The notes beneath the pieces are model-generated. The model was not told the DNA's origin, ran no database searches, and worked only from the letters and a program-made list of their open reading frames with translations. Shown piece by piece: positions 1-64,000 of a stretch of DNA of 64,000 nucleotides (positions within the stretch are counted from its first letter, which is position 1; each line of letters opens with the position of its first letter). The stretch comes from Dehalococcoidia bacterium (GTDB taxonomy: Bacteria; Chloroflexota; Dehalococcoidia; Bin125): contig OZ253504.1 in the NCBI GenBank assembly GCA_965262235.1, positions 2,582,354 to 2,646,353 of the forward strand. The letters are read 5' to 3'. Position numbers and translations under genes: made by a program.

Positions 1-99
1 CAGCGATCGCTCTGGGACATCGTCGACGCCTGCGAAACCACCGAGCAGGCCCAGGCCATTATCGGCGGCAACGCGGCGAAGGTCTGGGGGCTGGACTGA
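1..99 (+). CDS. 3' end of an amidohydrolase-family gene (partial, runs off window start)
   Basis: Frame 1 reads ...IIGGNAAKVWGLD* with stop at 97-99, a typical C-terminus of metal-dependent amidohydrolases. Confidence 0.35.
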   Translation, partial: QRSLWDIVDACETTEQAQAIIGGNAAKVWGLD

Positions 100-121
100 C
101 ATTCGCGATCGAGGCATAGCC

Positions 122-562
122 GTGGACGAGGTTGACGTCACGAAGGGGGAAAACCGGGTCTGGTTTGGGCCCCTGTGCGTGGCGCGAATTGACGACGGTC
201 GATGCCAGATCGAGGTACGCGACGATGCCGGGCGGACGCATCCGGTTGAAGTGCCCGATTACCTGATCGAGATGGTGCGTGGCGCGCTAGGCAAGTGCGT
301 GCAGATCAGCTGCATGGAGACCAAGGACGACGACGGCAATCTGAAGGCCACGGCCTATTTCCTACGCCTGCTGACGCCCGGTGAGATCGGCCCACTCCTA
401 CCGACGAAGTCGTGGCGCGAACGCGCGATCGAGCAGGGTATTGACCCGGATGATCCCCCGAATATTTTGCCCGCCGTCGCAGCGATGCTCCCGACCCGCG
501 ACGATGCCGTGAGGTTCGGCCGAGAACTGGAGAAGCTGCGCGGTCGGAAGATCTTTGACTGA
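122..562 (+). CDS. hypothetical protein, possible antitoxin partner of the downstream PIN gene
   Basis: 146-aa ORF with GTG start; its end overlaps the start of the PIN ORF by 8 bp, a typical TA-operon arrangement. No recognisable motif. Confidence 0.4.
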   Translation: MDEVDVTKGENRVWFGPLCVARIDDGRCQIEVRDDAGRTHPVEVPDYLIEMVRGALGKCVQISCMETKDDDGNLKATAYFLRLLTPGEIGPLLPTKSWRERAIEQGIDPDDPPNILPAVAAMLPTRDDAVRFGRELEKLRGRKIFD

Positions 563-1043
563 CGATCCGATCTCGGCGCAAGCTGCGTCACTGGACACGA
601 GCGTCTTCCGACTGCTGGTTCACGCACGGAGCGATGATCCCGACTATCGCCCGCTGACCCGGCGCCGCGCGCTCCAGCTGACGTACTTCGTCGACGCCGA
701 GCTGCGCGCCGTTCGGTGGGACACCGACGATGCCGATCCTGCGCGCGCCCTGCGCACCCGTTGCACAACAACGGGACCTCCGGACGAGCGAACGAAAGAT
801 GCGTTCGTGCGGGCCAAGCGCGCCTTCGACTCGCTTGGATTCTCGCAGGCGCAGCGAAATCACACTGACCTGTGGATCGTGGCACAGACAGCCCAGAGTC
901 GCCTTGCCCTCATCACTCACGACAGGTCGATGGTTCGGATCGCGCACGCGCTCGGTGTGGAGACACTCACGTTGCTCCCTGACATTGAGCAGCAGTTGGC
1001 CGACGATCGGCGGCGCCTGGCGGAGCTTGCGCGCGACGCCTAG
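555..1043 (+). CDS. PIN-domain ribonuclease (VapC-like toxin)
   Basis: N-terminal LDTSV segment and C-terminal DLWIVAQTAQSRLALITHDRSMVRIA segment match the PIN fold acidic-residue pattern. Close paralog of the ORF at 42999-43481. Confidence 0.6.
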   Translation: MTDDPISAQAASLDTSVFRLLVHARSDDPDYRPLTRRRALQLTYFVDAELRAVRWDTDDADPARALRTRCTTTGPPDERTKDAFVRAKRAFDSLGFSQAQRNHTDLWIVAQTAQSRLALITHDRSMVRIAHALGVETLTLLPDIEQQLADDRRRLAELARDA

Positions 1044-1147
1044 ATCAGGCCGGCGCCCGACAGCTCTTCGAGCTGCTCGCCTCTGAGGCCGAGTTCTGCG
1101 CTCGGCACCTCCCGCGTGTGCTCGCCGAGCAGGGGCGCGCTCCCACG
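1040..1147 (-). pseudogene. 3'-terminal remnant of a family-III CoA-transferase gene (duplicate of the end of the gene at 1349-2548)
   Basis: About 100 bp nearly identical to 1346-1452. Minus strand reads ...AELGLRGEQLEELSGAGLI* against the intact ...SAELGLSADQLEELSGAGVI*. No upstream coding continuation. Confidence 0.5.
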
Positions 1148-1149
1148 GA

Positions 1150-1345
1150 ACTCATCACACTGTCGAACTCACAGTGGTTGTTCGCCTGTCACATCTGGAA
1201 GACAACGAACCTTGTCTGCCAGATCGTCGCCGAAGTGACAGACAAATCTCTTTGCCTTGAATGTATGACAAGTGAACCGGCTTGCCTGTCACCCTCGAGC
1301 CGATGTGGAAGACAAACTCGCTTGTCTCTCAGGTATGACAGGCAA
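1150..1345. repeat. hairpin-rich, lower-GC element with nested inverted repeats (candidate MITE or structured ncRNA)
   Basis: Inverted repeats cactgt/acagtg, ctgtcac/gtgacag (twice) and agacaa/ttgtct (twice) within about 200 bp, bounded by 100-bp direct repeats (1043-1147 and 1346-1452). Confidence 0.4.
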
Positions 1346-1348
1346 CGA

Positions 1349-2548
1349 TCAGATCACGCCGGCGCCCGACAGCTCCTCGAGCTGATCGGCGCTGAGGCCG
1401 AGCTCTGCGCTCAGCACGTCGTGGGTGTGCTCGCCGAGCAGGGGGGCGCGCTGGTGGACGGCGGGTGACTCTGAGAGCCTGATCGGGCAGCCGAGCAGCG
1501 TCATCGGACCGCGATCGGGGTGCTCGATATCGACTAGCATCCCGCGCTCGCGCATGTGCTCGTTGTTGAAGACCTCCCCGCTGTCGAGCACTGGTCCGGT
1601 CGGCACGCCGGCTGCGCCGAGGATCTCCATCACCTCGAACTTGGTGTGCTGCAGCGTCCAGGCTTCAATCGCCTCGCGCAGGTCGGCGCTGCCGTCGCGC
1701 GAGAAGCTGCGTGGGTCGTGCGATTCGAGCAGGTCATTGCGACCGATCGCCCCGAGCAGCGCAGCCCACATGCGACCGTTCGCGACTACCACCCAGACCC
1801 AGTCACAGCGAGCGCCCGGCTTGCAGGGGAACAGACCGGTCGGAGACGTTTGACCGTCGCCGTAGGGCGGCACCGGGTCGCCGAACACTTCGCGACGCGT
1901 CATTGGGACGCGCGTGTAGTTCGTCACCGCTTCCTGCATCGAGAGCTCGACCTGTTGGCCCACCCCGTCGCGCTGACGCTGCCAGAGCGCCGCCAGCATG
2001 CCGATTGCGGCCTGCACGCCCGTGCCGGTGTCGCCCATCGTCGGCCCCGGTTTGAGCGGCAGCGTGTCCGCGGTCCCGGTCAACGACATCGCGCCGCCGG
2101 TCGCCTGCGCGATCATGTCGAACGACTTCGTGTGGGCCCACGGCCCGGTCGTTCCGAAGCCCTTGACGGTGCAGTAGATCAGCTGGGGGTGCAGCTCCTT
2201 GAGCACGTCGTAGCCGACTCCCAGCCGTTCCATCGTGCCCAGCGTGAAGTTCTCCACCACGATGTCGAAGTTCGGCACGAGTCGCAGGAACAGCTCGCGA
2301 CCGGCGTCCGACTTGAGGTCGATCGTGACCGATTTCTTGTTGTTGTTGAGCGTGATGAAGTAGGTCGAGTCGACGCCGTCGTCACCGCGCAGCCCCCGCC
2401 CCGGTTCGCCGCGTCCGGGCGGCTCGACCTTCACAATGTCCGCCCCCAGCCAGCCCAACGCCTGCGTCGAGGAGGTCCCCGCCTCGTATTGCGTCAGGTC
2501 AAGAATCCGAACATCCGCCAGCGCACGGTCCATCAGCAGCTCCTTCAA
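1349..2548 (-). CDS. family III CoA-transferase (CaiB/BaiF)
   Basis: N-terminus VRILDLTQYEAGTSSTQALGWLGADIVKVEPPGRGE matches the CaiB/BaiF signature; 399 aa. Confidence 0.85.
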   Translation of the reverse strand: MKELLMDRALADVRILDLTQYEAGTSSTQALGWLGADIVKVEPPGRGEPGRGLRGDDGVDSTYFITLNNNKKSVTIDLKSDAGRELFLRLVPNFDIVVENFTLGTMERLGVGYDVLKELHPQLIYCTVKGFGTTGPWAHTKSFDMIAQATGGAMSLTGTADTLPLKPGPTMGDTGTGVQAAIGMLAALWQRQRDGVGQQVELSMQEAVTNYTRVPMTRREVFGDPVPPYGDGQTSPTGLFPCKPGARCDWVWVVVANGRMWAALLGAIGRNDLLESHDPRSFSRDGSADLREAIEAWTLQHTKFEVMEILGAAGVPTGPVLDSGEVFNNEHMRERGMLVDIEHPDRGPMTLLGCPIRLSESPAVHQRAPLLGEHTHDVLSAELGLSADQLEELSGAGVI

Positions 2549-2587
2549 GTGGTTTAATCGAGGGTAGCGATCCCGAGCGGGCGAGCG

Positions 2588-2785
2588 TCAGTCGCTGACC
2601 TCTTCGAAGGAGAAAGACCGGACGCCGATGCGCTCGCTGGCGTGTTCGAGGGTGATCGCGCAGAGTCGGCCGCCGGAGTCGAACTCAAGCAGCGTTTGCT
2701 CGTCAAGGTCGCGGGATTCCTCAATCGGCTCGGCGCACAGCTCGAGGTAGAGCGTGTCCGTGTCGGCGAAGTAAGTGACCTTCAT
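2588..2785 (-). CDS. DUF2283 domain protein
   Basis: MKVTYFADTDTLYLEL... matches the DUF2283 N-terminus. Start trimmed to the internal Met at 2785 (ORF track extends to 2905). Lies 20 bp downstream of the MTase gene on the same strand. Confidence 0.55.
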   Translation of the reverse strand: MKVTYFADTDTLYLELCAEPIEESRDLDEQTLLEFDSGGRLCAITLEHASERIGVRSFSFEEVSD

Positions 2786-2804
2786 GGCGTGGAATTCGTT
2801 GGCG

Positions 2805-5732
2805 TCAGATGACGAGCTTCGCGCCTGGGGGCCGCGCTTTGCCGCCATGCACGGAGGGTTCGGCGCACCACTTGGCGGCAAGTCGGCGCACTCCTTCGTA
2901 GACATCCTCGTCGAAGCCGAGCAGGTCGCAGATGACTCGCCGGTCGAGCAAGGCGCGATTGGGGTCGGCGTCCGCGAGGTAGGCGGGCTCGAGTTCTAGT
3001 TCGCGGAACTCATCGAAGATCGCTTCGGCATTGAAGAGCTGGATTGCGTTCAGCGAAGTCAGGTCGAGTATAGGCAAGTTGTGCATTGTCTTGACAGTCA
3101 TATCACCTCTCCCTGCCTGTGAGCGATTCGAGTGCCACCAATAGAGGAGCAGACCAAGGGTGCAATTTCCCCACAACGCAAAAGCGCAGTCATATGTATC
3201 GTTATCGAAGATGACGTTCGGCCAGGCACGACCTCCGGCGGCTTTTGTCTCGGTCATGGCCACTGCCAGAGGTTGAGAAGTGAACCGAAATCCCCGGCTA
3301 ACGTGTGAGCGGCTCACTGATTCCCACCGGTTAGATGCATTCAACTCCATGCCTGGTCGCACGATGAACTGCGAATCTGGGTGGCAGAGTATTTTGGTTT
3401 CCCGTTGAGCATTGTGTGTCCACAACGCAGGATAAGTCGCGGTCGGACTTGCAGAGGCTCGTTTGAACGGACCCTTGTGCGCGGTACTAATAAAGAGCTG
3501 AGAGTCGAGACCTCGACGGCCGATCTTGCCGAGAGCCGAAATTGCTAGTTCTGTGGGGTAGGCGTTCGGTGGGAGCCATAGCTTCCCATCGGAGAGCGAA
3601 GCGGCGATCTGGCCCACGGCTGCATCCGAGAGCCGCGCGGCTCCCCATCCAGCGTCAGAGTGAGGTGCCGGAGCGTCCAGAGTCTCTCCCACATGTTCGT
3701 CACCGATGGAGACAATCGTTCCCCCAAATGGTCCGCCTTCGACCTTTCGGATGGATTCATGGCGCGAAAGGGCCATCGCCATCCCGCTCGCATCGGCAAG
3801 GTTTCGGGGACGTCCGAGAATTGACGTGAACTTGCCGCGCGAGTCGGCGTCGCTCGGTACACGTTTCGCAGGTCGCTTTCTGGCGATGACCAGGCATTCG
3901 GCCACCCCGGTATCGTTGGAGAACGACAGGGCATGGTCCTCGCCCTCCGCGATGGTTAAGATCGTCAAGTCTTCATACTCCGCTGCGAGTAATGTCCGCA
4001 CTTTCTTCCAAGAAGACGCGTTGACCATTGATGCAAGCAGCACAAAAGCCATTACTCCTCCCTTCTTCAGCTTTCGATGTGCTATAGAGACGAATGCCGA
4101 TCCCAGGCCCGCGTGACCGTGATACGTAGTGCCTTTCGCCAGCTTCTTCACCTCAGCAGCCATGTCCGCTTGGTCTGCTTCAGTGGCGTTGAATGCGGCG
4201 AAAGCGGCGTTCAAGACCGCGTCGCCTGCATCAAAGTGCTTGGTATTACTGGTGAACGGCGGATTCATGATGACCAGATCGAAGCCGATGTCCGGAATGT
4301 CAACGGTCACCTGCGCCGCGGTCTCCTCTCCCGCACTGCCGGTGCGGAGGGCAGGATCGCTGGTGTTGAAGAGCGTTAACAGGTGCGATTCCTTTAGCAG
4401 CTCCAGCGAGCCGACCTGTACGCCGCCGTCTTCCTGGCGTCCGTAGGGCATCGTGTAGAGGCGCGACTGTTGATAGTCGATGTTGGGCTGCCCGCCGGCC
4501 AGAGTTGCGCCGGTGATGTGCACCGCCGAGGGCATCACGTCGCAGCCGTAGAGGACTTGCTCCATCATCGGGGCGTGGAGCTTGGCGGGATCGCCGCCGG
4601 CGCGTTCGTGACGGGCGGCGATCTGGTCGTAGACGGCGGAGAGCAACGCGCCGGTGCCACAGGCGAAATCGCCTACGCGGAGTTTGCCGATGGCGTCCGC
4701 ATCGGACCAGTCGATGTCTTGCAGTTTGGCGACCGCGAGGCGGGCCAGCAGCGCCGCGGAGGCAGGGCGGGTGTAGAACGTGGCGAGGTACTTCCGGTCG
4801 GCGATCAGGCGCTGGAAGATGCGGCCCGTGAGGTCATGCGCGTTGTCGATTCCGGCCGCGTCTATCTCTTGGGCGGTCTCGCGCAGTGCGGCGAGGATGT
4901 GCGCGGCCGCGCCGGACGGCAGTTGCTCGACGATGTCCTTGGCGATGGCGAAGATGGGGAAATAGTTGATCGCGAGGATCTGGTCCCAGGCGGAGAGTGT
5001 TTCTTCCTGCGGGTTGGCGACGCCGGGGCCGCAGACCATGTGGAGCGGTTTGACGCCCTCGTGCATGCCGGCGATTCGTTCGTGGAAGACAAGCGCGTTG
5101 GCGATGATGGCGCAGGCCATGCGGCGGGTCTGCGGCACGTTGCGCATGCCGAGCAGATCGGCGACGGCGCGCACGATTCCGCGCTGGGTGTCGCTCATCT
5201 CATCGAGCACGCTGGCGGCGCGCTCGATCCCCGCCTGGAGGGAATCGGCGGCCCGGTTCACTTCCTTCTGCGGCATCGAGACGAGCCGGATCAGGTCGGC
5301 GAGGTCCTCGATTCCACCGTCCAGCCAACCTGATTCGGGGAAGCGGATGCGCCGCTCGTCCTTGTCGAACTCGTCGTAGAGCACGCACCAAGAGAGGCGC
5401 GTCTGCTGCAGGGCCTCGTTCAGGTCAGCTGCGGTGCGCAGCGGGGTGGGATAGCGCAGCGCGATCGCCGCTTCGATGGCTCGCGACTCACCGATGACAA
5501 TCCTGCCCAGCCGGTCGGCGGCTTCTTGCTCGGCGGTGTAGGCGGGCATGAACTCCGCTTCGACGACGACGGGTGATCGGCCGGGCGCGGTGATCAGGTT
5601 GTCGAGCTGCCAGGCAGGATGTCCGACGATCAGCTGGGTGTGCTCGGAGCGAACGAGGCAGGCCCCCACCATCCGTTTCAGCAGACCGCCCAATGCGGTG
5701 TTGACGCTCGGCTCCGTCTGTTGGGAGGGCAT
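2805..5732 (-). CDS. large N6-adenine DNA methyltransferase-domain protein, Type IIG/IIL (MmeI-like) or PglX-like
   Basis: Gamma-class MTase motif I DFACGTGALL and motif IV NPPF about 140 aa downstream. 975 aa with about 340 aa N-terminal to the MTase core and about 450 aa C-terminal (TRD-like). The C-terminal half (about 3000-4100) is markedly AT-richer than the flanks. Confidence 0.75.
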   Translation of the reverse strand: MPSQQTEPSVNTALGGLLKRMVGACLVRSEHTQLIVGHPAWQLDNLITAPGRSPVVVEAEFMPAYTAEQEAADRLGRIVIGESRAIEAAIALRYPTPLRTAADLNEALQQTRLSWCVLYDEFDKDERRIRFPESGWLDGGIEDLADLIRLVSMPQKEVNRAADSLQAGIERAASVLDEMSDTQRGIVRAVADLLGMRNVPQTRRMACAIIANALVFHERIAGMHEGVKPLHMVCGPGVANPQEETLSAWDQILAINYFPIFAIAKDIVEQLPSGAAAHILAALRETAQEIDAAGIDNAHDLTGRIFQRLIADRKYLATFYTRPASAALLARLAVAKLQDIDWSDADAIGKLRVGDFACGTGALLSAVYDQIAARHERAGGDPAKLHAPMMEQVLYGCDVMPSAVHITGATLAGGQPNIDYQQSRLYTMPYGRQEDGGVQVGSLELLKESHLLTLFNTSDPALRTGSAGEETAAQVTVDIPDIGFDLVIMNPPFTSNTKHFDAGDAVLNAAFAAFNATEADQADMAAEVKKLAKGTTYHGHAGLGSAFVSIAHRKLKKGGVMAFVLLASMVNASSWKKVRTLLAAEYEDLTILTIAEGEDHALSFSNDTGVAECLVIARKRPAKRVPSDADSRGKFTSILGRPRNLADASGMAMALSRHESIRKVEGGPFGGTIVSIGDEHVGETLDAPAPHSDAGWGAARLSDAAVGQIAASLSDGKLWLPPNAYPTELAISALGKIGRRGLDSQLFISTAHKGPFKRASASPTATYPALWTHNAQRETKILCHPDSQFIVRPGMELNASNRWESVSRSHVSRGFRFTSQPLAVAMTETKAAGGRAWPNVIFDNDTYDCAFALWGNCTLGLLLYWWHSNRSQAGRGDMTVKTMHNLPILDLTSLNAIQLFNAEAIFDEFRELELEPAYLADADPNRALLDRRVICDLLGFDEDVYEGVRRLAAKWCAEPSVHGGKARPPGAKLVI

Positions 5733-5798
5733 GATTCTAGGTTAGGCGGCAGTGACTGCGCCGCACAACCGTTCGAGGACAACCGGAGATGTCACTCT

Positions 5799-6179
5799 TC
5801 ACCCGGGTTCCGCATCAGGCGGATATAGCCTTCGCGTTCGAAAGTCGTCCATGACCTCCATGGAGATGCAGTCGACCAGGCTGCAAGTCTTGTCGGAGAG
5901 ATTTTCGTAACGAGTAAGTGCTCGCGCGAAGAGGCCAGGGCGTTGCGCGACGACTTCAATGTTAGGGTTCGCATATAGACTACGGGTCAGTTTGGCGGCG
6001 GCGGCGCGAAGCTGCCGTCGCTTGTTCAAACGCGCCAGCACTTCGCTGAGCACACTGTCGGTAGTGACGATCTGCGCGTGTCCGACCGCTTCCTCCGCGA
6101 CGACGGCGGCCTCGTGAAGGTTATCCGCCGGATTGACCTTTGCGATCCAGAATGCGGCGTCAGCGAACACGCGGTGCAT
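5799..6179 (-). CDS. PIN-domain nuclease
   Basis: MHRVFADAAFWIA...IVTTDSVLSEV...SLVDCISMEVM...DD shows the PIN acidic residues. Alternative upstream start at 6227 would overlap the preceding gene. Confidence 0.55.
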   Translation of the reverse strand: MHRVFADAAFWIAKVNPADNLHEAAVVAEEAVGHAQIVTTDSVLSEVLARLNKRRQLRAAAAKLTRSLYANPNIEVVAQRPGLFARALTRYENLSDKTCSLVDCISMEVMDDFRTRRLYPPDAEPG

Positions 6180-6198
6180 CGGGAGAACACCCGTGGGA

Positions 6199-7113
6199 TC
6201 AGTGAGCGGCGCTGAAATAGTCGTCATGCCGGGCTGCCAAGTCTTGAGGCAGGGAGCCCCACTCGTCGTCAGGGACAGCTGCGAAGGCGGCGGTGACCAT
6301 CTCAGAAACGGTGGGGGCGGTCGGGTCGAACACCCAGTTTTCTAGACTGACATCGTCGATCGAATCGACGCGGTCGATGCGGTAGATTTCACCGTCGCTC
6401 CGGTAGCGTCCGAATCCGCGGACTCGCAGTTCGATCGAGTCGTGCTCGTGCAGGGCAGCTGTGATTTGGTCTTCCTGTTCCGGGGAGAAGATCGCGTTGA
6501 CGGACTCCGTCGTGCTCAACCATAGCTGGAAGGTGTGTCGGTGCACGTCGGCGGCGAGGACACGGCCAATCACGTCAACGATGTCATCAACGGTGTTGGG
6601 AAGGCGCCGGCGGAACTGTGCGCGTGCGATGTCATTGATTCGTGTCGGACGGCGATTCGCCGGCACGAATGCCAATGTAGCTCCGGAGGGAAGTCGCGAC
6701 CCAAGCTGGGCGTAGGTGTCGCAGAGGCTAGGGGTGAGTGCGGACGGCGGTTCCGTATCGCCTGAGACGGCGTCGTATGCGTCGCCCATGAACTTGACGG
6801 CCTCCGACAGTTCATTGTCGAACAGATCAAGCTGCTGGCCAGCAGTAGGCGAGCGGTCAAGGATGACAATAGTACTGCCCGATCTGATCTCGTGCATATG
6901 CACTTGTAGCGAATCAGTGAACCGCCGTGGCAATCGTTCGCGGTGCGGGTGACTCAGTTTCCACCTGGCCTTGGCAGTGTCAGAAATCGCACGCATGACC
7001 TTGACGACTTCCTCGAGGGCGCGATCGTCCAAGGCGCACGAGTCGTAGATGCCGCCAGAGAAACGCAGTTCGACGAGGGGGCTTTTGCTTTGGTCCATCG
7101 GTCCACTCCGCAC
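6199..7113 (-). CDS. hypothetical protein (304 aa), first gene of the MTase-containing cluster
   Basis: Long ORF with the lower-GC codon usage of this islet; no recognisable motif. Co-directional and tightly spaced with the PIN and MTase genes. Confidence 0.45.
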   Translation of the reverse strand: MRSGPMDQSKSPLVELRFSGGIYDSCALDDRALEEVVKVMRAISDTAKARWKLSHPHRERLPRRFTDSLQVHMHEIRSGSTIVILDRSPTAGQQLDLFDNELSEAVKFMGDAYDAVSGDTEPPSALTPSLCDTYAQLGSRLPSGATLAFVPANRRPTRINDIARAQFRRRLPNTVDDIVDVIGRVLAADVHRHTFQLWLSTTESVNAIFSPEQEDQITAALHEHDSIELRVRGFGRYRSDGEIYRIDRVDSIDDVSLENWVFDPTAPTVSEMVTAAFAAVPDDEWGSLPQDLAARHDDYFSAAH

Positions 7114-7204
7114 GATTATGGTAACCGACGCAGTGCAGGCAGTTCGGCATGGGGTTGTGCTCAGGCGCGAGCACCGTTGGCATCCGCGCTGGGGCGGGGG
7201 CGCG

Positions 7205-9457
7205 TTAGTGGGCGATCACGATCACGCCGCTTCGTTCTAGGGTGGCGAGTTCGTCGGCTCTTGAGATTCCGCTGAGGATTTCGTCGGCGTTGGAGCCGAG
7301 GATGGGGGCGGGCTGGCCGGGGACTACGGGGGTGCGGCTGAGGATCGCGGCGGGGCCGTTGGTGCGGATCTTGCCGCGGCCTTCGTGGTCTCTGGTGATC
7401 GAGAGGCCGCGGGACTGCGCCCAATCGCTCTCCATCGCCTCATCGACGGTGATCACTTCGGCGACGCCGATTCCCGCGCCGCGGAAGTGTTCGAGCCAGT
7501 GACTGACGGGATGGGCGCGAATGCGCCACTCGAGCTCCGCCTGCAGGCGATCACCTGCAGAGGCGACACCGCTGAGGCCGGGAACGCCCTCCAGCGCGGG
7601 GATGTCTCGCTCGCTCGCGCCGAGGAAGATCCAGCCGTCGGCGGCTTCGTAGAGGCGCTGCAGCGGGCCTTCGCCGAGCGCGCTCTGTCCGCGCGGCTCG
7701 GTCCAGGTCTTGCCCTCGTAGCCCTGCAGGAGCGACGACTGGAGGGTGCCCGCGGTGCGCGCCAGCGCGGTGTAGATCTCCTGCCCCTGACCGGTCCGCT
7801 CGCGGTGATAGAGCGCCATGCCCACGCCGAACGCGCCCATGATGCCGGTGCCGTAGTCGTTGATCGGGAACGGCTGGAGGGTCGGCGGATCGTCGCCGCC
7901 GTAGCGCGTCTGCATGCCCGTGGCGGCCTGCGCGAGCTGCTCCCAGCCGGCGCGCTCGGCCCACGGGCCGATCTCGCCGAAGGCGTTCAACGACGCGTAG
8001 ACGATGCCAGGGTGGCGCGCCGCGACATCTGCGTAGCCGATACCGAGTCGCTCGACGGCGCCCTTGCGGTAGTTCTGGACGACCACATCGGCGCCGGCGA
8101 CGAGGTTGTTGAAGATGTCGATTCCCGCCGTGGACTTGAGATCGAGCATGATGCTGCGCTTACCGCGGTTGACATCTTCGTGGAATCCGCCGCCCTCGCG
8201 TTTGGGGTCGTCGATCTTGATCACGTCAGCGCCGAACTCGGCCAGGGTTCGTCCGCAGGTCGGGCCGGCGAGGATGATGCAAAGGTCGATCGCGCGCATG
8301 CCCTCGAGCGCCTTCGAGAGTCGCGGTACGCCCTGGTAGGGCGCCGGCGGCTGCGCGGCAGCGACGCTCTCGAGGATCGCTTCGCGGTCGGCGTCGGGAG
8401 CGCGCTGTGCGTGGCCCGGCGCTCCGGGCGTGCGCGACATCCGCACCTGGATGCCCGGCTGCAGCATGGGGCCGAGGTCGGGGTCGTCGATCTCCACGAC
8501 CGCCTCCGACTGACGTGCATGTTCCTCGTGCAGCCACTCGGCGCTGTCGAGGCAGCGAACCGTCGGCGGGCCGGCCGCGTTGATCAGTTCTTCCCACTCC
8601 ATCGCAGGGCGCGTCTTGAAGATCTCGCTGAGGCGGCGGCGCGCCTCCGCCGCGAGTTCCGGTGAGCCGGCGAGCTGTGCCGATTGCGACCAGGGCTCGT
8701 CGAGCCACTCGGGGACGCCGGCGGCCTCACAGAACTGGCGCACGAAGTATGAGAACGCCGCATGGAAGAAGACCCAGCGCCCATCGGCGCACTCGTAGGC
8801 CGCGACCCACGGCATCTGTCGGCGCGTCGTGTCCTGTCCGATCACGCGCAGACCGGAGACGCCGACCGCCTGATAGATCGCGTCGTGCAGCGGCGACTCG
8901 ATGCGCTGGCCGAGCCCATCGCGCTCGCGTGCGACGAGCGCCATCGCGGTCGCCGTCACGCCGACGAACGCGCCGTAGACGGAGGCGATCGGGATCGCGG
9001 TGTAGATCGGCCGTGTCGAGGGCGTCCCGCCGAGCCGGGCGAAATATGTGCCCACGCCAGCGGAAACGACGCCCTCCCAAGCGGCGATGTCGCGCCGCTC
9101 GTCGCGCGCGCTGAAGCCGGGCATCGAGAGATAGATCAACCGGTCGTCGCGCGTGGTCATCTGCTCCGCGCCGAGGCCCAGGCGGTCCATCACGCCGGGG
9201 CGGAAGTTCTCGATCACGACATCGGCCGAGGCGATCAACTGCTCGGCGGTGCGCCGGTCGGCGCCCTGCTTGAGATCGAGGGCGATGCGCGACTTGCCGC
9301 GGTTCCAGATGGCGTTGGCGGGCGTGTCCCACGCGGGACCGCCGCGCGGGTCGACGCGAATCACCTCGGCGCCCTGGTCGGCGAGCAGCATGCCGGCGAG
9401 CGGCCCGGGGACCCACTGCCCAAAGTCGATTACGCGGAGTCCATCGAGCGCGCCCAT
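7205..9457 (-). CDS. tandem two-domain family III CoA-transferase (CaiB/BaiF x2 fusion)
   Basis: Two CaiB-type N-terminal signatures: LRVIDFGQWVPGPLAGMLLADQGAEVIRVDP and MRAIDLCIILAGPTCGRTLAEFGADVIKIDDP; 750 aa. Confidence 0.8.
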   Translation of the reverse strand: MGALDGLRVIDFGQWVPGPLAGMLLADQGAEVIRVDPRGGPAWDTPANAIWNRGKSRIALDLKQGADRRTAEQLIASADVVIENFRPGVMDRLGLGAEQMTTRDDRLIYLSMPGFSARDERRDIAAWEGVVSAGVGTYFARLGGTPSTRPIYTAIPIASVYGAFVGVTATAMALVARERDGLGQRIESPLHDAIYQAVGVSGLRVIGQDTTRRQMPWVAAYECADGRWVFFHAAFSYFVRQFCEAAGVPEWLDEPWSQSAQLAGSPELAAEARRRLSEIFKTRPAMEWEELINAAGPPTVRCLDSAEWLHEEHARQSEAVVEIDDPDLGPMLQPGIQVRMSRTPGAPGHAQRAPDADREAILESVAAAQPPAPYQGVPRLSKALEGMRAIDLCIILAGPTCGRTLAEFGADVIKIDDPKREGGGFHEDVNRGKRSIMLDLKSTAGIDIFNNLVAGADVVVQNYRKGAVERLGIGYADVAARHPGIVYASLNAFGEIGPWAERAGWEQLAQAATGMQTRYGGDDPPTLQPFPINDYGTGIMGAFGVGMALYHRERTGQGQEIYTALARTAGTLQSSLLQGYEGKTWTEPRGQSALGEGPLQRLYEAADGWIFLGASERDIPALEGVPGLSGVASAGDRLQAELEWRIRAHPVSHWLEHFRGAGIGVAEVITVDEAMESDWAQSRGLSITRDHEGRGKIRTNGPAAILSRTPVVPGQPAPILGSNADEILSGISRADELATLERSGVIVIAH

Positions 9458-9520
9458 CGGTGCCTCCTCTGCTGCGTGTGTGGGCGCAGGGTAGCTAGGC
9501 GCCGCGGGCGAGTTGCCTCG

Positions 9521-10120
9521 CTACCCGCTCAGCAACGCATCGGCCGCTTCGTCTATCACGGCGATGAATTCGGCTGGCGAGCGATCGTTGTGCAGGACCA
9601 GATTCGCTTTGGGCGCGCGTTCCTGCCAGGGCGTGGCCGACGCCCAGCGTTGCTCGGCCTCGGGGCGGGTGAGATCGTTGCGCGCCATCAGGCGCTGCAG
9701 CGCGGTCTCGGCGTCGCACGCGACGAGCCAGCCGGCGTCGCAGATCTGCATGTAGGGGCCCTCAAAGAGCCGCACGGCTTCGAAGACCGCGAGCGGCTGC
9801 GTGGCGTCGCGCAGCTCCGCGAGCAGGCGCATGAACTCGCCCTCGATGTCGCCGATCGCGGTGCGCAGTGCGGCGAGTCGCTCGGCGTTGCCGAAGACCA
9901 GCGCGCCGAGTGCCTTGCGGTCGATCGCGCCGCTCGCGGCGGTGACCTGCTCGCCGAACTCGGCGACGATCCGGCCGTGCGCGTCGGTACCGGGCTCATA
10001 CATCGCGTGGACGTAGCGGTCGGCGTCGAGGTGCGATGCGCCCCAGCGGTCAACCAGGCGTTGGCAGAGCAACGATTTCCCGGCAGCGATGGCGCCGGTG
10101 ACCCCGAGGACGATGGCCAT
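9521..10120 (-). CDS. coaE: dephospho-CoA kinase
   Basis: MAIVLGVTGAIAAGKS P-loop start and CoaE-like length. Start trimmed to the internal Met (track ORF extends to 10156). Confidence 0.8.
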   Translation of the reverse strand: MAIVLGVTGAIAAGKSLLCQRLVDRWGASHLDADRYVHAMYEPGTDAHGRIVAEFGEQVTAASGAIDRKALGALVFGNAERLAALRTAIGDIEGEFMRLLAELRDATQPLAVFEAVRLFEGPYMQICDAGWLVACDAETALQRLMARNDLTRPEAEQRWASATPWQERAPKANLVLHNDRSPAEFIAVIDEAADALLSG

Positions 10121-10188
10121 GATGATGCCCCTCGTGGCGGGAATAGTAGGGTACAAGAAATACGCGTTGTGATCGGCAATCCGGCTGC

Positions 10189-10686
10189 GTGGAGTGCGGG
10201 ATGAGTGAGTTCGAGCCGTCAGACGACGTGCCGTCGGGCACGCATGTGGCGCTGCCGATCGCCGAAGCTCACGTGAATGCCAATCTCGACTCGATCGATG
10301 CGATCGATTCGAAGGCGATGTTTCTCATCGGTCTGAATGTGGCGGGCGTCGGGATCTACGTCAGCGCTGTGGTAGCGCTCGGCTGGGGACTGGAGTGCAC
10401 GATCGCGCCCATCGCGTTCTTCCTCATCGCGACAGGCATCGGAATGTGGAGCGTGTGGCGCCTGAAGATTGCGCAGTTCCCATCGCCCGCTTCGATCATC
10501 GCGCTGCTGGGGGAGCACCTGAGCGACGAGCAGGTGGCGTGGGTCTTGCTCCATGGCATCGCCGAGGCGTCTCGCATGATCGAGCCGGTGCTCGAGCGCA
10601 AAGCGAGGCTCACGTTGGTCCTGCTGGTGCTTACCGTGAGCCACTCGGTAGCGATCGCGGGTAGCGCCGCTATCTGCGCCGGTTAG
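10189..10686 (+). CDS. hypothetical membrane protein
   Basis: 165-aa ORF with 3-4 hydrophobic helices (IGLNVAGVGIYVSAVVALGW..., IAFFLIATGIGMWSV..., LTLVLLVLTVSHSVAIAG). Confidence 0.4.
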   Translation: MECGMSEFEPSDDVPSGTHVALPIAEAHVNANLDSIDAIDSKAMFLIGLNVAGVGIYVSAVVALGWGLECTIAPIAFFLIATGIGMWSVWRLKIAQFPSPASIIALLGEHLSDEQVAWVLLHGIAEASRMIEPVLERKARLTLVLLVLTVSHSVAIAGSAAICAG

Positions 10687-11068
10687 ACGCCCTTGATGGT
10701 CCAGCCCGGCTTGATGCGCGGCAGCGGTCGCCGCTGGCCGGATCGGTCAGGCGTTGCGCGCTCGACGTCGGCTTCGTCGCCATTCGCGGGTACGTCCCGG
10801 TCGGAAGCTGCTGCGGCCATCTTTGACCCCCTTGTGCGTGTGTCGAGGGTATCAGCCGCATTGCGATGCGGTGCGCTCTTCCAGGGATTGCGCGCCGCTT
10901 CGCCGTGCCGCCGCCACCACTCGGCGATCCGTGCGTGGGCGGCCCCGTTCGCTTCCTGAGGCGAAGTCTTCGGTTCGCTGCCCACCGCCTCAGTCCGTCT
11001 GTTACAGAGTGCGGGCCCGATCAGGCTCGTCCCGGCGACTGGTGGCCGGGGCCAGGGCCGTAGGTCGC

Positions 11069-11686
11069 GTGTATTCTCGGCGAACGGTGTCTAACGACTT
11101 TTACCGATGCTCGTGGGCCGGCGAGAACAATGCGGAGGTCGCGTACCACGACGAGGAGTGGGGCGTGCCGCTGACCGATGACGTGGCGCTGTTTGAGTGC
11201 CTGACGCTTGAGGGGGCGCAGGCAGGGCTCTCGTGGAGCACGATTCTGGCGCGTCGCGAGGGCTATCGGTCGGCCTTCTGGGGCTGGGACCTGGAGCGGA
11301 TCGCGGGGGCGTCGGACGATGATCGGGAGACGCTGCGGGGCGATGTGAGGATCATCCGCAATCGGTTGAAGATCGCGGCGACCGTCGACAACGCCATCGC
11401 GACGCTGGCGCTGCGCGCCGGGGGACGCTCGCTGACGGAACTCGTCTGGGCCTACGCTGAACCCAGCGCAGGCCTCGGCGAGCTGGGCGACGTGCAGGCC
11501 CAGACCGTCGGCTCGCGGGCGCTGAGCCGCGAACTCAAGAGTCTTGGCTTTCGCTTCGTTGGACCCACCATCTGTTACGCCTTCATGCAGGCGAGTGGAA
11601 TCGTCAACGATCATCTGGCGCGGTGCTTCCGCCATGATCCGGTCGAAGCGTTGCGCCGGCCGTTGCTCGATCGCGCGATACCCTGA
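11069..11686 (+). CDS. tag: DNA-3-methyladenine glycosylase I
   Basis: YRCSWAGENNAEVAYHDEEWGVP...GLSWSTILARRE...FVGPTICYAFMQASGIVNDH collinear with Tag. Start uncertain (GTG at about 11069 or 11087); the Arg-rich N-terminal extension of the track ORF looks spurious. Confidence 0.8.
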   Translation: MYSRRTVSNDFYRCSWAGENNAEVAYHDEEWGVPLTDDVALFECLTLEGAQAGLSWSTILARREGYRSAFWGWDLERIAGASDDDRETLRGDVRIIRNRLKIAATVDNAIATLALRAGGRSLTELVWAYAEPSAGLGELGDVQAQTVGSRALSRELKSLGFRFVGPTICYAFMQASGIVNDHLARCFRHDPVEALRRPLLDRAIP

Positions 11687-11704
11687 GCGGACAAACGACG
11701 GGAA

Positions 11705-12508
11705 GTGGACATGACCTACGAACACCTCCGGGTTGAGATCGACGACCAGATCGCGACGATCACGCTGGACCGTCCGGAGAAGCTGAACGCGCTCTCGCGC
11801 GACCTGCACAACGAGATGGTCGCCGCGGCCAATGCCCTGCAGGCCGACGACGACGTGCGTGTGCTGATCGTCACGGGCGCCGGCCGGGGCTTCTGCTCGG
11901 GCGCGGACCTGACCGCGCGCCCATCGGCAAACGGCGTCTCCGAATCGCAGAATGCGCGGCTCGACGAGTTCGGCTGGGTCGGGGCGCAGGCGCTCGCCTT
12001 CGGCCAGATCGACAAGCCGACGATCGCGGCGGTGAACGGGGTCGCGGCGGGCGCGGGGATGAGCCTCGCGTTGGCCTGCGACATCCGCGTGGGCTCGGAG
12101 AAGGCGCGCTTCAAGACCGTGTTCCTCGAGCGCTCGCTCTCGCCCGACGCGGGCATGACGTGGTTCCTGCCGCGGATCGTGGGCTACGCCAAGGCGGCCG
12201 AGCTGGTGCTGACCAGCCGCTTCGTCGAGTCCGACGAGGCGCTGGAGATGGGTCTGCTCAACACCCGCGTGGCTCACGACGAGCTGATCTCGGCGGCGCG
12301 CGCGACTGCCGCGCAGATCGCATTCTGGCCGCCGCTCGCCGCCCGGTCGGCGAAGCGCGTCATGCAGCGCAACCTCAACGCCACGCTCGAAGAGGGCCTG
12401 CGAAACGAGATCACCGCGATCTCTCACGCCACCCGATCGGCGCACGATGTCGCCGAGGCGCAGGCCTCGTTCGTTGAGCGTCGTCAGCCGAACTTCACCG
12501 GCCAGTGA
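11705..12508 (+). CDS. enoyl-CoA hydratase/isomerase (crotonase family)
   Basis: ITLDRPEKLNALS...VLIVTGAGRGFCSGADL crotonase signature; 267 aa. Confidence 0.85.
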   Translation: MDMTYEHLRVEIDDQIATITLDRPEKLNALSRDLHNEMVAAANALQADDDVRVLIVTGAGRGFCSGADLTARPSANGVSESQNARLDEFGWVGAQALAFGQIDKPTIAAVNGVAAGAGMSLALACDIRVGSEKARFKTVFLERSLSPDAGMTWFLPRIVGYAKAAELVLTSRFVESDEALEMGLLNTRVAHDELISAARATAAQIAFWPPLAARSAKRVMQRNLNATLEEGLRNEITAISHATRSAHDVAEAQASFVERRQPNFTGQ

Positions 12509-13005
12509 GCGAGATTCGGATCCGCGAGGCGACGCCGCAGGACGCAGCCGAGATCCTGCGTTTCATTCGTGGGCTGGCCGAGTTCGAGGGTGAGCCGGCT
12601 GAGACGGTCAAAACGACCGAGGACGACATCCGCGCCCACGGCTTCGGGCCGGACCGCCAGTTTGAGACGCTGATCGCGGAGCGCGATGGTTCGCCGGTCG
12701 GCATGGCGCTGTTCTTTCCGCATTACTCGACCTGGGAGGGCCGGCCGGCCCTTTATCTGGAGGACCTGTTCGTCGACGCGGACGCGCGCGGGACGGGGGC
12801 TGGATATGCGCTGATGCAGCGGCTGGCGGAGATCGCCGATGAGCGCGACTGGACCCGGCTCGACCTCGCGGTGCTCGATTGGAACCCGGCGCGGCGCTTC
12901 TACGAGCGGATCGGCATGACCCACGAGTCGGAGTGGCTCACCTACCGCATGGGGCAGGACGCGATCGCCGCGCTGGCGCAGAATGAGGCGCCGCGGGAGG
13001 GCTGA
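12505..13005 (+). CDS. GNAT family N-acetyltransferase
   Basis: 166 aa with RGTGAGYALM GNAT motif; 4-bp ATGA overlap with the upstream gene. Confidence 0.75.
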   Translation: MSEIRIREATPQDAAEILRFIRGLAEFEGEPAETVKTTEDDIRAHGFGPDRQFETLIAERDGSPVGMALFFPHYSTWEGRPALYLEDLFVDADARGTGAGYALMQRLAEIADERDWTRLDLAVLDWNPARRFYERIGMTHESEWLTYRMGQDAIAALAQNEAPREG

Positions 13006-13021
13006 GTCAGGAGGGTTGAGC

Positions 13022-14236
13022 ATGGCCGAGATCACTGTCTACGGCGCGCCGTGGTGCCCGGACTGCCGGCGTGCCAAGCAGTTCCTTGCGGAGCACCGCG
13101 TCGAGTACGACTGGGTCGACATCGACCAGGACGCCGCCGCGCGGGCTCACGTTGAGCAGTTGCAGGGCGGCGGCCGGACGATCCCAACCGTCGTGCTGGG
13201 CGACGGTCGGATGCTGCTTGAGCCGGACAACGACGAGCTGGCGCGCGCGCTTGAGCTGCAGGTGAGGCCGAGCCGCTCGTTCTACGACCTCGCGATCGTC
13301 GGTGGTGGGCCGGCGGGTCTCGCGGCCGCGATCTACGCCGCGCGCGAGGGGATCGACACCGTCGTGGTCGAGCGCTCCGCGCTGGGCGGCCAGGCCGGCG
13401 TCACGAACCGGATCGATAACTACCCCGGATTTCCGGACGGGATCAGTGGGGACGAGCTGGCCAGGCGTTTCATCGAGCAGGCCGAGCGGTTCGGCGTCGA
13501 GCTGCTCTCGGCGGTGGCGACCAGCTCGATCTCGAAGCGCCCCAGCACAGGAGACGTGCAGCTGGGGCTGTCCAGCGGCGACGAGATCGGTGCGCACGCG
13601 GTGATCCTGGCGCCGGGATCGACCTATCGGCGCCTCGATGTCCCCGGAGAGACCGAGCTGATCGGCGCCTCCGTGCATTTCTGCTCAACCTGTGACGGTC
13701 CCTTCTACCGCGGGGCTGGAGAGCTGGCGGTGATCGGCGGCGGGAACTCCGCGCTCGAGGAGGGCTTGTATCTGACCCAGTTCGCCGATCGGGTGCGAAT
13801 CATCCACCGCGGCGACGCGCTGCGCGGATCGCAGGTGTTGCGCGACAAGGTTCGCGACCACGATCGGGTCGACCTCATGCTCGGCACGACGGTCGAGGCG
13901 ATGCGCGGCAACGGGTCGATCTCGGCGCTGACGCTGCGCGACCGAGCAAGCGGCGAGCTCTCGGAGTACGCACCAGATGGGGTGTTCGTGTTCATCGGCC
14001 TGCAGCCCAACACCGACTTCCTGCCGCCCGAGATTGCGGTCGACGAGCGCGGATTCGTCGTGACCAACGCGCAGTTTGAGACCTCGATCGCCGGCGTGTT
14101 CGCAGCGGGCGACAGTCGCGCCGGCTCGACCAAGCAGCTGGGCGCGGCCGTCGGGGAGGGGATCACCGCGCTGATGATGGCGCGGCAGTATCTGCAGGGC
14201 CACCAGCACATTCGCGCGGCCTCGCGGGGGGACTGA
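13022..14236 (+). CDS. trxB: glutaredoxin-like domain fused to thioredoxin-disulfide reductase
   Basis: N-terminal ITVYGAPWCPDCRRAKQFL (Grx/NrdH-like CPDC). Then GGGPAG FAD motif, CSTCDG redox-active disulfide and GGGNSA NADPH motif. Start trimmed to MAEITVYG. Confidence 0.8.
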   Translation: MAEITVYGAPWCPDCRRAKQFLAEHRVEYDWVDIDQDAAARAHVEQLQGGGRTIPTVVLGDGRMLLEPDNDELARALELQVRPSRSFYDLAIVGGGPAGLAAAIYAAREGIDTVVVERSALGGQAGVTNRIDNYPGFPDGISGDELARRFIEQAERFGVELLSAVATSSISKRPSTGDVQLGLSSGDEIGAHAVILAPGSTYRRLDVPGETELIGASVHFCSTCDGPFYRGAGELAVIGGGNSALEEGLYLTQFADRVRIIHRGDALRGSQVLRDKVRDHDRVDLMLGTTVEAMRGNGSISALTLRDRASGELSEYAPDGVFVFIGLQPNTDFLPPEIAVDERGFVVTNAQFETSIAGVFAAGDSRAGSTKQLGAAVGEGITALMMARQYLQGHQHIRAASRGD

Positions 14237-14240
14237 GTCG

Positions 14241-16808
14241 TCAGGTCCGGCCGTCGCTGAGCGGCGGCGCGGTGACGATCGCCCGGTCCGACTCGAACTG
14301 CGCAACCTCCGCCGTGCTGAAGCCAAGCTCGCTGAGGATCACGCGATTGTGCTCGCCGAGCGCAGGACTGGGCCGCATCGCCAGCTCCGGCGCCTCGCTG
14401 AAGTGGAGCGGCGAACCGGCGTATTCGAACGTCCCGACACCGGGCTGATCCCAGTCGACAACGAAGCCGCGTTCGCGCAGCTGCCTGTTGTTGAATAGGT
14501 CGCGATTGGTCAGCACCGGCATCGCTGGGACCCCCGAAGCCTGAAGGCGCTCGGCCAGCGCGAAGCGCTCCAGCCTGGTGGTGTGGGACGAGATCAGCGC
14601 ATCGATCTGGTCGTGATGGGCCCGGCGACCGGCAGCGTTGAGCCACTCGGGGTTGCGCAGTGCCTGGTCGTCAATGACCTCGCAGAACTGGAGCCAGGCT
14701 TCGTCGCTGTCGATGGTGATCGCGATCCAGACATCAAGGCCGTCGGCAGCGTCCTCGCCCGCGGGCAGGCACGGGTAGACGCCCTGGGGCGCCGCCGACC
14801 AGTCGCGGTTGGCGCGCTGCTGGGGCGGGCCGCCGATTGAGGTCAACAGCGCGAGCTCGCCGCTGATGCCGACGTACGTCTCAAGCTGCGAGATGTCGAC
14901 GAACATCCCCTCGCCGGTCCGTTCGCGCTCCGCGAGCGCGGCGATCAGGGCAAACGCGGTGTGTATGCCGCCGACCGGATCGGGGAATGCGTGGCCGAGT
15001 TTGAGCGGTCCGGCCCCGGGGTATCCGGTCACGGTGGTGGCCCCGGAGTGGGCTTCGAGGATGGGACCGTACGAGACTCGCTGCTGCAAGGGCCCGGTGT
15101 GGCCGTAGCCCGTCGCGGAGATCGAGATGATCCGCGGATTCCACTCGCGGATCGTCGCGTGATCGATCCCCAGGCTGCGCGAGCCGCGCGGGCTGAAGTT
15201 GTCGAGCACCACGTCGGCCGACTCCACCAGCCGGCGCCAGATCCGCTTGCCCTCGGCGGTCTTCAGGTCAGCGCAGAGACTGCGCTTGTTGCGGTTCATC
15301 TTGGTGAACGATCCACCGCGGTTCCAGACTGCGGGGATCGGCTCCGCGTGGGGCTGCGAGCCCGAGCGTTGCTTGCGTCCGGGTGCATTGGGCCGCGGGA
15401 GGATTCCGGCCGCCCCCCGGGTGTGCTGCTCGACCTTGATCACATCTGCGCCGAGATCGCCGAGCGTGCGCGCGGCCAACGGGCCAGCCCAGGCGTAGCC
15501 GAATTCAACCACACGGATCCCCTCGAGCAGCCGCGTCGCGCCGGCTTCAGTGCGGGTTGGTCGCGTCGCGCGCAGGATCGGCGTCGGACGCCGCTCGCCG
15601 ACGAGCGGACGCGTGCCGCTGTCGAGGAGCACGCCGTCGCCGACGAGCTGTCGCAGCTCGTTGGGCGCGCAGCCTGCCTCGGCGAGCACTTGCGCGGTGT
15701 GCTGGCCGAGCCTGGGGGCGGCTCGAAACTCGGAAGGGCTGGACGGCAGCCGGAACGGGAGCCCGGGCATCCGCGCGCCGGCGCCGAGCTCCTCGGGCGA
15801 CACCCAGAAGTCGCGCTCCCGCAGCTGCTCGTCGTCCAGCGTTTCGTCGAGCGACAGCACGGCACTGGCGGGCACGTGGTGGCCCTGAAGCGCGTCGACC
15901 ACTTCGCTGCGGCTGCGGGACATCAGCCATGGCGCCAGGCGCTGATCGATCTCGTCGGCGTGGTCGGCGCGGCCGGAGCGGGGCGCGTTCGCGCCGTAAC
16001 GCGGATCATCGGCCATCTCCGGCATCCCAATCGCGGCGCAGAGGTTACGCCACTGCGCCGGGCTCGGCGCCGCGATGCAGACCCAGCCGTCGCGGCAGGG
16101 GAAGAGCGCGACCGGGTGCGGCGTATCGACGTGCCGATTGTTGGTGCGCCGTTTGACGACCCGCTGCCAGGAGTACTGCACGAAGCTCCACTGGTGCGAG
16201 GCGGCCATCGCTTCCATCGTGCCGACATCAACCAGCTGGCCGCGACCGCTCTTGCGCCGCTCATGCAGCGCGGCCAGCGCGCCGACGGCCGCGGTGACAC
16301 CGGCGACGTAGGCCGACCAGGGGCCCGCGCCCTGCACGGGGGCGCGCGCGGGATCGCCGCTGATGTAGAGGTAGCCGCTCGCGGCCCAATCGCAGAGGTC
16401 GCTGCCGCTCCAGCCGGACCACGGGCCGCTCGCTCCATAGCGCGATACCGACACGTGGACGAGCTCGGGATTGCGCGCGCGAATCCTGGCATCGAACTCA
16501 TGCGCCGTCTCGGGATTCTCGTCCGCTGAGCTAATCACCACATCGGCGTGGTCGATCAGTTCGTCGAGCCAGCGCTGGCCGGCGGGATGATCAGCGTCGA
16601 GCGCGACGCTCTGCTTCCACGCCGCGAGGTATTCAAACAGGGCGCTGCGACCCGTCGCTTGCGTGCGCAACAGCGGTGGCATGCGCCGCAACGCAGATCC
16701 TTCGAGCGGCTCAACCAGCGTGACATCGGCGCCGGCGGTGGCGAGCAGCCGCCCGGTGTACGCCCCGGCCACACTCTGGCTCAGCTCGAGCACGCGCAGG
16801 TCGATCAT
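14241..16808 (-). CDS. tandem two-domain family III CoA-transferase (CaiB/BaiF x2 fusion)
   Basis: MIDLRVLELSQSVAGAYTGRLLATAGADVTLVEP and IRVVEFGYAWAGPLAARTLGDLGADVIKVEQ signatures; 855 aa. Confidence 0.8.
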   Translation of the reverse strand: MIDLRVLELSQSVAGAYTGRLLATAGADVTLVEPLEGSALRRMPPLLRTQATGRSALFEYLAAWKQSVALDADHPAGQRWLDELIDHADVVISSADENPETAHEFDARIRARNPELVHVSVSRYGASGPWSGWSGSDLCDWAASGYLYISGDPARAPVQGAGPWSAYVAGVTAAVGALAALHERRKSGRGQLVDVGTMEAMAASHQWSFVQYSWQRVVKRRTNNRHVDTPHPVALFPCRDGWVCIAAPSPAQWRNLCAAIGMPEMADDPRYGANAPRSGRADHADEIDQRLAPWLMSRSRSEVVDALQGHHVPASAVLSLDETLDDEQLRERDFWVSPEELGAGARMPGLPFRLPSSPSEFRAAPRLGQHTAQVLAEAGCAPNELRQLVGDGVLLDSGTRPLVGERRPTPILRATRPTRTEAGATRLLEGIRVVEFGYAWAGPLAARTLGDLGADVIKVEQHTRGAAGILPRPNAPGRKQRSGSQPHAEPIPAVWNRGGSFTKMNRNKRSLCADLKTAEGKRIWRRLVESADVVLDNFSPRGSRSLGIDHATIREWNPRIISISATGYGHTGPLQQRVSYGPILEAHSGATTVTGYPGAGPLKLGHAFPDPVGGIHTAFALIAALAERERTGEGMFVDISQLETYVGISGELALLTSIGGPPQQRANRDWSAAPQGVYPCLPAGEDAADGLDVWIAITIDSDEAWLQFCEVIDDQALRNPEWLNAAGRRAHHDQIDALISSHTTRLERFALAERLQASGVPAMPVLTNRDLFNNRQLRERGFVVDWDQPGVGTFEYAGSPLHFSEAPELAMRPSPALGEHNRVILSELGFSTAEVAQFESDRAIVTAPPLSDGRT

Positions 16809-17662
16809 GCGTACCGGAGGGGCACGGCGCCCTGATAGATGCCCGGTATCCAGCTGCCGTCGACGCGCCGCGCCGCGTCGATCAACGCGGGGGCCATGCC
16901 TTCGGCGGCGTGGTACAGCTCCTCCACGTCCTCAAACGAGCCGGCGCTGTCGGCGCGCAGGCCGGGACGCCAGACGACCGTCGGCACCCCGGCCGAGAGG
17001 TGGTCCAGCTCGTTACGGGTGCGCTGCTCGACGGCGACCTCCATCGAGCGAGCCAACACATCGATGATGCCGCGCGGTCGCCGCGGCGAGGGCGGTGAGC
17101 CGAGGTCGACGGCGATGATCTCCGTCGCCCCCTGCGCCACGGCGGTCTCGAGGTCGAGCCCGGTGACCACTCCGGCGTCGACGTACCACTCGCCGCGGAT
17201 GCGGACCGGGGGGAACACCCCGGGGATCGCGCAGGAGGCGAGCACGGCATCGATCACCGAGCCGTTGGAGAAGACCTGCTTGACACCGCGGTCGAGGCTG
17301 GTGGCGGTGATGTACAGCGGAATCTCGGCGGCCGCGAGTTCGTCGACCGTGACGTAGGGCTCGATCAGCTGGCGGAGAAACTCGTTGGAGTAGAGGCTCA
17401 TCCGCCCGAGCAGCAGATTACGGCCGATCCGCAGGAGGTTGCGGTCCCACATGCGCTGGTCGCGCAGCGCACGCCAGACGTCGGCCAGGCCGTCGATGTT
17501 GTGCGGATGAAACGCGAGAAAGGCGCCGTTGAGCGCGCCGACGCTGGTGCCCACGATCATGTCGGGGTTAATGTCGAGGTCCATCAAGCGCTGCAGAAAC
17601 GGCACCTGGCAGATGCCGAGGTTGCCGCCGCCGCTCAGGACGAGAGCCAGGCGTTGCGCCAA
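16805..17662 (-). CDS. patatin-like phospholipase
   Basis: LVLSGGGNLG oxyanion motif, GTSVGA serine motif and a downstream DAG-type motif. 4-bp overlap with the downstream CoA-transferase gene. Confidence 0.8.
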   Translation of the reverse strand: MAQRLALVLSGGGNLGICQVPFLQRLMDLDINPDMIVGTSVGALNGAFLAFHPHNIDGLADVWRALRDQRMWDRNLLRIGRNLLLGRMSLYSNEFLRQLIEPYVTVDELAAAEIPLYITATSLDRGVKQVFSNGSVIDAVLASCAIPGVFPPVRIRGEWYVDAGVVTGLDLETAVAQGATEIIAVDLGSPPSPRRPRGIIDVLARSMEVAVEQRTRNELDHLSAGVPTVVWRPGLRADSAGSFEDVEELYHAAEGMAPALIDAARRVDGSWIPGIYQGAVPLRYA

Positions 17663-17681
17663 TCCTCCGCCCCCTCGTTGA

Positions 17682-18116
17682 TTAGCGATTCGGTCGGCGG
17701 TCGGGAACGATCTCGGTCAGAATCCCGTTGGCCGACTTGGGGTGGAAGAAGGATGCGGTGATGTCCTCGATCGGGCCGCCGAAGTCGATGTAACGCAGCC
17801 CGTTCTCGATGAACTGCTTGGTATCTGCGACGACGTTGTCGCTGGCGTAGCCGAGATGGTGCAGACCGGGGCCGTTGCGCTCGAGGAACTTGCCGATCCC
17901 GCTCACGTTGTCGTCGGGCAGCAGGATCTCGATTCGGGTCTCGCCGAGGTTGACCTTGACGAAGAAGATCCTGGTCCGCTCGGGGGCGAAGTAGCCGCCC
18001 TTGGGCATCGGGGTGCGCTCGGGGTCCCAATCGAGCCCCAGCCGGTCGACGAGCACATCGCCAGCCTGTTCCAGGCTGTTCGACACGATCCCGATGTGGT
18101 CCAGGTGGGTGATCAT
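17682..18116 (-). CDS. VOC-family protein resembling methylmalonyl-CoA epimerase
   Basis: HIGIVSNSLEQA...GLHHLGYASDNV...FFHPKSANGILTEIV pattern typical of MCE/glyoxalase-fold enzymes; 144 aa. Confidence 0.65.
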   Translation of the reverse strand: MITHLDHIGIVSNSLEQAGDVLVDRLGLDWDPERTPMPKGGYFAPERTRIFFVKVNLGETRIEILLPDDNVSGIGKFLERNGPGLHHLGYASDNVVADTKQFIENGLRYIDFGGPIEDITASFFHPKSANGILTEIVPDRRPNR

Positions 18117-18167
18117 CTCGTCCTCTTCCGCGCTGCTGCTCGTTGGGGCGTTTGCAAAGACTACTGA

Positions 18168-19502
18168 CTACTGCACGGACCGGATGCGCGGCGACAGCGC
18201 GGCCGTCGCGGCGGTGGCCGCGAGCAGACCGATCGCCATGCCAGCGACGGCCCAGCGGATGCCCAGCCCCTCGGCGAGGAGGCCGAGCACGAACGCGCCG
18301 AGCGACATCAGGCTGAACTGCATCATCAGCACCGACATCGCGCGCCCGCGGAACGCCGGCTCGGCGTGCTCCTGGATCAGCGTGGCCGAGACCGACATGC
18401 GCCCCGATTGGCCGACGCCCAACACGAGCATCAGCGCCAGTGAGAGCCAGAGCCAGGAGGAGACGGCGATGCCGAGCACGCCGAGGCCGAGCAGTGCGCT
18501 GAGGCCGAGCAGCAGCCAGCCGCGCCGACGCCGGGCCATGCCGGCGAGTCGCAATGAGGCGAGCAACGCTCCAGCGGCGGACACCATGCCGAATGCGCCG
18601 GCCAGGGCGGCGTCGGCGCCGAACACATCCTGCACGAAGCCCGGCAGCATCGGCTGAAACGGCATGCCCAGCGCGGAGACGACGAACGAGAGCAGCAGGA
18701 TCATCCGCAGCGTGCGATGTCCGGCCATGTAGCGGAAGCCAGCCGCCATGTCGGTCAGGGCTTCGCGAGGTCCGCCCACGCCGCCCGTCGCCTGCGCCGG
18801 GACGCGCGGCACCTTGAACATCGTTACGATCGCGATCAGGTAGCCGGCGGCCATCACGTAGAACGTGCCGCCCGCGCCAATGCTGTAGAGCAACAGCCCG
18901 CCGAGGCCGGGGCCGACGAACTGCATGATGTTCATCGCGGCGGCGGCGAGCGAGACGCCGTTCATCAGCCGCTCGCGGCTCACGATCTCGGAGACCATCG
19001 ACTGGCGCGCGGGCACCATCATCGCGACCAGCACGCCCTGGAAGACGGCCGAAGCGATCAGGTGCCAGAACTCAAGGACGCCCAGCACGGCCAGCGTGCC
19101 GATCGTGAGCGTGTTTGCCAGGCCGATGATCTGGAAGACCTGCGTGACCGTCTTCTTGGGGAAGCGGTCGGCCACGACCCCTCCGTAGGGCCCGAGCAGG
19201 AGCTGCGGCAGGGCGGAGCCGATCGCGACGACGCCGAGTGCGAAATACGAATCGGTGAGCTCGAAGACGAGGAACGAGCGGACGAAGATCTGCATGATCG
19301 CCGCGCCCATCTGCCCGAGCGTGGAGACGAAGAACCAGGCGAACGCGGGCTCGGAGAATGAGGCGAACGTGCGCGAGCGTCCGAACAAGGCGTGGAGCAG
19401 GGAGTTCTGCGACGCAGCTCCGTTGGGCGAGCGCTGGCCGGCCGATCGCGCGACCAGGTCGGGCTGCGGACGAGCAGGCGGGCGCTGCGGGGCGGGGGGC
19501 AC
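18168..19502 (-). CDS. MFS transporter
   Basis: About 12 predicted TM helices with the GPYGGVVADRFPKK MFS loop motif; 444 aa. Confidence 0.8.
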   Translation of the reverse strand: MPPAPQRPPARPQPDLVARSAGQRSPNGAASQNSLLHALFGRSRTFASFSEPAFAWFFVSTLGQMGAAIMQIFVRSFLVFELTDSYFALGVVAIGSALPQLLLGPYGGVVADRFPKKTVTQVFQIIGLANTLTIGTLAVLGVLEFWHLIASAVFQGVLVAMMVPARQSMVSEIVSRERLMNGVSLAAAAMNIMQFVGPGLGGLLLYSIGAGGTFYVMAAGYLIAIVTMFKVPRVPAQATGGVGGPREALTDMAAGFRYMAGHRTLRMILLLSFVVSALGMPFQPMLPGFVQDVFGADAALAGAFGMVSAAGALLASLRLAGMARRRRGWLLLGLSALLGLGVLGIAVSSWLWLSLALMLVLGVGQSGRMSVSATLIQEHAEPAFRGRAMSVLMMQFSLMSLGAFVLGLLAEGLGIRWAVAGMAIGLLAATAATAALSPRIRSVQ

Positions 19503-19603
19503 TGCCCAACGTTAGAGGTGGCCGCCGCTAAATGCGGTCTGGTGCAGGTTGCCGCGGGTTGGGGCGGTGGAACATGCCAGCAGGGTTCGATGCGTTGGGG
19601 CAG

Positions 19604-20296
19604 CTAATCCCACAGCCGCGCGAAGTCGAGCGTGAAATCGGGCAGGACCTCTTCGCCCGAGATGGTCTCGGGGCGCTCCAGCCGTTCGGGCTCGGAGCCG
19701 TCGGCTCGGTAAATCCAGACCAGTTCGCGCAGCGGGTCGATCAGCCAGCCGAGCTGCGCGCCGAAGCGCATCCACTCATCCATGCGCCGCCGCTGCGAGG
19801 CGACTGTCTCGCTTGGTGAGATGATCTCGACGACCAGTGCGGGGCAGAGGCTAGGCAGGCCGTGTTTGCGCTCGTAGGTGCTCAGCGAATCGAACTGTTC
19901 CTGGGTCATCCAGGAGACATCGGGAATCCGCACCGCGCCGACGGCGCGCTCGGGATCAACGGGTCCATCAGGGTCTTCGAGCCGGAATCCGCCGCTTGCG
20001 TCACGGACATCCCCGCCCGCCCCGGCCCAGGTCCAGATCATGATCTGAGTCACGATCCGCGCGCCGAACGAGGGACTCTCGCCATTCGGTGAGGGAGAGA
20101 TGATCAGGTCTCCTTCCGAGGTGCGCTCGAACGGCCCGAGTTCGTTGAGAGCCGCTAGCTCTGAGAGGGTCCAGTCGGTCAGCCGCCACTCGGAAGGGAG
20201 GCGGAGCACGATCGGGTCGCGAGCGGTCGCGAACTCCTCGATCGCCGGGGCGACGGTCGGCTTGGCGGGAGTGGAGACCATGAACTCCTCCGTCAC
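19604..20296 (-). CDS. Uma2-family (DUF820) putative restriction-endonuclease-like protein
   Basis: PALVVEIISPSE...RRRMDEWMRFGAQLGWLIDP matches the Uma2 PD-(D/E)xK-like core. Paralog of the gene at 36653-37342. Confidence 0.7.
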   Translation of the reverse strand: MTEEFMVSTPAKPTVAPAIEEFATARDPIVLRLPSEWRLTDWTLSELAALNELGPFERTSEGDLIISPSPNGESPSFGARIVTQIMIWTWAGAGGDVRDASGGFRLEDPDGPVDPERAVGAVRIPDVSWMTQEQFDSLSTYERKHGLPSLCPALVVEIISPSETVASQRRRMDEWMRFGAQLGWLIDPLRELVWIYRADGSEPERLERPETISGEEVLPDFTLDFARLWD

Positions 20297-20350
20297 TCGT
20301 TGTCTTCACCCATGATACGGATGCTGCGGGCGCAGTGTCGGGCCGCGCAG

Positions 20351-21127
20351 CTAGCCGCCGTAGACCCAGCCGGTGTAGAGCGACGTGAGCGGGCGGCCGA
20401 CGGCCGACTCCACCGCGCCGTCGACGACCCGCGAGAGGGCCAGCACGTGGCCGCCGACCGGGACGAACTGCTCGACCTCGCAGGCGATCCAGGAGAGCGC
20501 GTCGTCCAGGACCGGCGCGCCGCCGTCGAACAGCCGGTGCGCGACGCCGCGCATCTTGTCGGGCTTCTCATGGAGCGTGCTGCGACCCTTGATCTTGCTC
20601 GGGTCGGAGGGTTGTAGGAACGTGGCGGCGAGGTCCATGCCGGATTCGGGCAGGATGTTGACGGTCAGTTGGCGCGTCGCGCGCGCGTTCTTCAGCGATG
20701 TCGAGTCGCGCTCGAAGGCGATGCAGACGACGCGTGGATTGAACGAGACCTGCATCACCCAGTCGGCGACCATGACGTTCGGGTTGCCGTCCGCGGTGAC
20801 CGTTCCGATCACGTAGACGCCGTAGGGCAGGGAGTGGAGCGCTTCACGGATGCTGACATCCTGGCGCCGCTCGCGGCGGGTCAGCGCCGTCGTGTTGTTC
20901 GTCGGAATGATCGGTTCAACGGTCGGCGCGTCGGCCGCGAGCAGCAGTTCGACCGCGGCGTTGATTTCGAGCATTCGCTCGCCGGCGGCCTCGTCGTCGG
21001 GATTCTGGTCGGGGTGGAAGACACGCGCGAGGCGTCGGTAGCGGTCGCGGATCGCGCCCGCGTCGGCATCGATGCCGACCCCGAGCAGGTCCGCGGCTTC
21101 GGCCATCGAGTTGGGGATCGGCATCAA
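20351..21127 (-). CDS. J-domain (DnaJ-like) protein fused to a flavin-reductase-like FMN-binding domain
   Basis: N-terminal RDRYRRLARVFHPDQN (HPD motif), then GVYVIGTVTADGNPNVMVADWVMQVSFNPRVVCIAF (flavin reductase-like split barrel). Confidence 0.65.
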   Translation of the reverse strand: MMPIPNSMAEAADLLGVGIDADAGAIRDRYRRLARVFHPDQNPDDEAAGERMLEINAAVELLLAADAPTVEPIIPTNNTTALTRRERRQDVSIREALHSLPYGVYVIGTVTADGNPNVMVADWVMQVSFNPRVVCIAFERDSTSLKNARATRQLTVNILPESGMDLAATFLQPSDPSKIKGRSTLHEKPDKMRGVAHRLFDGGAPVLDDALSWIACEVEQFVPVGGHVLALSRVVDGAVESAVGRPLTSLYTGWVYGG

Positions 21128-21137
21128 TTTCGTCCGT

Positions 21138-23291
21138 TCAGTCGGCCGACCGCAGGTGGCGGTCGAAGTACTCGGCGAGTTTGCGTTCCTGGTATTCGAG
21201 GCCGGCGGCGTCGCGCGGCATGTGCCGCTCCTGGGGGAAGAGCAACAGGTCGTAGTCCTTGCCCGCGGCGGTCAGCGCCGTGATCAGCCGCGCGGTGTGG
21301 CGGAAGTGCACGTTCTCGTCGATTCCGCCGTGCACGAGCAGGAGCTGCCCCTGGAGTTTGTTGGCGTGCGTGAGCAGCGAGGCTTCGCGATAGCCCTCGG
21401 CGTTCGACTGCGGCGTGGCCATGTAGCGCTCGGTGTAGCCCGTGTCGTAGCCGTCCCAGTCGGAGACGGGCGCGCCGGCGACGCCGACGCGGAACAGGTC
21501 GGGCCGGCGCAGCATCGACATCACCGTCATATATCCGCCGTAGGACCAGCCGTAGACGCCGACTCGGCCAGGGTCGGCGTCGCCCGAGTCGGCGAGCTGC
21601 TGCACCGCGGCCGCCTGGTCGTCGACCTCGATCGTGCCCATCCGCTGGTGCAGATGCGCCTCGAACTGGAGCCCGCGGCCGGCCATCCCGCGGTTGTCGA
21701 GCTTGAGCACGAGGAAGCCCTGCTGGGCGAGGTATTGCGCGCGCATGTCGACTGTCAGCCCCCATGCGTCGAGCACGGTCTGGGCGTGCGGCCCGCCGTA
21801 GACGGCGACGAGTAGCGGCGCCGGGCCGTCGGCGGACGATTCGGGCGGGCGGTAGAGCGCGCCGTAGAGGTCGGAGCCATCGGCGGCGCGGAAGGTCCGA
21901 AGCAGCGGCGGCGCGAGGCCCAGTGACGGCGCCGTGACGTCCGGCTGCTCGTAAAGCATGGTCGCCGCTGAGCCATCGGTGCGCTGCACGCGGACGCAGG
22001 GGGCGCGTTCGAGCGATGAGCCGACGGTCGCGAGCCACTCGCCGTCACGCGACAGCACTCCGCCCTGCACTCCACCGGCTTCGCTCAACCGCTCAGGCTC
22101 GCCGCCAGCGAGCGGGACGCGATAGATGTGGCGTTGCAGGGGCGACTCGCGGGTCGCACCGAAGTAGATCAGGCCCCGTTCCTCGTCGACGCCGACCAGG
22201 TCCGTCACCATCCATTCGCCCTCGGTCAGCGTGCAGACGAGCGAGCCGTCGTCGCTGCGCAGCGAGAGGTGGCGGAAGCCGGAAGCTTCGCTGGCCCAGA
22301 GGAAACTGCCGTCGTCGAGCCCGCGGGCCTCATCGCCGATGTTGATCCAGGGCGACTGTTGCTCGTCGATCAAGGTTTCGGCTGCGCCGTCTGTGCTGTC
22401 TGTGCCGAACGCGATGAGGCGCAGACGGTCCTGCTTGCGGTTGAGCCATTGGGCGACGAGCCGGCCGGCCGGCGCACCGGGCTGCGGCCACCAGGCGACA
22501 CGCACCAGGTAGCCGTCCTCATCGGGCAGTTCGAGCCAGCGGATCGGGCCGCCGGCGGCGGGGACCACGCCGAGCTGCGCGGTGGCGTTGGCCGCTCCTG
22601 AGAAGGGATAGCGGTGGCGTTCGACCTCGGGCCGGTCCATGCCCTGGTGGACGATCGGGTACTCGGGGATGTGCCGCGAGTCGACGCGCACCAGCGCGAT
22701 CTGCTGCCCATCGCGGCTCCACCAGTGGCCGCGCAGCTGGCCGAACTCCTCCTGCGCGATGTAGTCGGCGAGGCCGAGCGTCAGGCCGTCCTCGGCCTCG
22801 TTGGTCAGGCGGGTCAGTTCGCCGCTCTCGCGGTCGAGCACGTGCAGATCGCCATCGCGTACGAACGAGACGCGGCCGCCATCGGGGCTGAGAGTGGGCT
22901 CGACCGCGGCTTCGGTGTCCCGCAGCTCTGCGGGGTCGCCGTCGCCCACGACGACTCGCAGGAGCGGGCCGCCGGGGATTAGCAGGACGGGCGGGTCGGC
23001 GTCGCGCGCCCACGAGTAGGACGTGACGCCGAGTTCGCGGGTGCGGGTGCGCTCGCGGCGCAGCTCTTCTTCGCGCGTCAGCTCGGCGGGGGCGTCGTCG
23101 GGGCCGACGAGGACGCTGCGTTCGCCGGTCTCGAGATCGACGCGCCAGAGCGACCGCACGAGGCTGCCCGACGCGCTGTGGAGCCAGGTCAAGGCGCTTC
23201 CGTCAGGCATGAAGCCGATGCCGGCGGGGCCGGCCATGCCGGGCCGCGGGTAGCTGGCGACCTGCGCGAGGGTGAGGCGCTGATTGGTCAC
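21138..23291 (-). CDS. S9 family serine peptidase (dipeptidyl-peptidase / prolyl oligopeptidase type)
   Basis: N-terminal beta-propeller-like region plus C-terminal alpha/beta hydrolase with GWSYGG nucleophile elbow; 717 aa. Confidence 0.85.
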   Translation of the reverse strand: MTNQRLTLAQVASYPRPGMAGPAGIGFMPDGSALTWLHSASGSLVRSLWRVDLETGERSVLVGPDDAPAELTREEELRRERTRTRELGVTSYSWARDADPPVLLIPGGPLLRVVVGDGDPAELRDTEAAVEPTLSPDGGRVSFVRDGDLHVLDRESGELTRLTNEAEDGLTLGLADYIAQEEFGQLRGHWWSRDGQQIALVRVDSRHIPEYPIVHQGMDRPEVERHRYPFSGAANATAQLGVVPAAGGPIRWLELPDEDGYLVRVAWWPQPGAPAGRLVAQWLNRKQDRLRLIAFGTDSTDGAAETLIDEQQSPWINIGDEARGLDDGSFLWASEASGFRHLSLRSDDGSLVCTLTEGEWMVTDLVGVDEERGLIYFGATRESPLQRHIYRVPLAGGEPERLSEAGGVQGGVLSRDGEWLATVGSSLERAPCVRVQRTDGSAATMLYEQPDVTAPSLGLAPPLLRTFRAADGSDLYGALYRPPESSADGPAPLLVAVYGGPHAQTVLDAWGLTVDMRAQYLAQQGFLVLKLDNRGMAGRGLQFEAHLHQRMGTIEVDDQAAAVQQLADSGDADPGRVGVYGWSYGGYMTVMSMLRRPDLFRVGVAGAPVSDWDGYDTGYTERYMATPQSNAEGYREASLLTHANKLQGQLLLVHGGIDENVHFRHTARLITALTAAGKDYDLLLFPQERHMPRDAAGLEYQERKLAEYFDRHLRSAD

Positions 23292-24709
23292 GCGGACAGC
23301 GCCTCGCGGCGGAGCGCTTCGATTTCGTCGGCGTCGCTGGGCAGGGCCGCGCTGAGCACCTCGCAGCCGTCGGCGGTGACCAGCACGTCGTCCTCGATGC
23401 GAATCCCGCCAAACTCAGCCTCGGAGCTGAGCAGCGCATCGATGCGGTCCCAGTTCGCCTGTTCGCGGTAACGTCGGCGGCGCTCGGGATCGGTCAGGAG
23501 CGCGGGGATGAAATAGATGCCCGGCTCGACGGTGACGACATAACCCGGCTCGAGCGGTAGGTCTGCGCGCAGGTAGGCGAGCCCGAATCGGTCTTCGGGA
23601 ACGCGGCCTTCGAGGTACCCGCCGCAGTCGTGAGTGGCCAGCCCGAGCATGTGCCCGAGGCCGTGAGGGAAGAAGAGGGCGTGTGCGTCGGATGCGACCA
23701 GGTCGCCGGCTGCGCCGACCAGAATGCCGGCGTCGACGAGGCCCTCAGCGATGGTCTGGGAGGCCTGGAGGTGGAGCTGCTTGTATTCGACGCCCGGCCG
23801 CAGCGCGTTGATCGCCGCTCGTTGCGCGGTCAGCACCACGTCGTAGAGGTGGCGCTGGAGCGGTGTGAACGCTGCGGCGACGGGGAAGGTGCGGGAGACA
23901 TCGCTGGCGTAGCCGTGTACCTCGGGGCCGGCGTCGATCAGGACGAGCTCGCCGTCGTTGAGAACGCGATCGCCCGGCGTTCCATGCAGGATCGCAGAGT
24001 TGGGCCCGCTGCCGACGATTGACCCGTAGGCGGTGCGCTGCCCGCCGAAGCGGAAGAACTCGGCCTCCAATTCGATCTGCACGGCTCGCTCGGTCAGCCC
24101 GGCACGGGCGAATCGCCAGGCGCGCAGGTGGCCCTCAACGGCGGCGTCGACGGCGCGGCGCATGTGCGAGAGTTCGAGTGCATCCTTGGCACGCCGACGC
24201 TCGGCGAGCGCCTTGCCGACGCGCTCGGTTGCGCCGTCGTCCACGACCACTTCAAGCGCCGACCAATTCTCGACGCCGTACTCGGCGCCGCGCTGCTCGA
24301 TGTCGCGGTTGCCGAGCAGGGCCAGCGGGAGGCCGCGGCGTGCGTTGAGCCAAGCGCCGAGCGCTGAGAAGTCGTCGGTCTCGATTCCCGTGCGCTCCGC
24401 CTGTTGGTCGGCAGTGGGCGGCTCGCTCATCCAGACGCGGTCGTCGATCGAGAGCGAGGGCGTGAACAGCCGCCAGCCAGCATCGGCCTCCCAGACCAGC
24501 GTGGCGCCGGGCTCAGCGACACCGCTGAGGTACTGAAACTCGGGGTGAGCGTGGAAGTCGTGGAACTGGTCGGTGCCGTCGATTGGGATCGGGACGCCGG
24601 CGGCGGCCACGACTGGGCCAGGTTTGCCTGCAGGGCCGGAGAGGCCGCGCCAGGCGTCTTCAACGCGCGCGCGGCGGGCCTGCAGAGCGTCGGCAGGATT
24701 GGCGGTCAT
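23288..24709 (-). CDS. pepP: Xaa-Pro aminopeptidase (M24B)
   Basis: HGLGHMLGLATHD and VTVEPGIY metal-ligand motifs; 4-bp overlap with the downstream S9 peptidase gene. Confidence 0.85.
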   Translation of the reverse strand: MTANPADALQARRARVEDAWRGLSGPAGKPGPVVAAAGVPIPIDGTDQFHDFHAHPEFQYLSGVAEPGATLVWEADAGWRLFTPSLSIDDRVWMSEPPTADQQAERTGIETDDFSALGAWLNARRGLPLALLGNRDIEQRGAEYGVENWSALEVVVDDGATERVGKALAERRRAKDALELSHMRRAVDAAVEGHLRAWRFARAGLTERAVQIELEAEFFRFGGQRTAYGSIVGSGPNSAILHGTPGDRVLNDGELVLIDAGPEVHGYASDVSRTFPVAAAFTPLQRHLYDVVLTAQRAAINALRPGVEYKQLHLQASQTIAEGLVDAGILVGAAGDLVASDAHALFFPHGLGHMLGLATHDCGGYLEGRVPEDRFGLAYLRADLPLEPGYVVTVEPGIYFIPALLTDPERRRRYREQANWDRIDALLSSEAEFGGIRIEDDVLVTADGCEVLSAALPSDADEIEALRREALSA

Positions 24710-24730
24710 GGACTCAAGTGTACCGACGGT

Positions 24731-26695
24731 TCAGGTCTCGACGGCGACCACCTCAACGAGCAGCTGCCCCTCTTCGACCGTCGCCCCGGCTTCGCAGCGG
24801 ACCGAGGCGACGCGCCCACCGGCGAGCGCCGGCAGCAGGTGCTCCATCTTCATCGCCTCGAGCACGACCAGCGTCTGACCGGCCTCGACGAGATCGCCCT
24901 CGGCGACGAGCACCGCCGCGATCGTGCCCGGCATCGGCGCGTGGACCGCGTTGGAGCCGCCCGCGCGTCGCCGCGTCCCGGCGGAGCGGTCGCGTTCGGC
25001 GGTCGTGAAGGCCCATGAGCGCTCGCCGTGGCCGACGATCACACCCCATCGGGAGCGTTGTGTCGACCACGATTGGCGACTCCGGGCGATGCTGAGTTCG
25101 AGCCCATCCGCCGTGCGGTGAGCGTTGACGGTGGTGTTTGCGCCGCCGTCGACGCTCGCCTCCCACGTGGCGTTCGCACCCACGACGCGTTGCAGGGTGA
25201 CGGTGTGCTCGCTGCCATGCAGCGCCAGCCGCGCGGTGGTGTCGCCGGACGAGCGCCAGCCGCCGGTCGCGCCCTCGATGCGCGGCAGCGCGGCATCGAG
25301 CGCCGCCGCGATGAGCGCTGCGTTCGGCGTGTCGCGCGGCCCGAGCTCGGTGCGCTCCAGCCAGCCGACATCAACGCCGCCGGAGCGAAAATCGTCGGAG
25401 CTGAGGATGCCGACAAGCTGGTTGACGTTGGTGCGCAGGCCGGCGATCGCCGTGCCTTCGAGCGCCGCGACCGAGCGCGTCAGCGCTTCCTCGCGATCGG
25501 CGCCGTGCGCGATCACCTTGCCGAGCAGCGGGTCGTAGTGCGGCGTGACTGCGGAGCCCGCTGCGACGCCGAGATCGTTGCGCACGCCGGCCGCGCTTGA
25601 GGGCGCGAACCAGGTCAGCCGACCGATCGAGGGGAGGTAGTCGCGGGTTGGGTCCTCGGCGTAGACGCGCGACTCGATGGCGTGGCCCTGCCAGTGAATC
25701 TCGGTCTGCGAGATCGGCAGTTCCTCGCCCATCGCGATGCGTAGCTGCAGCTCGACCAGGTCGAGGCCCGTGACGGCCTCGGTGACAGGATGCTCGACCT
25801 GCAGGCGGGTGTTGACCTCGAGGAAGACGAACTCGTTGTCGGGCAGCAGCAGGAACTCAACCGTGCCCGCATTCTGGTAACCCGCCGCGCCGATGATCGC
25901 GAGGGCGGCCTCGCCGAGGCGGTGGCGCAGGTCGTCGTCGACGCCCGGCGCCGGCGCCTCTTCGATGACCTTCTGGCGGCGGCGCTGCACGGAGCAGTCG
26001 CGCTCGCCGAGATGGACGGCGTTGCCGAATCGGTCGGCGAGGACCTGCACCTCGACGTGGCGGCCGTCAACGATCGCCCGTTCGACGAGCAGGCGGCCGT
26101 CTCCGAAGGCCGACTCGGCTTCGCGGCGCGCGGATGCGATGGTCTCCACCAGGTCGTCGGGCGCTTCGGTCAGCAGCCGCATGCCGCGCCCGCCGCCGCC
26201 GGCGGCTGCCTTGAGCATCACGGGGTAGCCGAGCTGCCCGATCGCCGCGGCCAACGCTTCGTCGCCCTCGTCCTGCTCGATCCCGTCTGCAACGGGGACG
26301 CCCGCTGCGACCGCGAGCTGCCGGGCCTGCGCCTTGTCGCCGAGCTGCGACATCACGTCGGCCGGGGGGCCGATCCAGACCAGGCCGGCGTTGGCGCAGG
26401 CGCGCGCGAACTCGGCGTTCTCCGAGAGAAAGCCGTAGCCGGGGTGCACCGCATCGGCGCCCGAGCGCGCCGCGGCGTCGAGCAGCGCGGGGATGTTGAG
26501 ATAACTCTGAGCAGCGGGCGCCGCGCCGATCGGGATCGCGGCGTCTGCTGCGCGCACGTGCAGGGCCCCGCGGTCGGCGTCGGAGTAGACCGCGATCGAG
26601 TGCACGCCGAGTTCGCGGCAGGTGCGCGCGATCCGGACGGCGATCTCGCCGCGGTTGGCGATCAGCACGGCGCGGGGCAGCAGCGTGTTGGGCAT
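24731..26695 (-). CDS. acyl-CoA carboxylase alpha subunit (biotin carboxylase + biotin carboxyl carrier domains)
   Basis: N-terminal AVLIANRGEIAVRIARTCRELG biotin carboxylase signature; C-terminal VLEAMKMEH biotinylation motif; 654 aa. Confidence 0.85.
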   Translation of the reverse strand: MPNTLLPRAVLIANRGEIAVRIARTCRELGVHSIAVYSDADRGALHVRAADAAIPIGAAPAAQSYLNIPALLDAAARSGADAVHPGYGFLSENAEFARACANAGLVWIGPPADVMSQLGDKAQARQLAVAAGVPVADGIEQDEGDEALAAAIGQLGYPVMLKAAAGGGGRGMRLLTEAPDDLVETIASARREAESAFGDGRLLVERAIVDGRHVEVQVLADRFGNAVHLGERDCSVQRRRQKVIEEAPAPGVDDDLRHRLGEAALAIIGAAGYQNAGTVEFLLLPDNEFVFLEVNTRLQVEHPVTEAVTGLDLVELQLRIAMGEELPISQTEIHWQGHAIESRVYAEDPTRDYLPSIGRLTWFAPSSAAGVRNDLGVAAGSAVTPHYDPLLGKVIAHGADREEALTRSVAALEGTAIAGLRTNVNQLVGILSSDDFRSGGVDVGWLERTELGPRDTPNAALIAAALDAALPRIEGATGGWRSSGDTTARLALHGSEHTVTLQRVVGANATWEASVDGGANTTVNAHRTADGLELSIARSRQSWSTQRSRWGVIVGHGERSWAFTTAERDRSAGTRRRAGGSNAVHAPMPGTIAAVLVAEGDLVEAGQTLVVLEAMKMEHLLPALAGGRVASVRCEAGATVEEGQLLVEVVAVET

Positions 26696-26723
26696 GGCGC
26701 GAGTCTAGACTCGCGCCATGCCC
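26690..26723. promoter_or_regulatory. 34-bp perfect palindrome spanning both divergent start codons (candidate shared operator)
   Basis: gggcatggcgcgagtctagactcgcgccatgccc equals its own reverse complement. It contains the CAT (minus-strand ATG) of the carboxylase gene and the ATG of the PurO-like gene. Confidence 0.5.
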
Positions 26724-27464
26724 GATCGTCTTCTCGACCTCGCGCAGCGGAACTTCCGGCAACACCTCGCCGAGAATTCGTACCCGGGGCGGGGGATAGT
26801 GATCGGTCGGCTGGAGAGCGGCGACTGGATTCAGCTGTACTGGATCATGGGCCGCAGCGCGAACAGCAGGAACCGCAAGCTGGTGTCGAGCGAGGGCGAG
26901 CTTCGTACCGAGCCGCTCGACGCGGCGCTCGCGGAAGATCCGACCAACATCATCTACGAGGCGATGCTCGAGGCGCCGGACGTGTTCGTGGTCTCGAACG
27001 GTGACCAGACGCGCACGATCCTCAATGCGCTGGCGCACGGTGATCGGTTCGAGGACGCGCTGGCGACGCGCGAGCGCGAGGACGACGCGCCCAACTACAC
27101 ACCGCGCATCGCCGGGCTGATCGACCTACGCGGCCGGACGCACCAGCTGCCCGCACAGCTCAGCCTCGCGATCCTGCGCGCGAGCGACGCGGACGCCGGC
27201 GAGACCGACCGGACGATCTATCGGCCGGCATTGCCGCCGCCGGGGCTTGGCCAGGGGCTCACGACGTACGCCGGAGATGGCAGCCCCCTGCCGCCATTCC
27301 GCGGCGACCCGCTGTGGTTACCAATGGTCGGGAATGTTCAGGCGATCCTTGACACGTATTGGCAGGCGCTCGACGCGAACAATCGAATCGCGCTGGCGGC
27401 GAAGCAGATACCGACCGACGGGGGCGAGACCCAAATTCACCTCCGCGGCTCTGGAGCGGAGTAG
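26718..27464 (+). CDS. PurO-like (archaeal-type) IMP cyclohydrolase homolog
   Basis: YPGRGIVIGRLESGDWIQLYWIMGRSANSRNR and VFVVSNGDQTRTI...NYTPRIAG align by memory with the PurO pattern Y.GR...GR..G....RSFPNR / VVSNG..T.TI...NTPRIA. Confidence 0.5.
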   Translation: MPDRLLDLAQRNFRQHLAENSYPGRGIVIGRLESGDWIQLYWIMGRSANSRNRKLVSSEGELRTEPLDAALAEDPTNIIYEAMLEAPDVFVVSNGDQTRTILNALAHGDRFEDALATREREDDAPNYTPRIAGLIDLRGRTHQLPAQLSLAILRASDADAGETDRTIYRPALPPPGLGQGLTTYAGDGSPLPPFRGDPLWLPMVGNVQAILDTYWQALDANNRIALAAKQIPTDGGETQIHLRGSGAE

Positions 27465-27469
27465 GCGGC

Positions 27470-29881
27470 ATGGCCGAGCATGAGGGCGCGCTGTCGGGGC
27501 TGACGGTGGTGCAGATCGGCTCAGGGCTCGACTCGGCCTACGCCGCGAAACTGCTCTCGGACCTGGGCGCGCGGCTGATCGTCGTCGAGCCACCCGATGG
27601 CGCGCCGCTGCGGACGCGTCCGCCGGTCGCCGACGGGGCGGGGCACGGGGCGATCTGGGCGCACCTCGCCTCGGGTGCGGAGTCGGTGGTTCCGGCCGAT
27701 CGCCAGGATGCCCGGCGAATTCTGCGCTCGTTGCTCGCTCATGCCGATGTGCTGCTGACGGATGGGACATCGCAGTCGCAGCAGGACCTGCCGACCGCGC
27801 CGCACGCGCGGCTGATCACTGCCGACCTATCGGCCTGGGGACGGTCGGGGCCGTACGCGGAGTGGCGTGAGAGCGACATCGCGACCTGGGCGATGGGCGG
27901 CTACATGTATTTCACGGGTGAGCCCGACCGCGAGCCGCTGATCATCCCGGGCAGCCAGAGCGCGATCCACGCGGGCGTGCATTGCGCGCTCGCTGTGCTT
28001 GCGGCGGTGCGCGAGCGTCGCCGCTCGGGGCACGGCCAGCAGATCGAGCTGTCGCAGCTCGAGGCGAATCTGTCAGCGCATGCGTGGCTGGTCTCGTCGT
28101 GGACCGCCAGCGGGCAGGCGCTGCTGCGCACGGGGCATGACTTCACCAGGACGCGCGACGGCTGGGCGCATTTCATGCAGATGGTGCCCAACCCGAACGT
28201 CTTCCTGCTGATCGACCAGCCGGAGCGGATGGACGAGGTGATCGCCAACGACATCGACACGTGGCGGCGGGCAGTGGCGGGCGTGTACCGCGAGGTGGAG
28301 GCCTGGGCGCAGGACGTTGATTCAGAGGAGGTGGCGACCCGCGCGCAGGAGCTGCGAGTGGCCTGCACGCCGATGCTCGATGCGGCCGGGCTGGATCGAA
28401 ATCCTCAGCTCGCGGCGCGGGGCTGGTGGGAGACGGATTTGGACGCCGAGCTCGGGGAGCTGCGGTTCCCGGGCCCGGCGTACCAGCTCTCGCGAACGCC
28501 CGCGCATCGAGGCGGCCCCGCGCCGCAGCTCGGCGAGCACAGCGCGGCGATTCGGGAGGAGTTCGTGGGGCGAGCCGCGCCGCCTGCGCCGAGCGCGATG
28601 CCGACCGATGCCGGGCCGCTGGAGGGGCTGACTGTCGTTGAGCTGACCTCGAACTGGGCCGGGCCGATCGCCGGACGCCACCTGGGCGACCTCGGCGCGA
28701 ATGTGATCAAGCTGGAGTGGGCGGCGCGTCCCGCGACGCGCGCGTTGTTCATGCCGGGGCCGACGCAGGACCCGCAGCGCTATCCCTATGACCGCGCGAT
28801 GTACTTCAATCTGCTCAATCGCAACAAGCGGGATGTGATCGTGGATCTGGCGACCGAGCAGGGGCGCGAGGTGTTCAGGGCGCTGATCGCGCGCGCCGAC
28901 GTGTTCATCGAGAACAACAGCGCGCGCGTGATGCCGAACCTTGGCCTGGGCTACGACGCGATGAGCGAGGTCAACCCGCGGCTGATTTACGTGTCGATGT
29001 CGGGCTTCGGCGCGACCGGCCCGTGGCGCGACTGGAGCGCGTACGGGTCGAACATCGAGGCGTCGTCGGGCCTGGCGTCGGTGACGGGCTACGACGAGTC
29101 GCAGGTCTATCGCACGCCGGTGTTCTACGCCGACCCGGTGGCGGGCAATCACGCGGCGGTGGCGATTCTGGCGGCGCTGGAGGAGCGTGAGCGCTCGGGG
29201 CTGGGGCAGTTCATCGATGTCGCGCTGAACGAAGCGGGCGCCTGCCACTTCCTCGAGATGCTGCTCGACTATCAGGCGACGGGCACGATCCGGCGGCCGA
29301 ACGGCAACCGCGACGAGCGATTCGCGCCGCAGGGCGCCTATCGCTGCGCGGGTGATGACTGCTGGATCGGCCTGGCGGTGCAGAGCGACGAGGAGTGGCC
29401 GCTGCTCGCGGAAGCGATCGGTCGCCAGGACCTGGCGGACGATCTGGAGCTGGCGACGCTCGCCGGTCGCCAGGGGCGACACGACGAGCTGGATGCGGCG
29501 ATCCACACCTGGACGCAGGGATACGAGCAATACGAGGCGGCGTGGATCCTGCAGCGGGCCGGCGTCTCGGCCGCGCCGGTGCTGGCCAACTGGCAGGTGC
29601 TGGCCGACCCGCATCTGTTTCATCGCGGGTTCTACGTGCCGATCGAGCATCCCGTGGTAGGGGTCTACCCGTTCCCCTCGTGGCCCTGGCGCTTTTCGCG
29701 GACGCCGGCGCGGGTGAGGCGCGCGGCGCCGCGGTTCGCCGAGCACAACCGGGAGGTTCTGTCGGAGATCGGCTTGTCGGAGCAGCAGATCCAGCAGCTC
29801 TACGACGAGGGGATCACATCCGATGCGCCCACGGCCCCGACGCTGGTCGTCCGTTCGGGCCTGTCGGCGCCCGACGACTAA
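27470..29881 (+). CDS. tandem two-domain family III CoA-transferase (CaiB/BaiF x2 fusion)
   Basis: LTVVQIGSGLDSAYAAKLLSDLGARLIVVEPP and LTVVELTSNWAGPIAGRHLGDLGANVIKLEW signatures. Start trimmed to MAEHEG (track ORF starts at 27359). Confidence 0.8.
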   Translation: MAEHEGALSGLTVVQIGSGLDSAYAAKLLSDLGARLIVVEPPDGAPLRTRPPVADGAGHGAIWAHLASGAESVVPADRQDARRILRSLLAHADVLLTDGTSQSQQDLPTAPHARLITADLSAWGRSGPYAEWRESDIATWAMGGYMYFTGEPDREPLIIPGSQSAIHAGVHCALAVLAAVRERRRSGHGQQIELSQLEANLSAHAWLVSSWTASGQALLRTGHDFTRTRDGWAHFMQMVPNPNVFLLIDQPERMDEVIANDIDTWRRAVAGVYREVEAWAQDVDSEEVATRAQELRVACTPMLDAAGLDRNPQLAARGWWETDLDAELGELRFPGPAYQLSRTPAHRGGPAPQLGEHSAAIREEFVGRAAPPAPSAMPTDAGPLEGLTVVELTSNWAGPIAGRHLGDLGANVIKLEWAARPATRALFMPGPTQDPQRYPYDRAMYFNLLNRNKRDVIVDLATEQGREVFRALIARADVFIENNSARVMPNLGLGYDAMSEVNPRLIYVSMSGFGATGPWRDWSAYGSNIEASSGLASVTGYDESQVYRTPVFYADPVAGNHAAVAILAALEERERSGLGQFIDVALNEAGACHFLEMLLDYQATGTIRRPNGNRDERFAPQGAYRCAGDDCWIGLAVQSDEEWPLLAEAIGRQDLADDLELATLAGRQGRHDELDAAIHTWTQGYEQYEAAWILQRAGVSAAPVLANWQVLADPHLFHRGFYVPIEHPVVGVYPFPSWPWRFSRTPARVRRAAPRFAEHNREVLSEIGLSEQQIQQLYDEGITSDAPTAPTLVVRSGLSAPDD

Positions 29882-29916
29882 CTGGCTGCTGAAAGTGTCA
29901 AGGCGTCCGCTCTTGC

Positions 29917-29940
29917 TCTCCCCCCACGGTGCGGGGGGAG
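29917..29940. terminator. GC-rich hairpin (stem tctcccccc/ggggggag) between convergent genes
   Basis: Perfect 8-9 bp G/C stem with 7-nt loop; no T-tract, so function as a terminator is inferred only from position. Confidence 0.3.
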
Positions 29941-30044
29941 ATGTCACGTAGTGACAGAAGGGGGCTCCGACCATGCCGGACCGGATGCGCCAGGCCGTTG
30001 CGTCGGGGCGGCAGGCCCCCCTCTGCCTTCGGCATCTCCCCCCG

Positions 30045-30069
30045 CGGGGCGGGGGGAGAGGGGATCGGG
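30045..30069. terminator. second copy of the GC-rich hairpin (stem tctcccccc/ggggggaga)
   Basis: Same 9-bp stem as at 29917, about 127 bp away; lies before the stop of the minus-strand gene at 30086. Confidence 0.3.
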
Positions 30070-30085
30070 CTTCTTCAGAGCATTC

Positions 30086-30454
30086 TTAGCAATACGACAT
30101 CGACGAAGACGGACCGGCGAGGCCGCACTCAAGCGGCTCACCGTCGGGCCCTCGCCAGACTTGGCCGTCCCAGGTGTACCCAGGTGGGTCCAGTGTGTAG
30201 CCGTCGGGGTGTACGCGTCGCGGGCCGGGCCCGAACGGCCGGCTGGGGTGGTCAATATGGAAGCCGTGTTCGTCGAGATACGGCACGCAGTTCCGCTTCT
30301 CGCCTTCAGGCCAATCCACATCCTCGAAGTGGCGAAACGCCCACAAGATCGCGTCGAGCGACGTCTTCACGTGCGCCGGCTCGACGTACTTGTCATCTGA
30401 CGTTCGACCGCCCGCGTCGGCGGATCGATCCGCCGGTGTTCGCTCCGCGACCAT
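30086..30454 (-). CDS. hypothetical protein
   Basis: 122-aa ORF with high-GC3 codon usage; no recognisable motif. Confidence 0.35.
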   Translation of the reverse strand: MVAERTPADRSADAGGRTSDDKYVEPAHVKTSLDAILWAFRHFEDVDWPEGEKRNCVPYLDEHGFHIDHPSRPFGPGPRRVHPDGYTLDPPGYTWDGQVWRGPDGEPLECGLAGPSSSMSYC

Positions 30455-30541
30455 CGTCGCCTCCGCTCATCCACGATCACAATACATCGTTTACGGGCAT
30501 CCTGGTGACTAGCTAGCCACTGGTGATCGTCGTCGGGCGCG

Positions 30542-31297
30542 TCAAACGAGCGGCCAGGGGACGGCGCGACGGTTTTGGGGGGGATTGGGCAGGTGACGCT
30601 CGGAGAGGGCGCGAATCGCACGCTGCCGCAGGATCTCGAGCTCCTGCTCGGTGAGCAGTTCGGCGAGCGCGCTGTGGGCCGGACCGGCCGCTTCCAGGTC
30701 GCCGGCCAGCTGCTCGACATCGCTGAGCAGCTGCTCCGAGATTTCGTCGCCCGCGTAATCCCAGATCACCGTGCGGAGCTTCTCGTCGACGTGGAAGGAG
30801 AGCCCGTTGTCGATGCCCCAAAGGTGGCCGGCCTCGCCTTCGAGGATGTGGCCGCCCTTGCGGTCGGCGTTGTTGGCCAGCCAATCGAAGAGCGCGAACT
30901 GACGCATCCGCTCGGCGTGCTGCTCGCGCAGCTCGAAGAAGGTGCAGCGGTAGTCGGTCGGGATGTAGGCCTGTAGCGAGCCAACGCCCAGCTCCAACCC
31001 TTCCGCGCGCTTCACGGTTGGCGGAATGATCGACCAGGCCAGCGCCCGCGAGAGCCGGTAGGCCGCGACCTCGCGGCGGTAGAGCTCGGGCGGGAAGTCC
31101 CAGAGCGGGTTCTCGCCGCGCGCCGGCTTGTAGATCGCGTAGCCCGACTCGGGCGCGGCCTCGTGCTGCAGCTCGACGATGAACACGCGGTTCGAGGCGT
31201 AGGGAATTCGCGCCCCGTCGACCACTTCGCCGTGCAGCAGCCAGTCTTCGATCTCGTCGCCGGCAGGGTCCCACGAACGGTCGGGGAAGCGGTCCAT
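30542..31297 (-). CDS. PI3/PI4-kinase-like protein (SCO1664-family-like)
   Basis: IYKPARGENPLWDFP and LANNADRKGGHIL resemble lipid/protein kinase-like catalytic loops; 251 aa. Assignment from memory of family patterns. Confidence 0.45.
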   Translation of the reverse strand: MDRFPDRSWDPAGDEIEDWLLHGEVVDGARIPYASNRVFIVELQHEAAPESGYAIYKPARGENPLWDFPPELYRREVAAYRLSRALAWSIIPPTVKRAEGLELGVGSLQAYIPTDYRCTFFELREQHAERMRQFALFDWLANNADRKGGHILEGEAGHLWGIDNGLSFHVDEKLRTVIWDYAGDEISEQLLSDVEQLAGDLEAAGPAHSALAELLTEQELEILRQRAIRALSERHLPNPPQNRRAVPWPLV

Positions 31298-31303
31298 GCG
31301 CGG

Positions 31304-32089
31304 TCAGCCGCTGTTGCTGATCTGGATGGCGTCGCCGACGGAGATTCGGCCGCCGCTGACGACGTTGGCTTCGACGCCGAAGTCGAGGTGGCCGTAGTTG
31401 TCTTTCAGCACACCCATCAGCTCAGTGTCGCGGCCGGCGCCGGTCGGCGAGGCGTTGATCGCGTTGCAGCGGACGAGCCGCGCGGTTACATCGATCTCAA
31501 CCTCCGGACCGACGCGCAGGCGGCGGCCGACCCAGTCGAACTCGGACCACGCCTCGATGCCTTCCACGGCGAAGTTCAACCGGAAGCGCCGGAAGTCGAC
31601 ATCGACCGTGGCGACATCGGAGAGGTCACTGAGGCTGTCGAGCCCGGCGAGACTGATCTGGGTCGGACCGCGGTCGGTATAGCGGCTCGAGCCGTCGCCG
31701 AGCAGCACCAGCGGCTCGCGCTCGGGTCGACCGCTCAGCGGATTCTCGTCGAACGTGCGCACCACATCGGCCAACCGGTCGGCGAGGGCGGTGCGCTGCC
31801 GTTGGTCGGCTACGTCGGCCGATTGTTCGGCGCCTTCGAACGCGAGCGAGAGGCGGCCGGTGGCGGAATCGAAGCTCGCGGCGACACGTGGCAGATCGGG
31901 GGTGTTGAGCAGCGTGACCGACTGGCGCTTGGAAACCCAGCCGATCGGACCGACGCGCTCGGCGTTGCCGAACGCGAAGATGAAGGCTCGGTCACCGAGA
32001 ACCGATTGGCCCGGTTCGAGTTGCAGCGTCTCAGCCGGCTGGGCGGTGAGGCCCTTGACGGGGTAGACGTAGCAGGCGTTGATCTTCAT
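31304..32089 (-). CDS. MOSC domain protein
   Basis: FRRFRLNFAVEGIEAWSEFDWVGRRLRVG...RLVRCNAINASPTGAGRD matches the MOSC beta-barrel and conserved Cys region. Confidence 0.75.
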   Translation of the reverse strand: MKINACYVYPVKGLTAQPAETLQLEPGQSVLGDRAFIFAFGNAERVGPIGWVSKRQSVTLLNTPDLPRVAASFDSATGRLSLAFEGAEQSADVADQRQRTALADRLADVVRTFDENPLSGRPEREPLVLLGDGSSRYTDRGPTQISLAGLDSLSDLSDVATVDVDFRRFRLNFAVEGIEAWSEFDWVGRRLRVGPEVEIDVTARLVRCNAINASPTGAGRDTELMGVLKDNYGHLDFGVEANVVSGGRISVGDAIQISNSG

Positions 32090-32126
32090 GGCTGCTGGCC
32101 AATCACTCTGTGGGTCATGTCGGCGG

Positions 32127-33173
32127 TCATCTCGGTGGTCCGAGCATCTCGAAAAACTCTGATTCGGAGATCACATCGATCTTGTGGCCCTCGGCGATCA
32201 GCTCGTCGGCGCGGAGTCGATCACGCTGGGCCGGCCCTTGCGCACCGTGTTCGATCGTATGGTCCGCGACGATCAGGAGGGTCGTCTCCTCGCTGAGCGC
32301 GGAACTGACCGTCAGCCCGGCGCGCCGGGCGACGATCTGCAGTGCGGCCGGCGCGACCAGCGACGAGCAGCTGACGACGACTGTCTCATCGTAGCGGCGG
32401 CGCTTCAGTCGCCGCAGCCGTCGCTTACGGGTCTTGCGTGGCTTGGCCGGGGTGGGTGGCGTGGCTGGGACGTCGGCTTTCGCGCGCTGCGGGCGCGCGG
32501 TGGGCTTGGTCGGCTCAGCGGGCTTGGTGGCCTGGGTGCGCTTGGCGGGCTTGGTGGATTTGGCGGGCTTCGATCGTGGCGCGGGGGTGCTGCCGGGCGC
32601 TGCTGGTGCGGGCGCACGAGTGGGCGCACGAGCGGGCGCACGCTCGAGCTCGATGATCGGTTCGATCGTCCGCGCGCCGGTTTTGCGCATCGCGGCGAGG
32701 ATCACGTGACCGGCGGCCTTTGCGTCGGCGAGCGCGTCGTGGTGGGCGAAGCGGTAGCCGATCATTCGGCAGACCTCTGCGAGGCCGTAGCCGTCGCGGG
32801 AGCGATGCGGCCAGGTTCGGCGCGTGACCAGCGCGGAATCGAGCCAGCGCCAGCTCGGCGGCGGCAGGTTGGCTCGCGCCGCCGCCTGCGAGATCGCCGA
32901 GCGGTCGAACTGCGTGTGATGCACGACGACGCTGTCGGCGACGAACTCGTTGAGGCGCGGGAGCGCCTCTGCGAAGCGCGGCGCCCTCGCCACCTTGTCG
33001 CGGTCGATCCCGTGGATGCCGACGTTGACCGCGGCGAAGTAGTCCTGCGGATCGACCAGGGTGTAGAACTCGTCGACGATCGCGCCGCGCTCGAAGCGCG
33101 CCGCGCCGATCGAGCAGATCGACGCGTAGTCGGAGTTGGCTGTCTCGACATCGAGCGCGACGAACGAGCTCAT
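32127..33173 (-). CDS. DEDDh 3'-5' exonuclease with Pro/Lys-rich linker and C-terminal BRCT domain
   Basis: N-terminal FVALDVETAN...HHDALADA exonuclease motifs. Low-complexity PAPA/KPAK linker, then BRCT-like segment ETVVVSCSSLVAPAALQIVARRAGLTV...LLIVADH. Confidence 0.75.
   Translation of the reverse strand: MSSFVALDVETANSDYASICSIGAARFERGAIVDEFYTLVDPQDYFAAVNVGIHGIDRDKVARAPRFAEALPRLNEFVADSVVVHHTQFDRSAISQAAARANLPPPSWRWLDSALVTRRTWPHRSRDGYGLAEVCRMIGYRFAHHDALADAKAAGHVILAAMRKTGARTIEPIIELERAPARAPTRAPAPAAPGSTPAPRSKPAKSTKPAKRTQATKPAEPTKPTARPQRAKADVPATPPTPAKPRKTRKRRLRRLKRRRYDETVVVSCSSLVAPAALQIVARRAGLTVSSALSEETTLLIVADHTIEHGAQGPAQRDRLRADELIAEGHKIDVISESEFFEMLGPPR
32434..32650. repeat. degenerate short tandem repeats inside the exonuclease linker coding region
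   Basis: Repeated gcgggcttggtgg and gggcgcacgag units encoding the PKPA-rich linker. Confidence 0.7.
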
Positions 33174-33175
33174 GG

Positions 33176-35728
33176 TTAGCCGCCAGCGGCAAAGGCCTGA
33201 CAGGCGCGGGCGCGGCGCAACTCGTCGAGCGCCTCGCGCAGGTTGCGGGCGAGCAGCAGATCGCCGTCGCCGAGCTGTTCAAGCAGGTTAGCCGAGCGGT
33301 TGACGACCTCGTCGATCGCGACGTGGCCGGGGTAGAGCGCGCCGAACCAGCGCGTCGCGTACTCCTTGTCGCGTTCGGCGAACACGCCACGCACCTCCTC
33401 GAAGAAGCGGCCGACGTAGGGCTGTAGCAGCGCATCCTGAGGCTTCCACCAGAAGCCGTGCATTGCGGCGCCGAGGATGTGCAGCGAGGCCTCGCGGTCC
33501 TCGCGGAAGCGTGACCAGGCCGCTGTCTTGATCGCGGCGTCGGCGCGCGAGGCGCGCACGGTCTCAGCGGCGCGCTGGCCGCGGTCGGAGCCGTCGCGCT
33601 CCAGTTCTGGAGCGAGCCGTTCGAAGCCTCCCTGCATGTCGTAGGCGACCGACTTGGTCACCAAACTCCAGCGCATGTCCTGGTCGAGCTCGAAGCCTTC
33701 GATGTCGACGCCGTCGTCGGCGAGCGCGAGCAACCGCTGGATTCGCTCGGGCTCCTGCGCCGAGCCGATCAGGATGCGCGCCCAGACGATCCGGAAGTCC
33801 GCGTCAGCGGTCGAGAAGAGCCCATCCCAGGCGAGGTCGAAGAGTTGGGCCGCGCGATCGAGCCGCTGCGATTCGGGCAGGTAGCGACCGATCGCGTAGA
33901 GCGCGTGGTTGGCGATGGTCTGCATGATCTCGAGCGTGCCCTCGCTGCCGAGCTTGTCGGCCGCGAGCGCGACGAAGTCACCGGCGGAGAACTGCTGGTC
34001 GCGCACCATGTCCCACAGGGTGTGCCAGAAGAGCAGGCGCTCGAACGGCGCGTCGAAGCGATCGATCTGTTCCTGCACGAACGACAGCGAGCGGTCGTCG
34101 AGCGCGATCTTGGCAAACGCGTGGTCGCCGTGGTTGGGGAAGACGGCGGCCGGCGCGCTGATCCCGACGAGGCCCTCGACGACGGTTTCGGGACCGTCGA
34201 GGTCGACCGGCACGGCGTCGCGCAGCACCGGGCCGTCGTCGCCGGCGTCGTAGATCGCCACCTCGGTCCGGTGCGGACGGAGGTCGGTGTGCTCCGCCGG
34301 TGCGGTCTGGACCATGGTGAAGGAGTTCACTTCGCCGTCGACGACGCTGTAGTTGGCGGCCAGGGTGTTGACGCCGGCGCGTTCGAGCCACAGTTCCGAC
34401 CAGCGGCCCAGCTCGCGGCCGGAGCCTCGCTCGAGCGCGGCGAGGAAGTCGGCCAGGGTCGTGTTGCCCCAGGCGTGGGTCTGGAAGTAGTCCCGCATGC
34501 CGTCGCGGAAGCCCTCGGCGCCGAGGAAGGCGACGAGCTGCTTGAGCACCGCAGCGCCCTTGCCGTAGGTGATCCCGTCGAAGTTCAGGAACGTGGCGTC
34601 GGTGTCGGGCACGTCGCCGGCGATCGGGTGGGTGGTGGGGAGCTGGTCCTGCTCGTAGGCCCAGGCCTTCATCCGCGCGTGGAAGGCCGACCAGGCGGAC
34701 GACTCGAAGCGCGTGGCCTGCTCCATCGAGAGGTAGGCCATGTAGGTCGCAAACGACTCGTTGAGCCAGAGGTCATTCCACCACTGCATCGTGACGAGGT
34801 CGCCGAACCACATGTGGGCCATCTCGTGCAGCACGACCTCGGCGCGGTTGAGCCGCTGGATGTCGGTCGGCGGGTCGCGGAAGATCATCCGCTCCGAGTA
34901 GGTGATACAGCCGACGTTCTCCATCGCGCCCATGTTGAACTCGGGCACGAAGACCTGGTCGTACTTGTCGAATGGGTAGCGGAAGTCGAAGAAGTCGGAG
35001 TAGAAGGTCAGGCCCTGGCGGGTGACCTCGAAGAACTCGTCGGCATCGAAGTACTCGGCCAGCGAGGAGCGGCAGCAGACGCCGAGCGGCGTGTCTTCCC
35101 AGCGGTCGTCGAAGCGCACGTAGGGACCCGCCGCGAGCGCGAGCAGGTAGGTGCTGAAGCGCGGGGTGGTCACGAAGCGACGCCGCGTGCGTTCGCCGGC
35201 ATCGACTGACTCCGTCTCGGCGACCGGGTAGTTGGCGATCACCTCCCAGGCGCTGGGAGCGGTGACGGTCAGGTCGTAGGTCCCCTTGAGGTCGGGCTGG
35301 TCGAAGCAGGGCAGCAGACGGTGGGCGTCGTAGGGCTCGAAGTGGGTGTAGAGGTATTCGGCGCCGTCCTGTGGATCGATAAACTGATGCAGTCCTGCGC
35401 CGATGTGGTCGTAGTCGTTGGTGTAGTGGACGCGCACCTCGTTGGCAGCGGCCAGATCGGCGCCGTCGAGATAGAGACGGTTGCGCTCATGCCGCGCGGC
35501 CCGCTGGACGCCGTTGACGGTCAGCGAGTGGATCTCGCGACCCGTGAAGTCGAGGAATGCGCCCGCGGCGGGAGCGGCGTGGCTGAAGCGGATCGCGGCT
35601 TCGGCGTCGTAGGTCTCGGAGCCGGCGGTCAGGGAGAGGGTGAGGTCGTAGGCGACGTCCGAGATCGCCGCGGCCCGGTCTTCCGCCTCGTTCTGCGTCA
35701 AGACATTGGGGCCCGCTAGTTCGGCCAT
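33176..35728 (-). CDS. pepN: aminopeptidase N (M1 family)
   Basis: GAMEN motif and HEMAHMWFGDLVT...E zinc-binding motif; 850 aa. Confidence 0.9.
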   Translation of the reverse strand: MAELAGPNVLTQNEAEDRAAAISDVAYDLTLSLTAGSETYDAEAAIRFSHAAPAAGAFLDFTGREIHSLTVNGVQRAARHERNRLYLDGADLAAANEVRVHYTNDYDHIGAGLHQFIDPQDGAEYLYTHFEPYDAHRLLPCFDQPDLKGTYDLTVTAPSAWEVIANYPVAETESVDAGERTRRRFVTTPRFSTYLLALAAGPYVRFDDRWEDTPLGVCCRSSLAEYFDADEFFEVTRQGLTFYSDFFDFRYPFDKYDQVFVPEFNMGAMENVGCITYSERMIFRDPPTDIQRLNRAEVVLHEMAHMWFGDLVTMQWWNDLWLNESFATYMAYLSMEQATRFESSAWSAFHARMKAWAYEQDQLPTTHPIAGDVPDTDATFLNFDGITYGKGAAVLKQLVAFLGAEGFRDGMRDYFQTHAWGNTTLADFLAALERGSGRELGRWSELWLERAGVNTLAANYSVVDGEVNSFTMVQTAPAEHTDLRPHRTEVAIYDAGDDGPVLRDAVPVDLDGPETVVEGLVGISAPAAVFPNHGDHAFAKIALDDRSLSFVQEQIDRFDAPFERLLFWHTLWDMVRDQQFSAGDFVALAADKLGSEGTLEIMQTIANHALYAIGRYLPESQRLDRAAQLFDLAWDGLFSTADADFRIVWARILIGSAQEPERIQRLLALADDGVDIEGFELDQDMRWSLVTKSVAYDMQGGFERLAPELERDGSDRGQRAAETVRASRADAAIKTAAWSRFREDREASLHILGAAMHGFWWKPQDALLQPYVGRFFEEVRGVFAERDKEYATRWFGALYPGHVAIDEVVNRSANLLEQLGDGDLLLARNLREALDELRRARACQAFAAGG

Positions 35729-35839
35729 CGCGTGATCCTCCTGTGAAGCTTGAATTTGCCGCGGATCGTATCAGCCTCGAACACGCGCCCGTCTACCATG
35801 CGGTTCGATTCACCCGATCGACACACAGCGGAGCGCAGC

Positions 35840-36619
35840 ATGCCCGACAGCAGCCACGAGGAACACCAGATCGAGGTCGCCGGCCTCCCCATCCAGCTGC
35901 GTCGCGGCGGGTCGGGATCGACGCTGCTGGTGGTGCACCAGGAGACCGGAAATGCCGGCTGGATGCCGTTCCACGATGCGCTCGCGCAGTCACATGATGT
36001 GCTGCTGCCGACGCTGCCGGGCTGGGACGGCACGCAGCGCGGCGAGTGGATGCGCAATCCGCGCGACCTCGCGTCGGTGCTCCAGCTGCTGCTCGACGAG
36101 CTTGCCGTCGAGCGTTGCTCGGTCCTCGGCCTCGGCTTCGGCGGCTTCCTCGCCGCGGAGATGGCGGTCGCCAACCAGGCGCGGATCGATGGCCTGGTGC
36201 TGGTCGGTGCGATGGGCCTGCAGGTCGAGGGCGCGGAGATTCGCGACCAGTTCCTGGAGGGTCACGAGGACTACGTCCAGAGTTGCTTTTACGACGTGGC
36301 GAACTTCCACGCGCTGTTCGGCGAGACGCCTAGCACCGAACAGCTGATCGCGTGGGACGCGAACCGCGAGATGACCGCGCGCACGGCCTGGAAGCCGTTC
36401 CTCTACAGCCAGGGGCTGCCGCATCTGCTGTCCTCGGTGCGCGTGCCTGCGCTGGTGGTGCATCCGGAGCACGACACGGTCGTCCCGCTGGGTTGCGCGG
36501 AGGCCTACGCGCAGCGGCTCGGCAACGCCCGGCTCGAAACGCTGGCGGATGCCGGACACCTCGCCGAGGCGGAGCAGGCCGACGCGCTGGCGGGGATGAT
36601 CACGGGCTTTCTTGGCTAA
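35840..36619 (+). CDS. alpha/beta hydrolase
   Basis: VLGLGFGGFLA nucleophile-elbow-like motif and HDTVVP...H C-terminal region. Start trimmed to the ATG at 35840. Confidence 0.7.
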   Translation: MPDSSHEEHQIEVAGLPIQLRRGGSGSTLLVVHQETGNAGWMPFHDALAQSHDVLLPTLPGWDGTQRGEWMRNPRDLASVLQLLLDELAVERCSVLGLGFGGFLAAEMAVANQARIDGLVLVGAMGLQVEGAEIRDQFLEGHEDYVQSCFYDVANFHALFGETPSTEQLIAWDANREMTARTAWKPFLYSQGLPHLLSSVRVPALVVHPEHDTVVPLGCAEAYAQRLGNARLETLADAGHLAEAEQADALAGMITGFLG

Positions 36620-36652
36620 GCTGACACTGATGGAGGGGAGGGAGCGCCTCGG

Positions 36653-37342
36653 ATGGTGACGACGCGGACACGGCCGGCGGGAGCAGTGGAGGCCGCCGGT
36701 CCGGCCCCCTGGGAGATGCTGACGATCTGTCTACCGGAGGAACTGAAGTTGACCGACGGGCTGCTGGAAGAGCTGAGCGGCCTCAACCCTCACTGGAAGA
36801 TCGAGCGCGGACACGACGGGGAGTTGGTGCTGACGATGGCCTCGGGCGGAGCGAGCGCAGTGATCGGTGGGAAGATTGGTAGCAGGGTCTGGGCGTGGCT
36901 GGAATCTGGCGGCGGTGGAATCGCGCTCGACGCGAGCGCCGGTTACAACGTGATCGACCCCGAGGGCGGCGCGCCGATGCGCAATCCCGACGTGTCCTGG
37001 ATCAGTGACCAACAACTCGAGCCGATGGACGGCGTGCCGCCCCGCGAGGGGTTCTGGGATCTGTGTCCCACGTTCGTAGTCGAAGTACGCTCGCCGAGCG
37101 ACACGGTCGCGGCGCAGCGCCGACGGATGGTCGACTGGATCCGCTTTGGCGCGCAGCTAGGCTGGCTGGTCGACCCGCAAGGCCGTGCGTTGTGGATTTA
37201 TCGGGCAGACGGGGAGCCTGAGCAGCTGGAGCGCCCCGCTGCGGTGAGCGGCGAGCAGGTGCTGGAGGGCTTCGTGTTCGACTTCACGCCGATCTGGACG
37301 ATGCTGGATCGCGGGGACGAAGCGGCTGATCACGCTGAGTGA
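36653..37342 (+). CDS. Uma2-family (DUF820) putative endonuclease, paralog of 19604-20296
   Basis: PTFVVEVRSPSD...RRRMVDWIRFGAQLGWLVDP; highly similar C-terminal half to the other Uma2 copy. Confidence 0.7.
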   Translation: MVTTRTRPAGAVEAAGPAPWEMLTICLPEELKLTDGLLEELSGLNPHWKIERGHDGELVLTMASGGASAVIGGKIGSRVWAWLESGGGGIALDASAGYNVIDPEGGAPMRNPDVSWISDQQLEPMDGVPPREGFWDLCPTFVVEVRSPSDTVAAQRRRMVDWIRFGAQLGWLVDPQGRALWIYRADGEPEQLERPAAVSGEQVLEGFVFDFTPIWTMLDRGDEAADHAE

Positions 37343-37401
37343 AGGGCATGCGCTTTGGTCTCGGCGCGCGGAGGCGATTACGGGCTTTTCCGGTTGAGTG
37401 A

Positions 37402-39544
37402 CTAATGCAGGTGTCGAGCGTCTTCGTTCATCGAGCGACGGTCGGTCTGTTGCTCGCGATCCTGACGCTTGTGTTGTCGGGTTCGTTGGCGCGGGCGCAG
37501 GATCCTCCGCTGGGGGTGGAGGTGCTGTAGGGCGGTTGAGGTTGGGCTGGGACACCGCTTCGGGCAAGATTGGACGCTGGTCTCGCCGCAACGGCGCATC
37601 CTCGCCGCGGACACGCCCGCCGACGCCTGGCGCGTGAGTTCGGCGGTCGGCGTGCCGATTAGCCCGACGCACGTGCGGATTACGATCGAGAATCGAGGCG
37701 CCTGGACCGACGCGCGCAGTGCGGGCGAATTCGTCGCGCAGATCAACCAGGTGCGTCAGTGCAGCCGCTGCGGCTGGTTGAGGCTGCAGCTGAGCGATGA
37801 TCGGCTCGAGCTCCAGACCTACTCGGACGACTGCACCCACCTGACCGCGATCGGCGCTACGGACATCGCGAATCCCATGAGCGAAGGACGGCAGGAGCTG
37901 CGCGTCGCGGCGCGCCGCCTGGCAGGCGGCGGGATCGAACTGGGACTCCAGCGCCGCGCCGAGTCCGGCTGGGACGCTCTCCAGCAGCCGGAGGATTCGA
38001 TCGTCCCCGCCGATCTCACGGTCGGCGTCTGGTATGCCACATCGCCGATCTCGCTGCCGCCGCCGCCGGCCAGCGTGGAAGCCGACCTGCGTCGCGGCGC
38101 ATCGATCGAGAGGGTCGGAGATGAGCTGCAGGTCAGCGTCGACGGCACGACCTACCGCACCAACTGCGGAGAGCTCCAGCTTCGTTCGTTCCGGACGACA
38201 CTGCTGTTGGACACGCGCGACGAGCAGTGCGATCGGTCGGTCGCGCTCGCCACGGTCTGTGCCTCGGCGGACGTGGGCCGCGACTGCGGCGTCCAACGGA
38301 CCCAGGCGTATCGCTGGGAGACGCGCCAGGAGCGCACCGCGAGGTTCGGGCACATACCGCTCACGGAGACGGAGACGGAGACGGAGACGGAGGACGTTGT
38401 CGACGCGATATTCGCCGACTACTTCGCGTCGGGGCGACGCGCTCCGAGAGTGGTCGCCTGGAGCGGTGATACCGCCCACTTCGACGGCGCCAAGAACCAG
38501 ATCGTTCTCTCCGAGAGCAGTTTTGCGTTCGACACCGTCGCACATGAGATGAGTCACGCGCTGCTGTCGGCTGCGCGGATTCGGAATCCCGGCCACGACG
38601 GCTCGCACACCGCGCTGATCATGGAATTTTGGGGGCGCTACGTACTGCTGATTGATGTTTCTGAGGCGCGAGCTGACGCGCGCGCGAGCGATCTCGATGT
38701 CGCCGAGCGACCGCGTCCGGCCCCGCGAGGCGACGCTGGCATCGTGGCGGTGCGAGACATTCTCTGCGCTGAGTCCGTGACGTCGGACGCGCTCTGCCGC
38801 GCCTTCGATGGGCAGATGTCAGTGCTCGGCGCGCAGGCGACCACTGACCTATACCTCGGCAGTGGGAGGCGCGGTGACGATTTGTCGTGGACGACGGGCG
38901 TTGATTCCCAGACGAGCGGCATGTGGACCTCTATCAGGCAGGACGCTGCAGTCGTGGGGGCGTCGGACGCGCGGGCGCTATTTCGGGTCAGATGCACCAC
39001 CGCAGACGAACTTGATCTCCGTGTTTGGTGGTCCGGCGTTCCCGACCTCAATGGTGAGGTGACCTACCAAATCGGAGAACTTCAGGCCGTCGACGCTCGC
39101 TGGCTCACCGGCAGCGGCAGCGGGCCGGGCGGACCGTGGCTGTATCACCAGGCGCCGGGTCCTATGGGCATTGCGCGCGCGTTCAGCTGGGCCGCCCGTT
39201 CAGGCGGAGAGCTGAGCTTCAGCTTCGAGCTCTACGGGCGGATTTATTCAACCACGTTCGATCTCGATGCGATCTTCAACACACCGGCGCAACCGAATCT
39301 CGCGCAGTGTGGGTCGCTCGCGGAGCCGCCGGCGCTCGGTGAACCGGTCACGGGGTTTTGTCGGTACGGCCCGCATTTCTGGTGGAACACGCAGCTGAAC
39401 TCCGAGACGGGCGCGCTGCTCACCGCTGTGGTCCGCGAGACGGCAGTCGAGGGAGCGGATGCGGCGCTCGCGCGCCTCCGGGTCGTATGTGTGTACGACG
39501 ACACGCTGGCTGTGACCTGTGGTGGCGTGGCGTTCCGGAACTGA
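37402..39544 (+). pseudogene. secreted HExxH-motif protein gene with an apparent frameshift after the signal peptide
   Basis: 37402-37530 encodes a signal peptide (MQVSSVFVHRATVGLLLAILTLVLSGSLARAQDPPLGVEVL*) ending in a stop. The 691-aa ORF (37469-39544) continues in the +1 frame. A G5 run at 37512-37516 is the likely indel site. Body contains FAFDTVAHEMSHALL (HExxH). Confidence 0.45.
38363..38392. repeat. (ACGGAG)x5 hexanucleotide microsatellite encoding (TE)5
   Basis: Five perfect tandem ACGGAG copies inside the HExxH ORF. Confidence 0.9.
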
Positions 39545-39813
39545 GCCCCGATGTGAGCTTGCGGATCGGTGAGCTTCCGCAGCAGGACGTGACCTCGCTG
39601 ACGAGCATTGGCAGATGGGGGGACAACGACTGGAGCTTCCACGGGGCGCCGGACTCTCGCTCGCTCGTGCAGGCGCTCGGTTGGGCCGCCGGCGCCGGCG
39701 CCAACTTCAGCGTCAGCTTCGTGAGCGACGGGGCGACCTACAGCGCCAGCTTCGACCGCGACGGGCTCTTCGAGACACCCGTCCAGCCCAACCTCGCGCG
39801 CTGTGGGCATTAG
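39515..39813 (+). pseudogene. frameshifted second copy of the about 95-aa C-terminal domain of the HExxH protein
   Basis: Alternate frame reads DLWWRGVPELSPDVSLRIGEL...FSVSFVSDGATYSASFDRDGLFETPVQPNLARCGH, paralogous to RVWWSGVPDLNGEVTYQIGEL...FSFELYGRIYSTTFDLDAIFNTPAQPNLAQCGS upstream. A 1-nt deletion relative to copy 1 lies just before TGGTGG. Confidence 0.4.
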
Positions 39814-39843
39814 ACTGCCCGCCAACGACTGAAGGAGACCGCC

Positions 39844-41091
39844 ATGCATTTGATGTACTTCACCGAGCAACCGATGTCGGCCTATGACGAGGCGTCGGCT
39901 GAGGAGGGCGTGACGGCGCTGCTGTTCCCCAACTCCAACTTCGACTCGGAGGCGGGCAGCCGCCTCTACCGCGACCGCCTGACCGAATACCAGTTCGCCG
40001 AGGAGGTCGGGGTCGACGGGATCATGCTGAACGAGCATCACAACGCGCCGTTCTGCATGCAGGCGAAGTGCAACATCTGGGCTGCCGTGCTCGCCGGCGC
40101 GACCGAACGGGTGAAGATCGTGCTGCTCGGCAACCCGCTGCCGCTGGCCGACAACCCGATCCGGCTCGCCGAAGAGCTCGCGATGATCGACATGATCTCG
40201 CAGGGCCGGCTCGTCTCGGGCTTCGTCCGCGGCGGCGGTTCCGAGCAACTCGCGACCGGCGTCAACCCGGCCTACAACCGCGAACGCTTCGAGGAGGCCC
40301 ACGACCTGATCGTCGAGGCCTGGACGCGGCCCGGTCCGTTCCGCTGGGAGGGCAACCACTACCAGCACCGCGTGGTCAATCCCTGGGCGACGCCGATGCA
40401 GCAGCCGCATCCGCGGATCTGGATTCCCGGTGTGCTCTCGCGCGAGACGGTGGTCTGGGCGGCCAAGCACCGCTACCCCTACATCGCGCTGAACACCACG
40501 ATCGAGGCGACCAAGCGGATCTGGCAGACCTACGACGAATCGGCGCACGAGGTTGGCTACGACCCGGGCCCCGAGAACCGCGGGTACCTGCTGCGCGTGC
40601 ACGTCGCGGACACGACCGAAAAGGCGATCGAGAACGCGTCGCAGTTCATGTGGATGCAGGGTGAGTTCACCGGCCTCGCGCATCCGGTCTGGAGCAACCC
40701 GGCCGGCTACGCCTCGCCGCGCAACCGCGAGGCGTTGGTCGAGGTGATGAACGGGCGCCGCCCGCCGCCGCGCGCGAGCACCTTCGAGAACCAGATCGAA
40801 AACATGCAGATCATCGCCGGCACGCCCGACGAGTGCATCGCCAAGCTGCGGATCATCCTCGAAGCGACGCGGCCCGGCATCCTCGCGCTGTGGGGCAACG
40901 ACGGCCGCGTGACGCATGAGGACTCGATGCGCTGCATCGAGCTGCTCGGCACCGAAGTCATGCCCGCCGTCCGCGAAATCGGCGCCGAGCTGGACCTCGA
41001 CGGGCCGTTCGACTCCGAGCCGCCGGTCAGCATCCGCTACGACGAAGCCGCTCAGGCGCGAGTCGCGGCGGGCGCAGCGGCCGGCGACTAA
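39844..41091 (+). CDS. LLM-class flavin-dependent oxidoreductase (luciferase-like monooxygenase)
   Basis: MHLMYFTEQP start, TIM-barrel LLM pattern, 415 aa. Confidence 0.85.
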   Translation: MHLMYFTEQPMSAYDEASAEEGVTALLFPNSNFDSEAGSRLYRDRLTEYQFAEEVGVDGIMLNEHHNAPFCMQAKCNIWAAVLAGATERVKIVLLGNPLPLADNPIRLAEELAMIDMISQGRLVSGFVRGGGSEQLATGVNPAYNRERFEEAHDLIVEAWTRPGPFRWEGNHYQHRVVNPWATPMQQPHPRIWIPGVLSRETVVWAAKHRYPYIALNTTIEATKRIWQTYDESAHEVGYDPGPENRGYLLRVHVADTTEKAIENASQFMWMQGEFTGLAHPVWSNPAGYASPRNREALVEVMNGRRPPPRASTFENQIENMQIIAGTPDECIAKLRIILEATRPGILALWGNDGRVTHEDSMRCIELLGTEVMPAVREIGAELDLDGPFDSEPPVSIRYDEAAQARVAAGAAAGD

Positions 41092-41136
41092 CCGACCAAC
41101 ACGCTCGCCAACACGTTCGAAGGCACTGAGGAGATC

Positions 41137-41913
41137 ATGGCAACCATCGACATTCTGCTGCACGGCTACTCGTTCGGGACCGACTCGGGCACGCCGGCGT
41201 TTTGCAGCGTCATCCTGGTCGAGTCCGAGGGGCGTCGGGTGCTGGTCGACACGGCGCACGTCGGCCGTCGGGTCCAGCTCCAGGAGGCGCTCGCTGCGCG
41301 CGGCCTGACCGCCGACGACATCGACGTGATCCTGATGACGCACGCGCACTGGGACCACGTGCAGAACTTCGACGCGTTCCCGAACACGCCGATGGCGATC
41401 CACCCGTGGGAGCGCAAGTACGCCAGCGATCCGCACGTCAACGACTGGGCCACGCCCAAGTGGACCGGCGCGGCGATCGAGACGCACACGCTGCAGGAAG
41501 TCAGCGAGGGCGACGAGTTGGCCAAGGGCGTCACAGTGATCGATCTGCCGGGTCACTCGCCCGGCAGCATCGGCCTGCTGGTCGAGACCGAGGCGGGTCT
41601 TGCGGGCCTGACCGGCGATGCGATGCACACCGCGGCGGCCGGGATCGCGGGGCGCAGCCCGCTGGTCTTCTACAACGAGACGCAGGCCAACGACAGCATC
41701 GCCAAGATCGTCTCCGCAGCCGAGTTGCTCTACCCGGGCCACGACCAGCCGTTCCGGATCGTCGATGGCGCGCCGGTCTACATCGAGCCGTTCAAGCTGA
41801 CGCTCTCGGGCGTACAGCCACAGATGGAGGGGCTCACCTTCGCGCCGCCGCCGGCGGGTCCGATCGTGCCCTGGATCATGCCGGGCATCGGGGATCAGCC
41901 GACGTACGACTAA
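41137..41913 (+). CDS. MBL-fold metallo-hydrolase
   Basis: THAHWDH metal-binding motif and DLPGHSPG. Confidence 0.8.
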   Translation: MATIDILLHGYSFGTDSGTPAFCSVILVESEGRRVLVDTAHVGRRVQLQEALAARGLTADDIDVILMTHAHWDHVQNFDAFPNTPMAIHPWERKYASDPHVNDWATPKWTGAAIETHTLQEVSEGDELAKGVTVIDLPGHSPGSIGLLVETEAGLAGLTGDAMHTAAAGIAGRSPLVFYNETQANDSIAKIVSAAELLYPGHDQPFRIVDGAPVYIEPFKLTLSGVQPQMEGLTFAPPPAGPIVPWIMPGIGDQPTYD

Positions 41914-41926
41914 GCTCCGCCAGCGG

Positions 41927-42811
41927 GTGCGCATCGCGCGAATCGGCGGCCGTCGGGTCGCGTATGAAACGTATGGCGACCCGCGCGGCCAACCCGTCCT
42001 GATCATTCACGGCGCCTGGGGCGGGCCGTCGTCCAGCCTGTGGAACGGGCCGCGCCTGCGTTGGTCAGCGCCCACCGATGGTCTGCGCCTGATCTGGTAC
42101 GACCGCCGGTGCGCCGGTCTCTCGCAGTACGACACGCAGCCGTTCGCACTCGAGGACCTGGCATACGATGCCGTCGAGGTTCTCGACTACCTGCAGATTG
42201 AACGGGCCGCGGTCATCGCGACTTCCGCAGGTGGTCCGATCGGCATGAGATTGGCGCTCGGTCATCCGGACCGGGTCTCAGCCCTGGTGCTGCTCAACAC
42301 GGGCGCGGCGTTGATGTCGTTGAATCCAACGGGAGTCAATCTCGACGACCCGTTCGTCGCTGATCGGCTCGAGACGGTCGCCAGGCGCATCGGGCTGTTG
42401 AAACTCATGGAATCCAAGGGCGTCGAGGCGGCGATTCAGCAATCCGAAGAGGAGTGGCGAACGCCGCCGGAGCCGGAGAGCGCGGATCCAGAGCTGGCTG
42501 CGTTTCGAGCGAATCGTCTGCGTGCCCTGAGCCGGTTGTCGCAAAGCGAGCTGGTGCGGCTGGGGCGAGGAGCCTTGCTGAACATGCAGGCGCAGCGGGG
42601 CATTGACCTTGCTGATCGACTGCACGGGATCAACTGTCCGACTCTGATCGTCCACGGAGATGCCGACACGACCGTGCCCATCGACTTCGGACGCGCCACG
42701 GCTGAGCGGATCTCAGGAGCCGAACTCGCCATTCTCCATGCCGCTGGCCACGGTCTGATCGCTCATGCCCAAGCGCAGTCCATGCTGGCAAAGTGGTTGT
42801 TGGGAGTCTAG
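41927..42811 (+). CDS. alpha/beta hydrolase
   Basis: VLIIHGAWGG, ATSAGG nucleophile elbow, C-terminal HGDADTTVP...AGH. Confidence 0.75.
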   Translation: MRIARIGGRRVAYETYGDPRGQPVLIIHGAWGGPSSSLWNGPRLRWSAPTDGLRLIWYDRRCAGLSQYDTQPFALEDLAYDAVEVLDYLQIERAAVIATSAGGPIGMRLALGHPDRVSALVLLNTGAALMSLNPTGVNLDDPFVADRLETVARRIGLLKLMESKGVEAAIQQSEEEWRTPPEPESADPELAAFRANRLRALSRLSQSELVRLGRGALLNMQAQRGIDLADRLHGINCPTLIVHGDADTTVPIDFGRATAERISGAELAILHAAGHGLIAHAQAQSMLAKWLLGV

Positions 42812-42820
42812 AATCGGGAC

Positions 42821-43039
42821 ATGACCACGACAGAGCCCAGTCCGGCAACCTCGCAGATCAGCGAACGCGCCCGCCAGCGCGGAGTCGAGTTGTGGAGCGG
42901 CGAAGAACTGGTCGACATGCTGGACAAGATCTGCGAAGGCATGACTCAGGAAGAGCGCGAAGCGCTGGCCGACGAATTGGACCCCAAATGGCGCGACGAT
43001 GGCGGGCCTGAGTGGCGAACGGCGGACGATTTCAGTTGA
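42821..43039 (+). CDS. small hypothetical protein, possible antitoxin of the downstream PIN gene
   Basis: 72-aa acidic ORF immediately upstream of and overlapping the PIN gene. Confidence 0.35.
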   Translation: MTTTEPSPATSQISERARQRGVELWSGEELVDMLDKICEGMTQEEREALADELDPKWRDDGGPEWRTADDFS

Positions 43040-43481
43040 TACCAATGTGCTCAGCGCCATAGTGGGGCGGAGCGATGTCGGGGGCGCCTACCGAGATTTG
43101 TTGCGAAACTTCAGCGCGGTGGTGACGTATTTTGTGCGCGCTGAAATACAGGTGATCGACTGGCGACCAGCGGCATGGGACATCCTTGCAGTCTTTCTCA
43201 AAGATGATAATGCGTTTGACCCGCCAGGCTATGATGTGATCGAAGAGTATGTGCAGCTCAAACGGACAGCCATTGCGCTTGGCTTGCGCTATGGCGCAGA
43301 GCGGGAAGATCTCTGGATGCTGGCCCAGACTCGTAGCGTACAGCTGCCGGTGATGACTCACGATCGCAACGCCGCTCGCGTAGCACGGGCGGTTGGAATG
43401 CCAGTGGTGACCGCGTTATCCGACATCGAGGCGGACTACGCCCGTGATCGCGGGAGATTGGCGAGAACTCGATCGCGCTAA
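42999..43481 (+). CDS. PIN-domain ribonuclease (VapC-like toxin)
   Basis: ISVDTNVLSAIV N-terminus and EDLWMLAQTRSVQLPVMTHDRNAARVA C-terminus. Paralogous to the PIN ORF at 555-1043. Confidence 0.6.
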   Translation: MAGLSGERRTISVDTNVLSAIVGRSDVGGAYRDLLRNFSAVVTYFVRAEIQVIDWRPAAWDILAVFLKDDNAFDPPGYDVIEEYVQLKRTAIALGLRYGAEREDLWMLAQTRSVQLPVMTHDRNAARVARAVGMPVVTALSDIEADYARDRGRLARTRSR

Positions 43482-43518
43482 CTAAGTTCCAAGAACATCG
43501 CGCCCCAATGCGCCTCGA

Positions 43519-43866
43519 TCACTCTTCCTCAATCTCGATATCAGACCAGTCGTAAGCGTAGACCTGCGTGACCATTCCGCGCCACCAATGATCATTTTCC
43601 AGATTCAGCTGCATGCCTTCGGGCGCAAAACCCGCGCTGGGGCGCATTGTCGCCTTGCTCACCGCAATCGCAGGAAGCCATGGTCGCTGGTGTTTGCGAC
43701 AGACTTCGTCGCGGATGTAGCCCAACGGTAGGTTTACTCCTGGCGGGAACAGGCCGGTTGCATCCGCTAGCTCCTGATACGTGATTGTACGCATGTCTTG
43801 CGCGCGCTGCTTTAGTATCGCGAGCACTCTGTCGGTCTTGGCTGGAACTCTTACACGTTCGCTCAT
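43519..43866 (-). CDS. hypothetical protein with MGMT-like/winged-helix DNA-binding-type segment (no catalytic Cys)
   Basis: TITYQELADATGLFP...LGYIRDEVCRKHQRPWLPAIAVS resembles the Ogt/Ada C-terminal DNA-binding region but lacks PCHR. 4-bp overlap with the upstream CoA-transferase gene. Confidence 0.35.
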   Translation of the reverse strand: MSERVRVPAKTDRVLAILKQRAQDMRTITYQELADATGLFPPGVNLPLGYIRDEVCRKHQRPWLPAIAVSKATMRPSAGFAPEGMQLNLENDHWWRGMVTQVYAYDWSDIEIEEE

Positions 43867-45119
43867 GACAGCTCCGACAACACCTCGGCGGTGTGCTCGC
43901 CGAGCAGTGGTGGGCGCCTTGTGATTCCCCAGCTTCCCTTGGTGAGCTGATAGGGGGCGCCTGGATAGATCACTTCGCGACCCAGCTCCGGGTGTTCCAC
44001 CTTGACCTGCATGCCGCGGTCGACGAAGTGCGGGTCTTCGAGCGCCTCCTCGGGGCTGTGAATCACGCCGACCTGGAAGCCGAGGTTCTGGGCTTTGGTG
44101 AAGAACTCGTAGGCGCTGAGTTTCGACGCCAGCAGGTCGAAGGCCTGTCGGCCGGCGCCGAAGATCGCGAGCAGTTCCTCGTTGTTGCTGTTGAAGACAT
44201 CCGCCAGGGAGAACGATTCCAGCCCGGCGCCAACCTGCAGGAGCGCCGCTTCGGGAAGTTCATCCAGGAGGCCTTCCTCTTCCAACCAGCGGTAGACGAT
44301 GCCGAACTCGGCTGGGCGACGAGCCGGGATGCCGGTGTTGACGTAGCGACCGTCGGCACACTTGATCTGCGATGGCATCGACGGTGCGACGCCGGCGTGA
44401 CGGCCAGTCTGCCGTTGCACGGTCGCATGTGCGACCAACCATGAGTACGAACCGGATTCGGTCGTCACGTTGACGGATGCGTTGATATTGACGTTGATGT
44501 GCTGGCCGAGACCCGTGAGATCGCGATGTAGCAACGCTGTCAGAATCGACATAAAGGCGTAGTTTGAGCCCGTGTGATACGCCTGCTGTCCGCCGCCGCG
44601 CACCGGTGGCAACGAGTGATCGTCGTACCCGTTCATCCAGGTGAAGCCGCCGTTGGCGGCCAGTGTCAGGTCCGTGTGAGGCTCGTCGTCCCTCACCGAC
44701 CCGAAGCCGAAATTGGTGATCGTGCACCAGATCAACTTTGGGTTGTCGGACATCAGCTGATCAAACGACAGACCCAGGCGACCAACCGGATCGTATGTAG
44801 CGGTGTCGAAGATCACGTCGGCTGACTGCACCAGCTTGACGAATGCGTCGGCGTTGGACTGGTCGTCGAAGTCCATCACGATGCTGCGCTTGGACGTGTT
44901 GTAGTACCAGAAGAACAGCGATCGCTCACTGTCCGGTTCGTCGTCGACGAACGGTTCATACTGCCGCGACGGGTCGCCTTCCGGCGGCTCGATCTTGATC
45001 ACGTCGGCGCCCATGTCGGCCATCAGCTTGCCGCACCAGGCGCCGCGCTCATCACCGATCTCGAGCACGCGAAGGTCGTCGAGGGCCATCATCGCCAGGG
45101 GATTTGAGCTGGTTGTCAT
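43863..45119 (-). CDS. family III CoA-transferase (CaiB/BaiF)
   Basis: LRVLEIGDERGAWCGKLMADMGADVIKIEPPEGDP; 418 aa. Confidence 0.85.
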   Translation of the reverse strand: MTTSSNPLAMMALDDLRVLEIGDERGAWCGKLMADMGADVIKIEPPEGDPSRQYEPFVDDEPDSERSLFFWYYNTSKRSIVMDFDDQSNADAFVKLVQSADVIFDTATYDPVGRLGLSFDQLMSDNPKLIWCTITNFGFGSVRDDEPHTDLTLAANGGFTWMNGYDDHSLPPVRGGGQQAYHTGSNYAFMSILTALLHRDLTGLGQHINVNINASVNVTTESGSYSWLVAHATVQRQTGRHAGVAPSMPSQIKCADGRYVNTGIPARRPAEFGIVYRWLEEEGLLDELPEAALLQVGAGLESFSLADVFNSNNEELLAIFGAGRQAFDLLASKLSAYEFFTKAQNLGFQVGVIHSPEEALEDPHFVDRGMQVKVEHPELGREVIYPGAPYQLTKGSWGITRRPPLLGEHTAEVLSELS

Positions 45120-46393
45120 TAGATCACGCCCTCTTCGTGGAGCCCGGCGATCTCGTCCGGGCTCAAGCCCAACAGCTCGCCGTAGACGTAGTCGTTGTCC
45201 TCACCCAGCACGGCCGCGCCTCGCGTCATCGACCAATCCGTCTTCGACAGGTGCGCGGGGATGCCGTCGACACGGACGCGTCCCATCTCCGCCTGTCTGA
45301 TCGTCGGCCAGAGGCGGGCCTCGGCGGAGTTCGGGTCCTGGTCGATCCGTTGTTCCGGCGTCTGCACGGGATTGGCCGGCACGCCGGCGGCGCGCAGCAG
45401 CTCCGTCGATTCGAAGGGGTCGCGACGCAGACACCACTCAGCGATGTTCGCGTCGAGCTGATCCTGCGCCGCCACGCGTCCCGAGAGCTGGCCGTAGCAA
45501 TCGTCAGCAGCCCAACCACAACCGTCGGCGGCCAGCACGTCGCGCATCGCGTGCCAGTCCACGTCGTTGCGGCAGGCGATTGCGATCCAGGCCTCGTCGA
45601 ACGATCCGGGAATCGGCATGGCCGCGTAGATGTTGTGCGGGGCCATCGCCGGATGCAGCGAGTGATTGGCGTCGGGATAGCCATCGCGGCGCAGCGGTCG
45701 ACCATTGACGGTGTAGTCCAGGAGCACCGGACCGTTCAACGTGATCGCTGCTTCGGTTGCCGCGACATCGACGTACTGCCCCTCGCCGGTGCGATTGCGA
45801 TGGTGGATCGCCAGCATGATCGCCATCGCCATGAAGTAGGAGCCGGTGTGGTCCATGTAGGAGTAGCCCCAGCCGGCCGGCGGCTGATCGGGAAGCGCCG
45901 AGGACATCGTCAGCCCGCTGGTCGCCTGAACGATTGGTCCCCATGTCTTGAACTTCTCGTACGGGCCGGAGTGACCGAAGCCGCAGTTGGAGACATAGAT
46001 GATGTCTTCCCTGATCTGCTTGAGCTGCTCGTAGTCGTAACCCCATGAGCGCATCACGCCGGAGGAGAAGTTCTCGGTCACGCAGTCGGAGATGGCGACC
46101 AGCCGCTCGAATAGCTCGCGCCCCTTTTCGGTCTTGATGTTCAGCGAGACCCCGAGCTTGCCCACGTTGTGGTTGTTGAACGGTCCGCCCAGCTCGGGGC
46201 CGCGCCGGTCGTCCACATAGGGCGGCATCCCACGCAGGATGTCCCAGCGGCCGTGGTTGGAGGGGTCCTCGATGCGGATCACCTCGGCACCGAAGGCGGC
46301 CATGAATTTGGTCGCGCCAGCGCCGGCGAGCTGCCCGGTGAAATCGCAGATGCGCAGGTGCCCGAGGGCGCCGCGTCCGCCTGGTCGCCTCAT
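45119..46393 (-). CDS. family III CoA-transferase (CaiB/BaiF)
   Basis: LRICDFTGQLAGAGATKFMAAFGAEVIRIEDPSNHG; 424 aa; 1-bp overlap with the downstream paralog. Confidence 0.85.
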   Translation of the reverse strand: MRRPGGRGALGHLRICDFTGQLAGAGATKFMAAFGAEVIRIEDPSNHGRWDILRGMPPYVDDRRGPELGGPFNNHNVGKLGVSLNIKTEKGRELFERLVAISDCVTENFSSGVMRSWGYDYEQLKQIREDIIYVSNCGFGHSGPYEKFKTWGPIVQATSGLTMSSALPDQPPAGWGYSYMDHTGSYFMAMAIMLAIHHRNRTGEGQYVDVAATEAAITLNGPVLLDYTVNGRPLRRDGYPDANHSLHPAMAPHNIYAAMPIPGSFDEAWIAIACRNDVDWHAMRDVLAADGCGWAADDCYGQLSGRVAAQDQLDANIAEWCLRRDPFESTELLRAAGVPANPVQTPEQRIDQDPNSAEARLWPTIRQAEMGRVRVDGIPAHLSKTDWSMTRGAAVLGEDNDYVYGELLGLSPDEIAGLHEEGVI

Positions 46394-46516
46394 CGCCGTC
46401 CCCCTCTCGAGCGCCCCGGTCGAGCCGTCAGCTTGGGCGCACGCGCGGAAGTTTAGCGCCCGCCTCTATTCTGCCCCCAGCTCACAACGAACACGCACGA
46501 CTCAGGAGGCGGGGCA

Positions 46517-47290
46517 ATGGCTAACAAGGTGGCGCTGATCACGGGCGCGAGCCGCGGGATCGGGAAACAGCTGGCGATCGACTTTGCCGACGCGGGCTAC
46601 GACATCGTCGCGGTGGCGCGCTCGACGGCCGATTCACCGACCAAGCTGCCCGGCACGATCGACGAGACGGCGCAGCTGGTCCGTGACGCGGGCCAGCGCT
46701 GCATCACGATCGGCGCCGACCTCCAGGAGGTTGACGCGATCGACCGGATCGTCGACGCGACCTACGCCGAGCTGGGCCAGGTAGACGTGCTGATCAACAA
46801 CGCCGCGGTTGCCCCTCCGGGGAAAGCGCTCGATGGTTCGCGCAACCGTTGGCGGCTGGCGGTCGACATCAATGTCAACGCGCCGTTCTATCTGATGCAC
46901 GCGATCTGCCCGCGGATGGTCGCGAGCGGAGGCGGCGCGGTGATCAACATCGGCTCCGGCGCGGCGATTTCGCCCGAGTTCGGGCGCGTCTCCTACACGA
47001 CGACCAAGCGCGCCCTCGAAGCGATGAGCGAATCGCTGGCGCACGACCTCGCCGGCACCGGCGTCTCGGTCAACTGCCTGCGCCTCGAGCTTTCGGTCTA
47101 CTCGGAGGGCTACGCGTTCACGCTTGGGGAGCGCGCCAAAGAGATGGAGTTCGAGGACCCGATCATCATGTCCGACGCGTGCCTGTGGATGGTCGCCCAG
47201 GGCCCGGAGTGGACGGGCCGGATCGTCACCATCGCCGACCTCCGCAAGTACGGCGCGGTCCGCCCTCAGACGCTCAAACAGTTCGACTAA
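46517..47290 (+). CDS. SDR family oxidoreductase
   Basis: VALITGASRGIGK Rossmann motif and YTTTK active-site region. Confidence 0.85.
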   Translation: MANKVALITGASRGIGKQLAIDFADAGYDIVAVARSTADSPTKLPGTIDETAQLVRDAGQRCITIGADLQEVDAIDRIVDATYAELGQVDVLINNAAVAPPGKALDGSRNRWRLAVDINVNAPFYLMHAICPRMVASGGGAVINIGSGAAISPEFGRVSYTTTKRALEAMSESLAHDLAGTGVSVNCLRLELSVYSEGYAFTLGERAKEMEFEDPIIMSDACLWMVAQGPEWTGRIVTIADLRKYGAVRPQTLKQFD

Positions 47291-47350
47291 GATGCCGGTC
47301 GGTCGATCCCGCCAGTGTGATATTCGCGCGGCGGCGGCGTAGGTGGACGC

Positions 47351-48793
47351 TCACGCACCGTCTCCTTGTGGGAGTTCCGGCGCGGTCAGCTGGCGTACCT
47401 CCAGCTCGACGGAGGCGGGGCCTTCGATGCGGCGCGACTCCTCGACGGCGCCCAGCTCCTCGATCCGGCGTGCCTGGACCAGCACGCGCGACTGAAACGA
47501 GCCGACGCTGCTGTTGTAGGCGCGCACCGCCGATGTCAGCGCCTTGCCGACGTTGCCCACATGGTCGGAGTACGTCGCCAGACGCGTGTAGAGCTCGCGC
47601 GACGTGTCGGCGATCTCCTGCGCGTTCTGCTGGATGTCTTCCTGCTGCCAGGCCACGCCGATGGTCCTGAGCAGTGCGATCAGCAGCCCCGGACTTGCGA
47701 TCAGCACCTTGTGCTGGGTCCACGCGTCCTCCCAGATGGTCGGCTGCGCGACCATCGCCGCGTCCAGAATCGTCTCCGTCGGCACGAACAGCACGACGAA
47801 GTCGGGCGACTTGCCATCGATCGCATCGGCGTAGTTCTTGCTGCCCAGGGCGCGCGCGTGGTTCATCAAGGCTGCCGCGTGCTGGCCCAACGCCGCCCGC
47901 TGTTCGTCGTCGTCGTGAGACTCGTTCGCGCGCAGATAGGCCTCCAACGGCGTCTTCGCGTCGACGGGGACGCTCAACCCGCGCGGTAGCTTGATCACCG
48001 CGTCGGGACGGATCGCGCCGTCCTCGGTGACGGTGTGCTCCTGCCGCGAGTAGTCGACGTGCTCACGCATTCCGGCGACCTCCAGCACGCGCTCGAGTGT
48101 GAGCTCGCCCCAGCGTCCCCGCTGCTGCGGTGAGCTCAAGGCCTGGCGCAGGCCGGTCGTGGTCGCGCGAAGCTCGCCGATCTGCTTGCCGGCGCTGCCG
48201 ATCAGCTCGACCACCATGCCGTAGGCGTTCTCGCGCTTCTCCTCGATCTCGCCGACGCGCTTCTGCAGCTTCTCCAGCGTTTCGCCGACCGGCTTGACCA
48301 GGTTGTCGACGGCCTGCTGGCGTTTCTCGAGGTCCGTGTCGGCGAGTTCGCGGTCGCGCTTGAACTGATCCTCGGCCTGTTTGCGGAACCCCTCGTTGCT
48401 CAGCTGCAACGCATCGAGCGCCAGGCCCTTGAAGCGCTGTTCGAGATCCGCTCGGTACTGCTCAAGTTCCTCGCGGCGCGCGCGATGCGACTGCTCCAGC
48501 GCGGCGACGGCCTCCCGAGAGGTCGCAAGCTCGCGGCGCAGTCGCTGGATCTCCGTCTGCGCTTCAATCTCCTGCTCGCGGGCTCGCCGCAGTTGGTCCG
48601 AGCGCTCTTCGAGCGAGGTCTGGGCTGCGGCCAGATCGATCTGCGCGCTGGTCAGCCCGTTGGCAGTCTCCGCCTGCGAAATGCGCAATTCGTCGACCTG
48701 CTCGCGTGCGAGCCCTGCGCTGCGTTGGGCCCACAGCCAGCCGACGAATCCGCCCAGCGCCACGATCGCCAGCACAACGACTGCGATCTCCAT
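47351..48793 (-). CDS. rmuC: DNA recombination protein RmuC
   Basis: N-terminal TM helix, long coiled coil, and C-terminal RmuC region (SPDFVVLFVPTE...LIASPGLLIALL). Confidence 0.8.
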   Translation of the reverse strand: MEIAVVVLAIVALGGFVGWLWAQRSAGLAREQVDELRISQAETANGLTSAQIDLAAAQTSLEERSDQLRRAREQEIEAQTEIQRLRRELATSREAVAALEQSHRARREELEQYRADLEQRFKGLALDALQLSNEGFRKQAEDQFKRDRELADTDLEKRQQAVDNLVKPVGETLEKLQKRVGEIEEKRENAYGMVVELIGSAGKQIGELRATTTGLRQALSSPQQRGRWGELTLERVLEVAGMREHVDYSRQEHTVTEDGAIRPDAVIKLPRGLSVPVDAKTPLEAYLRANESHDDDEQRAALGQHAAALMNHARALGSKNYADAIDGKSPDFVVLFVPTETILDAAMVAQPTIWEDAWTQHKVLIASPGLLIALLRTIGVAWQQEDIQQNAQEIADTSRELYTRLATYSDHVGNVGKALTSAVRAYNSSVGSFQSRVLVQARRIEELGAVEESRRIEGPASVELEVRQLTAPELPQGDGA

Positions 48794-48922
48794 GAGCTAC
48801 CTCCGCTTCGATTTCGTAAACCCCAGGTCCACGCGAGTTGGGCCGGGAACTCTCGGGCCGGGCGAGCGTCTTGCACTCCAGGCACGCGACTTCGCCGAGC
48901 GTAGGGTGAGGTCGGATTCGGC

Positions 48923-49708
48923 GTGAGGAGGCAACGGGTGAGGGCATTGATCGCCACTCTCTCGCTTGTGATCGCGCTCGCGATCAATCTGGTCGCGTGC
49001 TCGTCAAACGATCGAATGTCGGGTGAGGTGTTCTGGATCGGCGGCGATGTCGACCTGCCCGAGGGCGCCGTGCTGCGCGTCGCGCTGTCGGATGTGAGCT
49101 TCGCCGATAGCTCCGCGATCGTGGTGGCTGAACAGCTGATCGAGGATGTTGGCTCCCTGCCGCAGCGGTTTTCGTTCAGCTTCGACCGCGGCCAGATCGA
49201 GCAACGAAACGACTACAGCTTGTCGGCACGGGTCGAGCTGGATGGGCAGCTGCTCTACATCGATGACACTGTACACAGCGTCCTCACGGGTGGCAGTCCC
49301 GGGCGCAGCGACATCGCGGTGGTCTCCGTCAACTCGAACGATCCGTGCCGCGAGCCGCTGCCCGGCTCCGTCGGCTTCTACGACGACGGCCGTTGGGAGG
49401 GGACGAGCATTCCTCCTGGCGCCGTCGCCACCATCCGCTTGCTCGATGTCTCCGATCCCGACACTCCGACCAGCGTGACCGAAACGGTCGTTGAGGACCT
49501 CACTGAGTTCCCGATCGAGTTCGAGCTGCCGCACGGCGGTGTCAGCGTCGATCGGCATCACCGCTATGAGCTGGAAGCGACGGTCACGCTCGACGGGCGC
49601 GTGCTCTTCGACGATGACGTCCACGACGCGCACCGGATGCTCCCCTTCGCGGTCTGCCCGAGCGTCGACCGGCCGCTGTTCATGGAGGTGTATCGGGTTG
49701 GCGAGTGA
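48923..49708 (+). CDS. YbaY-like lipoprotein (two tandem repeats)
   Basis: Signal peptide with LVAC lipobox. Two YbaY-type repeats (LRVALSDVSFADSSAIVVAEQLI... and TIRLLDVSDPDTPTSVTETVVEDL...). Confidence 0.5.
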   Translation: MRRQRVRALIATLSLVIALAINLVACSSNDRMSGEVFWIGGDVDLPEGAVLRVALSDVSFADSSAIVVAEQLIEDVGSLPQRFSFSFDRGQIEQRNDYSLSARVELDGQLLYIDDTVHSVLTGGSPGRSDIAVVSVNSNDPCREPLPGSVGFYDDGRWEGTSIPPGAVATIRLLDVSDPDTPTSVTETVVEDLTEFPIEFELPHGGVSVDRHHRYELEATVTLDGRVLFDDDVHDAHRMLPFAVCPSVDRPLFMEVYRVGE

Positions 49709-49778
49709 CGGCCCGGCTGAGCCGGTCGAGGTGCGATAATGGGCCGTGAAGCCCGCACACTGTTGACCGGAGATTGAC

Positions 49779-51368
49779 ATGGAAGTCCCGCTGCTCGTCA
49801 CCGATTTCCTGCGACGCGCGACGAAGCTGTACGCCGATTCGGAGGCAGTGGTCGATGGCGATCAACGCCTCAGCTGGCGCGAGTTCGGTGAGCGCGTCAA
49901 CCAGCAGGCCAACGCGTTGCTCGAGATGGGGATCGGGAAGGGCGATCGCGTGGCGATCATCGCGCCAAACAGCCACCAGTTCCTTGAGACGTTCTACGCC
50001 ACGGCCTCGATCGGCGCGATCATCGTGCCGGTCAACTACCGCCTGATCCCGTCCGACTTCGAGTACATCCTGCAGCACTCGACCGCGCGGGTTGTGCTCG
50101 TCGACGCCGAGTTCACTCACCTGGTCGACCTGATCCGCAGCGCGGCGCCGTCGGTCGAGCACTACATCGCGGTCCCCTACGGCGACGCGCCGATCGCGCC
50201 GGGCTGGACCGACTACGAGGTCTGGATCGGCGGCCAGCCGACCTCTGCGCCGCCGGACCCGGGCCTCGAAGAGACCGACCTGCTCAGCATCAACTACACC
50301 TCCGGCACGACCGCGCGGCCCAAGGGTGTGATGATCACCCACCGCAACGCCTACATCAACACCTACAACTTCATCGCCCATCTGCGCATTCAGCAGAACG
50401 ACGCGGAGCTGTGGACCCTGCCGATGTTCCACGCCAACGGCTGGGGCGGCGTCTATGCGATCACCGCGATGGGCGGCAAACACGTGGTGCTGCGCGCGCC
50501 GGAGGCCGACGACATCTACCGCCTGATCCAGGACGAGCGCTGCACGTTTGCCTGCATGGCGCCTGCGGTGCTCGCGCGGATCCTCGAGTTCGAGCGCAAG
50601 GACGAGTTCGAGATCACGACGCGCCCGCGTTTCACCGTCGCGGGCGCGCCGCCGCCGCAGGCGTTCATCGAGCGGCTCGAAAACGAACTCGGCTGGGAGT
50701 TCATGCAGATCTATGGGCTGACCGAGACCTCGCCGATCCTCACCGTCGCCCAGCCCAAGCCGCACGTCGAAGTCGGCTCGCCCGCCTACTTCCGCAACAA
50801 GGTCCGCGCCGGGCATGAAGTCATCGGCGTCGATGTCAAGATCGTCGATGACGTCGGTGATGAGGTCGAGTGGGACGACGAATCGATCGGCGAGATCGTC
50901 GCCCGATCCAATGTCGTCATGCGCGGCTACTGGGAGCAGCAGGCCGAGACCGACAAGGTGATCGTCGACGGCTGGTTCCACACCGGCGACATGGCCACGG
51001 TCAACTCGGAGGGCTACATCAACATCGTTGACCGCGCGAAGGACGTGATCATCTCGGGTGGCGAGAACATCTCCTCAATCGAGGTTGAAGACGTGCTCTA
51101 CCAGCACCCCGGGGTGCTGGAGGCCGCCGTGATCGGCGTTCCCTCGGAGCAGTGGGGCGAGACGCCGCTGGCGCTGATCGTGCCGCGCGAAGGACAGGAA
51201 GTCACGCGGGACGAGATCGTCGCGCACTGCCGAGCCCAGATGGCCAGCTTCAAAATCCCCCGCCGGGTCGAGTTCGTCGAAGAGCTGCCCCGTACCGCCA
51301 CGGGGAAACTGAAGAAGTTCGAGCTGCGCGAAACCTACTGGGAGGGCGTCGAGAAGCGGGTGAATTGA
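49779..51368 (+). CDS. AMP-dependent acyl-CoA synthetase/ligase
   Basis: INYTSGTTARPKGVMITHRN AMP-binding motif and C-terminal GKLKK; 529 aa. Confidence 0.85.
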   Translation: MEVPLLVTDFLRRATKLYADSEAVVDGDQRLSWREFGERVNQQANALLEMGIGKGDRVAIIAPNSHQFLETFYATASIGAIIVPVNYRLIPSDFEYILQHSTARVVLVDAEFTHLVDLIRSAAPSVEHYIAVPYGDAPIAPGWTDYEVWIGGQPTSAPPDPGLEETDLLSINYTSGTTARPKGVMITHRNAYINTYNFIAHLRIQQNDAELWTLPMFHANGWGGVYAITAMGGKHVVLRAPEADDIYRLIQDERCTFACMAPAVLARILEFERKDEFEITTRPRFTVAGAPPPQAFIERLENELGWEFMQIYGLTETSPILTVAQPKPHVEVGSPAYFRNKVRAGHEVIGVDVKIVDDVGDEVEWDDESIGEIVARSNVVMRGYWEQQAETDKVIVDGWFHTGDMATVNSEGYINIVDRAKDVIISGGENISSIEVEDVLYQHPGVLEAAVIGVPSEQWGETPLALIVPREGQEVTRDEIVAHCRAQMASFKIPRRVEFVEELPRTATGKLKKFELRETYWEGVEKRVN

Positions 51369-51442
51369 GCGGGATGTCGATGCCGGCGGTGCGCGCAATG
51401 GCGAATCCCCGGGGACGCGTGCCGCTACTGTAGGTCTCGCAG

Positions 51443-52636
51443 ATGAGCGGGGGGACGATGGCGATCACGCCTCGAATCGATGTCGATCCAGGGTTGATCG
51501 AGTGGGCGTGCGTACGGTCTCGCGTGCAGCGAGCAGATCTGGAGCGGAAGTTCAGGGGACTCCCGAGATGGCTTGCGGGAGAGGAGTCTCCAACTTCGGC
51601 GCAGCTCCAGTCGTTCGCGAAGGCAACGTACACGCCGTTTGGCTATTTCTTCAGTCCAGAGCCCCCAGCAGACGCTCTGCCTGTCAGCGATTTTCGGGTC
51701 CGAACGGGCGGGCTACTGGATCGACCTTCACCACATTTGCTGGACACGATCTACAACTGTCAGGATCGGCAGGCGTGGTATCGCGACTATCTGCAGGCGA
51801 GTGGAGAGCCGCCTGTTGACTGGATTGGATCGCAGGTCCTCGAGGGCGATCCGACGACGGCGGCGAGACGATTTGCTCGCGAAGTAGGTTTGGGCGTGGA
51901 GTCCCGATCTGGTGCGTCAACCTGGGAGGATGCGCTGAGGGATGCCCGACGGATGTTGGAAGCCGTGGGCGTATTGGTGATGGTGAACGGTGTTGTGGGA
52001 AACAATACCCGCAGGCGGCTCGATCCCGACGAGTTCATCGGATTCGCGCTGGCAGACGATCTGGCGCCCTTGATATTCATCAACAACGCCGACTACAAGG
52101 CGTCGCAGATGTTCTCGGTGGCTCACGAGATCGGGCATCTACTCTTGGGCGAGTCTGGAGTCTCCGACGATTCAGTCGGCGTAGAGCAGGCGCCAGACAA
52201 CGAGAGGTGGTGTGATCACTTCGCGGCAGAACTATTGGTTCCCGAAGCAGATCTGCAAGCGCAGGATCTCGACTTCAGGGAAGTGGCCCGAGATGATCTA
52301 CAGAGCTTAGCGCGCCGATACAAGGTCAGTAAGGTCGTGGTGCTGCGTCGCCTGCGAACGGTGGGTCTCATCGGTATTCGTCGGTATTCTGACCTGTTCG
52401 CTGAAGAGCGACAAGAATTCGCGGCGCGGCGAGCAGCACGCGATGGTGACACCGGCCGCGGAGGGAACTTCTACAACACATTCTTCCAGAGAACCGGACG
52501 CCGATTTGTCTGGGCCGTGGTAGCCAGCACCTTGGGCGGGCAGACGACATACGACGAAATGTCGAGATTACTTGGAATTAGCACGTTCGAGACTTTCGAC
52601 AAGATCGCGGCGGACTTTGGAATGGCGCGCCCATGA
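51443..52636 (+). CDS. XRE-like N-terminal region fused to ImmA/IrrE-family zinc metallopeptidase
   Basis: FSVAHEIGHLLLGE (HExxH of COG2856 ImmA/IrrE). 397 aa; 4-bp overlap with the downstream DUF4411 gene. Confidence 0.7.
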   Translation: MSGGTMAITPRIDVDPGLIEWACVRSRVQRADLERKFRGLPRWLAGEESPTSAQLQSFAKATYTPFGYFFSPEPPADALPVSDFRVRTGGLLDRPSPHLLDTIYNCQDRQAWYRDYLQASGEPPVDWIGSQVLEGDPTTAARRFAREVGLGVESRSGASTWEDALRDARRMLEAVGVLVMVNGVVGNNTRRRLDPDEFIGFALADDLAPLIFINNADYKASQMFSVAHEIGHLLLGESGVSDDSVGVEQAPDNERWCDHFAAELLVPEADLQAQDLDFREVARDDLQSLARRYKVSKVVVLRRLRTVGLIGIRRYSDLFAEERQEFAARRAARDGDTGRGGNFYNTFFQRTGRRFVWAVVASTLGGQTTYDEMSRLLGISTFETFDKIAADFGMARP

Positions 52637-53130
52637 CCGATCTCATCGACGCAAACGTCTTGATCGAGGCTTACCGAAGATACTATAGCATGGACATTTG
52701 TCCTGGGTTTTGGGACTGGCTCGGTGGTGCCTTGGCTCTCGGCGATGTCGTTCTGATTCCGCAAGTCGCGCGTGAAGTGACGCCGCGTTCTCAGATCCTA
52801 ATCAACTGGCTCCGTAATGATGCAACCATCCAGGAGCCGAGGAATCTCGCGCCAATCGATCACTCTCGTCGGCAGGTGACGGCCAGGGTCAATCAGTTGG
52901 GGTGTACTCCCTATTCTGTGAACAAGTTTATGCTTGGCGGCGATTTCCACTTGGCTGCTTTCGCAGATGCTGGGGGTCACAGGATTGTCACACTTGAGAC
53001 AAAAGAGGATCCTAACAAGTCGAGCAGAAGACTCAAGCTTCCAGACCTCTGTGACTCCATGGGCATCGAGTGGGCAAGGCCGTTTCAGATGCTTAAGGAC
53101 CACGGAGTGCGGTTCGAGTGGTCTGGATAG
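52633..53130 (+). CDS. DUF4411 (PIN-like) family protein
   Basis: MTDLIDANVLIEAYRRYYSMDICPGFWDWL matches the DUF4411 N-terminal pattern. Distinctly lower GC than the surroundings. Confidence 0.6.
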   Translation: MTDLIDANVLIEAYRRYYSMDICPGFWDWLGGALALGDVVLIPQVAREVTPRSQILINWLRNDATIQEPRNLAPIDHSRRQVTARVNQLGCTPYSVNKFMLGGDFHLAAFADAGGHRIVTLETKEDPNKSSRRLKLPDLCDSMGIEWARPFQMLKDHGVRFEWSG

Positions 53131-53309
53131 CTTCGGTGCCCGACCGTCAGTGGGTGGACTCTGCTGTCCGCCTTTATGACGCCGCTGGGTCGCCTAGTCT
53201 TGGGGGCATTCACGTCCCCTGTGCCCCAGCGCACGGTACGGCGAAGCTCCTGTGCGAACTCCCCCGCTCTTGACTGTAGATTCACTACTCCAGCTACGCT
53301 CAATAGCAG

Positions 53310-54239
53310 CTAGCCCAAGACGCCGCTGAGGAAGCTGTTGACGCGGTTTGTGCCGTCCATGCCGGCGGGGGTGGGGAAGTTGTCGAAGCCGTGGGGGGCC
53401 TCGGGGAACACGTGGAGGTCTGTCTCGTGCCCGGCCGCCTCCCAACGGGCCGCCATGAAGAGGGTGTCATCGAGCAGCGGATCGAGCGTGCCCACGATGA
53501 AGATCGCCGGGGGCATGTCGTGCAGACGCGCCAGCAGCGGCGTCACGTCGGGGTCGTCGCGGTCCGCGGGGTCCACATAGTGGTCGATGAACCACTCCAT
53601 GATCGGGCTCGAGAGGATCAGGTTGCGCTCGCCCCAGAGCCGGGCTGAGGGCGAATGCCGTAGGTCGTAGACGCCGTAGATCAGCGCCGCGCCGAGGAAG
53701 CCGGTGTAGCCGTGGTTGTCGCGCATCCGCAGCAGCGTGGTTGCCGAGAGGTGCCCGCCGGCCGACTCGCCGCCGATCGTGAACTTGTCGGCGCCGAACT
53801 CCGACTGACCGTTCTCGACCAGCCAGACAGCGGCCGCTTCGCAGTCGTCGTTGCTGGCCGGCCAGCGATGCTCGGGCGCCAGTCGGTAGCCGACCGAGAC
53901 CACGGCCTGCTGGGTCGCCTGGGCGCGCTCCCAGAGCCGCTCGTCGGCGCCGTCGTGCGAGCCGATCACCCAGCCGCCGCCGTGGATGTGCAGGTAGACG
54001 CCGTTCACGACCTCCGGCACGAAGACGCGGATCGGAATGTCGCCGGCCGGCCCGGCAATCGTGCGCTCCTGCGCGATGTCGTCAAGGCGCGGCGGCGGCG
54101 GCCCAAACGGCCCACCCTCGGCCAGCGCGTCGCGCACCTCCTGCGCGCCCATCTCGTTCCACGGCTTGGCATCGGCCGAGAGCGTTTCGATCATCTGGTT
54201 CAGCGCCACCGTCTGCGGATCTGCTCGCATCACACTCAC
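53310..54239 (-). CDS. alpha/beta hydrolase, esterase/lipase (HSL family)
   Basis: HGGGW oxyanion motif and GESAGG nucleophile elbow. Confidence 0.8.
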   Translation of the reverse strand: MSVMRADPQTVALNQMIETLSADAKPWNEMGAQEVRDALAEGGPFGPPPPRLDDIAQERTIAGPAGDIPIRVFVPEVVNGVYLHIHGGGWVIGSHDGADERLWERAQATQQAVVSVGYRLAPEHRWPASNDDCEAAAVWLVENGQSEFGADKFTIGGESAGGHLSATTLLRMRDNHGYTGFLGAALIYGVYDLRHSPSARLWGERNLILSSPIMEWFIDHYVDPADRDDPDVTPLLARLHDMPPAIFIVGTLDPLLDDTLFMAARWEAAGHETDLHVFPEAPHGFDNFPTPAGMDGTNRVNSFLSGVLG

Positions 54240-54361
54240 CCTTCACGGTTCGGATTGAACTCAGTATACGAAGGCCCACGGTTCGAACAAGCGTCCTGTG
54301 ATCGGCTAGAGTCTCGCCGTGCGATGCTAGGGAGCCGGAACCCCGACCGAGAGGAACGCTG

Positions 54362-54829
54362 ATGCCGCTGCCCGATTCGATCGAAGCCACCGCCAACGGA
54401 CTGATCTCACGCCTGTTGGACACGATCGACGGCCTGACCGCCGAACAGCTCGACGCCCGCCCGCTCGACGAAGCGAGTTCGCTGTTCATCCTCGTGACCC
54501 ACGCCATCTCCGCGACCGAGTGGAACTTCGTCGAAGTGCTCGCCGGCGGCAACGTCGACCGCACGCGACAGGTCGAATTCGACGCGCAAGCCGCCGACTT
54601 CGACGACCCCGCTGGCATGTTGCGCGACCGCTGGGCGAGCGCTCGAGACGCGATCCACAACGCGCTCGCCTCGCTCGATGACGACGAGTGGGACCGCCTG
54701 CGGATGCACATTTTCCAGCAGCGCGAGATCACGGGCTGGGATGTCGTGTGCTCCGCCCTCGCGCACACCGGCGAGCATGTCGGCCACGCCGAACTCACCC
54801 GCCAGATGCTCGACAACGAAGCGCTCTAG
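54362..54829 (+). CDS. DinB/YfiT-like (DinB_2) metal-dependent four-helix-bundle protein
   Basis: LVTHAISATEW...ALAHTGEHVGH His-rich pattern typical of the DinB_2/mycothiol-dependent-enzyme-like fold. Confidence 0.65.
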   Translation: MPLPDSIEATANGLISRLLDTIDGLTAEQLDARPLDEASSLFILVTHAISATEWNFVEVLAGGNVDRTRQVEFDAQAADFDDPAGMLRDRWASARDAIHNALASLDDDEWDRLRMHIFQQREITGWDVVCSALAHTGEHVGHAELTRQMLDNEAL

Positions 54830-54866
54830 GCCGAACTACGATTGATCGCCGAGGAGTCCGCGACCG

Positions 54867-56018
54867 ATGATCATCACCCGCCTGGTGCTGGAGAACTGGC
54901 GCAACTTCCGCGAAGTCGACATCGCGCTCCAGCAGCGTACGTTTATCGTCGGCCCGAACGCATCAGGCAAGTCGAACCTGCTCGACGCCGTGCGGTTTCT
55001 CCGCGACGTGTCGAACGACGGTCTGCAGCGAGCCCTCGACCAACGCGGTGGCATCTCCAAGATCCGCTGCTTGGCCGGACGCCAGGCACCAGGCGTCACG
55101 CTCGACGTCAGCATCGGCGCCTCTGACGATCAGTCGCCGCAGTGGCGTTACCGGCTGGGAATCCGCCGGGAACCGACCGGGCGTCACCGAACGCTCGTCA
55201 CCACCGAGCAGGTTTGGAATGCGGAGGGCGAACTGCTGATCGACCGCCCGAGCGACCGTGAGCGCGACGATCCTGAGCTGCTAACACAGACGGCGATCGA
55301 GCAGGTGAGCGAGAACCGCGGGTTTCGCGACATCGCAGCATTCTTCAAATCGGTGAGCTACCTGCATCTGGTTCCGCAGATGATTCGCTACGGGGATGAG
55401 TCGCGCCAGGCGTCGTCGGGCAATGATCCCTTCGGGCGCGGCTTTCTGGAGCGCATCGCCGAGACACCGGAGCGGACGCGTGAGCGTCGCCTGCGCAAGA
55501 TCGGTGCACAGCTACATGCAATCCAGCCGCTGTTCGATGGGACCCTGGTCGTTGCCAGGGACGAGCGCGGCCAGCCGCACCTCGAGGCGCGTTTCGACCA
55601 CTGGCGCCCGAAGGCAGGCAAGCAGCGCGAGGATCAGTTTTCGGATGGCACGCTGCGCCTGATCGGCCTGCTCTGGGCGCTCATGGAAGGCTCCGGCCCG
55701 CTGTTGCTGGAAGAGCCGGAGCTGTCGCTACAGAACGACCTGGTCAGTCAGCTGGCCGCGATGTTCGCTCGTGTCGGCAAACGCGAGCGCCAGGTGCTCG
55801 TCACGACGCACTCGCCCGATCTCCTGGACGATGAGGGGATCATGCCCGAGGAGGTCTTGCTCATCGAGCCGTCGAAGAACGGTTCGGTGATCACGTCGGG
55901 CGCGGAAGATCTCTCGGCGGTTGCGATCTCCGAACATGGCGGGCATGTGGGCGACATGCTGCTCGCGATGGCCGTCAGGCGTGGCGGCGCTCAGCTGCCC
56001 CTTCGCTCTGCGCAATGA
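54867..56018 (+). CDS. ABC/OLD-family AAA ATPase (AAA_15/AAA_21-like)
   Basis: Walker A GPNASGKSNLLDA, signature-like FSDGTLRLIGLL, Walker B LLLEEPE, H-loop VTTHSP; 383 aa. Confidence 0.75.
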   Translation: MIITRLVLENWRNFREVDIALQQRTFIVGPNASGKSNLLDAVRFLRDVSNDGLQRALDQRGGISKIRCLAGRQAPGVTLDVSIGASDDQSPQWRYRLGIRREPTGRHRTLVTTEQVWNAEGELLIDRPSDRERDDPELLTQTAIEQVSENRGFRDIAAFFKSVSYLHLVPQMIRYGDESRQASSGNDPFGRGFLERIAETPERTRERRLRKIGAQLHAIQPLFDGTLVVARDERGQPHLEARFDHWRPKAGKQREDQFSDGTLRLIGLLWALMEGSGPLLLEEPELSLQNDLVSQLAAMFARVGKRERQVLVTTHSPDLLDDEGIMPEEVLLIEPSKNGSVITSGAEDLSAVAISEHGGHVGDMLLAMAVRRGGAQLPLRSAQ

Positions 56019-56593
56019 CGGTTCGCGTCGCGGTTGAAGGGCGCCTCGATCTCGTGGTTGTCCAGCGACTGCTGTCAGACCATGATCTCGTCGCGGCGCC
56101 GGTTCGACGGGCCCGTGGCCGTGATGCCATCTTGGACAGGCTGATGGGATACAACGTCGCGGCCGAACGCGAGCCGTGGTTGGTTCTGGTCGACCTTGAT
56201 CGCGATGTGTGCGCCGCTGAGGCTGTGCAGCTGTGGCTTCCTCATCCTGCAGCACGAATGACCTTTCGAATCGCAGTCCGTGCCGTGGAGGCATGGCTGT
56301 TGGCGGATCGCGGAATCGCGAGATTCCTCCGAGTGCAACCGCGCTTCCTCCCTGAAGACCCAGATGCGCTCGGCGATCCGAAGCGTCGCCTTGTACAGAT
56401 TGTGAGCGAGGAGTGTCGGTCTTCATCGGTCCGCTCAGCGATCATGCGTTCCGACGGCAGCACTCGTGCGGGGCAGCGTTACAACGAATTTCTTGCGGAG
56501 TTCGTGTCGAACGATTGGGATTGGCGCGGCGCTGCCCGGCGGTCCGACTCGCTTCGACGCGCCGTTGAGGCGATCGCTCGGATCGGCGGTTGA
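56015..56593 (+). CDS. small TOPRIM-like protein (DUF4276-like) coupled to the ATPase
   Basis: RVAVEGRLDLVVVQRLL (conserved Glu), LVLVDLDRD (DxD) and VRAVEAWLLAD fit a minimal TOPRIM/DUF4276 pattern. ATGA start-stop overlap with the ATPase gene. Confidence 0.5.
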   Translation: MTVRVAVEGRLDLVVVQRLLSDHDLVAAPVRRARGRDAILDRLMGYNVAAEREPWLVLVDLDRDVCAAEAVQLWLPHPAARMTFRIAVRAVEAWLLADRGIARFLRVQPRFLPEDPDALGDPKRRLVQIVSEECRSSSVRSAIMRSDGSTRAGQRYNEFLAEFVSNDWDWRGAARRSDSLRRAVEAIARIGG

Positions 56594-56680
56594 ACGAGGA
56601 CTCGGCGCGGGACTGGGGAGCGACGGCGGGCTGACGGGGCGATGCCTCTATCCTGAACGCAATCACGCACGCAGCTCCCC

Positions 56681-57625
56681 ATGAAACGGACAGCGAACAT
56701 GCCAGTTGACCCTGCCGCTCAGGTGTTGCTTGACCAGCTTGCGGAAGCCGGCGGGCCCGACATCTCAGAACAGACCCCCGAGGAAGCCCGCGCGATGATC
56801 GAGGGCTTCGCGATGATGCAGCTCGGCGCCCCCGAGCCGCCCATCGTCTTCGACCGCACGGTGCCCGGCCCCGCCGGCGACATCCCTGTCCGCGTCTACG
56901 CGGCCGAAGGCGACAACCTGCCGGTGCTCGTCTTCTTCCACGGCGGCGGCTGGGTCGTCGGCAACATCGTGTCGCACGACGGCGTCTGCAAGCAGCTGCT
57001 GGCCGAGCTCGGCGACGCGGTCGTCGTGGCCGTCGACTACCGCCTGGCGCCCGAGCACAAGTACCCCGCGGCGGCCGACGATTGCTACGCCGCGACGGCG
57101 TGGGTCGCCGAGAACGCCGACCAGATCGGGGGCGACGGCTCGCGGGTCGCGGTCTGCGGCGATAGCGCGGGTGGCAACCTCTCAGCCGTCGTGGCCCAGA
57201 TGGCGCGCGACAAGGGCGGCCCCGCGATCGCCGCGCAGATTCTGCACGTGCCGGTGACCGACCACAACTATGACCGCCCTTCTTACAGCGACAACGCTGA
57301 GGGCTATCTGCTCACGCGCGCCAGCATGGTCTGGTTCTGGGACCACTACCTGTCCAGCGCGGAACAGGGCCAGGAGGCCTACGCCTCGCCGCTGCAGGCC
57401 GACGACCTCTCCAACCTCGCCCCGGCGCTGGTCCAGACGGCCGAGTACGATCCGCTGCGCGACGAGGGCGAAGCCTATGCCGCGGCGCTGACCGAGGCCG
57501 GCAACGAGGTGACGGTGCGTCGCTACGACGGGCAGATTCACGATCCGCTGATGATGTTCGCGATCAATCCCGCCGGGCTCGAAGCGCTCAAGGAAGCCGC
57601 CGAGTTCGTGACCTCGCGCTGGTAA
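56681..57625 (+). CDS. alpha/beta hydrolase, esterase/lipase (HSL family)
   Basis: FFHGGGW and GDSAGG motifs; 314 aa. Confidence 0.85.
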   Translation: MKRTANMPVDPAAQVLLDQLAEAGGPDISEQTPEEARAMIEGFAMMQLGAPEPPIVFDRTVPGPAGDIPVRVYAAEGDNLPVLVFFHGGGWVVGNIVSHDGVCKQLLAELGDAVVVAVDYRLAPEHKYPAAADDCYAATAWVAENADQIGGDGSRVAVCGDSAGGNLSAVVAQMARDKGGPAIAAQILHVPVTDHNYDRPSYSDNAEGYLLTRASMVWFWDHYLSSAEQGQEAYASPLQADDLSNLAPALVQTAEYDPLRDEGEAYAAALTEAGNEVTVRRYDGQIHDPLMMFAINPAGLEALKEAAEFVTSRW

Positions 57626-57695
57626 CCGAGCGCTGGTAATCACGCGCTGCTAATCACCCTCCGGTAACCACCGGGGCCAGACGTTGGGCTGACCG

Positions 57696-58622
57696 ATGCC
57701 AATCACCGCTGAAGTGCAGGAGATTCTCAAGCTGCGCGCCGCGGCGCCGGCGATGCACACGCTCTCCGTCGAGGAAGCGCGCATTTCGTCCGCCGCCGGG
57801 CGTATTCAACCCGACCCGCCGGAGCCCGTCGCCCGCATCGAAGACTTCACGATTCCCGGCCCCGCGGGTGACATCCCGGTGCGGCTCTACTCGCCCGATC
57901 CCGATACCCAACTACCCGCCGTGGTGTACTACCACGGCGGCGGGTGGGTGGTCGGCGACCTCGACTCGCACGATCCGCTCTGCCGCGCGCTCGCCAACCG
58001 AGCGAACGTGGTCGTGCTGTCCGTGCACTACCGTCTCGCCCCCGAGCACAAATACCCCGCCGCAGCCGACGATTCGTACGCAGCCGCGCAATGGGTCAGC
58101 GAGCACGGCGCGGAGATCGGGGCCGACGGCTCACGGATCGTTGTCTGCGGCGACAGCGCCGGCGGCAACCTCTCGGCGGTCGTTTCGCTCATGGCCCGCG
58201 ACCGCGGCGGCCCCGGACTGCGCGGGCAGGTGCTGATCTACCCGGTCACGAACCTCGACTTCGGGACCGACTCCTACCGCGACAACGGCGACGGCTCGAA
58301 GGGGCTGTCGGAAGACGGCATGCGCTGGTTCTGGCAGCACTACGTCCGCACGCAGTCCGAAGGCTTCGAGCCCTACGCCTCGCCGCTACGCGCCGACACG
58401 ATCGCCGACCTGCCTCCCGCCCTGGTGATCACCGCTGAATACGACGCGCTTCGTGACGAAGGCGAGCTCTATGCGGATCGCCTCGAGCGCGGCGGCGTCA
58501 CGACCCAACTCACGCGCTACGACGGCGTGATCCACGGGTTCGTGGGCATGTTCGCGGCGGTGCCCGAGGGCAACACGGCGGTGAATCAGATCGCCGAGTT
58601 TCTCAAGGAGACGCTCGCCTGA
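57696..58622 (+). CDS. alpha/beta hydrolase, esterase/lipase (HSL family), tandem paralog
   Basis: YYHGGGW and GDSAGG; strong similarity to the upstream esterase (shared HYRLAPEHKYPAAADD). Confidence 0.85.
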   Translation: MPITAEVQEILKLRAAAPAMHTLSVEEARISSAAGRIQPDPPEPVARIEDFTIPGPAGDIPVRLYSPDPDTQLPAVVYYHGGGWVVGDLDSHDPLCRALANRANVVVLSVHYRLAPEHKYPAAADDSYAAAQWVSEHGAEIGADGSRIVVCGDSAGGNLSAVVSLMARDRGGPGLRGQVLIYPVTNLDFGTDSYRDNGDGSKGLSEDGMRWFWQHYVRTQSEGFEPYASPLRADTIADLPPALVITAEYDALRDEGELYADRLERGGVTTQLTRYDGVIHGFVGMFAAVPEGNTAVNQIAEFLKETLA

Positions 58623-58629
58623 GCGACGG

Positions 58630-59004
58630 CTAGTCGGCTAGCTGAGCCTGGAAGGCGGCAGCGTCGAAATAGTCGCGCCAGCGCGCGATCTTGCCGTCGC
58701 GCAGCTCGAAGACGCCGCAGACCTGCCCTGCGACCTCCTTGCCGCGCATGTGAAAGCGGTCGATGCGCTCGTTCAGCACGACATCGCCATCGACGGCCTG
58801 GTAGACGATCTCCCAGCCGCGCGAGGTCAGCCCCGCCACGCCGGCCAGCGCTTCGCGCACCGCTTCGATGCCCTCGGCGGGGGCCATCGGCATGTTGTGG
58901 TAGACGGCGTCGTCGGTGAAGTAGCTGGCGAGCGTGTCGACGTCGGGGTGCTCGACATCCCACTCCCTGATGAATGCAGTCACGACCTCTTCGGGCGTAG
59001 CCAT
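58630..59004 (-). CDS. SnoaL-like / limonene-epoxide-hydrolase-like (NTF2 fold) protein
   Basis: EEVVTAFIREWDV...YHNMPMAP...RWRDYFD pattern. Start trimmed to MATPEE. Confidence 0.6.
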   Translation of the reverse strand: MATPEEVVTAFIREWDVEHPDVDTLASYFTDDAVYHNMPMAPAEGIEAVREALAGVAGLTSRGWEIVYQAVDGDVVLNERIDRFHMRGKEVAGQVCGVFELRDGKIARWRDYFDAAAFQAQLAD

Positions 59005-59034
59005 GCCATTGCCTCTCGGTTGCAGGGTCAAAGT

Positions 59035-60087
59035 CTAGAGATTGCTCTGGGCCAGCTCGGCCATCAGCTCCAGCGCATCGGGCTGCTCGCTGTTGACGGT
59101 GACGCCGGTGATGTAGCTGTCGGCCCAGGCGCGGTAGCGCTCGCGGATCCGCGCCGGCGGGCCGACCAGCGACTGTTCGTCGAGGAAGTCGTCGGGGACC
59201 GCTTCCATCGCCTCCGCCTTGCGGCCGGCCATGTAGAGCTCCTGGATCCGCTCGGCCGCCTCGCCGTAGCCGCGCCGAATCATCGACATCTTGTGGAAGT
59301 TGAGCGTGCGGTGGCCCATGCCGCCGACGTACAGAGCGACGTTCGGCTTCATCTTGCGCAACGCGCTGCCGACATCGTCGGTCAGCTCAACGGTGCAGGA
59401 TGCCTGAACCTCGAAGTCGGACCAGCCTTTCGGCTGTCCGGTCTTCGCCTCGGCGCGGCGGAAGCCTTCTTCGATCCAGGGCACAAACAGATCGGCGTTG
59501 TGCGGCGTCAGCCCGAGCGGAAGCCAGCCGTCGGCGATCTCGGCGGTCAGCTTGACGTTGGCCTCGGCGCCGGTGCCCAGCCAGATGGGGATGTGCGGGT
59601 TCATGTGCAGAATCGAGCGCAGCGGCTTGGCCAGTCCGCTGCTGCCGGGGCCGTCGTACGGCAGCGAAATCTCCTTGCCGTCGTGTGTGACTGGCGCTTC
59701 GCGAGCGAGGATCTTGCGGATGATCGCCACATAGTCGCGAATCCTCGGGTTGGGCCGACCCCACGGCTGGCCATACCAGCCTTCGACGATCTGCGGGCCG
59801 GACACGCCAATCCCGACGATGACGCGGTCGTGACCAGCCAGGGCGTCGATCGTCGCCGCGGTCATCGCGGCGTTGGCCGGTGTGCGGGCGGCCAACTGGA
59901 TGACGCCCGTGCCCAGCCGAATTCGCGCGGTCAGCGCCGCCGCGTAGGCCAGCGGCGAGAACGCGTCGGAGCCGTAGGCCTCGGCGGTCCAGATCGAGTC
60001 GTAGCCGAGCGCCTCCGCGCTCTGAATCTGTTCGATGGGCAGCCGCATGTCGGCGCCCGAATAGCCGAGCGCGAGTCCGAGTTTCAT
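59035..60087 (-). CDS. LLM-class F420-dependent oxidoreductase
   Basis: MKLGLALGYSG start and TIM-barrel LLM pattern typical of the F420-dependent subgroup; 350 aa. Confidence 0.75.
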   Translation of the reverse strand: MKLGLALGYSGADMRLPIEQIQSAEALGYDSIWTAEAYGSDAFSPLAYAAALTARIRLGTGVIQLAARTPANAAMTAATIDALAGHDRVIVGIGVSGPQIVEGWYGQPWGRPNPRIRDYVAIIRKILAREAPVTHDGKEISLPYDGPGSSGLAKPLRSILHMNPHIPIWLGTGAEANVKLTAEIADGWLPLGLTPHNADLFVPWIEEGFRRAEAKTGQPKGWSDFEVQASCTVELTDDVGSALRKMKPNVALYVGGMGHRTLNFHKMSMIRRGYGEAAERIQELYMAGRKAEAMEAVPDDFLDEQSLVGPPARIRERYRAWADSYITGVTVNSEQPDALELMAELAQSNL

Positions 60088-60121
60088 TCGCGTCGTCCTT
60101 TCAAGTTGGCTGTGGAGTCGA

Positions 60122-60745
60122 TCAGCTCAAGGTGATTCGCCCCTTGGGGCCTTCGATGATCGCGATCAGCGCTGGCGCGTCGCCCTGCTCCACGCGCAGC
60201 TCCACGCCCAGCGCCGCCAACGCCTGCTGCACGGCCGCACGGTCCGGATGCACGCCGTGGAAGTCGACCAGGTGGCAGCCTTTCACGGCGGTCTCGCTCG
60301 GGTGCAGGGCGTCGCCCCAATCGATCATGAATGGGACGAGGCCATCCATCAGCGGCGGCCAGCCGCTGATGCTCAGGCGCCAGTCGAGTCGTGTGCCGTC
60401 GGCCAGCACGCGGCCCAGCGGTTGCACCGTGCCGAGGTCATAGCCCGCCGCTCGGGCCGCTTCAACCCGCTGCTCGATCTCCGCGCCGGCCTTTGCGCAC
60501 CAGTGCGCGACCTTCGTCTGATCGGTCAGGTGCATGCCGAACGGCAGCGGTCCCTCATGGCCGGCCTGCTGCGGATCCGGACCGATGATTTCGATGTAGG
60601 CGCCATCCTGCAGCGCGACGAGGTGGTTGTAGACACCGCGGCCCTCGAAGCGACCGCCCAGCTCCGCGTACACGCCCGTCGCCGCCTCGAATGCCGCGAC
60701 CGAGGCCTGCACGTCCTGCGAGGCCAGCACGATGTGGTCGATCAT
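60122..60745 (-). CDS. VOC-family (glyoxalase-like) protein
   Basis: MIDHIVLASQDV...YIEIIGP pattern of the glyoxalase-like domain. Confidence 0.6.
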   Translation of the reverse strand: MIDHIVLASQDVQASVAAFEAATGVYAELGGRFEGRGVYNHLVALQDGAYIEIIGPDPQQAGHEGPLPFGMHLTDQTKVAHWCAKAGAEIEQRVEAARAAGYDLGTVQPLGRVLADGTRLDWRLSISGWPPLMDGLVPFMIDWGDALHPSETAVKGCHLVDFHGVHPDRAAVQQALAALGVELRVEQGDAPALIAIIEGPKGRITLS

Positions 60746-61944
60746 CAGGTCGTCATCCTCCCGTGCGCGGCTTCAAAGGCCGCTTGTGTCTGTTCCCTGA
60801 GCTCCGCGTCGCTGAGCCAATCGAGCGCCGTCAGTGTCATTGCCCGAGCGGCGCGCAGCGTGGCGTCGTGGGCGCTGTCGCTGGCGGCGGCCGCGGTGAA
60901 CCCGGCGGTGTGATTCCCCGCATCGGCCTCGATTGCGTAGATCGGGTGCAGGCTGGGCAGCACGTGCGAGACGTTGCCCATGTCGGTGCTCCCGAAGCCA
61001 CCGGGCGCCGGGCCCGCGAGGTCGAGCGCACGCACACCCTCGCGTTCCGACCAGTGGCGCCCGAACAGGTCGTGCAGCACCGAGTTTGAGGCGAGGTCGC
61101 TGTAGCGCGGCCCGAGCCAGGTCAGCGTCATCGCTGTTTCGGTCGCCTCAGCAGCGCCACGGAAGCAGGCTTCGACGCGTTGGCACATCTCGTCAAGCAA
61201 TCCCTCGCGCGGCGCGCGCACGTAGAACTCCGCGGCGGCGCGGTCGGGGATGATGTTCGGTTTGTCGCCGCCGTGGTGAATCACCCCGTGAATCCGCACC
61301 TCGGGACGCGACTGCTGGCGCAGTAAACCGATCGCCTGGTAGGCCAGCACGAACGCGTCGAGCGCGTTGCGCCCTTCCCAGGGCGCGGCTGCGGCGTGCG
61401 CGTTGCGGCCGGTGAACTCGACCATGCAGGTGTCGATCGCCAGGACGGGCGGGCTCAGCAGGTCCGCTGTGCCGGGATGGACCATCAGCGCCGCGCCGAC
61501 GCCCTCGAAGGCGCCCTCATCGATCAGCCGAATCTTGCCTCCGCCACCCTCTTCAGCGGGCGAGCCGAGCACGCGGACGCGCCCCTCGATCCCGGTTGCA
61601 TCGAGCGCGGCCGCGAGGCCGAGGCCGGCCGCGACGCCCGCCATCGCGATGAGATTGTGCCCGCAGGCGTGGCCGATCTCCGGCAGCGCGTCGTATTCAC
61701 ACAGCACGCTGATGCACGGCCCGCCGGCGCCGTGCTCGGCCTGGAACGCGGTCTCCATGCCGTAGGCCCCGCGTTGCACCGCCCACGAGTTCGCCTCGAG
61801 GAAGTCCGTCAACACGCCATGCGCGTGAGTCTCTTGGTAGTTCTCCTGCGGATGCGCGTGGATGTCGAGGCTGAGCGCCCGCAGCGCATCGGACGCGCCG
61901 TCGATCGCTCGGGTCGCGGCCTGCTCGCCGCTCGCTGCGCTCAT
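60745..61944 (-). CDS. M20-family amidohydrolase
   Basis: ALSLDIHAHPQENYQETHAHG, GHACGHN and C-terminal M20 dimerisation region. Trimmed to the internal Met (M146 of the 544-aa track ORF) because the extension overlaps the SDR gene in another frame. Confidence 0.8.
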   Translation of the reverse strand: MSAASGEQAATRAIDGASDALRALSLDIHAHPQENYQETHAHGVLTDFLEANSWAVQRGAYGMETAFQAEHGAGGPCISVLCEYDALPEIGHACGHNLIAMAGVAAGLGLAAALDATGIEGRVRVLGSPAEEGGGGKIRLIDEGAFEGVGAALMVHPGTADLLSPPVLAIDTCMVEFTGRNAHAAAAPWEGRNALDAFVLAYQAIGLLRQQSRPEVRIHGVIHHGGDKPNIIPDRAAAEFYVRAPREGLLDEMCQRVEACFRGAAEATETAMTLTWLGPRYSDLASNSVLHDLFGRHWSEREGVRALDLAGPAPGGFGSTDMGNVSHVLPSLHPIYAIEADAGNHTAGFTAAAASDSAHDATLRAARAMTLTALDWLSDAELREQTQAAFEAAHGRMTT

Positions 61945-62759
61945 TCCGTAAACCAGCCGCCGTCGGGGTGAATGATCTCGCCGGTGACGTATGACGATTC
62001 TTCGCTGGCCAGCCACAGCGCCGTGTTCGCGATCTCGCGCGGCTGGCCGAAACGCTTCATCGGCGTCAGCGAGAGCACCCACTGGTTGAGCGGCTCGTCG
62101 CCCTGGATCGCAGCGGTCATCGGCGTCTCGATGAAGCCCGGGCCGATCGCGTTGACCCGGATGCCGTCCTGCACCAGTTCCTGTGCCAACACCTTGGTCA
62201 GCATCCAGACGCCCGCCTTCGAGACGCAGTAGTTGGCGGCTCCGGCCATCGGGAACTTGGCCATGATCGAGGCGATGTTGATGATCGCGCCGCCGTTGCC
62301 CAGCTCGACCATCCGCCGCGCGCAAGCGCGGTCGGTCAGCATCACGCCGGTGAGGTTGACCGCCATCACCTTTTCCCACTGCTCAATCTCTTGATTGGCG
62401 ATGAACGACGCCGTGCGGTCGGGTCCCAGCTCCTGCGCCTCGCCGCTCACGTACTCCGCGTTCGAGACGCCTGCGGCGGCGACCACCACGTCGAGCCGGC
62501 CGAATTCCGCGACGGCGCGGTCGGCCAGCGCCTCGTTGTCGGCCTCCGACGATGTGTCGCAGCCGATCACCACGGCGCGCCGTCCGAGCGCCTCAACTGC
62601 GGCGACCGTGTCGGCTGATCGGTCGGGCAGCAGGTCTGCGAGCAGGACATCGGCGCCCTCCTCTGCGAAGCGAATTGCGCACGCGGCGCCGATCCCGCTC
62701 GCACCCCCGGTGATGACCGCGGCTTTGCCGGCGAGGGCTCCCGTTGGTTCGTCCGCCAT
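61941..62759 (-). CDS. SDR family oxidoreductase
   Basis: AAVITGGASGIGAA Rossmann motif and YCVSK active site. Confidence 0.85.
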   Translation of the reverse strand: MADEPTGALAGKAAVITGGASGIGAACAIRFAEEGADVLLADLLPDRSADTVAAVEALGRRAVVIGCDTSSEADNEALADRAVAEFGRLDVVVAAAGVSNAEYVSGEAQELGPDRTASFIANQEIEQWEKVMAVNLTGVMLTDRACARRMVELGNGGAIINIASIMAKFPMAGAANYCVSKAGVWMLTKVLAQELVQDGIRVNAIGPGFIETPMTAAIQGDEPLNQWVLSLTPMKRFGQPREIANTALWLASEESSYVTGEIIHPDGGWFTE

Positions 62760-62979
62760 GTTCGCCTCCTGCGCTGCATTGCGTTCGGATTACACAAGCC
62801 GATGTTAGTCCTGCCCCTGATCGCCTGCACGTGCTTGCAGGAGTATGATCGTGTTGCTCGGTTCCGCGTGCAAGACGCCGCCCCCCACTGTGTGGCGGCG
62901 TGGAGGCCCTTGATGCCTCGTCGCCCACTCATCATCTTGAGCGTCGCGCACCTGATTCGCCTTGGGAGGCCGGTCACTG

Positions 62980-64000
62980 ATGCCTGAGTCGTCGTCCGAT
63001 ATCGCATCCCCGGTCATTGAGCGCGAACGCGTCACTGTGCGCTTCGCGGGAGACTCCGGCGACGGCATGCAGCTCGCTGGGAATCGATTCGCCGACGCCA
63101 CTGCCGTCTTCGGCAACGACTTCAGCACGTTGCCGGACTTCCCTGCCGAAATTCGTGCGCCCGCGGGCTCGCTGGCCGGCGTCAGCTCGTTCCAGATCTC
63201 GTTCGCGCAGCACCAGATCTTCACCCCGGGCGACGAGCCCGACACGCTGGTCGCGATGAACCCCGCAGCGCTCAAGTCGCACCTCAACGCGCTGATTCGC
63301 GGCGGCCTGCTCGTCGTCAACAAGGATGCGTTCACCAACGCCAACCTCAAGAAGGCCGGCTATCCGACCAATCCGCTGACGGATGGCTCACTTGACGGCT
63401 TCCGAATCATCGAAGCGCCGGTCACCACCGCGGCTGTCGCGGCCGTGAATGACCTGGGGCTCTCCACCCAGCATTCTGAGCGGACCAAGAACTTCTTCGC
63501 CCTCGGGCTCGTGTACTGGCTCTACGACCGCGACCTCGAGCCGACGCTCAACTGGATCGAAGAGCGCTTCGGCCGGGTGCCCAACCTCGCCGAGGCCAAC
63601 CGTCGCGCGCTGTTCGCCGGCCACGCCTACGGCGAGACGACGGAAATCGCCGACGCGCACGTGCGCGTACCGCCGGCCCAGCTGCGACCCGGCGAGTACC
63701 GCACGATCACCGGCAACCAGGCGCTCTCGATGGGCCTCGTGGCCGGCGCCCAACTCGCGGGCCTCGACCTCTTCTACGGCTCCTACCCGATCACGCCGGC
63801 CTCCGACGTGCTCGTCGATCTCGCCGCGCTGCGCAACTTCGGTGTCCGAACCTTCCAGGCTGAAGACGAAATCTCGGCTGTCGGCTCGGCTATCGGGGCC
63901 GCCTACGGCGGGGCGCTGGGCGTGACCGGCACCAGCGGTCCCGGCATCGCGCTCAAGTCGGAGGCGATTGGCCTTGCCGTGATGACCGAGCTGCCGCTCG
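62980..64000 (+). CDS. korA: 2-oxoacid:ferredoxin oxidoreductase alpha subunit (partial, runs off window end)
   Basis: VTVRFAGDSGDGMQ N-terminal KorA-type signature; GGGAGG RBS upstream of the ATG at 62980. Confidence 0.8.
   Translation, partial: MPESSSDIASPVIERERVTVRFAGDSGDGMQLAGNRFADATAVFGNDFSTLPDFPAEIRAPAGSLAGVSSFQISFAQHQIFTPGDEPDTLVAMNPAALKSHLNALIRGGLLVVNKDAFTNANLKKAGYPTNPLTDGSLDGFRIIEAPVTTAAVAAVNDLGLSTQHSERTKNFFALGLVYWLYDRDLEPTLNWIEERFGRVPNLAEANRRALFAGHAYGETTEIADAHVRVPPAQLRPGEYRTITGNQALSMGLVAGAQLAGLDLFYGSYPITPASDVLVDLAALRNFGVRTFQAEDEISAVGSAIGAAYGGALGVTGTSGPGIALKSEAIGLAVMTELPL

Follow-up and report, generated by a model that had tools for sequence, protein, structure and literature searches.

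Nine family III CoA-transferase domains encoded by six genes in 45 kb of an uncultured Chloroflexota bacterium

The 45-kb stretch (positions 1349-46393 of a 64,000-nucleotide window, the whole piece of DNA that was analysed) belongs to an uncultured Chloroflexota genome and carries six genes for family III (CaiB/BaiF) CoA-transferases, here numbered CT1 to CT6, which comprise nine domains. All six genes match PF02515 (CoA_transf_3) at 212-609 bits in a Pfam search, far above the gathering score of 23.3 bits. Five genes are located on the (-) strand and CT4 alone is on the (+) strand. Two Pfam stretches were observed in each of CT2, CT3 and CT4, which are tandem two-domain fusions. A tblastn search of the window with the six proteins revealed only one further family copy, a remnant at 1043-1138(-). 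The six genes and the small remnant had been placed correctly in the first-pass annotation; its gene count stands, but it had missed the fusions, and hence the nine domains, and also that four of these lack the catalytic Asp.

CT1 (1349-2548, (-) strand; Pfam 352 bits) is a single-domain, Frc/YfdW-like CoA-transferase with the catalytic Asp at Asp173 (codon 2030-2032) in the domain alignment. Its top PDB matches are YfdW (234 bits) and Frc (211 bits). CT1 scores below both NCBIfam formyl-CoA transferase cutoffs (models TIGR03253 and NF003809; scores of 330 versus 504 and 350 versus 442), and the other five genes score lower per domain than CT1 with the Frc models. No NCBIfam equivalog cutoff is reached by any of the six genes. 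The remnant, found with tblastn and read directly in the sequence, is located 210 bp downstream of CT1; its 32 codons are 78% identical at the amino acid level to residues 368-399 at the CT1 C-terminus.

CT2 (7205-9457, (-) strand; 750 aa, 533 bits over its two Pfam stretches) carries Ala158/Ser159 at the active site position of its N-half (8333-9457), which lacks the catalytic Asp, and Asp534 (codon 7856-7858) in its C-half (7205-8332), as determined from the Pfam matches and the domain alignment. In the domain identity matrix, the C-half is the most divergent paralog. Its top PDB matches are SUGCT (128 bits) and the racemases Far and AMACR (~113-115 bits), and it is the only domain comparable to racemases. 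With CT1, CT3, CT4 and CT5, racemase chains have much lower scores than those of Frc, Bbs and SUGCT, and the matches listed for CT6 include no racemase. A uniform kinship to AMACR, raised earlier as a possible objection, is contradicted by these scores: in the PDB, CT1 is matched best by YfdW/Frc, and CT3 to CT6 by BbsE/BbsF.

CT3 (14241-16808, (-) strand; 855 aa, 609 bits over two Pfam stretches) has a BbsE-like N-half (15564-16808; best PDB match 9fn0_A, BbsE, E=4.5e-40), in which Ala166 replaces the Asp; it lines up with the Asp in 4ed9 and 10uh and with the Ala in BbsE. The C-half (14241-15563) is BbsF/SUGCT-like, with PDB matches to 4ed9 and 9fn0_B, and contains Asp610 (codon 14979-14981). 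Among fused CT3-type sequences, the Asp is present in 121/121 C-halves and in only 2/121 N-halves. More than 1300 CT3 homologues were found, and among the 120 matches listed nearly all are 750-890 aa long. Three genes on the same strand are located upstream of CT3, encoding an MFS transporter (18168-19502), an MCE-like VOC protein (17682-18167; 66 bits, below the NCBIfam cutoff of 115) and a patatin-like hydrolase (16805-17662). The gaps from MFS to VOC to patatin to CT3 are 0, 19 and -4 bp, indicating an apparent single operon of which 16805-19502 is the upstream part, and the same gene order is repeated in three loci (L001, L084 and L085).

CT4 (27359 or 27470 to 29881, (+) strand; Pfam 532 bits in two stretches) is 803 aa long from the start at 27470, which is backed by orthologues of exactly 803 aa. 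Its N-half (27470-28594) lacks the Asp and has Ala165 at the site in the domain alignment; its BbsF-like C-half (28595-29881; PDB 9fn0_B, 213 bits) contains Asp555 (codon 29132-29134). Asp555 is invariant among 105 aligned sequences, and the N-half has 11 invariant positions in the same set despite the missing Asp. Among the 120 matches listed of 617 CT4 homologues found, nearly all are 750-890 aa. The AF2 model of the whole chain (pLDDT 92.9, pTM 0.95) is a confident single rigid body. In Foldseek comparisons, the model aligns with solved family III chains at TM 0.84-0.95, and its halves superpose on the chains of BbsF (TM 0.94) or BbsE (TM 0.89), with 30-34% identity to the Bbs chains in the structural alignment. 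The adjoining PurO-like cyclohydrolase gene is probably a housekeeping gene of purine synthesis because in one relative it comes after an AICARFT-only purH.

CT6 (45119-46393, (-) strand; 288 bits) and CT5 (43863-45119, (-) strand; 212 bits) form a pair in which the CT5 start overlaps the CT6 stop by 1 nt. CT6 is predicted to be a BbsF-like catalytic subunit and scores 168 bits with BbsF (9fn0_B) versus 87 bits with BbsE, whereas CT5 shows the opposite preference (172 bits with BbsE, 9fn0_A, versus 82 bits with BbsF). The counterpart of CT6 Asp181 in the alignment is BbsF Asp178, which bears the CoA adduct in entry 9fol according to the title of that entry. At the corresponding site of CT5, Gly/Ala and then Tyr/Trp or a residue like these was observed in 118/118 homologues, and Asp occupies the column in 0/118. 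The gene pair is kept in L089, L090 and L091. At lower coordinates in the window, on the (+) strand, Pfam identifies a 415-aa LLM monooxygenase (39844-41091), an MBL-fold hydrolase (41137-41913) and an alpha/beta hydrolase (41927-42811). In L089 and L085, the same genes are located next to the pair; a distant Chloroflexi locus (L090) has an LLM, 48% identical to that of the window, and an alpha/beta hydrolase beside it, and a Myxococcota locus (L091) has LLMs and hydrolases. The pair adjoins LLMs and hydrolases in three lineages, and the LLM and two hydrolases of the window are possible functional partners of CT6/CT5. The L091 LLMs are shorter (310 and 334 aa) and may represent a different subfamily.

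The catalytic Asp is present in five of the nine domains (CT1 D173, CT2 D534, CT3 D610, CT4 D555 and CT6 D181) and absent in the other four, namely the N-halves of CT2, CT3 and CT4 and the whole of CT5. The rule of an Asp in every protomer, as in Frc (D169) and BbsF (D178), fails here; each enzyme keeps one Asp-bearing half, as BbsEF does. From this pattern, the six genes are predicted to yield five enzymes: four BbsEF-like asymmetric ones, three fused and one split between CT6 and CT5, plus CT1.

The other CoA-related neighbours reported for the stretch are real according to Pfam and NCBIfam. They include a biotin carboxylase/BCCP alpha subunit of acyl-CoA carboxylase (24731-26695), an enoyl-CoA hydratase (11705-12508), two SDRs (46517-47290 and 61941-62759) and, besides the LLM next to CT5, a second one (59035-60087). 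The acyl-CoA synthetase (49779-51368) is located outside the span of 1349-46393 given for the cluster, and the MCE-like VOC protein is the one upstream of CT3.

The cluster is a genuine local hot spot because its density exceeds both that of unrelated loci and the published SAR202 rate. Nine CoA_transf_3 domains occur in 45 kb, whereas unrelated bacterial loci totalling 1.55 Mb contain 5. The SAR202 rate is ~12 genes/Mb (73 genes in roughly 6 Mb; our arithmetic from PMC5395668), at which five independent loci in 45 kb compare with ~0.5 expected (our Poisson estimate, roughly P~2e-4 per window at the SAR202 rate). Given this excess, there may be a selective or mechanistic cause of the co-location.

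The first-pass annotation had proposed that the whole 45 kb serves one specialised CoA-ester or organic-acid pathway, such as a dicarboxylate shuttle, a bile-acid-like or a 3-hydroxypropionate-bicycle-like set, in which the six transferases act together. The unusually high copy density, the neighbours listed above in or near the span and the syntenic block in relatives are in keeping with such a pathway, as are distant homologues in which a carboxyltransferase beta gene is directly followed by a CT3-like gene. This reading is nevertheless very improbable and the single pathway is unsupported, because the transferase genes are split over five transcription units, which occupy both strands and lie among unrelated genes, the synteny extends to the whole block and pathway enzymes are missing. 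The genes between the transferases encode PepN, DPP-IV, Xaa-Pro peptidase, the PurO-like cyclohydrolase, CoaE, Tag, RNase T, RmuC, restriction-modification and toxin-antitoxin proteins, and the carboxylase alpha gene shares an operon with two of the peptidases. Among the annotated genes of the window there is no acyl-CoA dehydrogenase, thiolase, carboxyltransferase beta subunit or CoA-ester lyase, and no Mct, Mcl, Mch, malonyl-CoA reductase, other 3-hydroxypropionate-bicycle enzyme or bai gene. With the Mct model (TIGR04253), the six genes score 40-125 bits, far below the cutoff of 725. Synteny was indeed observed in relatives at 94% and 67% identity, the latter value being that of the CT4 orthologue, but it covers unrelated genes equally, and relatives at 53-55% identity have different gene contexts. 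The conserved synteny is that of the chromosome backbone and not of pathway selection, because the unrelated genes are kept just as well. Dicarboxylate CoA shuttling as such is a reasonable suggestion, because CoA transfer between dicarboxylates is what all of the nearest characterised enzymes carry out; what falls away is its assignment to one pathway.

The density of same-family genes could also suggest a recent lineage-specific amplification, in which one ancestral gene was duplicated in tandem and diverged in place, as the term "expansion" had implied. The six genes within 45 kb, the duplicated CT1 3' fragment and the alignment of CT3 with CT4, which is colinear across both halves and suggests a common fused ancestor, point in this direction. 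The sequences speak strongly against it, and we give it almost no credence. All pairs of paralog domains share only 23-38% identity, so the paralogs did not arise by recent local duplication. For each of them, far closer relatives exist outside the window, in other genomes and phyla; CT3, for example, is 45-47% identical to proteins of other genomes and 33% identical to CT4. The copies predate the lineage, because orthologues of single copies hold the same positions in genomes diverged to 67-72% identity. A further alternative concerns the fusions: some or all of CT2, CT3 and CT4 might be bifunctional or repurposed, with the Asp-less N-half providing a second function. Only two members with two domains have been characterised, and the chemistry of both is non-canonical, DddD being a CoA-transferase and lyase and PtmU4 transferring sulfur to an acyl-CoA to give a thioacid (PMC6006322, PMC5395668). 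The conserved N-half of CT4 and the lack of any equivalog match would agree with this idea. We regard it as unlikely, since BbsE, which is Asp-less within the named CoA-transferase BbsEF and resembled by the CT3 and CT4 N-halves, offers a simpler precedent. Moreover, the ddd operon context (BCCT transporter, dddB/C dehydrogenases, LysR regulator) and a thioacid cassette (a sulfur-carrier protein beside an acyl-CoA synthetase) were not found nearby, where the neighbours are CoaE, the patatin/VOC/MFS genes and the PurO-like gene, and among plasmid sequences no match labelled dddD was obtained. A repurposing of the fusions is compatible with the explanation favoured below for the other enzymes.

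We favour, with a probability of roughly 0.7, the explanation that the stretch is a conserved piece of chromosome backbone in a lineage that, as SAR202-type Chloroflexota do, keeps many anciently diverged CoA-transferases, which act as five separate enzymes and not in a single pathway. Four of these would be BbsEF-type pseudo-heterodimers of an Asp-less BbsE-like half and an Asp-bearing BbsF-like half, so that each pair would have a single site with Asp in place of two; CT1 would be an ordinary Frc/YfdW-like enzyme, presumably a homodimer. By analogy, the most likely reaction of each enzyme is the transfer of CoA from a donor thioester onto another carboxylic acid, probably a dicarboxylic one, with no ATP spent, and the chemistry would proceed via an aspartyl mixed anhydride and then an aspartyl-CoA thioester. 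From the nearest characterised relatives we infer a donor such as succinyl-CoA; both donors and substrates are conjectural. Judging from a few gene neighbourhoods, no more than two small local modules are plausible. In one, the LLM monooxygenase would feed the MBL-fold or alpha/beta hydrolase and then CT6/CT5; the other would combine the MFS importer, the patatin-like esterase, CT3 and the MCE-like VOC protein, and the coupling within both is one that we infer.

The individual enzymes can be compared with known systems. CT1 resembles Frc and YfdW in its single domain and in Asp173 at the catalytic position, but differs in its setting, with no oxalyl-CoA decarboxylase gene nearby and a restriction-modification gene as upstream neighbour. 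BbsEF (9fn0, 9fol and 9fun), the named succinyl-CoA:(R)-benzylsuccinate CoA-transferase, is a two-subunit family III enzyme in which BbsF carries the catalytic D178 and BbsE has Ala at that position. CT6/CT5 show the same split, with CT5 and BbsE, and CT6 and BbsF, being reciprocal best solved relatives, and the CT3 N-half and the CT3 and CT4 C-halves follow it. Unlike the BbsEF locus, the window has no bbs beta-oxidation genes, benzylsuccinate synthase, thiolase, acyl-CoA dehydrogenase or glycyl-radical enzyme, and three of the four enzymes have their E-like and F-like halves fused. The split pair runs from F-like (CT6) to E-like (CT5), whereas the fusions reverse this order and place the Asp-less half first. 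The window enzymes would resemble BbsEF in their working but are not BbsEF itself. CT2, CT3 and CT4 also match the two-domain class of DddD and PtmU4, with roughly 750-855 aa and the Asp in the C-half only; this class has tandem CoA_transf_3 domains, of which the C-terminal one holds the conserved catalytic Asp (PMC6006322). They are set apart from DddD and PtmU4 by context, as the window has no DMSP-catabolic or thioacid-cassette surroundings, and CT3 and CT4 also by their resemblance to BbsE and BbsF, the subunits of a named CoA-transferase.

At the genome level, relatives with 89% (CT5) and 65-68% (CT4) identity are named Chloroflexi or Chloroflexota MAGs. In SAR202 genomes, the most prominent paralog family other than the FMNO monooxygenases is that of the CaiB/BaiF proteins, of which some have DddD as top match (PMC5395668); sponge SAR202 show the same enrichment (PMC6306507). 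The role proposed for them is to let a wide set of carboxylates enter the CoA pool without the use of ATP (PMC5395668, PMC6306507). Like the SAR202 and sponge Chloroflexota (Landry et al. 2017; Bayer et al. 2018), the window combines divergent CaiB/BaiF proteins with LLM (FMNO) enzymes, SDRs, hydrolases and MFS transporters. Those papers give genome-wide counts, and this locus, the pairing of Asp-less with Asp-bearing halves and the local density are not described there; the possession of many family III CoA-transferases is a trait already described for such bacteria.

Six genes for family III (CaiB/BaiF) CoA-transferases, termed CT1 to CT6, are present in the window. A Pfam scan of all plausible ORFs matched PF02515 (CoA_transf_3) in CT1 (1349-2548, minus strand), CT5 (43863-45119, minus) and CT6 (45119-46393, minus), and in two stretches each in CT2 (7205-9457, minus), CT3 (14241-16808, minus) and CT4 (27470-29881, plus). 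The first-pass annotation, which had listed the six genes correctly, missed that CT2, CT3 and CT4 carry two complete domains apiece, which brings the domain total of the region to nine. Orthologues of exactly 803 aa back a CT4 start at 27470, and an exact look-up of CT3 gave no recorded match. The neighbouring genes that had been named were all found, and so was a CT1-like remnant: tblastn of the six proteins against the window located 32 codons at 1043-1138 (minus), 78% identical to the CT1 C-terminus, and no CoA_transf_3 copy beyond the six genes and this remnant. Genes in the window are tightly packed, many of them 0-60 bp apart, and the GC content is 61-71% in 2-kb bins. The stretch that separates the remnant from the CT1 stop codon (within 1043-1348) contains a strong palindrome of ~165 bp (1181-1346), which has inverted arms of 62 nt as well as nested hairpins; three copies of the motif GACAAR-N5-TTGTC were counted, compared with 0.07 expected. 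The element resembles a MITE-like or REP-like insertion, or else the scar of a recombination event by which the CT1 3´ end was duplicated.

Both strands are used, and the six genes fall into five transcription units. An Eco57I-like restriction-modification gene precedes CT1, in DNA of reduced GC content; CT2 follows coaE; CT3 closes a tight MFS-VOC-patatin-CT3 operon; CT4 begins 5 bp after a PF07826 IMP-cyclohydrolase-like gene; and CT6 and CT5 overlap by 1 nt. The units are separated by Tag, an ECH-GNAT-glutaredoxin/FAD-oxidoreductase operon, a carboxylase-alpha/Xaa-Pro peptidase/DPP-IV/DnaJ-flavin-reductase operon, and PepN, RNase T, MOSC, RmuC, Uma2, PIN and other genes. The Eco57I-like gene directly upstream of CT1 (2805-5732, minus) encodes a 975-aa methylase; its DNA has a GC content of 61-63% and a GC3 of 0.74, compared with about 0.87 elsewhere, and was probably acquired horizontally.

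A single pathway, for example a set resembling the 3-hydroxypropionate (3HP) bicycle, had been proposed for this cluster. The window lacks any acyl-CoA dehydrogenase, thiolase, CoA-ester lyase, carboxyltransferase beta subunit or 3HP-bicycle enzyme, and a single pathway is not supported. The whole block, unrelated genes included, is shared with four loci from other genomes, namely L001 (CT3 orthologue 93% identical), L084 (CT4 orthologue 94%), L085 (CT4 orthologue 67%, on a 2.44-Mb circular contig) and L089 (CT5 orthologue 72%). CT4 relatives at 53-55% identity occur in a wholly different gene context, with an alpha/beta hydrolase and a P450 in L086, and, in L088, with APH and DUF6285 genes, acyl-CoA dehydrogenases and a further fused transferase. 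Because unrelated genes travel with the block and the context is lost at 53-55% identity, the synteny reflects the chromosome backbone and not pathway selection. In L088 (10001-16230), the two fused two-domain transferases are 1.4 kb apart with APH and DUF6285 between them, and adjoin the acyl-CoA dehydrogenases and TetR regulators; the same APH-DUF6285 pair lies near the fused gene of L086, which suggests a recurrent association.

The term 'expansion', read as recent tandem amplification, fails against the divergence of the paralogs. Identity between domain pairs is 23-38% throughout, the closest pair being the C-halves of CT3 and CT4 (38%, 259 bits), and CT3 is more similar to proteins of other Chloroflexota and Actinomycetota genomes (45-47%) than to CT4 (33%); a Phenylobacterium protein is about 42% identical to CT3. 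Orthologues of CT4, mostly from long-read metagenome assemblies, are graded at 94, 83, 70, 67, 60, 55 and 52% identity among the matches listed, and Chloroflexi/Chloroflexota MAGs contain CT4 relatives at 65-68% and a CT5 relative at 89%. The 45-kb region is a local hot spot: it holds nine domains, whereas unrelated bacterial loci totalling 1.55 Mb hold 5, and published SAR202 single-cell genomes give ~12 genes per Mb by our own arithmetic. Family III is commonly present in multiple copies, as tblastn of plasmids confirmed: records of Cupriavidus and Burkholderia replicons each matched at 13-21 places. That search returned no annotated dddD, only generic 'CoA transferase' labels at identities of ≤35%. 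In SAR202 genomes, CaiB/BaiF is described as the most prominent other paralog family besides the FMNO monooxygenases, and some members have DddD as their top match (PMC5395668); a CaiB/BaiF enrichment was likewise reported for sponge SAR202 (PMC6306507).

Two groupings within the region are plausible modules. The stop and start codons of the CT6-CT5 pair always overlap, and the pair stands near LLM monooxygenases and hydrolases in three settings: its own lineage (L089 and L085), a distant Chloroflexi locus (L090), in which the LLM is 48% identical to the window gene at 39844-41091, and a Myxococcota locus (L091). In a published SAR202 scheme, flavin monooxygenases and hydrolases make carboxylates that CoA-transferases then activate (PMC5395668), and the putative LLM-hydrolases-CT6/CT5 module fits this scheme. 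The second grouping, MFS-VOC-patatin-CT3, is kept within the lineage only. A metagenome search with the CT3 alignment gave, among the matches listed, relatives at 26-37% identity only; the neighbours in 80 such loci were ECH (20%), ACAD (10%), SDR (8%) and carboxyltransferase (6%), and a patatin homologue near the transferases was found in 0%. More distant CT3 homologues directly follow a carboxyltransferase beta gene. In L085 (10001-13152 and 22344-22412), where CT4 alone is inverted relative to its neighbours, the patatin gene is followed by a gene for a single-domain protein of 400 aa. Its N-terminus is similar to the CT3 N-half, so this protein may be a split form, and fusion and fission of the two halves thus seem to vary within the lineage.

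Two genes were considered as functional partners of the transferases and rejected. The first is the carboxylase alpha gene, which encodes a biotin carboxylase/BCCP alpha subunit with an MCC-type BT domain. A tie to CT3 or CT4 was dismissed because two peptidase genes share its operon and no beta subunit is encoded nearby; this tight operon (20351-26695, minus), which it heads, continues with Xaa-Pro aminopeptidase, DPP-IV and a DnaJ-flavin reductase fusion, an unusual combination that is kept in L084 and L085. A search of genome contigs with the alpha subunit gave only matches of ≤49% identity, spread over many phyla. The other is the PF07826 gene (26718-27464, plus), separated by 22 bp from the divergently transcribed carboxylase gene. 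In L087 (CT4 orthologue 60%), at 8010-9910, the cyclohydrolase-like gene directly follows an AICARFT-only purH, which marks it as a probable purine-synthesis gene, and in L085 this gene and CT4 stand in inverted relative orientation; a functional tie was rejected on both grounds. The PurO equivalog score of the PF07826 gene is 46, below the cutoff of 150, and the gene is suggested to encode a bacterial PurO-type cyclohydrolase.

Several other features of the window were noted. A second paralog-rich patch (53310-60745) contains three Abhydrolase_3 esterases (53310-54239, 56681-57625 and 57696-58622), a limonene-epoxide-hydrolase/SnoaL-like protein (58630-59034), a second LLM (59035-60087) and a Glyoxalase_3 VOC protein (60122-60745). 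Many defence or toxin-antitoxin-type genes are scattered at 19604-20296, 36653-37342, 42999-43481, 51443-53130 and 54867-56593, and comprise two Uma2 nucleases, a PIN protein, M78 (IrrE-like) with DUF4411, and an AAA_21 (AbiEii-like) ATPase whose 192-aa partner matches no family. A 691-aa ORF (37469-39544, plus) has coding-type GC3 and no Pfam match; L084 carries at this position a 733-aa gene, also without Pfam matches.

Alignment of the nine domains, anchored on solved structures, revealed an asymmetric distribution of the catalytic Asp. The residue is present in five domains (CT1 D173, CT2 D534, CT3 D610, CT4 D555 and CT6 D181), which for the three fusions are the C-halves, and is missing from the N-halves of CT2, CT3 and CT4 and from CT5. 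CT6 D181 aligns with D178 of BbsF, the named CoA adduct in PDB entry 9fol. In an alignment of 121 fused proteins, made up of CT2, CT3, CT4 and 118 CT3 homologues, every C-half has the Asp and only 2 N-halves do; D555 does not vary across the 105 sequences of the CT4 alignment. At the corresponding site, each of the 118 CT5 homologues has Gly/Ala followed by Tyr/Trp or similar, and none has Asp in the column. The pattern is therefore no local accident. In the same genomes, CT6 is better conserved than CT5 (83% versus 72% in L089, 65% versus 56% in L090), consistent with a looser constraint on the non-catalytic half.

How much novelty these features imply can be read in two ways. The only characterised two-domain members of the family are DddD and PtmU4, which have the conserved Asp in the C-terminal domain (PMC6006322), and the fused N-halves are strongly conserved though they lack it. 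On one reading, the fused proteins may not be plain transferases: like DddD or PtmU4, they could form a family of enzymes that are bifunctional or have a single active site. The MFS-VOC-patatin-CT3 operon would then specify an undescribed ATP-free conversion of an imported ester directly into an epimerised CoA thioester, and the unusual local density would stem from a coordinated centre at which oxidised, recalcitrant organic acids are processed. We consider this combination improbable. The observation is real and the enzymes are of already known kinds; the locus shows neither a new pathway nor a new enzyme class. The 45 kb encode five distinct transferases, of which four are asymmetric, in fused and split forms, and the asymmetric type would imply a single Asp-bearing site. 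On this main reading, the locus illustrates in compact, well-conserved form how such Chloroflexota would apply ATP-free CoA transfer to many substrates, and its modest added value is the occurrence of three fused and one split asymmetric transferase, together with a Frc-like one, at a single conserved locus.

Comparison with solved enzymes places the transferases near succinyl-CoA:(R)-benzylsuccinate CoA-transferase (BbsEF) and Frc. None of the six genes reaches any of the NCBIfam equivalog cutoffs tried (Frc, YfdE-type, CaiB, Mct, succinyl-CoA:mesaconate and succinate-glutarate transferase), and no useful literature was found on Rv1866 or on family III enzymes in fused or heterodimeric form. 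The CT2 C-half is an outlier (SUGCT 128 bits, racemases ~113-115 bits); a racemase identity was rejected since it apparently has no His at the position of the catalytic His of the M. tuberculosis racemase MCR. The AlphaFold2 model of CT4 (105 sequences) is a confident single rigid body (pLDDT 92.9, pTM 0.95). Foldseek ranked BbsF chains at the top (target-normalised TM 0.94; BbsE 0.89), each Bbs chain spanning about half of the model, and no two-domain PDB chain was found among the sequence or fold matches. YfdW and Frc are the best PDB matches of CT1, and 4ed9 and BbsF those of the CT3 and CT4 C-halves. With these matches and no equivalog reached, the enzymes are predicted to act like BbsEF-type and Frc-type CoA-transferases and, by sequence, to stand outside every characterised orthologue group. 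The likeness extends to individual subunits: CT5 best matches BbsE (9fn0_A, 172 bits; BbsF 82), CT6 best matches BbsF (9fn0_B, 168 bits; BbsE 87), and the CT3 N-half best matches BbsE, with Ala at the Asp position in both. The same pairing of BbsE without the Asp and BbsF with it is visible in the 2025 BbsEF structures.

Follow-up and report, generated by a model that had tools for sequence, protein, structure and literature searches.

The window analysed here is a stretch of 64,000 nucleotides, and between positions 2588 and 7113 it carries four open reading frames (ORFs), all on the minus strand and separated by short gaps. In the order of transcription these are the gene of a 304-aa protein (6199..7113), a damaged gene of a PIN-domain toxin (5799..6179), the gene of a 975-aa methyltransferase (MTase; 2805..5732) and the gene of a 65-aa DUF2283 protein (2588..2785). 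For the 304-aa protein the probable true start is M6 at position 7098, which gives 299 aa as in strain L176. The PIN ORF is listed as 5799-6227 with a likely true start at M17 (6179). The listed 105-aa DUF2283 ORF runs into the end of the MTase gene; the real gene starts at its M41, in agreement with the gene calls of L176 and L082. The GC content of the cluster is 0.615 compared to a window mean of 0.670, the lowest value among 595 sliding windows of equal size. A sequence-only reading of this DNA had described four co-directional, closely spaced genes of lower GC, and both observations hold. The GC3 values show the same picture with 0.67-0.74 in the MTase, PIN and 304-aa genes, whereas most genes elsewhere in the window reach 0.85-0.92, among them the flanking CoA-transferase genes with 0.87 and 0.88. 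The 5' half of the MTase gene has a GC content of 0.663 and is thus near the window mean, so the dip stems mostly from the other genes and from the MTase 3' half.

Based on profiles, structure and alignments the 975-aa MTase is a candidate single-polypeptide restriction-modification (RM) enzyme of type IIG/IIL-like layout. A PD-(D/E)xK restriction-endonuclease-like domain (residues 1-150, 5283..5732, minus strand as for all MTase features) is followed by a helical linker, a gamma-class N6-adenine methylase core (residues ~340-640, 3813..4712) and a C-terminal region (residues ~641-975, 2808..3812). Pfam Eco57I matches the protein with E=1.4e-6. The gamma-class motifs reported earlier are present, with motif I DFACGTGALL at residues 355-364 (4641-4670) and motif IV NPPF at residues 490-493 (4254-4265), and both D355-L364 and N490-F493 are invariant in an alignment of 20 sequences. 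The best Foldseek matches were DrdV, LlaBIII, BsaXI and BpuSI, all of them bifunctional enzymes. Type IIG/IIL enzymes such as MmeI, DrdV and BpuSI likewise carry the nuclease domain in the same polypeptide and have motif I ahead of NPPF/Y. They differ in having ExK where the 975-aa MTase has D-x13-ExE. The proposed MmeI-like architecture stands as far as the single-polypeptide layout is concerned. A sequence match to the MmeI family is lacking: none of the Pfam models MmeI_N, MmeI_hel, MmeI_Mtase, MmeI_TRD and MmeI_C matched at E<=0.01. There was also no PDB sequence match at this threshold. The structure model has a mean pLDDT of 51 past residue ~290. Residues 641-975 are conserved throughout the family and were modelled at a pLDDT <50; because the model is poor there, the presumed role of this region in target recognition rests on the order of the domains. 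The most variable stretch across the family comprises residues 626-750.

The second relationship that had been suggested, to BREX PglX, did not hold up. PglX is also a large gamma-class N6-adenine methylase with additional N- and C-terminal domains, but its structural matches to the MTase were weak, and the NCBIfam BREX_1 and BREX_6 MTaseX models scored only ~17 bits with cut-offs of 500 and 900. BREX further comprises BrxA, BrxB, BrxC, PglZ and BrxL or BrxHII, and none of these lie near the 975-aa MTase. We can confirm that BREX and DISARM genes are absent nearby: neither appeared among the strong PADLOC matches of the 56 window ORFs or at the syntenic loci of relatives, left flank included. 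The families seen most often around 81 MTase loci (80 from a genome collection plus L001) likewise included neither BREX nor DISARM.

The endonuclease-like domain contains the D-x13-ExE segment noticed before, as D44-x13-E58-A-E60 (D44 codon 5601-5603, E58-A-E60 5553-5561), and this segment is invariant in the 20-sequence alignment. The third catalytic position is E60 in nearly all relatives, with K only in the distant homolog L094; the canonical ExK stands at this position in one distant plasmid homolog. Since nearly the whole family has E in place of the catalytic K of PD-ExK, the nuclease could be inactive. The enzyme would then be a modification-only methylase (orphan or anti-restriction) of integrative and conjugative elements, and toxin modules upstream of it would merely stabilise the mobile element. 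Conservation along the MTase fits this explanation in being rather even, with no hypervariable specificity domain in the conservation profile. So do plasmid-borne homologs adjoining T4SS or PRTRC genes, and homologs whose cassettes also contain a Replic_Relax gene along with a recombinase (the latter read from sequence). We nevertheless regard this explanation as unlikely. E7, D44 and E58 are invariant and E60 is nearly so down to homologs of 27-37% identity, which argues for a maintained active site; BamHI has E where K is canonical; the closest structures are those of bifunctional enzymes; and defence genes are enriched among the MTase neighbours. The sequence-only reading had taken ExE for a possible sign of a degenerate nuclease, and this is not required because ExE is conserved family-wide and a distant homolog has ExK.

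The MTase family comprises >5,000 proteins, mainly from Dehalococcoidia/Chloroflexota, and is unnamed. Its neighbourhoods are variable and rich in defence and mobile-element genes. Among 141 upstream ORFs we counted PIN 11 and HTH_3 6 times, and downstream Replic_Relax 4, CAP12 TIR 3, AAA_15/21 3, GmrSD_C 2 and AbiTii 1 times, all neighbourhood counts here and below being taken irrespective of shared ancestry among the loci. The nearest homolog (77% identity) sits alone amid metabolic genes. A block consisting of an RHH-like gene (read from sequence), PIN, MTase and, in full-length cases, Replic_Relax is kept even though the far flanks differ. Several distinct PIN modules lie directly upstream of family members, a hint that their proximity may not be mere chance.

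The PIN gene of the window was identified by Pfam PIN (E=1.9e-6, 29 bits with a cut-off of 23.6) and by protein and DNA alignments. The earlier identification of a PIN nuclease gene is thus correct as to the domain, but the gene is not intact. DNA alignments with the >99%-identical strain L176 and four orthologs revealed a 35-bp deletion with its junction at ~5842/5843, which takes out G-I-R-D-V-L-T-A-D-R-D and shifts the frame. The original C-terminal segment survives out of frame at 5792..5842 (minus strand), where it encodes FEREGYIRLMRNPGEE followed by a stop, while L176 keeps an intact PIN of 140 aa. In an alignment with 7 homologs the intact PIN orthologs carry all four conserved acidic residues. 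The fourth, which lies in LTADRD, is present in L176 and the orthologs and deleted in the window. Because it has just lost the segment with this last acidic residue, the toxin is probably dead, judging from its sequence. The suggestion that the MTase delegates cleavage to PIN fails in this genome for the same reason.

The 304-aa protein had been described as unknown. It has no Pfam or NCBIfam match, but PADLOC PDC-M32A matches it with E=1.8e-28 (profile positions 4-251 of 375, the C-terminal third being absent), so that the description does not wholly apply. Together with its relatives the E-values range from 1.8e-28 to 2.7e-57, covering the first ~250 profile positions. An N-terminal alpha/beta domain is followed by an OB fold at ~residues 174-256 and a conserved C-terminal tail, W..LP.DL..RHDDY. 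PDC-M32 is a PADLOC phage defence candidate obtained by 'guilt by embedding', that is, through its embedding in RM, BREX or DISARM loci (bioRxiv 10.1101/2024.01.29.577857). Both PDC-M32 and the 304/PIN pair are two-gene modules with overlapping genes found inside RM loci. They differ in the C-terminus, where the 304-aa family has another tail of ~50 residues in place of the last ~120 residues of PDC-M32A, and in the partner. A true PDC-M32B from Rhizobium pRLN2 (L095 7095-7517) has a PADLOC match of 3.5e-35 and no Pfam domain, whereas the window PIN and the PINs of four relatives have no PADLOC match at all.

The 304-aa protein and PIN form a separate, widespread two-gene module of ~1,000 clusters at 50% identity. 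Of 66 metagenome loci, 60 have a PIN gene immediately behind the 304-aa homolog. All four distant members that we inspected, on unrelated contigs, have a PIN gene of ~135-137 aa after the 304-aa relative; stop and start overlap in three of them and are 3 nt apart in the fourth. A type I hsdM-like gene comes directly after PIN in 18 of the 50 loci with room for one, overlapping PIN by 4 nt in 7 of these 18 cases, and the commonest order is hsdR-hsdS-[304-PIN]-hsdM. The sequence-only reading is borne out in so far as the 304/PIN family is recurrently linked to methylase genes. About half of the loci with good flanks showed no type I RM gene nearby; one example of the pair away from RM genes lies amid metabolic genes and one beside SIR2.

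The order of the pair resembles VapBC, in which the PIN toxin gene also follows a co-oriented partner closely or with overlap. However, the VapBC antitoxin is a small DNA-binding protein of the RHH, AbrB, HTH or Phd type, whereas the partner here is an OB-fold protein of ~300 aa, and the NCBIfam VapC model scored 23 on the window PIN with a cut-off of 80. PrrC/EcoprrI is similar in that a type I RM operon harbours an RNase-type toxin, but PrrC itself, an ABC-ATPase anticodon nuclease, has no separate partner. PIN genes located within type I RM operons have been described before, with none reported next to RM systems that lack a specificity subunit (Matelska et al. 2017, PMC5499597). Unlike in that survey, the PIN modules here are found upstream of a single-polypeptide enzyme.

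One possible explanation for this arrangement is that the pair guards the adjacent methylase or RM enzyme in the way PrrC is coupled to EcoprrI. In this view the OB-fold protein would keep watch over the enzyme, or over an anti-restriction factor of a phage, and set PIN free once restriction is blocked; the guard would have been freshly disabled here. The pair is recurrently co-oriented with, often translationally coupled to and directly upstream of N6-adenine methylase genes, with at least two methylase types downstream (HsdM-like and the 975-aa family). The discovery of the related PDC-M32 inside RM, BREX or DISARM loci, the persistence of the cluster at this locus across deep divergence and the independent PIN modules upstream of the 975-aa family point in the same direction. 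We consider functional coupling possible but doubtful, given the many well-flanked pairs away from type I RM genes, an MTase family that mostly lacks the pair, and the known clustering of toxin-antitoxin modules with RM genes without direct coupling (PMC5499597). Slightly more doubtful is the broader proposal that the 304-aa OB-fold protein and PIN represent an undescribed, widespread class of RM-coupled abortive infection, a guard that resembles PrrC but is assembled from other components and serves single-polypeptide RM enzymes as well, in which the partner senses failure or inhibition of RM or phage nucleic acid and releases PIN.

The DUF2283 assignment was confirmed by Pfam (PF10049, 52 bits with a cut-off of 23, E=7.8e-14). 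The gene was found only in the syntenic relatives L002, L082, L084, L085 and L176, where all four genes occur together; it is a lineage-specific passenger. These relatives, like the co-directional genes and their close spacing, would suit an obligate four-gene defence system, but they all represent the same syntenic site and thus one acquisition. All close 304-aa homologs that we found belong to this site. In L083 the MTase is split and DUF2283 is missing. Of the 80 further genome loci with a member of the MTase family, 79 have no homologs of 304-aa, PIN and DUF2283, and the exception is again the same syntenic site in a relative. The combination with MTase and DUF2283 is also absent from all 80 metagenome loci of the 304/PIN pair. 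An obligate system is largely refuted by these neighbourhood data and very improbable, and the idea of one conserved four-gene module falls with it. The 304-aa orthologs are 46-56% identical compared to 76-81% for the flanking CoA-transferases and yet the cluster was kept, so that the long coexistence of the four genes is compatible with selection for the combination.

The cluster is a juxtaposition of portable defence-type modules and not a new four-gene system. We think it probable that an RM-type enzyme lies beside a decaying RM-associated toxin module, in a small, old island of three separable modules within a Chloroflexota (Dehalococcoidia-like) genome. Gene content, folds, conserved motifs, neighbourhood statistics and the deletion are established by the results above; methylation, cleavage, neutralisation of PIN and a defence phenotype we infer as follows. 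The 975-aa enzyme, whose family is carried by integrative elements and plasmids, is most likely to modify host DNA at a specific motif by methylation and to cleave incoming DNA that lacks this modification, as type IIG/IIL enzymes do. In the second module the 304-aa OB-fold protein most likely keeps the PIN RNase inactive via its C-terminal tail; the strict pairing and the conservation of this tail suggest as much. Infection or loss of the module would free the RNase, resulting in toxin-antitoxin or abortive-infection behaviour. The module family is portable, and its insertions often lie immediately in front of N6-adenine methylase genes, chiefly between hsdS and hsdM of type I RM operons; it therefore probably stabilises RM loci or gives them a second line of defence. 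The orphan gene DUF2283 is the third module.

If the 975-aa family is indeed an active RM enzyme, it would rank among the most common restriction-type genes in soil Chloroflexota while still having no name, and knowing its motif specificities would aid the interpretation of methylomes from these uncultured bacteria. The 304/PIN pair provides a concrete, testable case of a toxin module physically tied to methylase genes, adds a PIN effector to what is covered by the database candidate PDC-M32, and reveals an OB fold in the partner. With its deletion confined to one strain, PIN also illustrates how such modules decay in situ.

The island occupies 2588-7113 and consists of four minus-strand genes separated by gaps of 19-66 nt. 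For three of them the probable true starts were placed by the gene calls in L176, a near-identical strain (>99%) with the same island, and in relatives. A Pfam scan returned zero matches for the ORF of the 304-aa protein (6199-7113, true start placed at M6). The next ORF (5799-6227, true start placed at M17) matched the PIN family with E=1.9e-6, the 975-aa protein (2805-5732) carries an Eco57I-type methylase region (Pfam E=1.4e-6) and the last ORF (2588-2905) matched DUF2283 with E=7.8e-14, its true start at M41 giving 65 aa at 2588-2785. With a GC content of 0.615 compared to the window mean of 0.670 the island is the lowest among all 4.5-kb stretches of the window, and GC3 is 0.67-0.74 in the three larger genes versus 0.85-0.92 in most other genes of the window. 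Both flanks are formed by CoA-transferase genes of the same strand. We detected neither attachment-site-like repeats around the island nor sigma-70 promoters or terminators within it above chance. ORF calls, Pfam, sliding GC and GC3 bear out the four co-directional, lower-GC genes described in the sequence-only reading, and the motifs quoted there (DFACGTGALL, NPPF and D44..E58-x-E60) are all present and invariant in a 20-sequence alignment.

That reading had also proposed that the four genes form a candidate defence system, which the neighbourhoods of the MTase family do not support. With the 975-aa protein as query, 5,348 proteins passed E<=1e-5 in a database search; the top 120 all measure ~965-990 aa and match at full-length coverage with 60-77% identity. 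We confirmed 521 loci of the family in species-representative genomes, almost all of them Dehalococcoidia/Chloroflexota MAGs with a few Binatia, and the window itself probably derives from an organism of this kind. The neighbourhoods were read from 80 fetched genome loci. The 304-aa, PIN and DUF2283 genes stood together beside the MTase in only one of the 80; this locus (L002) has the same CoA-transferase flanks and is thus the corresponding site of a relative. The nearest homolog, at 77% identity, lies alone amid metabolic genes. PIN (11 of 141 ORFs) and HigA-like HTH_3 (6 of 141) led the Pfam families in the 1 kb upstream of the MTase, and downstream we encountered Replic_Relax (4), CAP12/Pycsar TIR (3), AAA_15/AAA_21 (3), GmrSD_C (2) and AbiTii (1). 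Exact look-ups, both for the window MTase and for the database entry that is 100% identical to it, gave no record.

A block of an RHH-like gene, a PIN gene and the MTase is kept in eight loci, namely L021, L024, L041, L043, L052, L058, L073 and L077 (~9200-14700). The first 0.2-2 kb 3' of the block is also conserved in seven of the eight (not L052), with a full-length ~570-aa Replic_Relax gene following in L024, L041, L058 and L073; the far upstream flank differs between loci, as do the genomic contexts. Between L021 and L024 the MTase is 97% and the toxin region 78% identical, between L024 and L041 72% and 93%, respectively. These discordant identities suggest recombination at the junction of toxin region and MTase. 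In one of these loci a putative large serine recombinase, recognised by sequence reading alone, lies 5 kb downstream. On plasmids the MTase has homologs (27-37% identity) that adjoin T4SS genes in Nitrosospira and follow PRTRC genes in Sulfuricystis. Given the variable neighbours, the cassettes and the plasmid homologs, the MTase family travels as cargo in mobile elements and defence islands and can do without the genes that adjoin it in the window. A phage origin was rejected, as we only obtained methylase-core matches in haloviruses and four IMG/VR contigs; PHROGs gave matches solely to families of unknown function. Two full-length MTase paralogs stand in tandem, co-oriented, in three loci (L031 7036-12892, L042 6814-12934 and L056 6899-12865); their identities to the query are 54-57% and 60-63%. 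In L003 (13346-13558), L050 (13738-13953) and L060 (10001-10090) the last 30-80 residues of the MTase are present again as a short direct copy, at a distance of a few hundred bases from the complete gene; these copies may be recombination remnants or cassette-like fragments.

The AlphaFold model of the MTase has a mean pLDDT of 51, with residues 1-290 confident and the model poor beyond ~290. Foldseek ranked the type IIL enzyme DrdV at the top (E=5.6e-8, ~690 aligned columns), and further matches of the protein were BpuSI, LlaBIII, BsaXI, PglX, DrdV and MmeI. By sequence it is a member of neither the MmeI nor the PglX family: no MmeI Pfam model and no PDB sequence at E<=0.01 matched, and the NCBIfam PglX score was ~17 bits against cut-offs of 500-900. 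Membership of BREX, DISARM or MADS was likewise rejected, as the MTase gives weak methylase-core matches alone and the partner genes are absent. The most variable stretch is residues 626-750, where the specificity determinant would be expected. In the model, residues 1 to ~150 form an alpha-beta-beta-beta-alpha-beta unit with D44 on its second and E58-x-E60 on its third strand. The glutamate at position 60 had been taken as a possible sign of a degenerate nuclease. At the lysine position of the PD-(D/E)xK motif BamHI has a glutamate too. In the N-terminal alignment, which includes two plasmid homologs, E7, N11, D44, E58, R74 and W136 are invariant, and position 60 is E in all homologs save L094, the most distant homolog, which has K (VVIEGKY, a canonical ExK). 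As ExE is kept in nearly all members, it is a conserved trait of the family on a PD-(D/E)xK scaffold rather than obvious decay.

The model of the 304-aa protein is confident (pLDDT 91). Its OB fold (residues ~174-256) would bind a nucleic acid or protein ligand. The short helical tail at the C-terminus holds the most conserved motif of the family, W..LP.DL..RHD.Y(LYG), and would neutralise the PIN protein as antitoxin tails do. All close homologs (46-56% identity in the alignment) lie at one syntenic site, in the order (CoaE-CoA-transferase)-304-PIN-MTase-DUF2283-(CoA-transferase), and were therefore counted as one acquisition. An exhaustive HMMER search with a threshold of E<=1e-3 gave 1,040 cluster representatives, almost every one of them ~300 aa long. 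Four distant members (23-31% identity, unrelated contigs) are all followed by a 135-137-aa PIN gene, with a stop/start overlap in three cases and 3 nt between the genes in the fourth. The contexts of these four pairs were hsdR-hsdS-[pair]-hsdM, the pair with an overlapping HsdM-like methylase, the pair with SIR2 and a 945-aa protein, and the pair alone amid metabolic genes. We found 80 further metagenome loci with a narrower 304-aa alignment. A PIN gene of the same subfamily directly follows the 304-aa gene in 60 of the 66 loci with room, and type I RM genes lie near the pair in 29 of the 80, mostly in the order HsdR-HsdS-[pair]-HsdM. An HsdM-type gene starts within ~330 nt after PIN in 18 of 50 loci with room, overlapping it by 4 nt in 7 of these 18, and HsdM_N (9) and N6_Mtase (8) were the top Pfam families after PIN. 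The 304-aa and PIN genes form a widespread two-gene module of their own. In the type I RM locus L143 an extra ~380-aa ORF lies at ~5397-6539 between the pair and hsdM, which is possibly the one Fic/DOC protein observed among 50 scanned downstream ORFs; if so, several toxin modules can stack between the pair and hsdM.

The 304-aa protein matched the PADLOC model PDC-M32A with E=1.8e-28, though the match is confined to positions 4-251 of the 375-position profile. The PDC systems of PADLOC are untested candidates, predicted from their embedding in BREX, DISARM or type I RM loci (bioRxiv 10.1101/2024.01.29.577857). In a genuine PDC-M32 pair, from a Rhizobium plasmid, the B protein is 140 aa long and lacks a Pfam domain. 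No PADLOC model matched the PIN partners, which rules out PIN as the PDC-M32B component. With this partial match and the unmatched PIN, the module appears to be a relative of PDC-M32 that differs from it in both tail and effector.

The PIN gene of the window is damaged. In the protein alignment its C-terminus diverges from all homologs, and in DNA alignments the gene is 35 bp short compared to four orthologs and to L176, whose PIN is intact (L176 6920-7342, 140 aa) and shows just two other differences across 430 nt. L176 reads GAC GAC TTC GGT ... AGA GAC TTC GAA and the window GAC GAC TTT CGA, a pattern expected from the loss of 36 bp between 7-bp repeats (GACTTCG) together with the gain of a single T. 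A genuine T would shift the frame and leave the old C-terminal coding segment FEREGYIRLMRNPGEE, at 5792-5842, out of frame, whereas a homopolymer error would mean an in-frame loss of twelve residues. Under both readings the gene lacks LTADRD, the segment with the fourth of the acidic residues conserved in PIN domains. Hence the proposal that DNA cleavage is delegated to PIN cannot hold in this genome. PIN toxins of the VapC type are RNases.

The DUF2283 gene accompanies the MTase or the pair in the syntenic relatives only and is elsewhere unlinked to both; the functional literature found on the domain was limited to a link to the ICE regulators FseA and QseM. The syntenic relative L083 (9336-12229) has its MTase broken into two ORFs of 380 aa and 585 aa and has no DUF2283 gene, so that island decay takes different routes in different lineages.

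A PADLOC search with 56 ORFs of the window was negative for BREX and DISARM components, in agreement with the sequence-only reading. It did identify a HEC-01 pair at 54867-56590 (+), a 383-aa ABC-ATPase (HEC-01A, E=1e-134) and a 192-aa protein (HEC-01B, E=4.9e-53), with weaker AriA, OLD and Gabija ATPase matches. Lying ~48 kb from the island and unrelated to it, the pair is a defence system of its own; the mad3 match in the window is its ATPase at 54867 and not the MTase island. Just outside the island, an overlapping pair at 122-1043 (+) encodes a 146-aa protein without a domain match and a 162-aa protein with a weak, sub-threshold PIN match (Pfam E=0.0022). Pairs similar in size and position occur in L176 and in the syntenic relative L082 (PIN annotated), and the pair is probably another toxin/partner module. 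A low-GC3 pair at 51443-53127 (+) starts with a 397-aa protein (51443-52633, +) matching CapP/RmrA-type metallopeptidase models with E=1.6e-18, and two low-GC3 ORFs at 42999-43866, of 160 aa (+) and 115 aa (-), adjoin another pair of CoA-transferase-like genes. Read from the sequence, the 165-aa protein that follows the CapP/RmrA-like gene has a PIN/DUF4411-like N-terminus (LIDANVLIEAY) and the 160-aa protein a PIN-like one (SVDTNVLSAIVG); PADLOC matched neither these two nor the 115-aa ORF.

Toxin modules clustered with RM genes, including PIN genes inside type I RM operons, have already been described, and the same survey reported no PIN genes beside RM systems without a specificity subunit (PMC5499597). 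New are the OB-fold partner family with its near-obligate pairing with PIN, the preferred site of the pair directly upstream of a methylase gene, and the finding that this pair, like other PIN modules, occurs upstream of the genes for a single-polypeptide enzyme family. The island is best read as an RM-type enzyme whose neighbours are a passenger gene and an RM-associated toxin/partner module in decay.

Follow-up and report, generated by a model that had tools for sequence, protein, structure and literature searches.

Probable exchange of a low-GC specificity module in a single-chain restriction-modification gene of Dehalococcoidia

Restriction-modification enzymes of the MmeI and BpuSI type use one recognition domain for both of their activities, and their specificity is readily changed (PMC4833311). 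In MmeI, the five domains span residues 1-155, 156-300, 301-620, 621-825 and 826-919 (PMC4833311). Exchange of recognition sequences has been described for other enzymes as well. In the modA Type III genes of Neisseria and Haemophilus, the DRD is exchanged en bloc and mosaically between strains and species, and the DRD of modA12 has a significantly lower GC content than the 5′ and 3′ regions, from which the authors inferred horizontal transfer (PMC3311624). In Helicobacter pylori, recognition-domain replacement and domain movement have been reported for Type I S, Type IIG and Type III proteins (PMC3077401, PMC3983042, PMC3575425). Here we analyze a gene with a marked internal drop in GC content, located in a 64-kb stretch of Dehalococcoidia DNA referred to below as the window. 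Overall, the low-GC part of this gene is probably an exchangeable specificity module that is swapped among backbones, with a compositional dip that is clade-wide and not the mark of a recent arrival.

Domain architecture of the enzyme

The gene (2805..5732, on the reverse strand, as are the adjacent DUF2283, PIN and P304 genes) is complete, and its 975 codons specify a nuclease, an N6-adenine methyltransferase and a recognition domain in one chain, a Type IIG/IIL-like architecture. An N-terminal PD-(D/E)xK nuclease-fold domain (aa 1-155, 5268..5732) with a candidate active site, D44...E58-A-E60, encoded at 5553-5603, is followed by a spacer (aa 156-335, 4728..5267) that is all-helical in the AF2 model (H155-335). 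The conserved first part of a gamma-class methyltransferase fold (aa 336-493, 4254..4727, GC 64.3%) contains motif I, DFACGTG (4650-4670), and motif IV, NPPF (4254-4265), both confirmed by translation and invariant across 161 sequences; no other block of the family is as conserved (mean pairwise identity 0.77). The exchangeable low-GC cassette (aa 494-900, 3033..4253, GC 56.7%) comprises methyltransferase motifs V-VIII (3873-4253, GC 55.1%) and an alpha/beta target-recognition domain (3033-3872, GC 57.4%). A conserved C-terminal helical bundle (aa 901-975, 2808..3032, GC 65.3%; helices 896-962 in the model), which begins just upstream of PAYLADADP, completes the protein.

As in Type IIG/IIL enzymes, an N-terminal PD-(D/E)xK endonuclease domain and a methyltransferase share one polypeptide, in which the gamma-class N6-adenine methyltransferase, recognized by a Pfam Eco57I match and by motif I preceding NPPF, is followed by a C-terminal recognition domain. 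The order of the five domains is identical to that of MmeI (Type IIL) and BpuSI (Type IIG) (PMC4833311, PMC2731913, PMC2731914, PMC3185434), and the boundaries are nearly co-linear with those of MmeI, including the positions of the helical spacer and C-terminal helical bundle. Structure comparison identified BpuSI as the best match for the N-terminal domain, and MmeI, DrdV and BpuSI all matched the full model. No significant sequence similarity to MmeI family domains was detected, which places the protein outside the MmeI family proper. The modeled structure makes it likely that the gene product is a single-polypeptide restriction-modification enzyme with the MmeI/BpuSI five-domain layout. Within the nuclease domain, D44 and E58 are invariant across the 161 sequences and position 60 is either E or K; because most members carry D...ExE and not the canonical D...ExK, cleavage activity is uncertain, and the enzyme could be a methyltransferase whose nuclease domain has degenerated.

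Most members of this family were nameless in the sources searched, and one was deposited as 'hypothetical protein'. Genes of the family are frequent among uncultivated Dehalococcoidia, and relatives are found on proteobacterial plasmids.

Cassette exchange and genomic context

Relationships of the window protein differ along its length. Over the N part (aa 1-470), it matches P0005 and P0004 at 93% and 91% identity, but the C part is only 50-54% identical to these proteins and is instead nearest to P0002 and P0003 (76% and 75% identity). P0005 and P0004 are encoded at the same chromosomal locus in close relatives (L001 and L006), which have in common the order CoA-transferase, enzyme, DUF2283, CoA-transferase. 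Flanking DNA of L001 is 94-95% identical to the window; for L006, the two sides differ, with ~94% and 87-90% identity. Relative to these two loci, codons 1-320 are 90-100% identical and the block 35-68% identical, with 73-77% identity in codons 899-918 and 87-100% from codon 919 onward. The region of the C-terminal helical bundle (2808..3032) is the 3′ homology arm of the exchange. L001 and L006 also differ from each other within the block. Judged from these alignments, conserved 5′ and 3′ arms enclose a divergent internal block at one locus, the pattern of an allelic polymorphism of the recognition block. The same swap pattern recurs in an independent syntenic pair on two ~3.3-Mb contigs (L072 and L073), which show ~100% identity over codons 1-475 and 901-984 but only 37-67% between these two segments.

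Informative sites compared among the window, L001 and L002 locate the change of affinity. In codons 1-320, 197 sites are like L001 and 22 like L002; the corresponding counts are 27 versus 51 in codons 321-480, 85 versus 363 in codons 481-900 and 41 versus 12 in codons 901-975 (Fisher p = 2e-76 for the shift), and two breakpoints fit best when placed at codons 317 and 933. In the window gene, the tract allied with the L002/L007 alleles, not with L001/L006, accordingly covers codons ~317-933 (2934..4784) and is wider than the low-GC block. Since this tract starts near codon 317 in GC-normal sequence, the GC boundary marks the variable block of the family and not the recombination junction of this particular gene.

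The same discordance is found among the top 120 homologues, where 115 pairs have >85% identity over aa 1-325 and <60% over aa 500-900, and where, of the pairs with ≥95% N-part identity, 48% have <65% identity in the cassette. Backbone segments co-vary with one another (r = 0.42-0.65), whereas no such covariation links them to the cassette (r = 0.18-0.35). Grouping of these 120 close homologues at 70% identity yields at least 33 cassette groups versus 10 for aa 1-325. Cassette alleles are 40-60% identical to one another on a conserved scaffold of invariant residues that spans the whole cassette; this scaffold, together with a dN/dS of 0.07-0.12 for the window cassette versus its closest allele, indicates at the sequence level that the cassette is functional.

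Swapping of the specificity region had been proposed in an earlier sequence-only reading of this DNA, and the proposal stands, with different closest homologues for the N and C parts of the gene. The exchanged unit, however, is not the C-terminal half named in that reading. It is an internal block, codons 494-900, followed by a conserved 75-codon tail, and it extends beyond the recognition domain to include methyltransferase motifs V-VIII. Cassette exchange between backbones is well supported by these comparisons, all of which draw on metagenome assemblies, where an assembler could in principle attach a cassette to the wrong near-identical backbone.

In our reading, the low-GC stretch is most likely the swappable specificity module of this single-chain restriction-modification enzyme. 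The architecture and knowledge of the MmeI family suggest that cleavage and methylation would both depend on one recognition domain, whose replacement would change the two together and leave the cell protected. In the population of this genome, many alleles exist of the segment that starts immediately past NPPF and stops shortly before PAYLADADP, and comparison of the syntenic loci shows that they pass, through homologous recombination in the conserved flanking arms, from one backbone to another that is otherwise almost identical. The likely driver would be phage-imposed frequency-dependent selection, which would keep many specificities in circulation. By analogy, different cassettes would confer different recognition specificities, but since alleles are still 40-60% identical with a shared scaffold, some could recognize the same site.

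The neighbors of the gene vary among loci. A DUF2283 gene encoding 65 aa (2588..2785; Pfam DUF2283 E = 7.8e-14) lies 19 bp downstream and is 97-98% identical in L001 and L006, 64% identical in L072 and L073, and absent from the remaining loci among L001-L073. On the upstream side are a PIN-domain gene (5799-6227; Pfam PIN E = 1.9e-6) and P304, a 304-aa ORF (6199-7113; PADLOC PDC-M32A-like, E = 1.8e-28). Both are present in L006, L072 and L073 and missing in L001 and other contexts, and they are variable cargo of the same hotspot. A multi-gene system with P304, PIN or DUF2283 as obligatory partners was rejected because these genes accompany the enzyme only in the syntenic lineage. From the loci compared, the enzyme appears to be a stand-alone defense gene with no conserved partner. 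Other copies sit among integrases, transposases, toxin-antitoxin genes and CBASS, and one homologue is on a plasmid.

Two local sources of cassette variation were considered and set aside. With blastn and tblastn, the gene matched only itself in the 64-kb window, revealing no silent cassettes and no duplicate of even a part of it, and a Pfam scan of the seven flanking ORFs of the islet found no recombinase; a shufflon or inverting specificity gene (Type I hsdS-like) is rejected within the 64 kb. A diversity-generating retroelement was also dropped, as the ~1.2-kb variable block differs at all codon positions, the 64-kb window contains no template repeat, and Pfam detected no reverse transcriptase in the seven flanking ORFs.

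Composition of the block and its possible origins

GC content is 57.0% over 2950-4150 and 56.3% over 3000-4100, compared with 67.0% for the whole window. Relative to 1.2-kb windows across the 64 kb (mean GC 0.670, sd 0.031), 2950-4150 has a z of -3.2, ranks second lowest and falls in the lowest 0.7%. The dip noticed in the sequence-only reading is therefore real in both position and significance, but the value of about 50% GC given there was too deep: the contrast is ~10 points, not 15-20, and 0.49-0.51 is reached by single 150-nt blocks only. The richness of 3000-4100 in A/T runs was borne out, with 16.7 runs of at least 4 bases per kb in the low-GC region versus 3.5 elsewhere. Flanks of 65-70% GC, also claimed, are found in the CoA-transferase genes (67.1% and 69.8%) but not directly upstream, where the PIN and P304 genes (5799-7113) have ~60% GC and a CAI of 0.44-0.47. 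Similarly, 4400-5700 does approach host composition (67.1% GC), but it is not the catalytic half it was taken for, as it covers the nuclease-like domain and the helical spacer but just the beginning of the methyltransferase fold. NPPF falls exactly at the compositional boundary, and the catalytic fold therefore straddles it.

The dip is mainly synonymous. GC3 drops overall from 0.85 to 0.61 in the block, with values of 0.80-0.90 in codons 1-450 and 0.54-0.70 in codons 501-900, and recovers to 0.76-0.77 over the final 75 codons; the median for true-frame genes of the window is ~0.86. Codon adaptation to local genes is 0.63-0.69 (~0.66) in the N part and 0.37 in codons 494-900; host windows of 300-400 codons average 0.71 ± 0.066 with a minimum of 0.53. 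The GC profile and codon adaptation agree on a significant dip. A fall of GC1 in the block (0.48-0.72 versus ~0.70) speaks for the amino-acid makeup or structural constraints of the recognition domain as the cause of the dip. However, the largest fall is at synonymous third positions, and homologous domains of distant relatives show no drop, those with high GC3 included (L010, 0.78 versus 0.82; L037, 0.78 versus 0.75; L061, 0.73 versus 0.73). On these two grounds this explanation, which we consider extremely improbable, was rejected.

Recent horizontal import of a low-GC block from a lower-GC donor, not yet ameliorated, was the other interpretation offered in the sequence-only reading. It would account for the low GC, GC3 and CAI of the block next to a host-like remainder of the gene, for the unlikeness of the block to that of syntenic relatives, and for the low GC and CAI of the adjacent PIN and P304 genes. 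Nevertheless, all 15 clade genes examined at the DNA level have the GC3 dip (cassette 0.52-0.70 versus 0.73-0.85 in the rest of the gene), including L001, L006, L072 and L073 with their other cassettes. Because every one of these genes shares it regardless of allele, the dip cannot be taken to date a recent import into this genome; all cassette alleles of the clade consistently have low GC and poor codon adaptation. The closest known cassette, moreover, has only 75% protein identity with saturated synonymous sites (pS 0.65), and the L002/L007-like tract begins in GC-normal sequence, so composition and junction do not match. An exhaustive representative search found no outside donor or other architecture for the cassette, its nearest match being the clade's own representative at 60% identity, and among full-length matches the cassette always occupied ~494-900 of a protein of 935-1150 aa. 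We regard recent import as very unlikely.

Several limits define these comparisons. A cassette-only word search returned just proteins of 430-705 aa at ≤56% identity and missed the query's own protein; cassette relatives were ranked by per-segment identities of full-length matches. The search of genome contigs with a single protein yielded three loci only. Because synonymous sites were saturated, and saturate at different levels in GC-rich versus GC-poor segments, dS was not used for dating regions.

Exchange by itself does not explain the lasting GC deficit of the block. One tentative possibility is that cassettes circulate in a wider, mid-GC host range than their backbones and have the composition of an average host. 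Clade loci range from 56% to 67.5% GC, and cassette GC3 does not track locus GC; at loci of 56-58% GC, it is by our estimate near host expectation, with a richer backbone (0.73-0.84). The mobile and defense contexts of the gene, including its plasmid-borne homologue, are consistent with such circulation, as are two homologue pairs that share a cassette 88-90% identical on backbones only 68% identical. Less favorable are the failure to find an outside donor, with 15 genes read at the DNA level, and the constant presence of backbone and cassette in the same gene and host, which means that cassettes must move much more often.

A region-specific regime, in which exchange occurs but low GC3 arises in place and is uninformative on foreign origin, seems rather unlikely. 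Alleles might be too divergent for internal homologous recombination and so escape GC-biased gene conversion, or recurrent diversifying selection might weaken synonymous-GC selection through Hill-Robertson interference. The presence of the dip in every clade allele and its absence from 40 distant relatives fit this regime; these relatives also lack discordance between N part and cassette, so dip and shuffling co-occur. Clade cassettes are closer to each other (mean identity 0.57, 5th percentile 0.47) than to sampled outside relatives (maximum 0.46), and the 33 cassette groups versus 10 for aa 1-325 likewise speak for it. Yet the N-terminal 325 residues vary down to 49% identity with GC3 still host-like, and the dN/dS within a cassette type reveals no ongoing positive selection at that scale. 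Also doubtful is the proposition that the dip is a stable clade-wide GC3 equilibrium of a recombining specificity module of ~400 codons, confined to the shuffling lineage. If true, the module would owe its composition to evading GC-biased gene conversion or to interference by diversifying selection, and the gene would offer both a clean natural test case for what keeps bacterial GC high and a warning against taking low-GC recognition domains for horizontal transfer.

Implications and comparison with known systems

If exchange of a specificity module is the correct reading, this large family of ~970-aa proteins would consist of single-chain restriction-modification enzymes resembling MmeI, whose interchangeable specificity modules form a natural library. 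Its numerous cassette groups would provide material for methylome prediction in uncultured bacteria and for specificity engineering, with exchange junctions defined by NPPF and by the beginning of the helical bundle. A caution on method also follows. Low-GC recognition domains have been read as recent transfer both here and in the modA literature, but since every allele shares the dip, composition alone can neither date nor prove import.

The BREX methyltransferase PglX (PDB 8c45; bioRxiv 10.1101/2024.04.12.589231) differs from the window protein, which has an extra N-terminal nuclease-fold domain. With NCBIfam PglX models, the window protein scores ~17 bits, below the cut-offs of 500 and 900. 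None of the BREX partners (PglZ, BrxC, BrxL and others) is encoded near the gene, whose neighbors are CoA-transferases, PIN, P304 and DUF2283, and no BREX-partner Pfam domains occur among the genes called in eleven other loci.

Like modA, the window gene has an exchangeable internal recognition block, which in modA12 is likewise low in GC. Mod, however, belongs to the beta class of methyltransferases, works with a Res subunit of its own and has phase-variable repeats, whereas the window enzyme is gamma-class and single-chain. Furthermore, every clade allele of the window gene shares the low GC, which weakens a reading of foreign origin. The H. pylori systems concern another organism and enzyme family with other exchange boundaries, those of the window gene being NPPF to the helical bundle, and the window gene has neither movement between positions within the gene nor a tandem-repeat spacer. 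What it shares with them is the diversification of specificity by allelic homologous recombination at the recognition domains of orthologous loci, and recognition domains that fall into discrete homology groups. The locus thus exemplifies a kind of defense-gene evolution that is already known, and not a recent foreign insertion.

Domain order and composition of the enzyme gene

The enzyme gene, a minus-strand ORF of 975 codons (window 2805-5732), encodes a protein with a Pfam match to Eco57I above threshold, whereas PADLOC and NCBIfam returned weak Type II, Type IIG and PglX matches and nothing stronger. The methyltransferase motifs follow the gamma-class order, with motif I (DFACGTG, window 4650-4670) at aa 355-361 and motif IV (NPPF, window 4254-4265) at aa 490-493. 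An AF2 model built with 62 homologues as input (pLDDT 83.6, pTM 0.86) arranges the chain as a nuclease domain (aa 1-155), a helical spacer (aa 156-335), a methyltransferase (aa ~336-620), an alpha/beta domain predicted to be the recognition domain (aa 621-900) and a helical bundle (aa 901-975). Within the nuclease domain, all 161 sequences compared keep D44 and E58, and residue 60 is usually E, with K in three distant relatives, so that the motif reads D...ExE or D...ExK. The ExE arrangement (D44...E58-A-E60, window 5553-5603) is found in 121 of 121 sequences of the clade (the window gene and its close homologues) and in most distant relatives, three of which have the canonical ExK instead. 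This site is a candidate nuclease active site, and DNA cleavage by the ExE form is uncertain.

A sliding GC profile revealed a trough at window ~3000-4350. GC content is 57.0% over 2950-4150 and 56.3% over 3000-4100, versus 67.1% over 4400-5700 and 67.0% for the whole 64-kb window. Against the full distribution of 1.2-kb windows (mean 0.670, sd 0.031), 2950-4150 has z = -3.2, falls in the lowest 0.7% and ranks second lowest in 64 kb. The GC dip is chiefly synonymous: GC3 is 0.80-0.90 in codons 1-450, 0.54-0.70 in codons 501-900 and 0.76-0.77 in the last 75 codons, against a median of ~0.86 for the true-frame genes of the window. Measured against 28 local reference genes, CAI is 0.685 for codons 1-320, 0.63 for codons 321-480, 0.368 for codons 494-900 and 0.60 for codons 901-975; host windows of 300-400 codons give 0.71 ± 0.066 with a minimum of 0.53. 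Runs of at least four A/T bases are also ~5-fold denser in the low-GC region. Because of these contrasts in GC z-score, GC3, CAI and A/T runs, the compositional mosaic is real and not a chance fluctuation.

The dip that the sequence-only reading had placed inside the methyltransferase gene is therefore present in both the GC and codon-adaptation profiles, although its depth had been overstated (~50% GC), and the 65-70% GC attributed to the flanks did not hold for the upstream PIN gene and P304, a 304-aa ORF (~60%). The boundary falls exactly at NPPF, within the catalytic fold. Calling 4400-5700 the catalytic half was mistaken, since this region holds the nuclease domain, the spacer and only the start of the methyltransferase fold. 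Elsewhere, the lowest 1.2-kb window overall coincides with an M78/IrrE-like peptidase (51443-52636, plus strand, GC 59%), and another low-GC patch with a second PIN-domain protein (42999-43481, plus strand) adjoining another CoA-transferase gene; both probably represent additional accessory or toxin-antitoxin insertions.

Cassette replacement at a conserved locus

Conservation of the enzyme family extends along the whole protein, with the top 120 database matches 60-77% identical at ~100% coverage. When the two parts were compared separately, their nearest relatives differed, as had been suspected. Over aa 1-470, the closest are P0005 (93%) and P0004 (91%), which fall to 50% and 54% over aa 471-975; P0002 (78% and 76%, respectively) and P0003 (75% in both) are closest for the C-terminal part. 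The genes for P0005 (locus L001) and P0004 (L006) occupy the same chromosomal place as the window gene, between 750-aa and ~395-aa CoA-transferase genes with DUF2283 immediately downstream. Flanking DNA is 94-95% identical between the window and L001, and ~94% (upstream side) and 87-90% (downstream side) for L006. The blastn match to both loci ends at window 4252, one base past the NPPF codons, and that to L001 restarts at window 3030.

Codons 1-320 are 85-100% identical among the three syntenic genes. Over codons 321-480, the window gene is ~78% identical to L001 and L006 and closer to L002 and L007 (mostly 77-90%), the loci whose alleles it groups with. Codons 481-900 are 35-68% identical among the syntenic genes, and the window gene is 57-88% identical to L002 and L007. 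Over codons 899-975, identity to L001 and L006 starts at 73-77% and, from codon 919 on, reaches 87-100%. Outside codons 321-900, informative sites number 238 L001-like versus 34 L002-like, and within them 112 versus 414 (Fisher p = 2e-76); a two-breakpoint split fits best at codons 317 and 933. Over codons 317-493 (window 4254-4784), the window gene is ~20% divergent from L001 and L006 with host-like GC3, and over codons 361-460 L001 and L006 match each other at 98-100% identity. The alignments identify codons 317-493 as a recombination tract without compositional signature, which composition alone would miss.

The same exchange recurs at L072 and L073, two ~3.3-Mb contigs sharing one locus with flanks 93-98% identical, whose genes agree at ~100% identity over codons 1-475 and over codons 901-984, against 37-67% between. 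In the top-120 homologue set, 115 pairs exceed 85% identity over aa 1-325 yet fall below 60% over aa 500-900, and among pairs whose N parts are ≥95% identical, 48% carry cassettes below 65% identity. Backbone segments correlate with each other (r = 0.42-0.65) but only slightly with the cassette (r = 0.18-0.35). Together with the L001/L006 locus and the informative-site test, these pairs support the proposed swapping of the specificity region, and recurrent allelic replacement at the syntenic locus is shown at the level of sequence comparison, all comparison sequences being metagenome assemblies. In the same alignment, aa 494-760 act as one unit (r = 0.80) and aa 761-900 are partly independent (r ~0.4); 13 homologue pairs are unlike in the first cassette part (identity <0.65) and alike in the second (≥0.85). 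The cassette is functional and under purifying selection: dN/dS to the closest allele is 0.07-0.12, and the alleles share many invariant residues. The 64-kb window contains no silent cassette copies.

Interpretation of the low GC

Low GC had also been taken as a possible sign of recent horizontal acquisition, which was not borne out. The same dip occurs in 15 of 15 clade genes read as DNA (window, L001-L008 and L072-L077), independent of cassette allele and of locus GC (0.56-0.675), with GC3 of 0.73-0.85 in the N part, 0.52-0.70 in the cassette and 0.74-0.89 in the tail. As a feature common to these genes whatever the allele, it cannot, on this comparison, time-stamp recent import into the window genome. 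Furthermore, neither a systematic dip nor N part/cassette discordance was seen in 40 distant relatives from metagenomes (36-44% identity; example pairs N 0.93/C 0.77 and N 0.95/C 0.90), so that, across the sequences compared, the dip goes together with cassette shuffling in this clade. Clade cassettes have a mean identity of 0.57 among themselves (5th percentile 0.47) and at most 0.46 to sampled outside relatives. An exhaustive cassette search over 1.8 billion representatives returned the clade's own representative as best match (60%), and no donor was identifiable in either set.

Because synonymous divergence between alleles is saturated, the cassette appears to be at a compositional equilibrium that differs from that of the gene's other segments. 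A simple divergence effect is countered by the N-terminal 325 residues, which vary down to 49% identity while GC3 stays high. Three candidate causes, none clearly favoured, are circulation of cassettes in a wider, mid-GC host pool than backbones, escape from GC-biased gene conversion, and interference from diversifying selection. The clade-wide, allele-independent GC3 dip is the one feature for which a non-exhaustive literature search met no description.

Genomic setting, proposed mechanism and known systems

The enzyme gene stands alone, with DUF2283, PIN and P304 alongside in the syntenic lineage only. Flanked on both sides by CoA-transferase genes, window 2588-7113 forms a variable defence/toxin islet across the window, L001, L006, L072 and L073: P304 (PADLOC PDC-M32A-like) and PIN lie upstream in the window and L006, where the P304 proteins are 100% identical; L001 lacks both; and L072 and L073 carry an extra 114-aa ORF upstream and an AAA_15/AAA_21 ATPase with DUF3226 after DUF2283. 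Other clade copies (L074-L077, the loci of P0075, P0079, P0056 and P0019) adjoin an integrase, IS66 and DDE transposases, HigB-HTH, PIN, a resolvase and a CBASS CD-NTase + Cap15 pair. These loci have a GC of only 56-60%, with the enzyme-gene backbone richer in GC than its surroundings, and L077 is a 118-kb, possibly circular contig (name suffix '_c'). The relatives that carry a name are Dehalococcoidia or Chloroflexi MAGs, and a Nitrosospira plasmid bears a full-length homologue (37% identical). The 64 kb hold at least three family III CoA-transferase genes (1349-2548, 7205-9457 and 43863-45119, all minus strand), one being the 750-aa double-domain form; relatives' loci hold more nearby, which suggests a lineage with an expanded CoA-transferase repertoire.

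The domain architecture and conserved arms are shown, and the cassette would set the recognition sequence for methylation and cleavage alike, so that its replacement could safely alter specificity, an argument made for enzymes of the MmeI family (PMC4833311, PMC2731914). Many alleles may be kept in play by phage pressure. The post-NPPF segment may move with the recognition domain because methyltransferase-domain loops also touch bases, as do Lys487, Ser488 and Lys489 of MmeI (PMC4833311).

Two identities were ruled out: MmeI-family membership, by sequence, and BREX PglX, with 17 bits against cut-offs of 500-900 and BREX partner genes absent. Type IIG/IIL enzymes share the architecture of the window enzyme, whose domains run nearly co-linear with those of MmeI (1-155, 156-300, 301-620, 621-825 and 826-919; PMC4833311); the two cassette sub-modules recall the TRD-N and TRD-C sub-domains of MmeI. 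As in the window gene, conserved arms in Type III modA enclose a variable recognition block, of noted lower GC and traded among strains (PMC3311624), and H. pylori restriction-modification genes likewise exchange recognition blocks from strain to strain (PMC3983042, PMC3077401). Overall, the evolutionary pattern of an exchanged recognition block is already well described in other systems.
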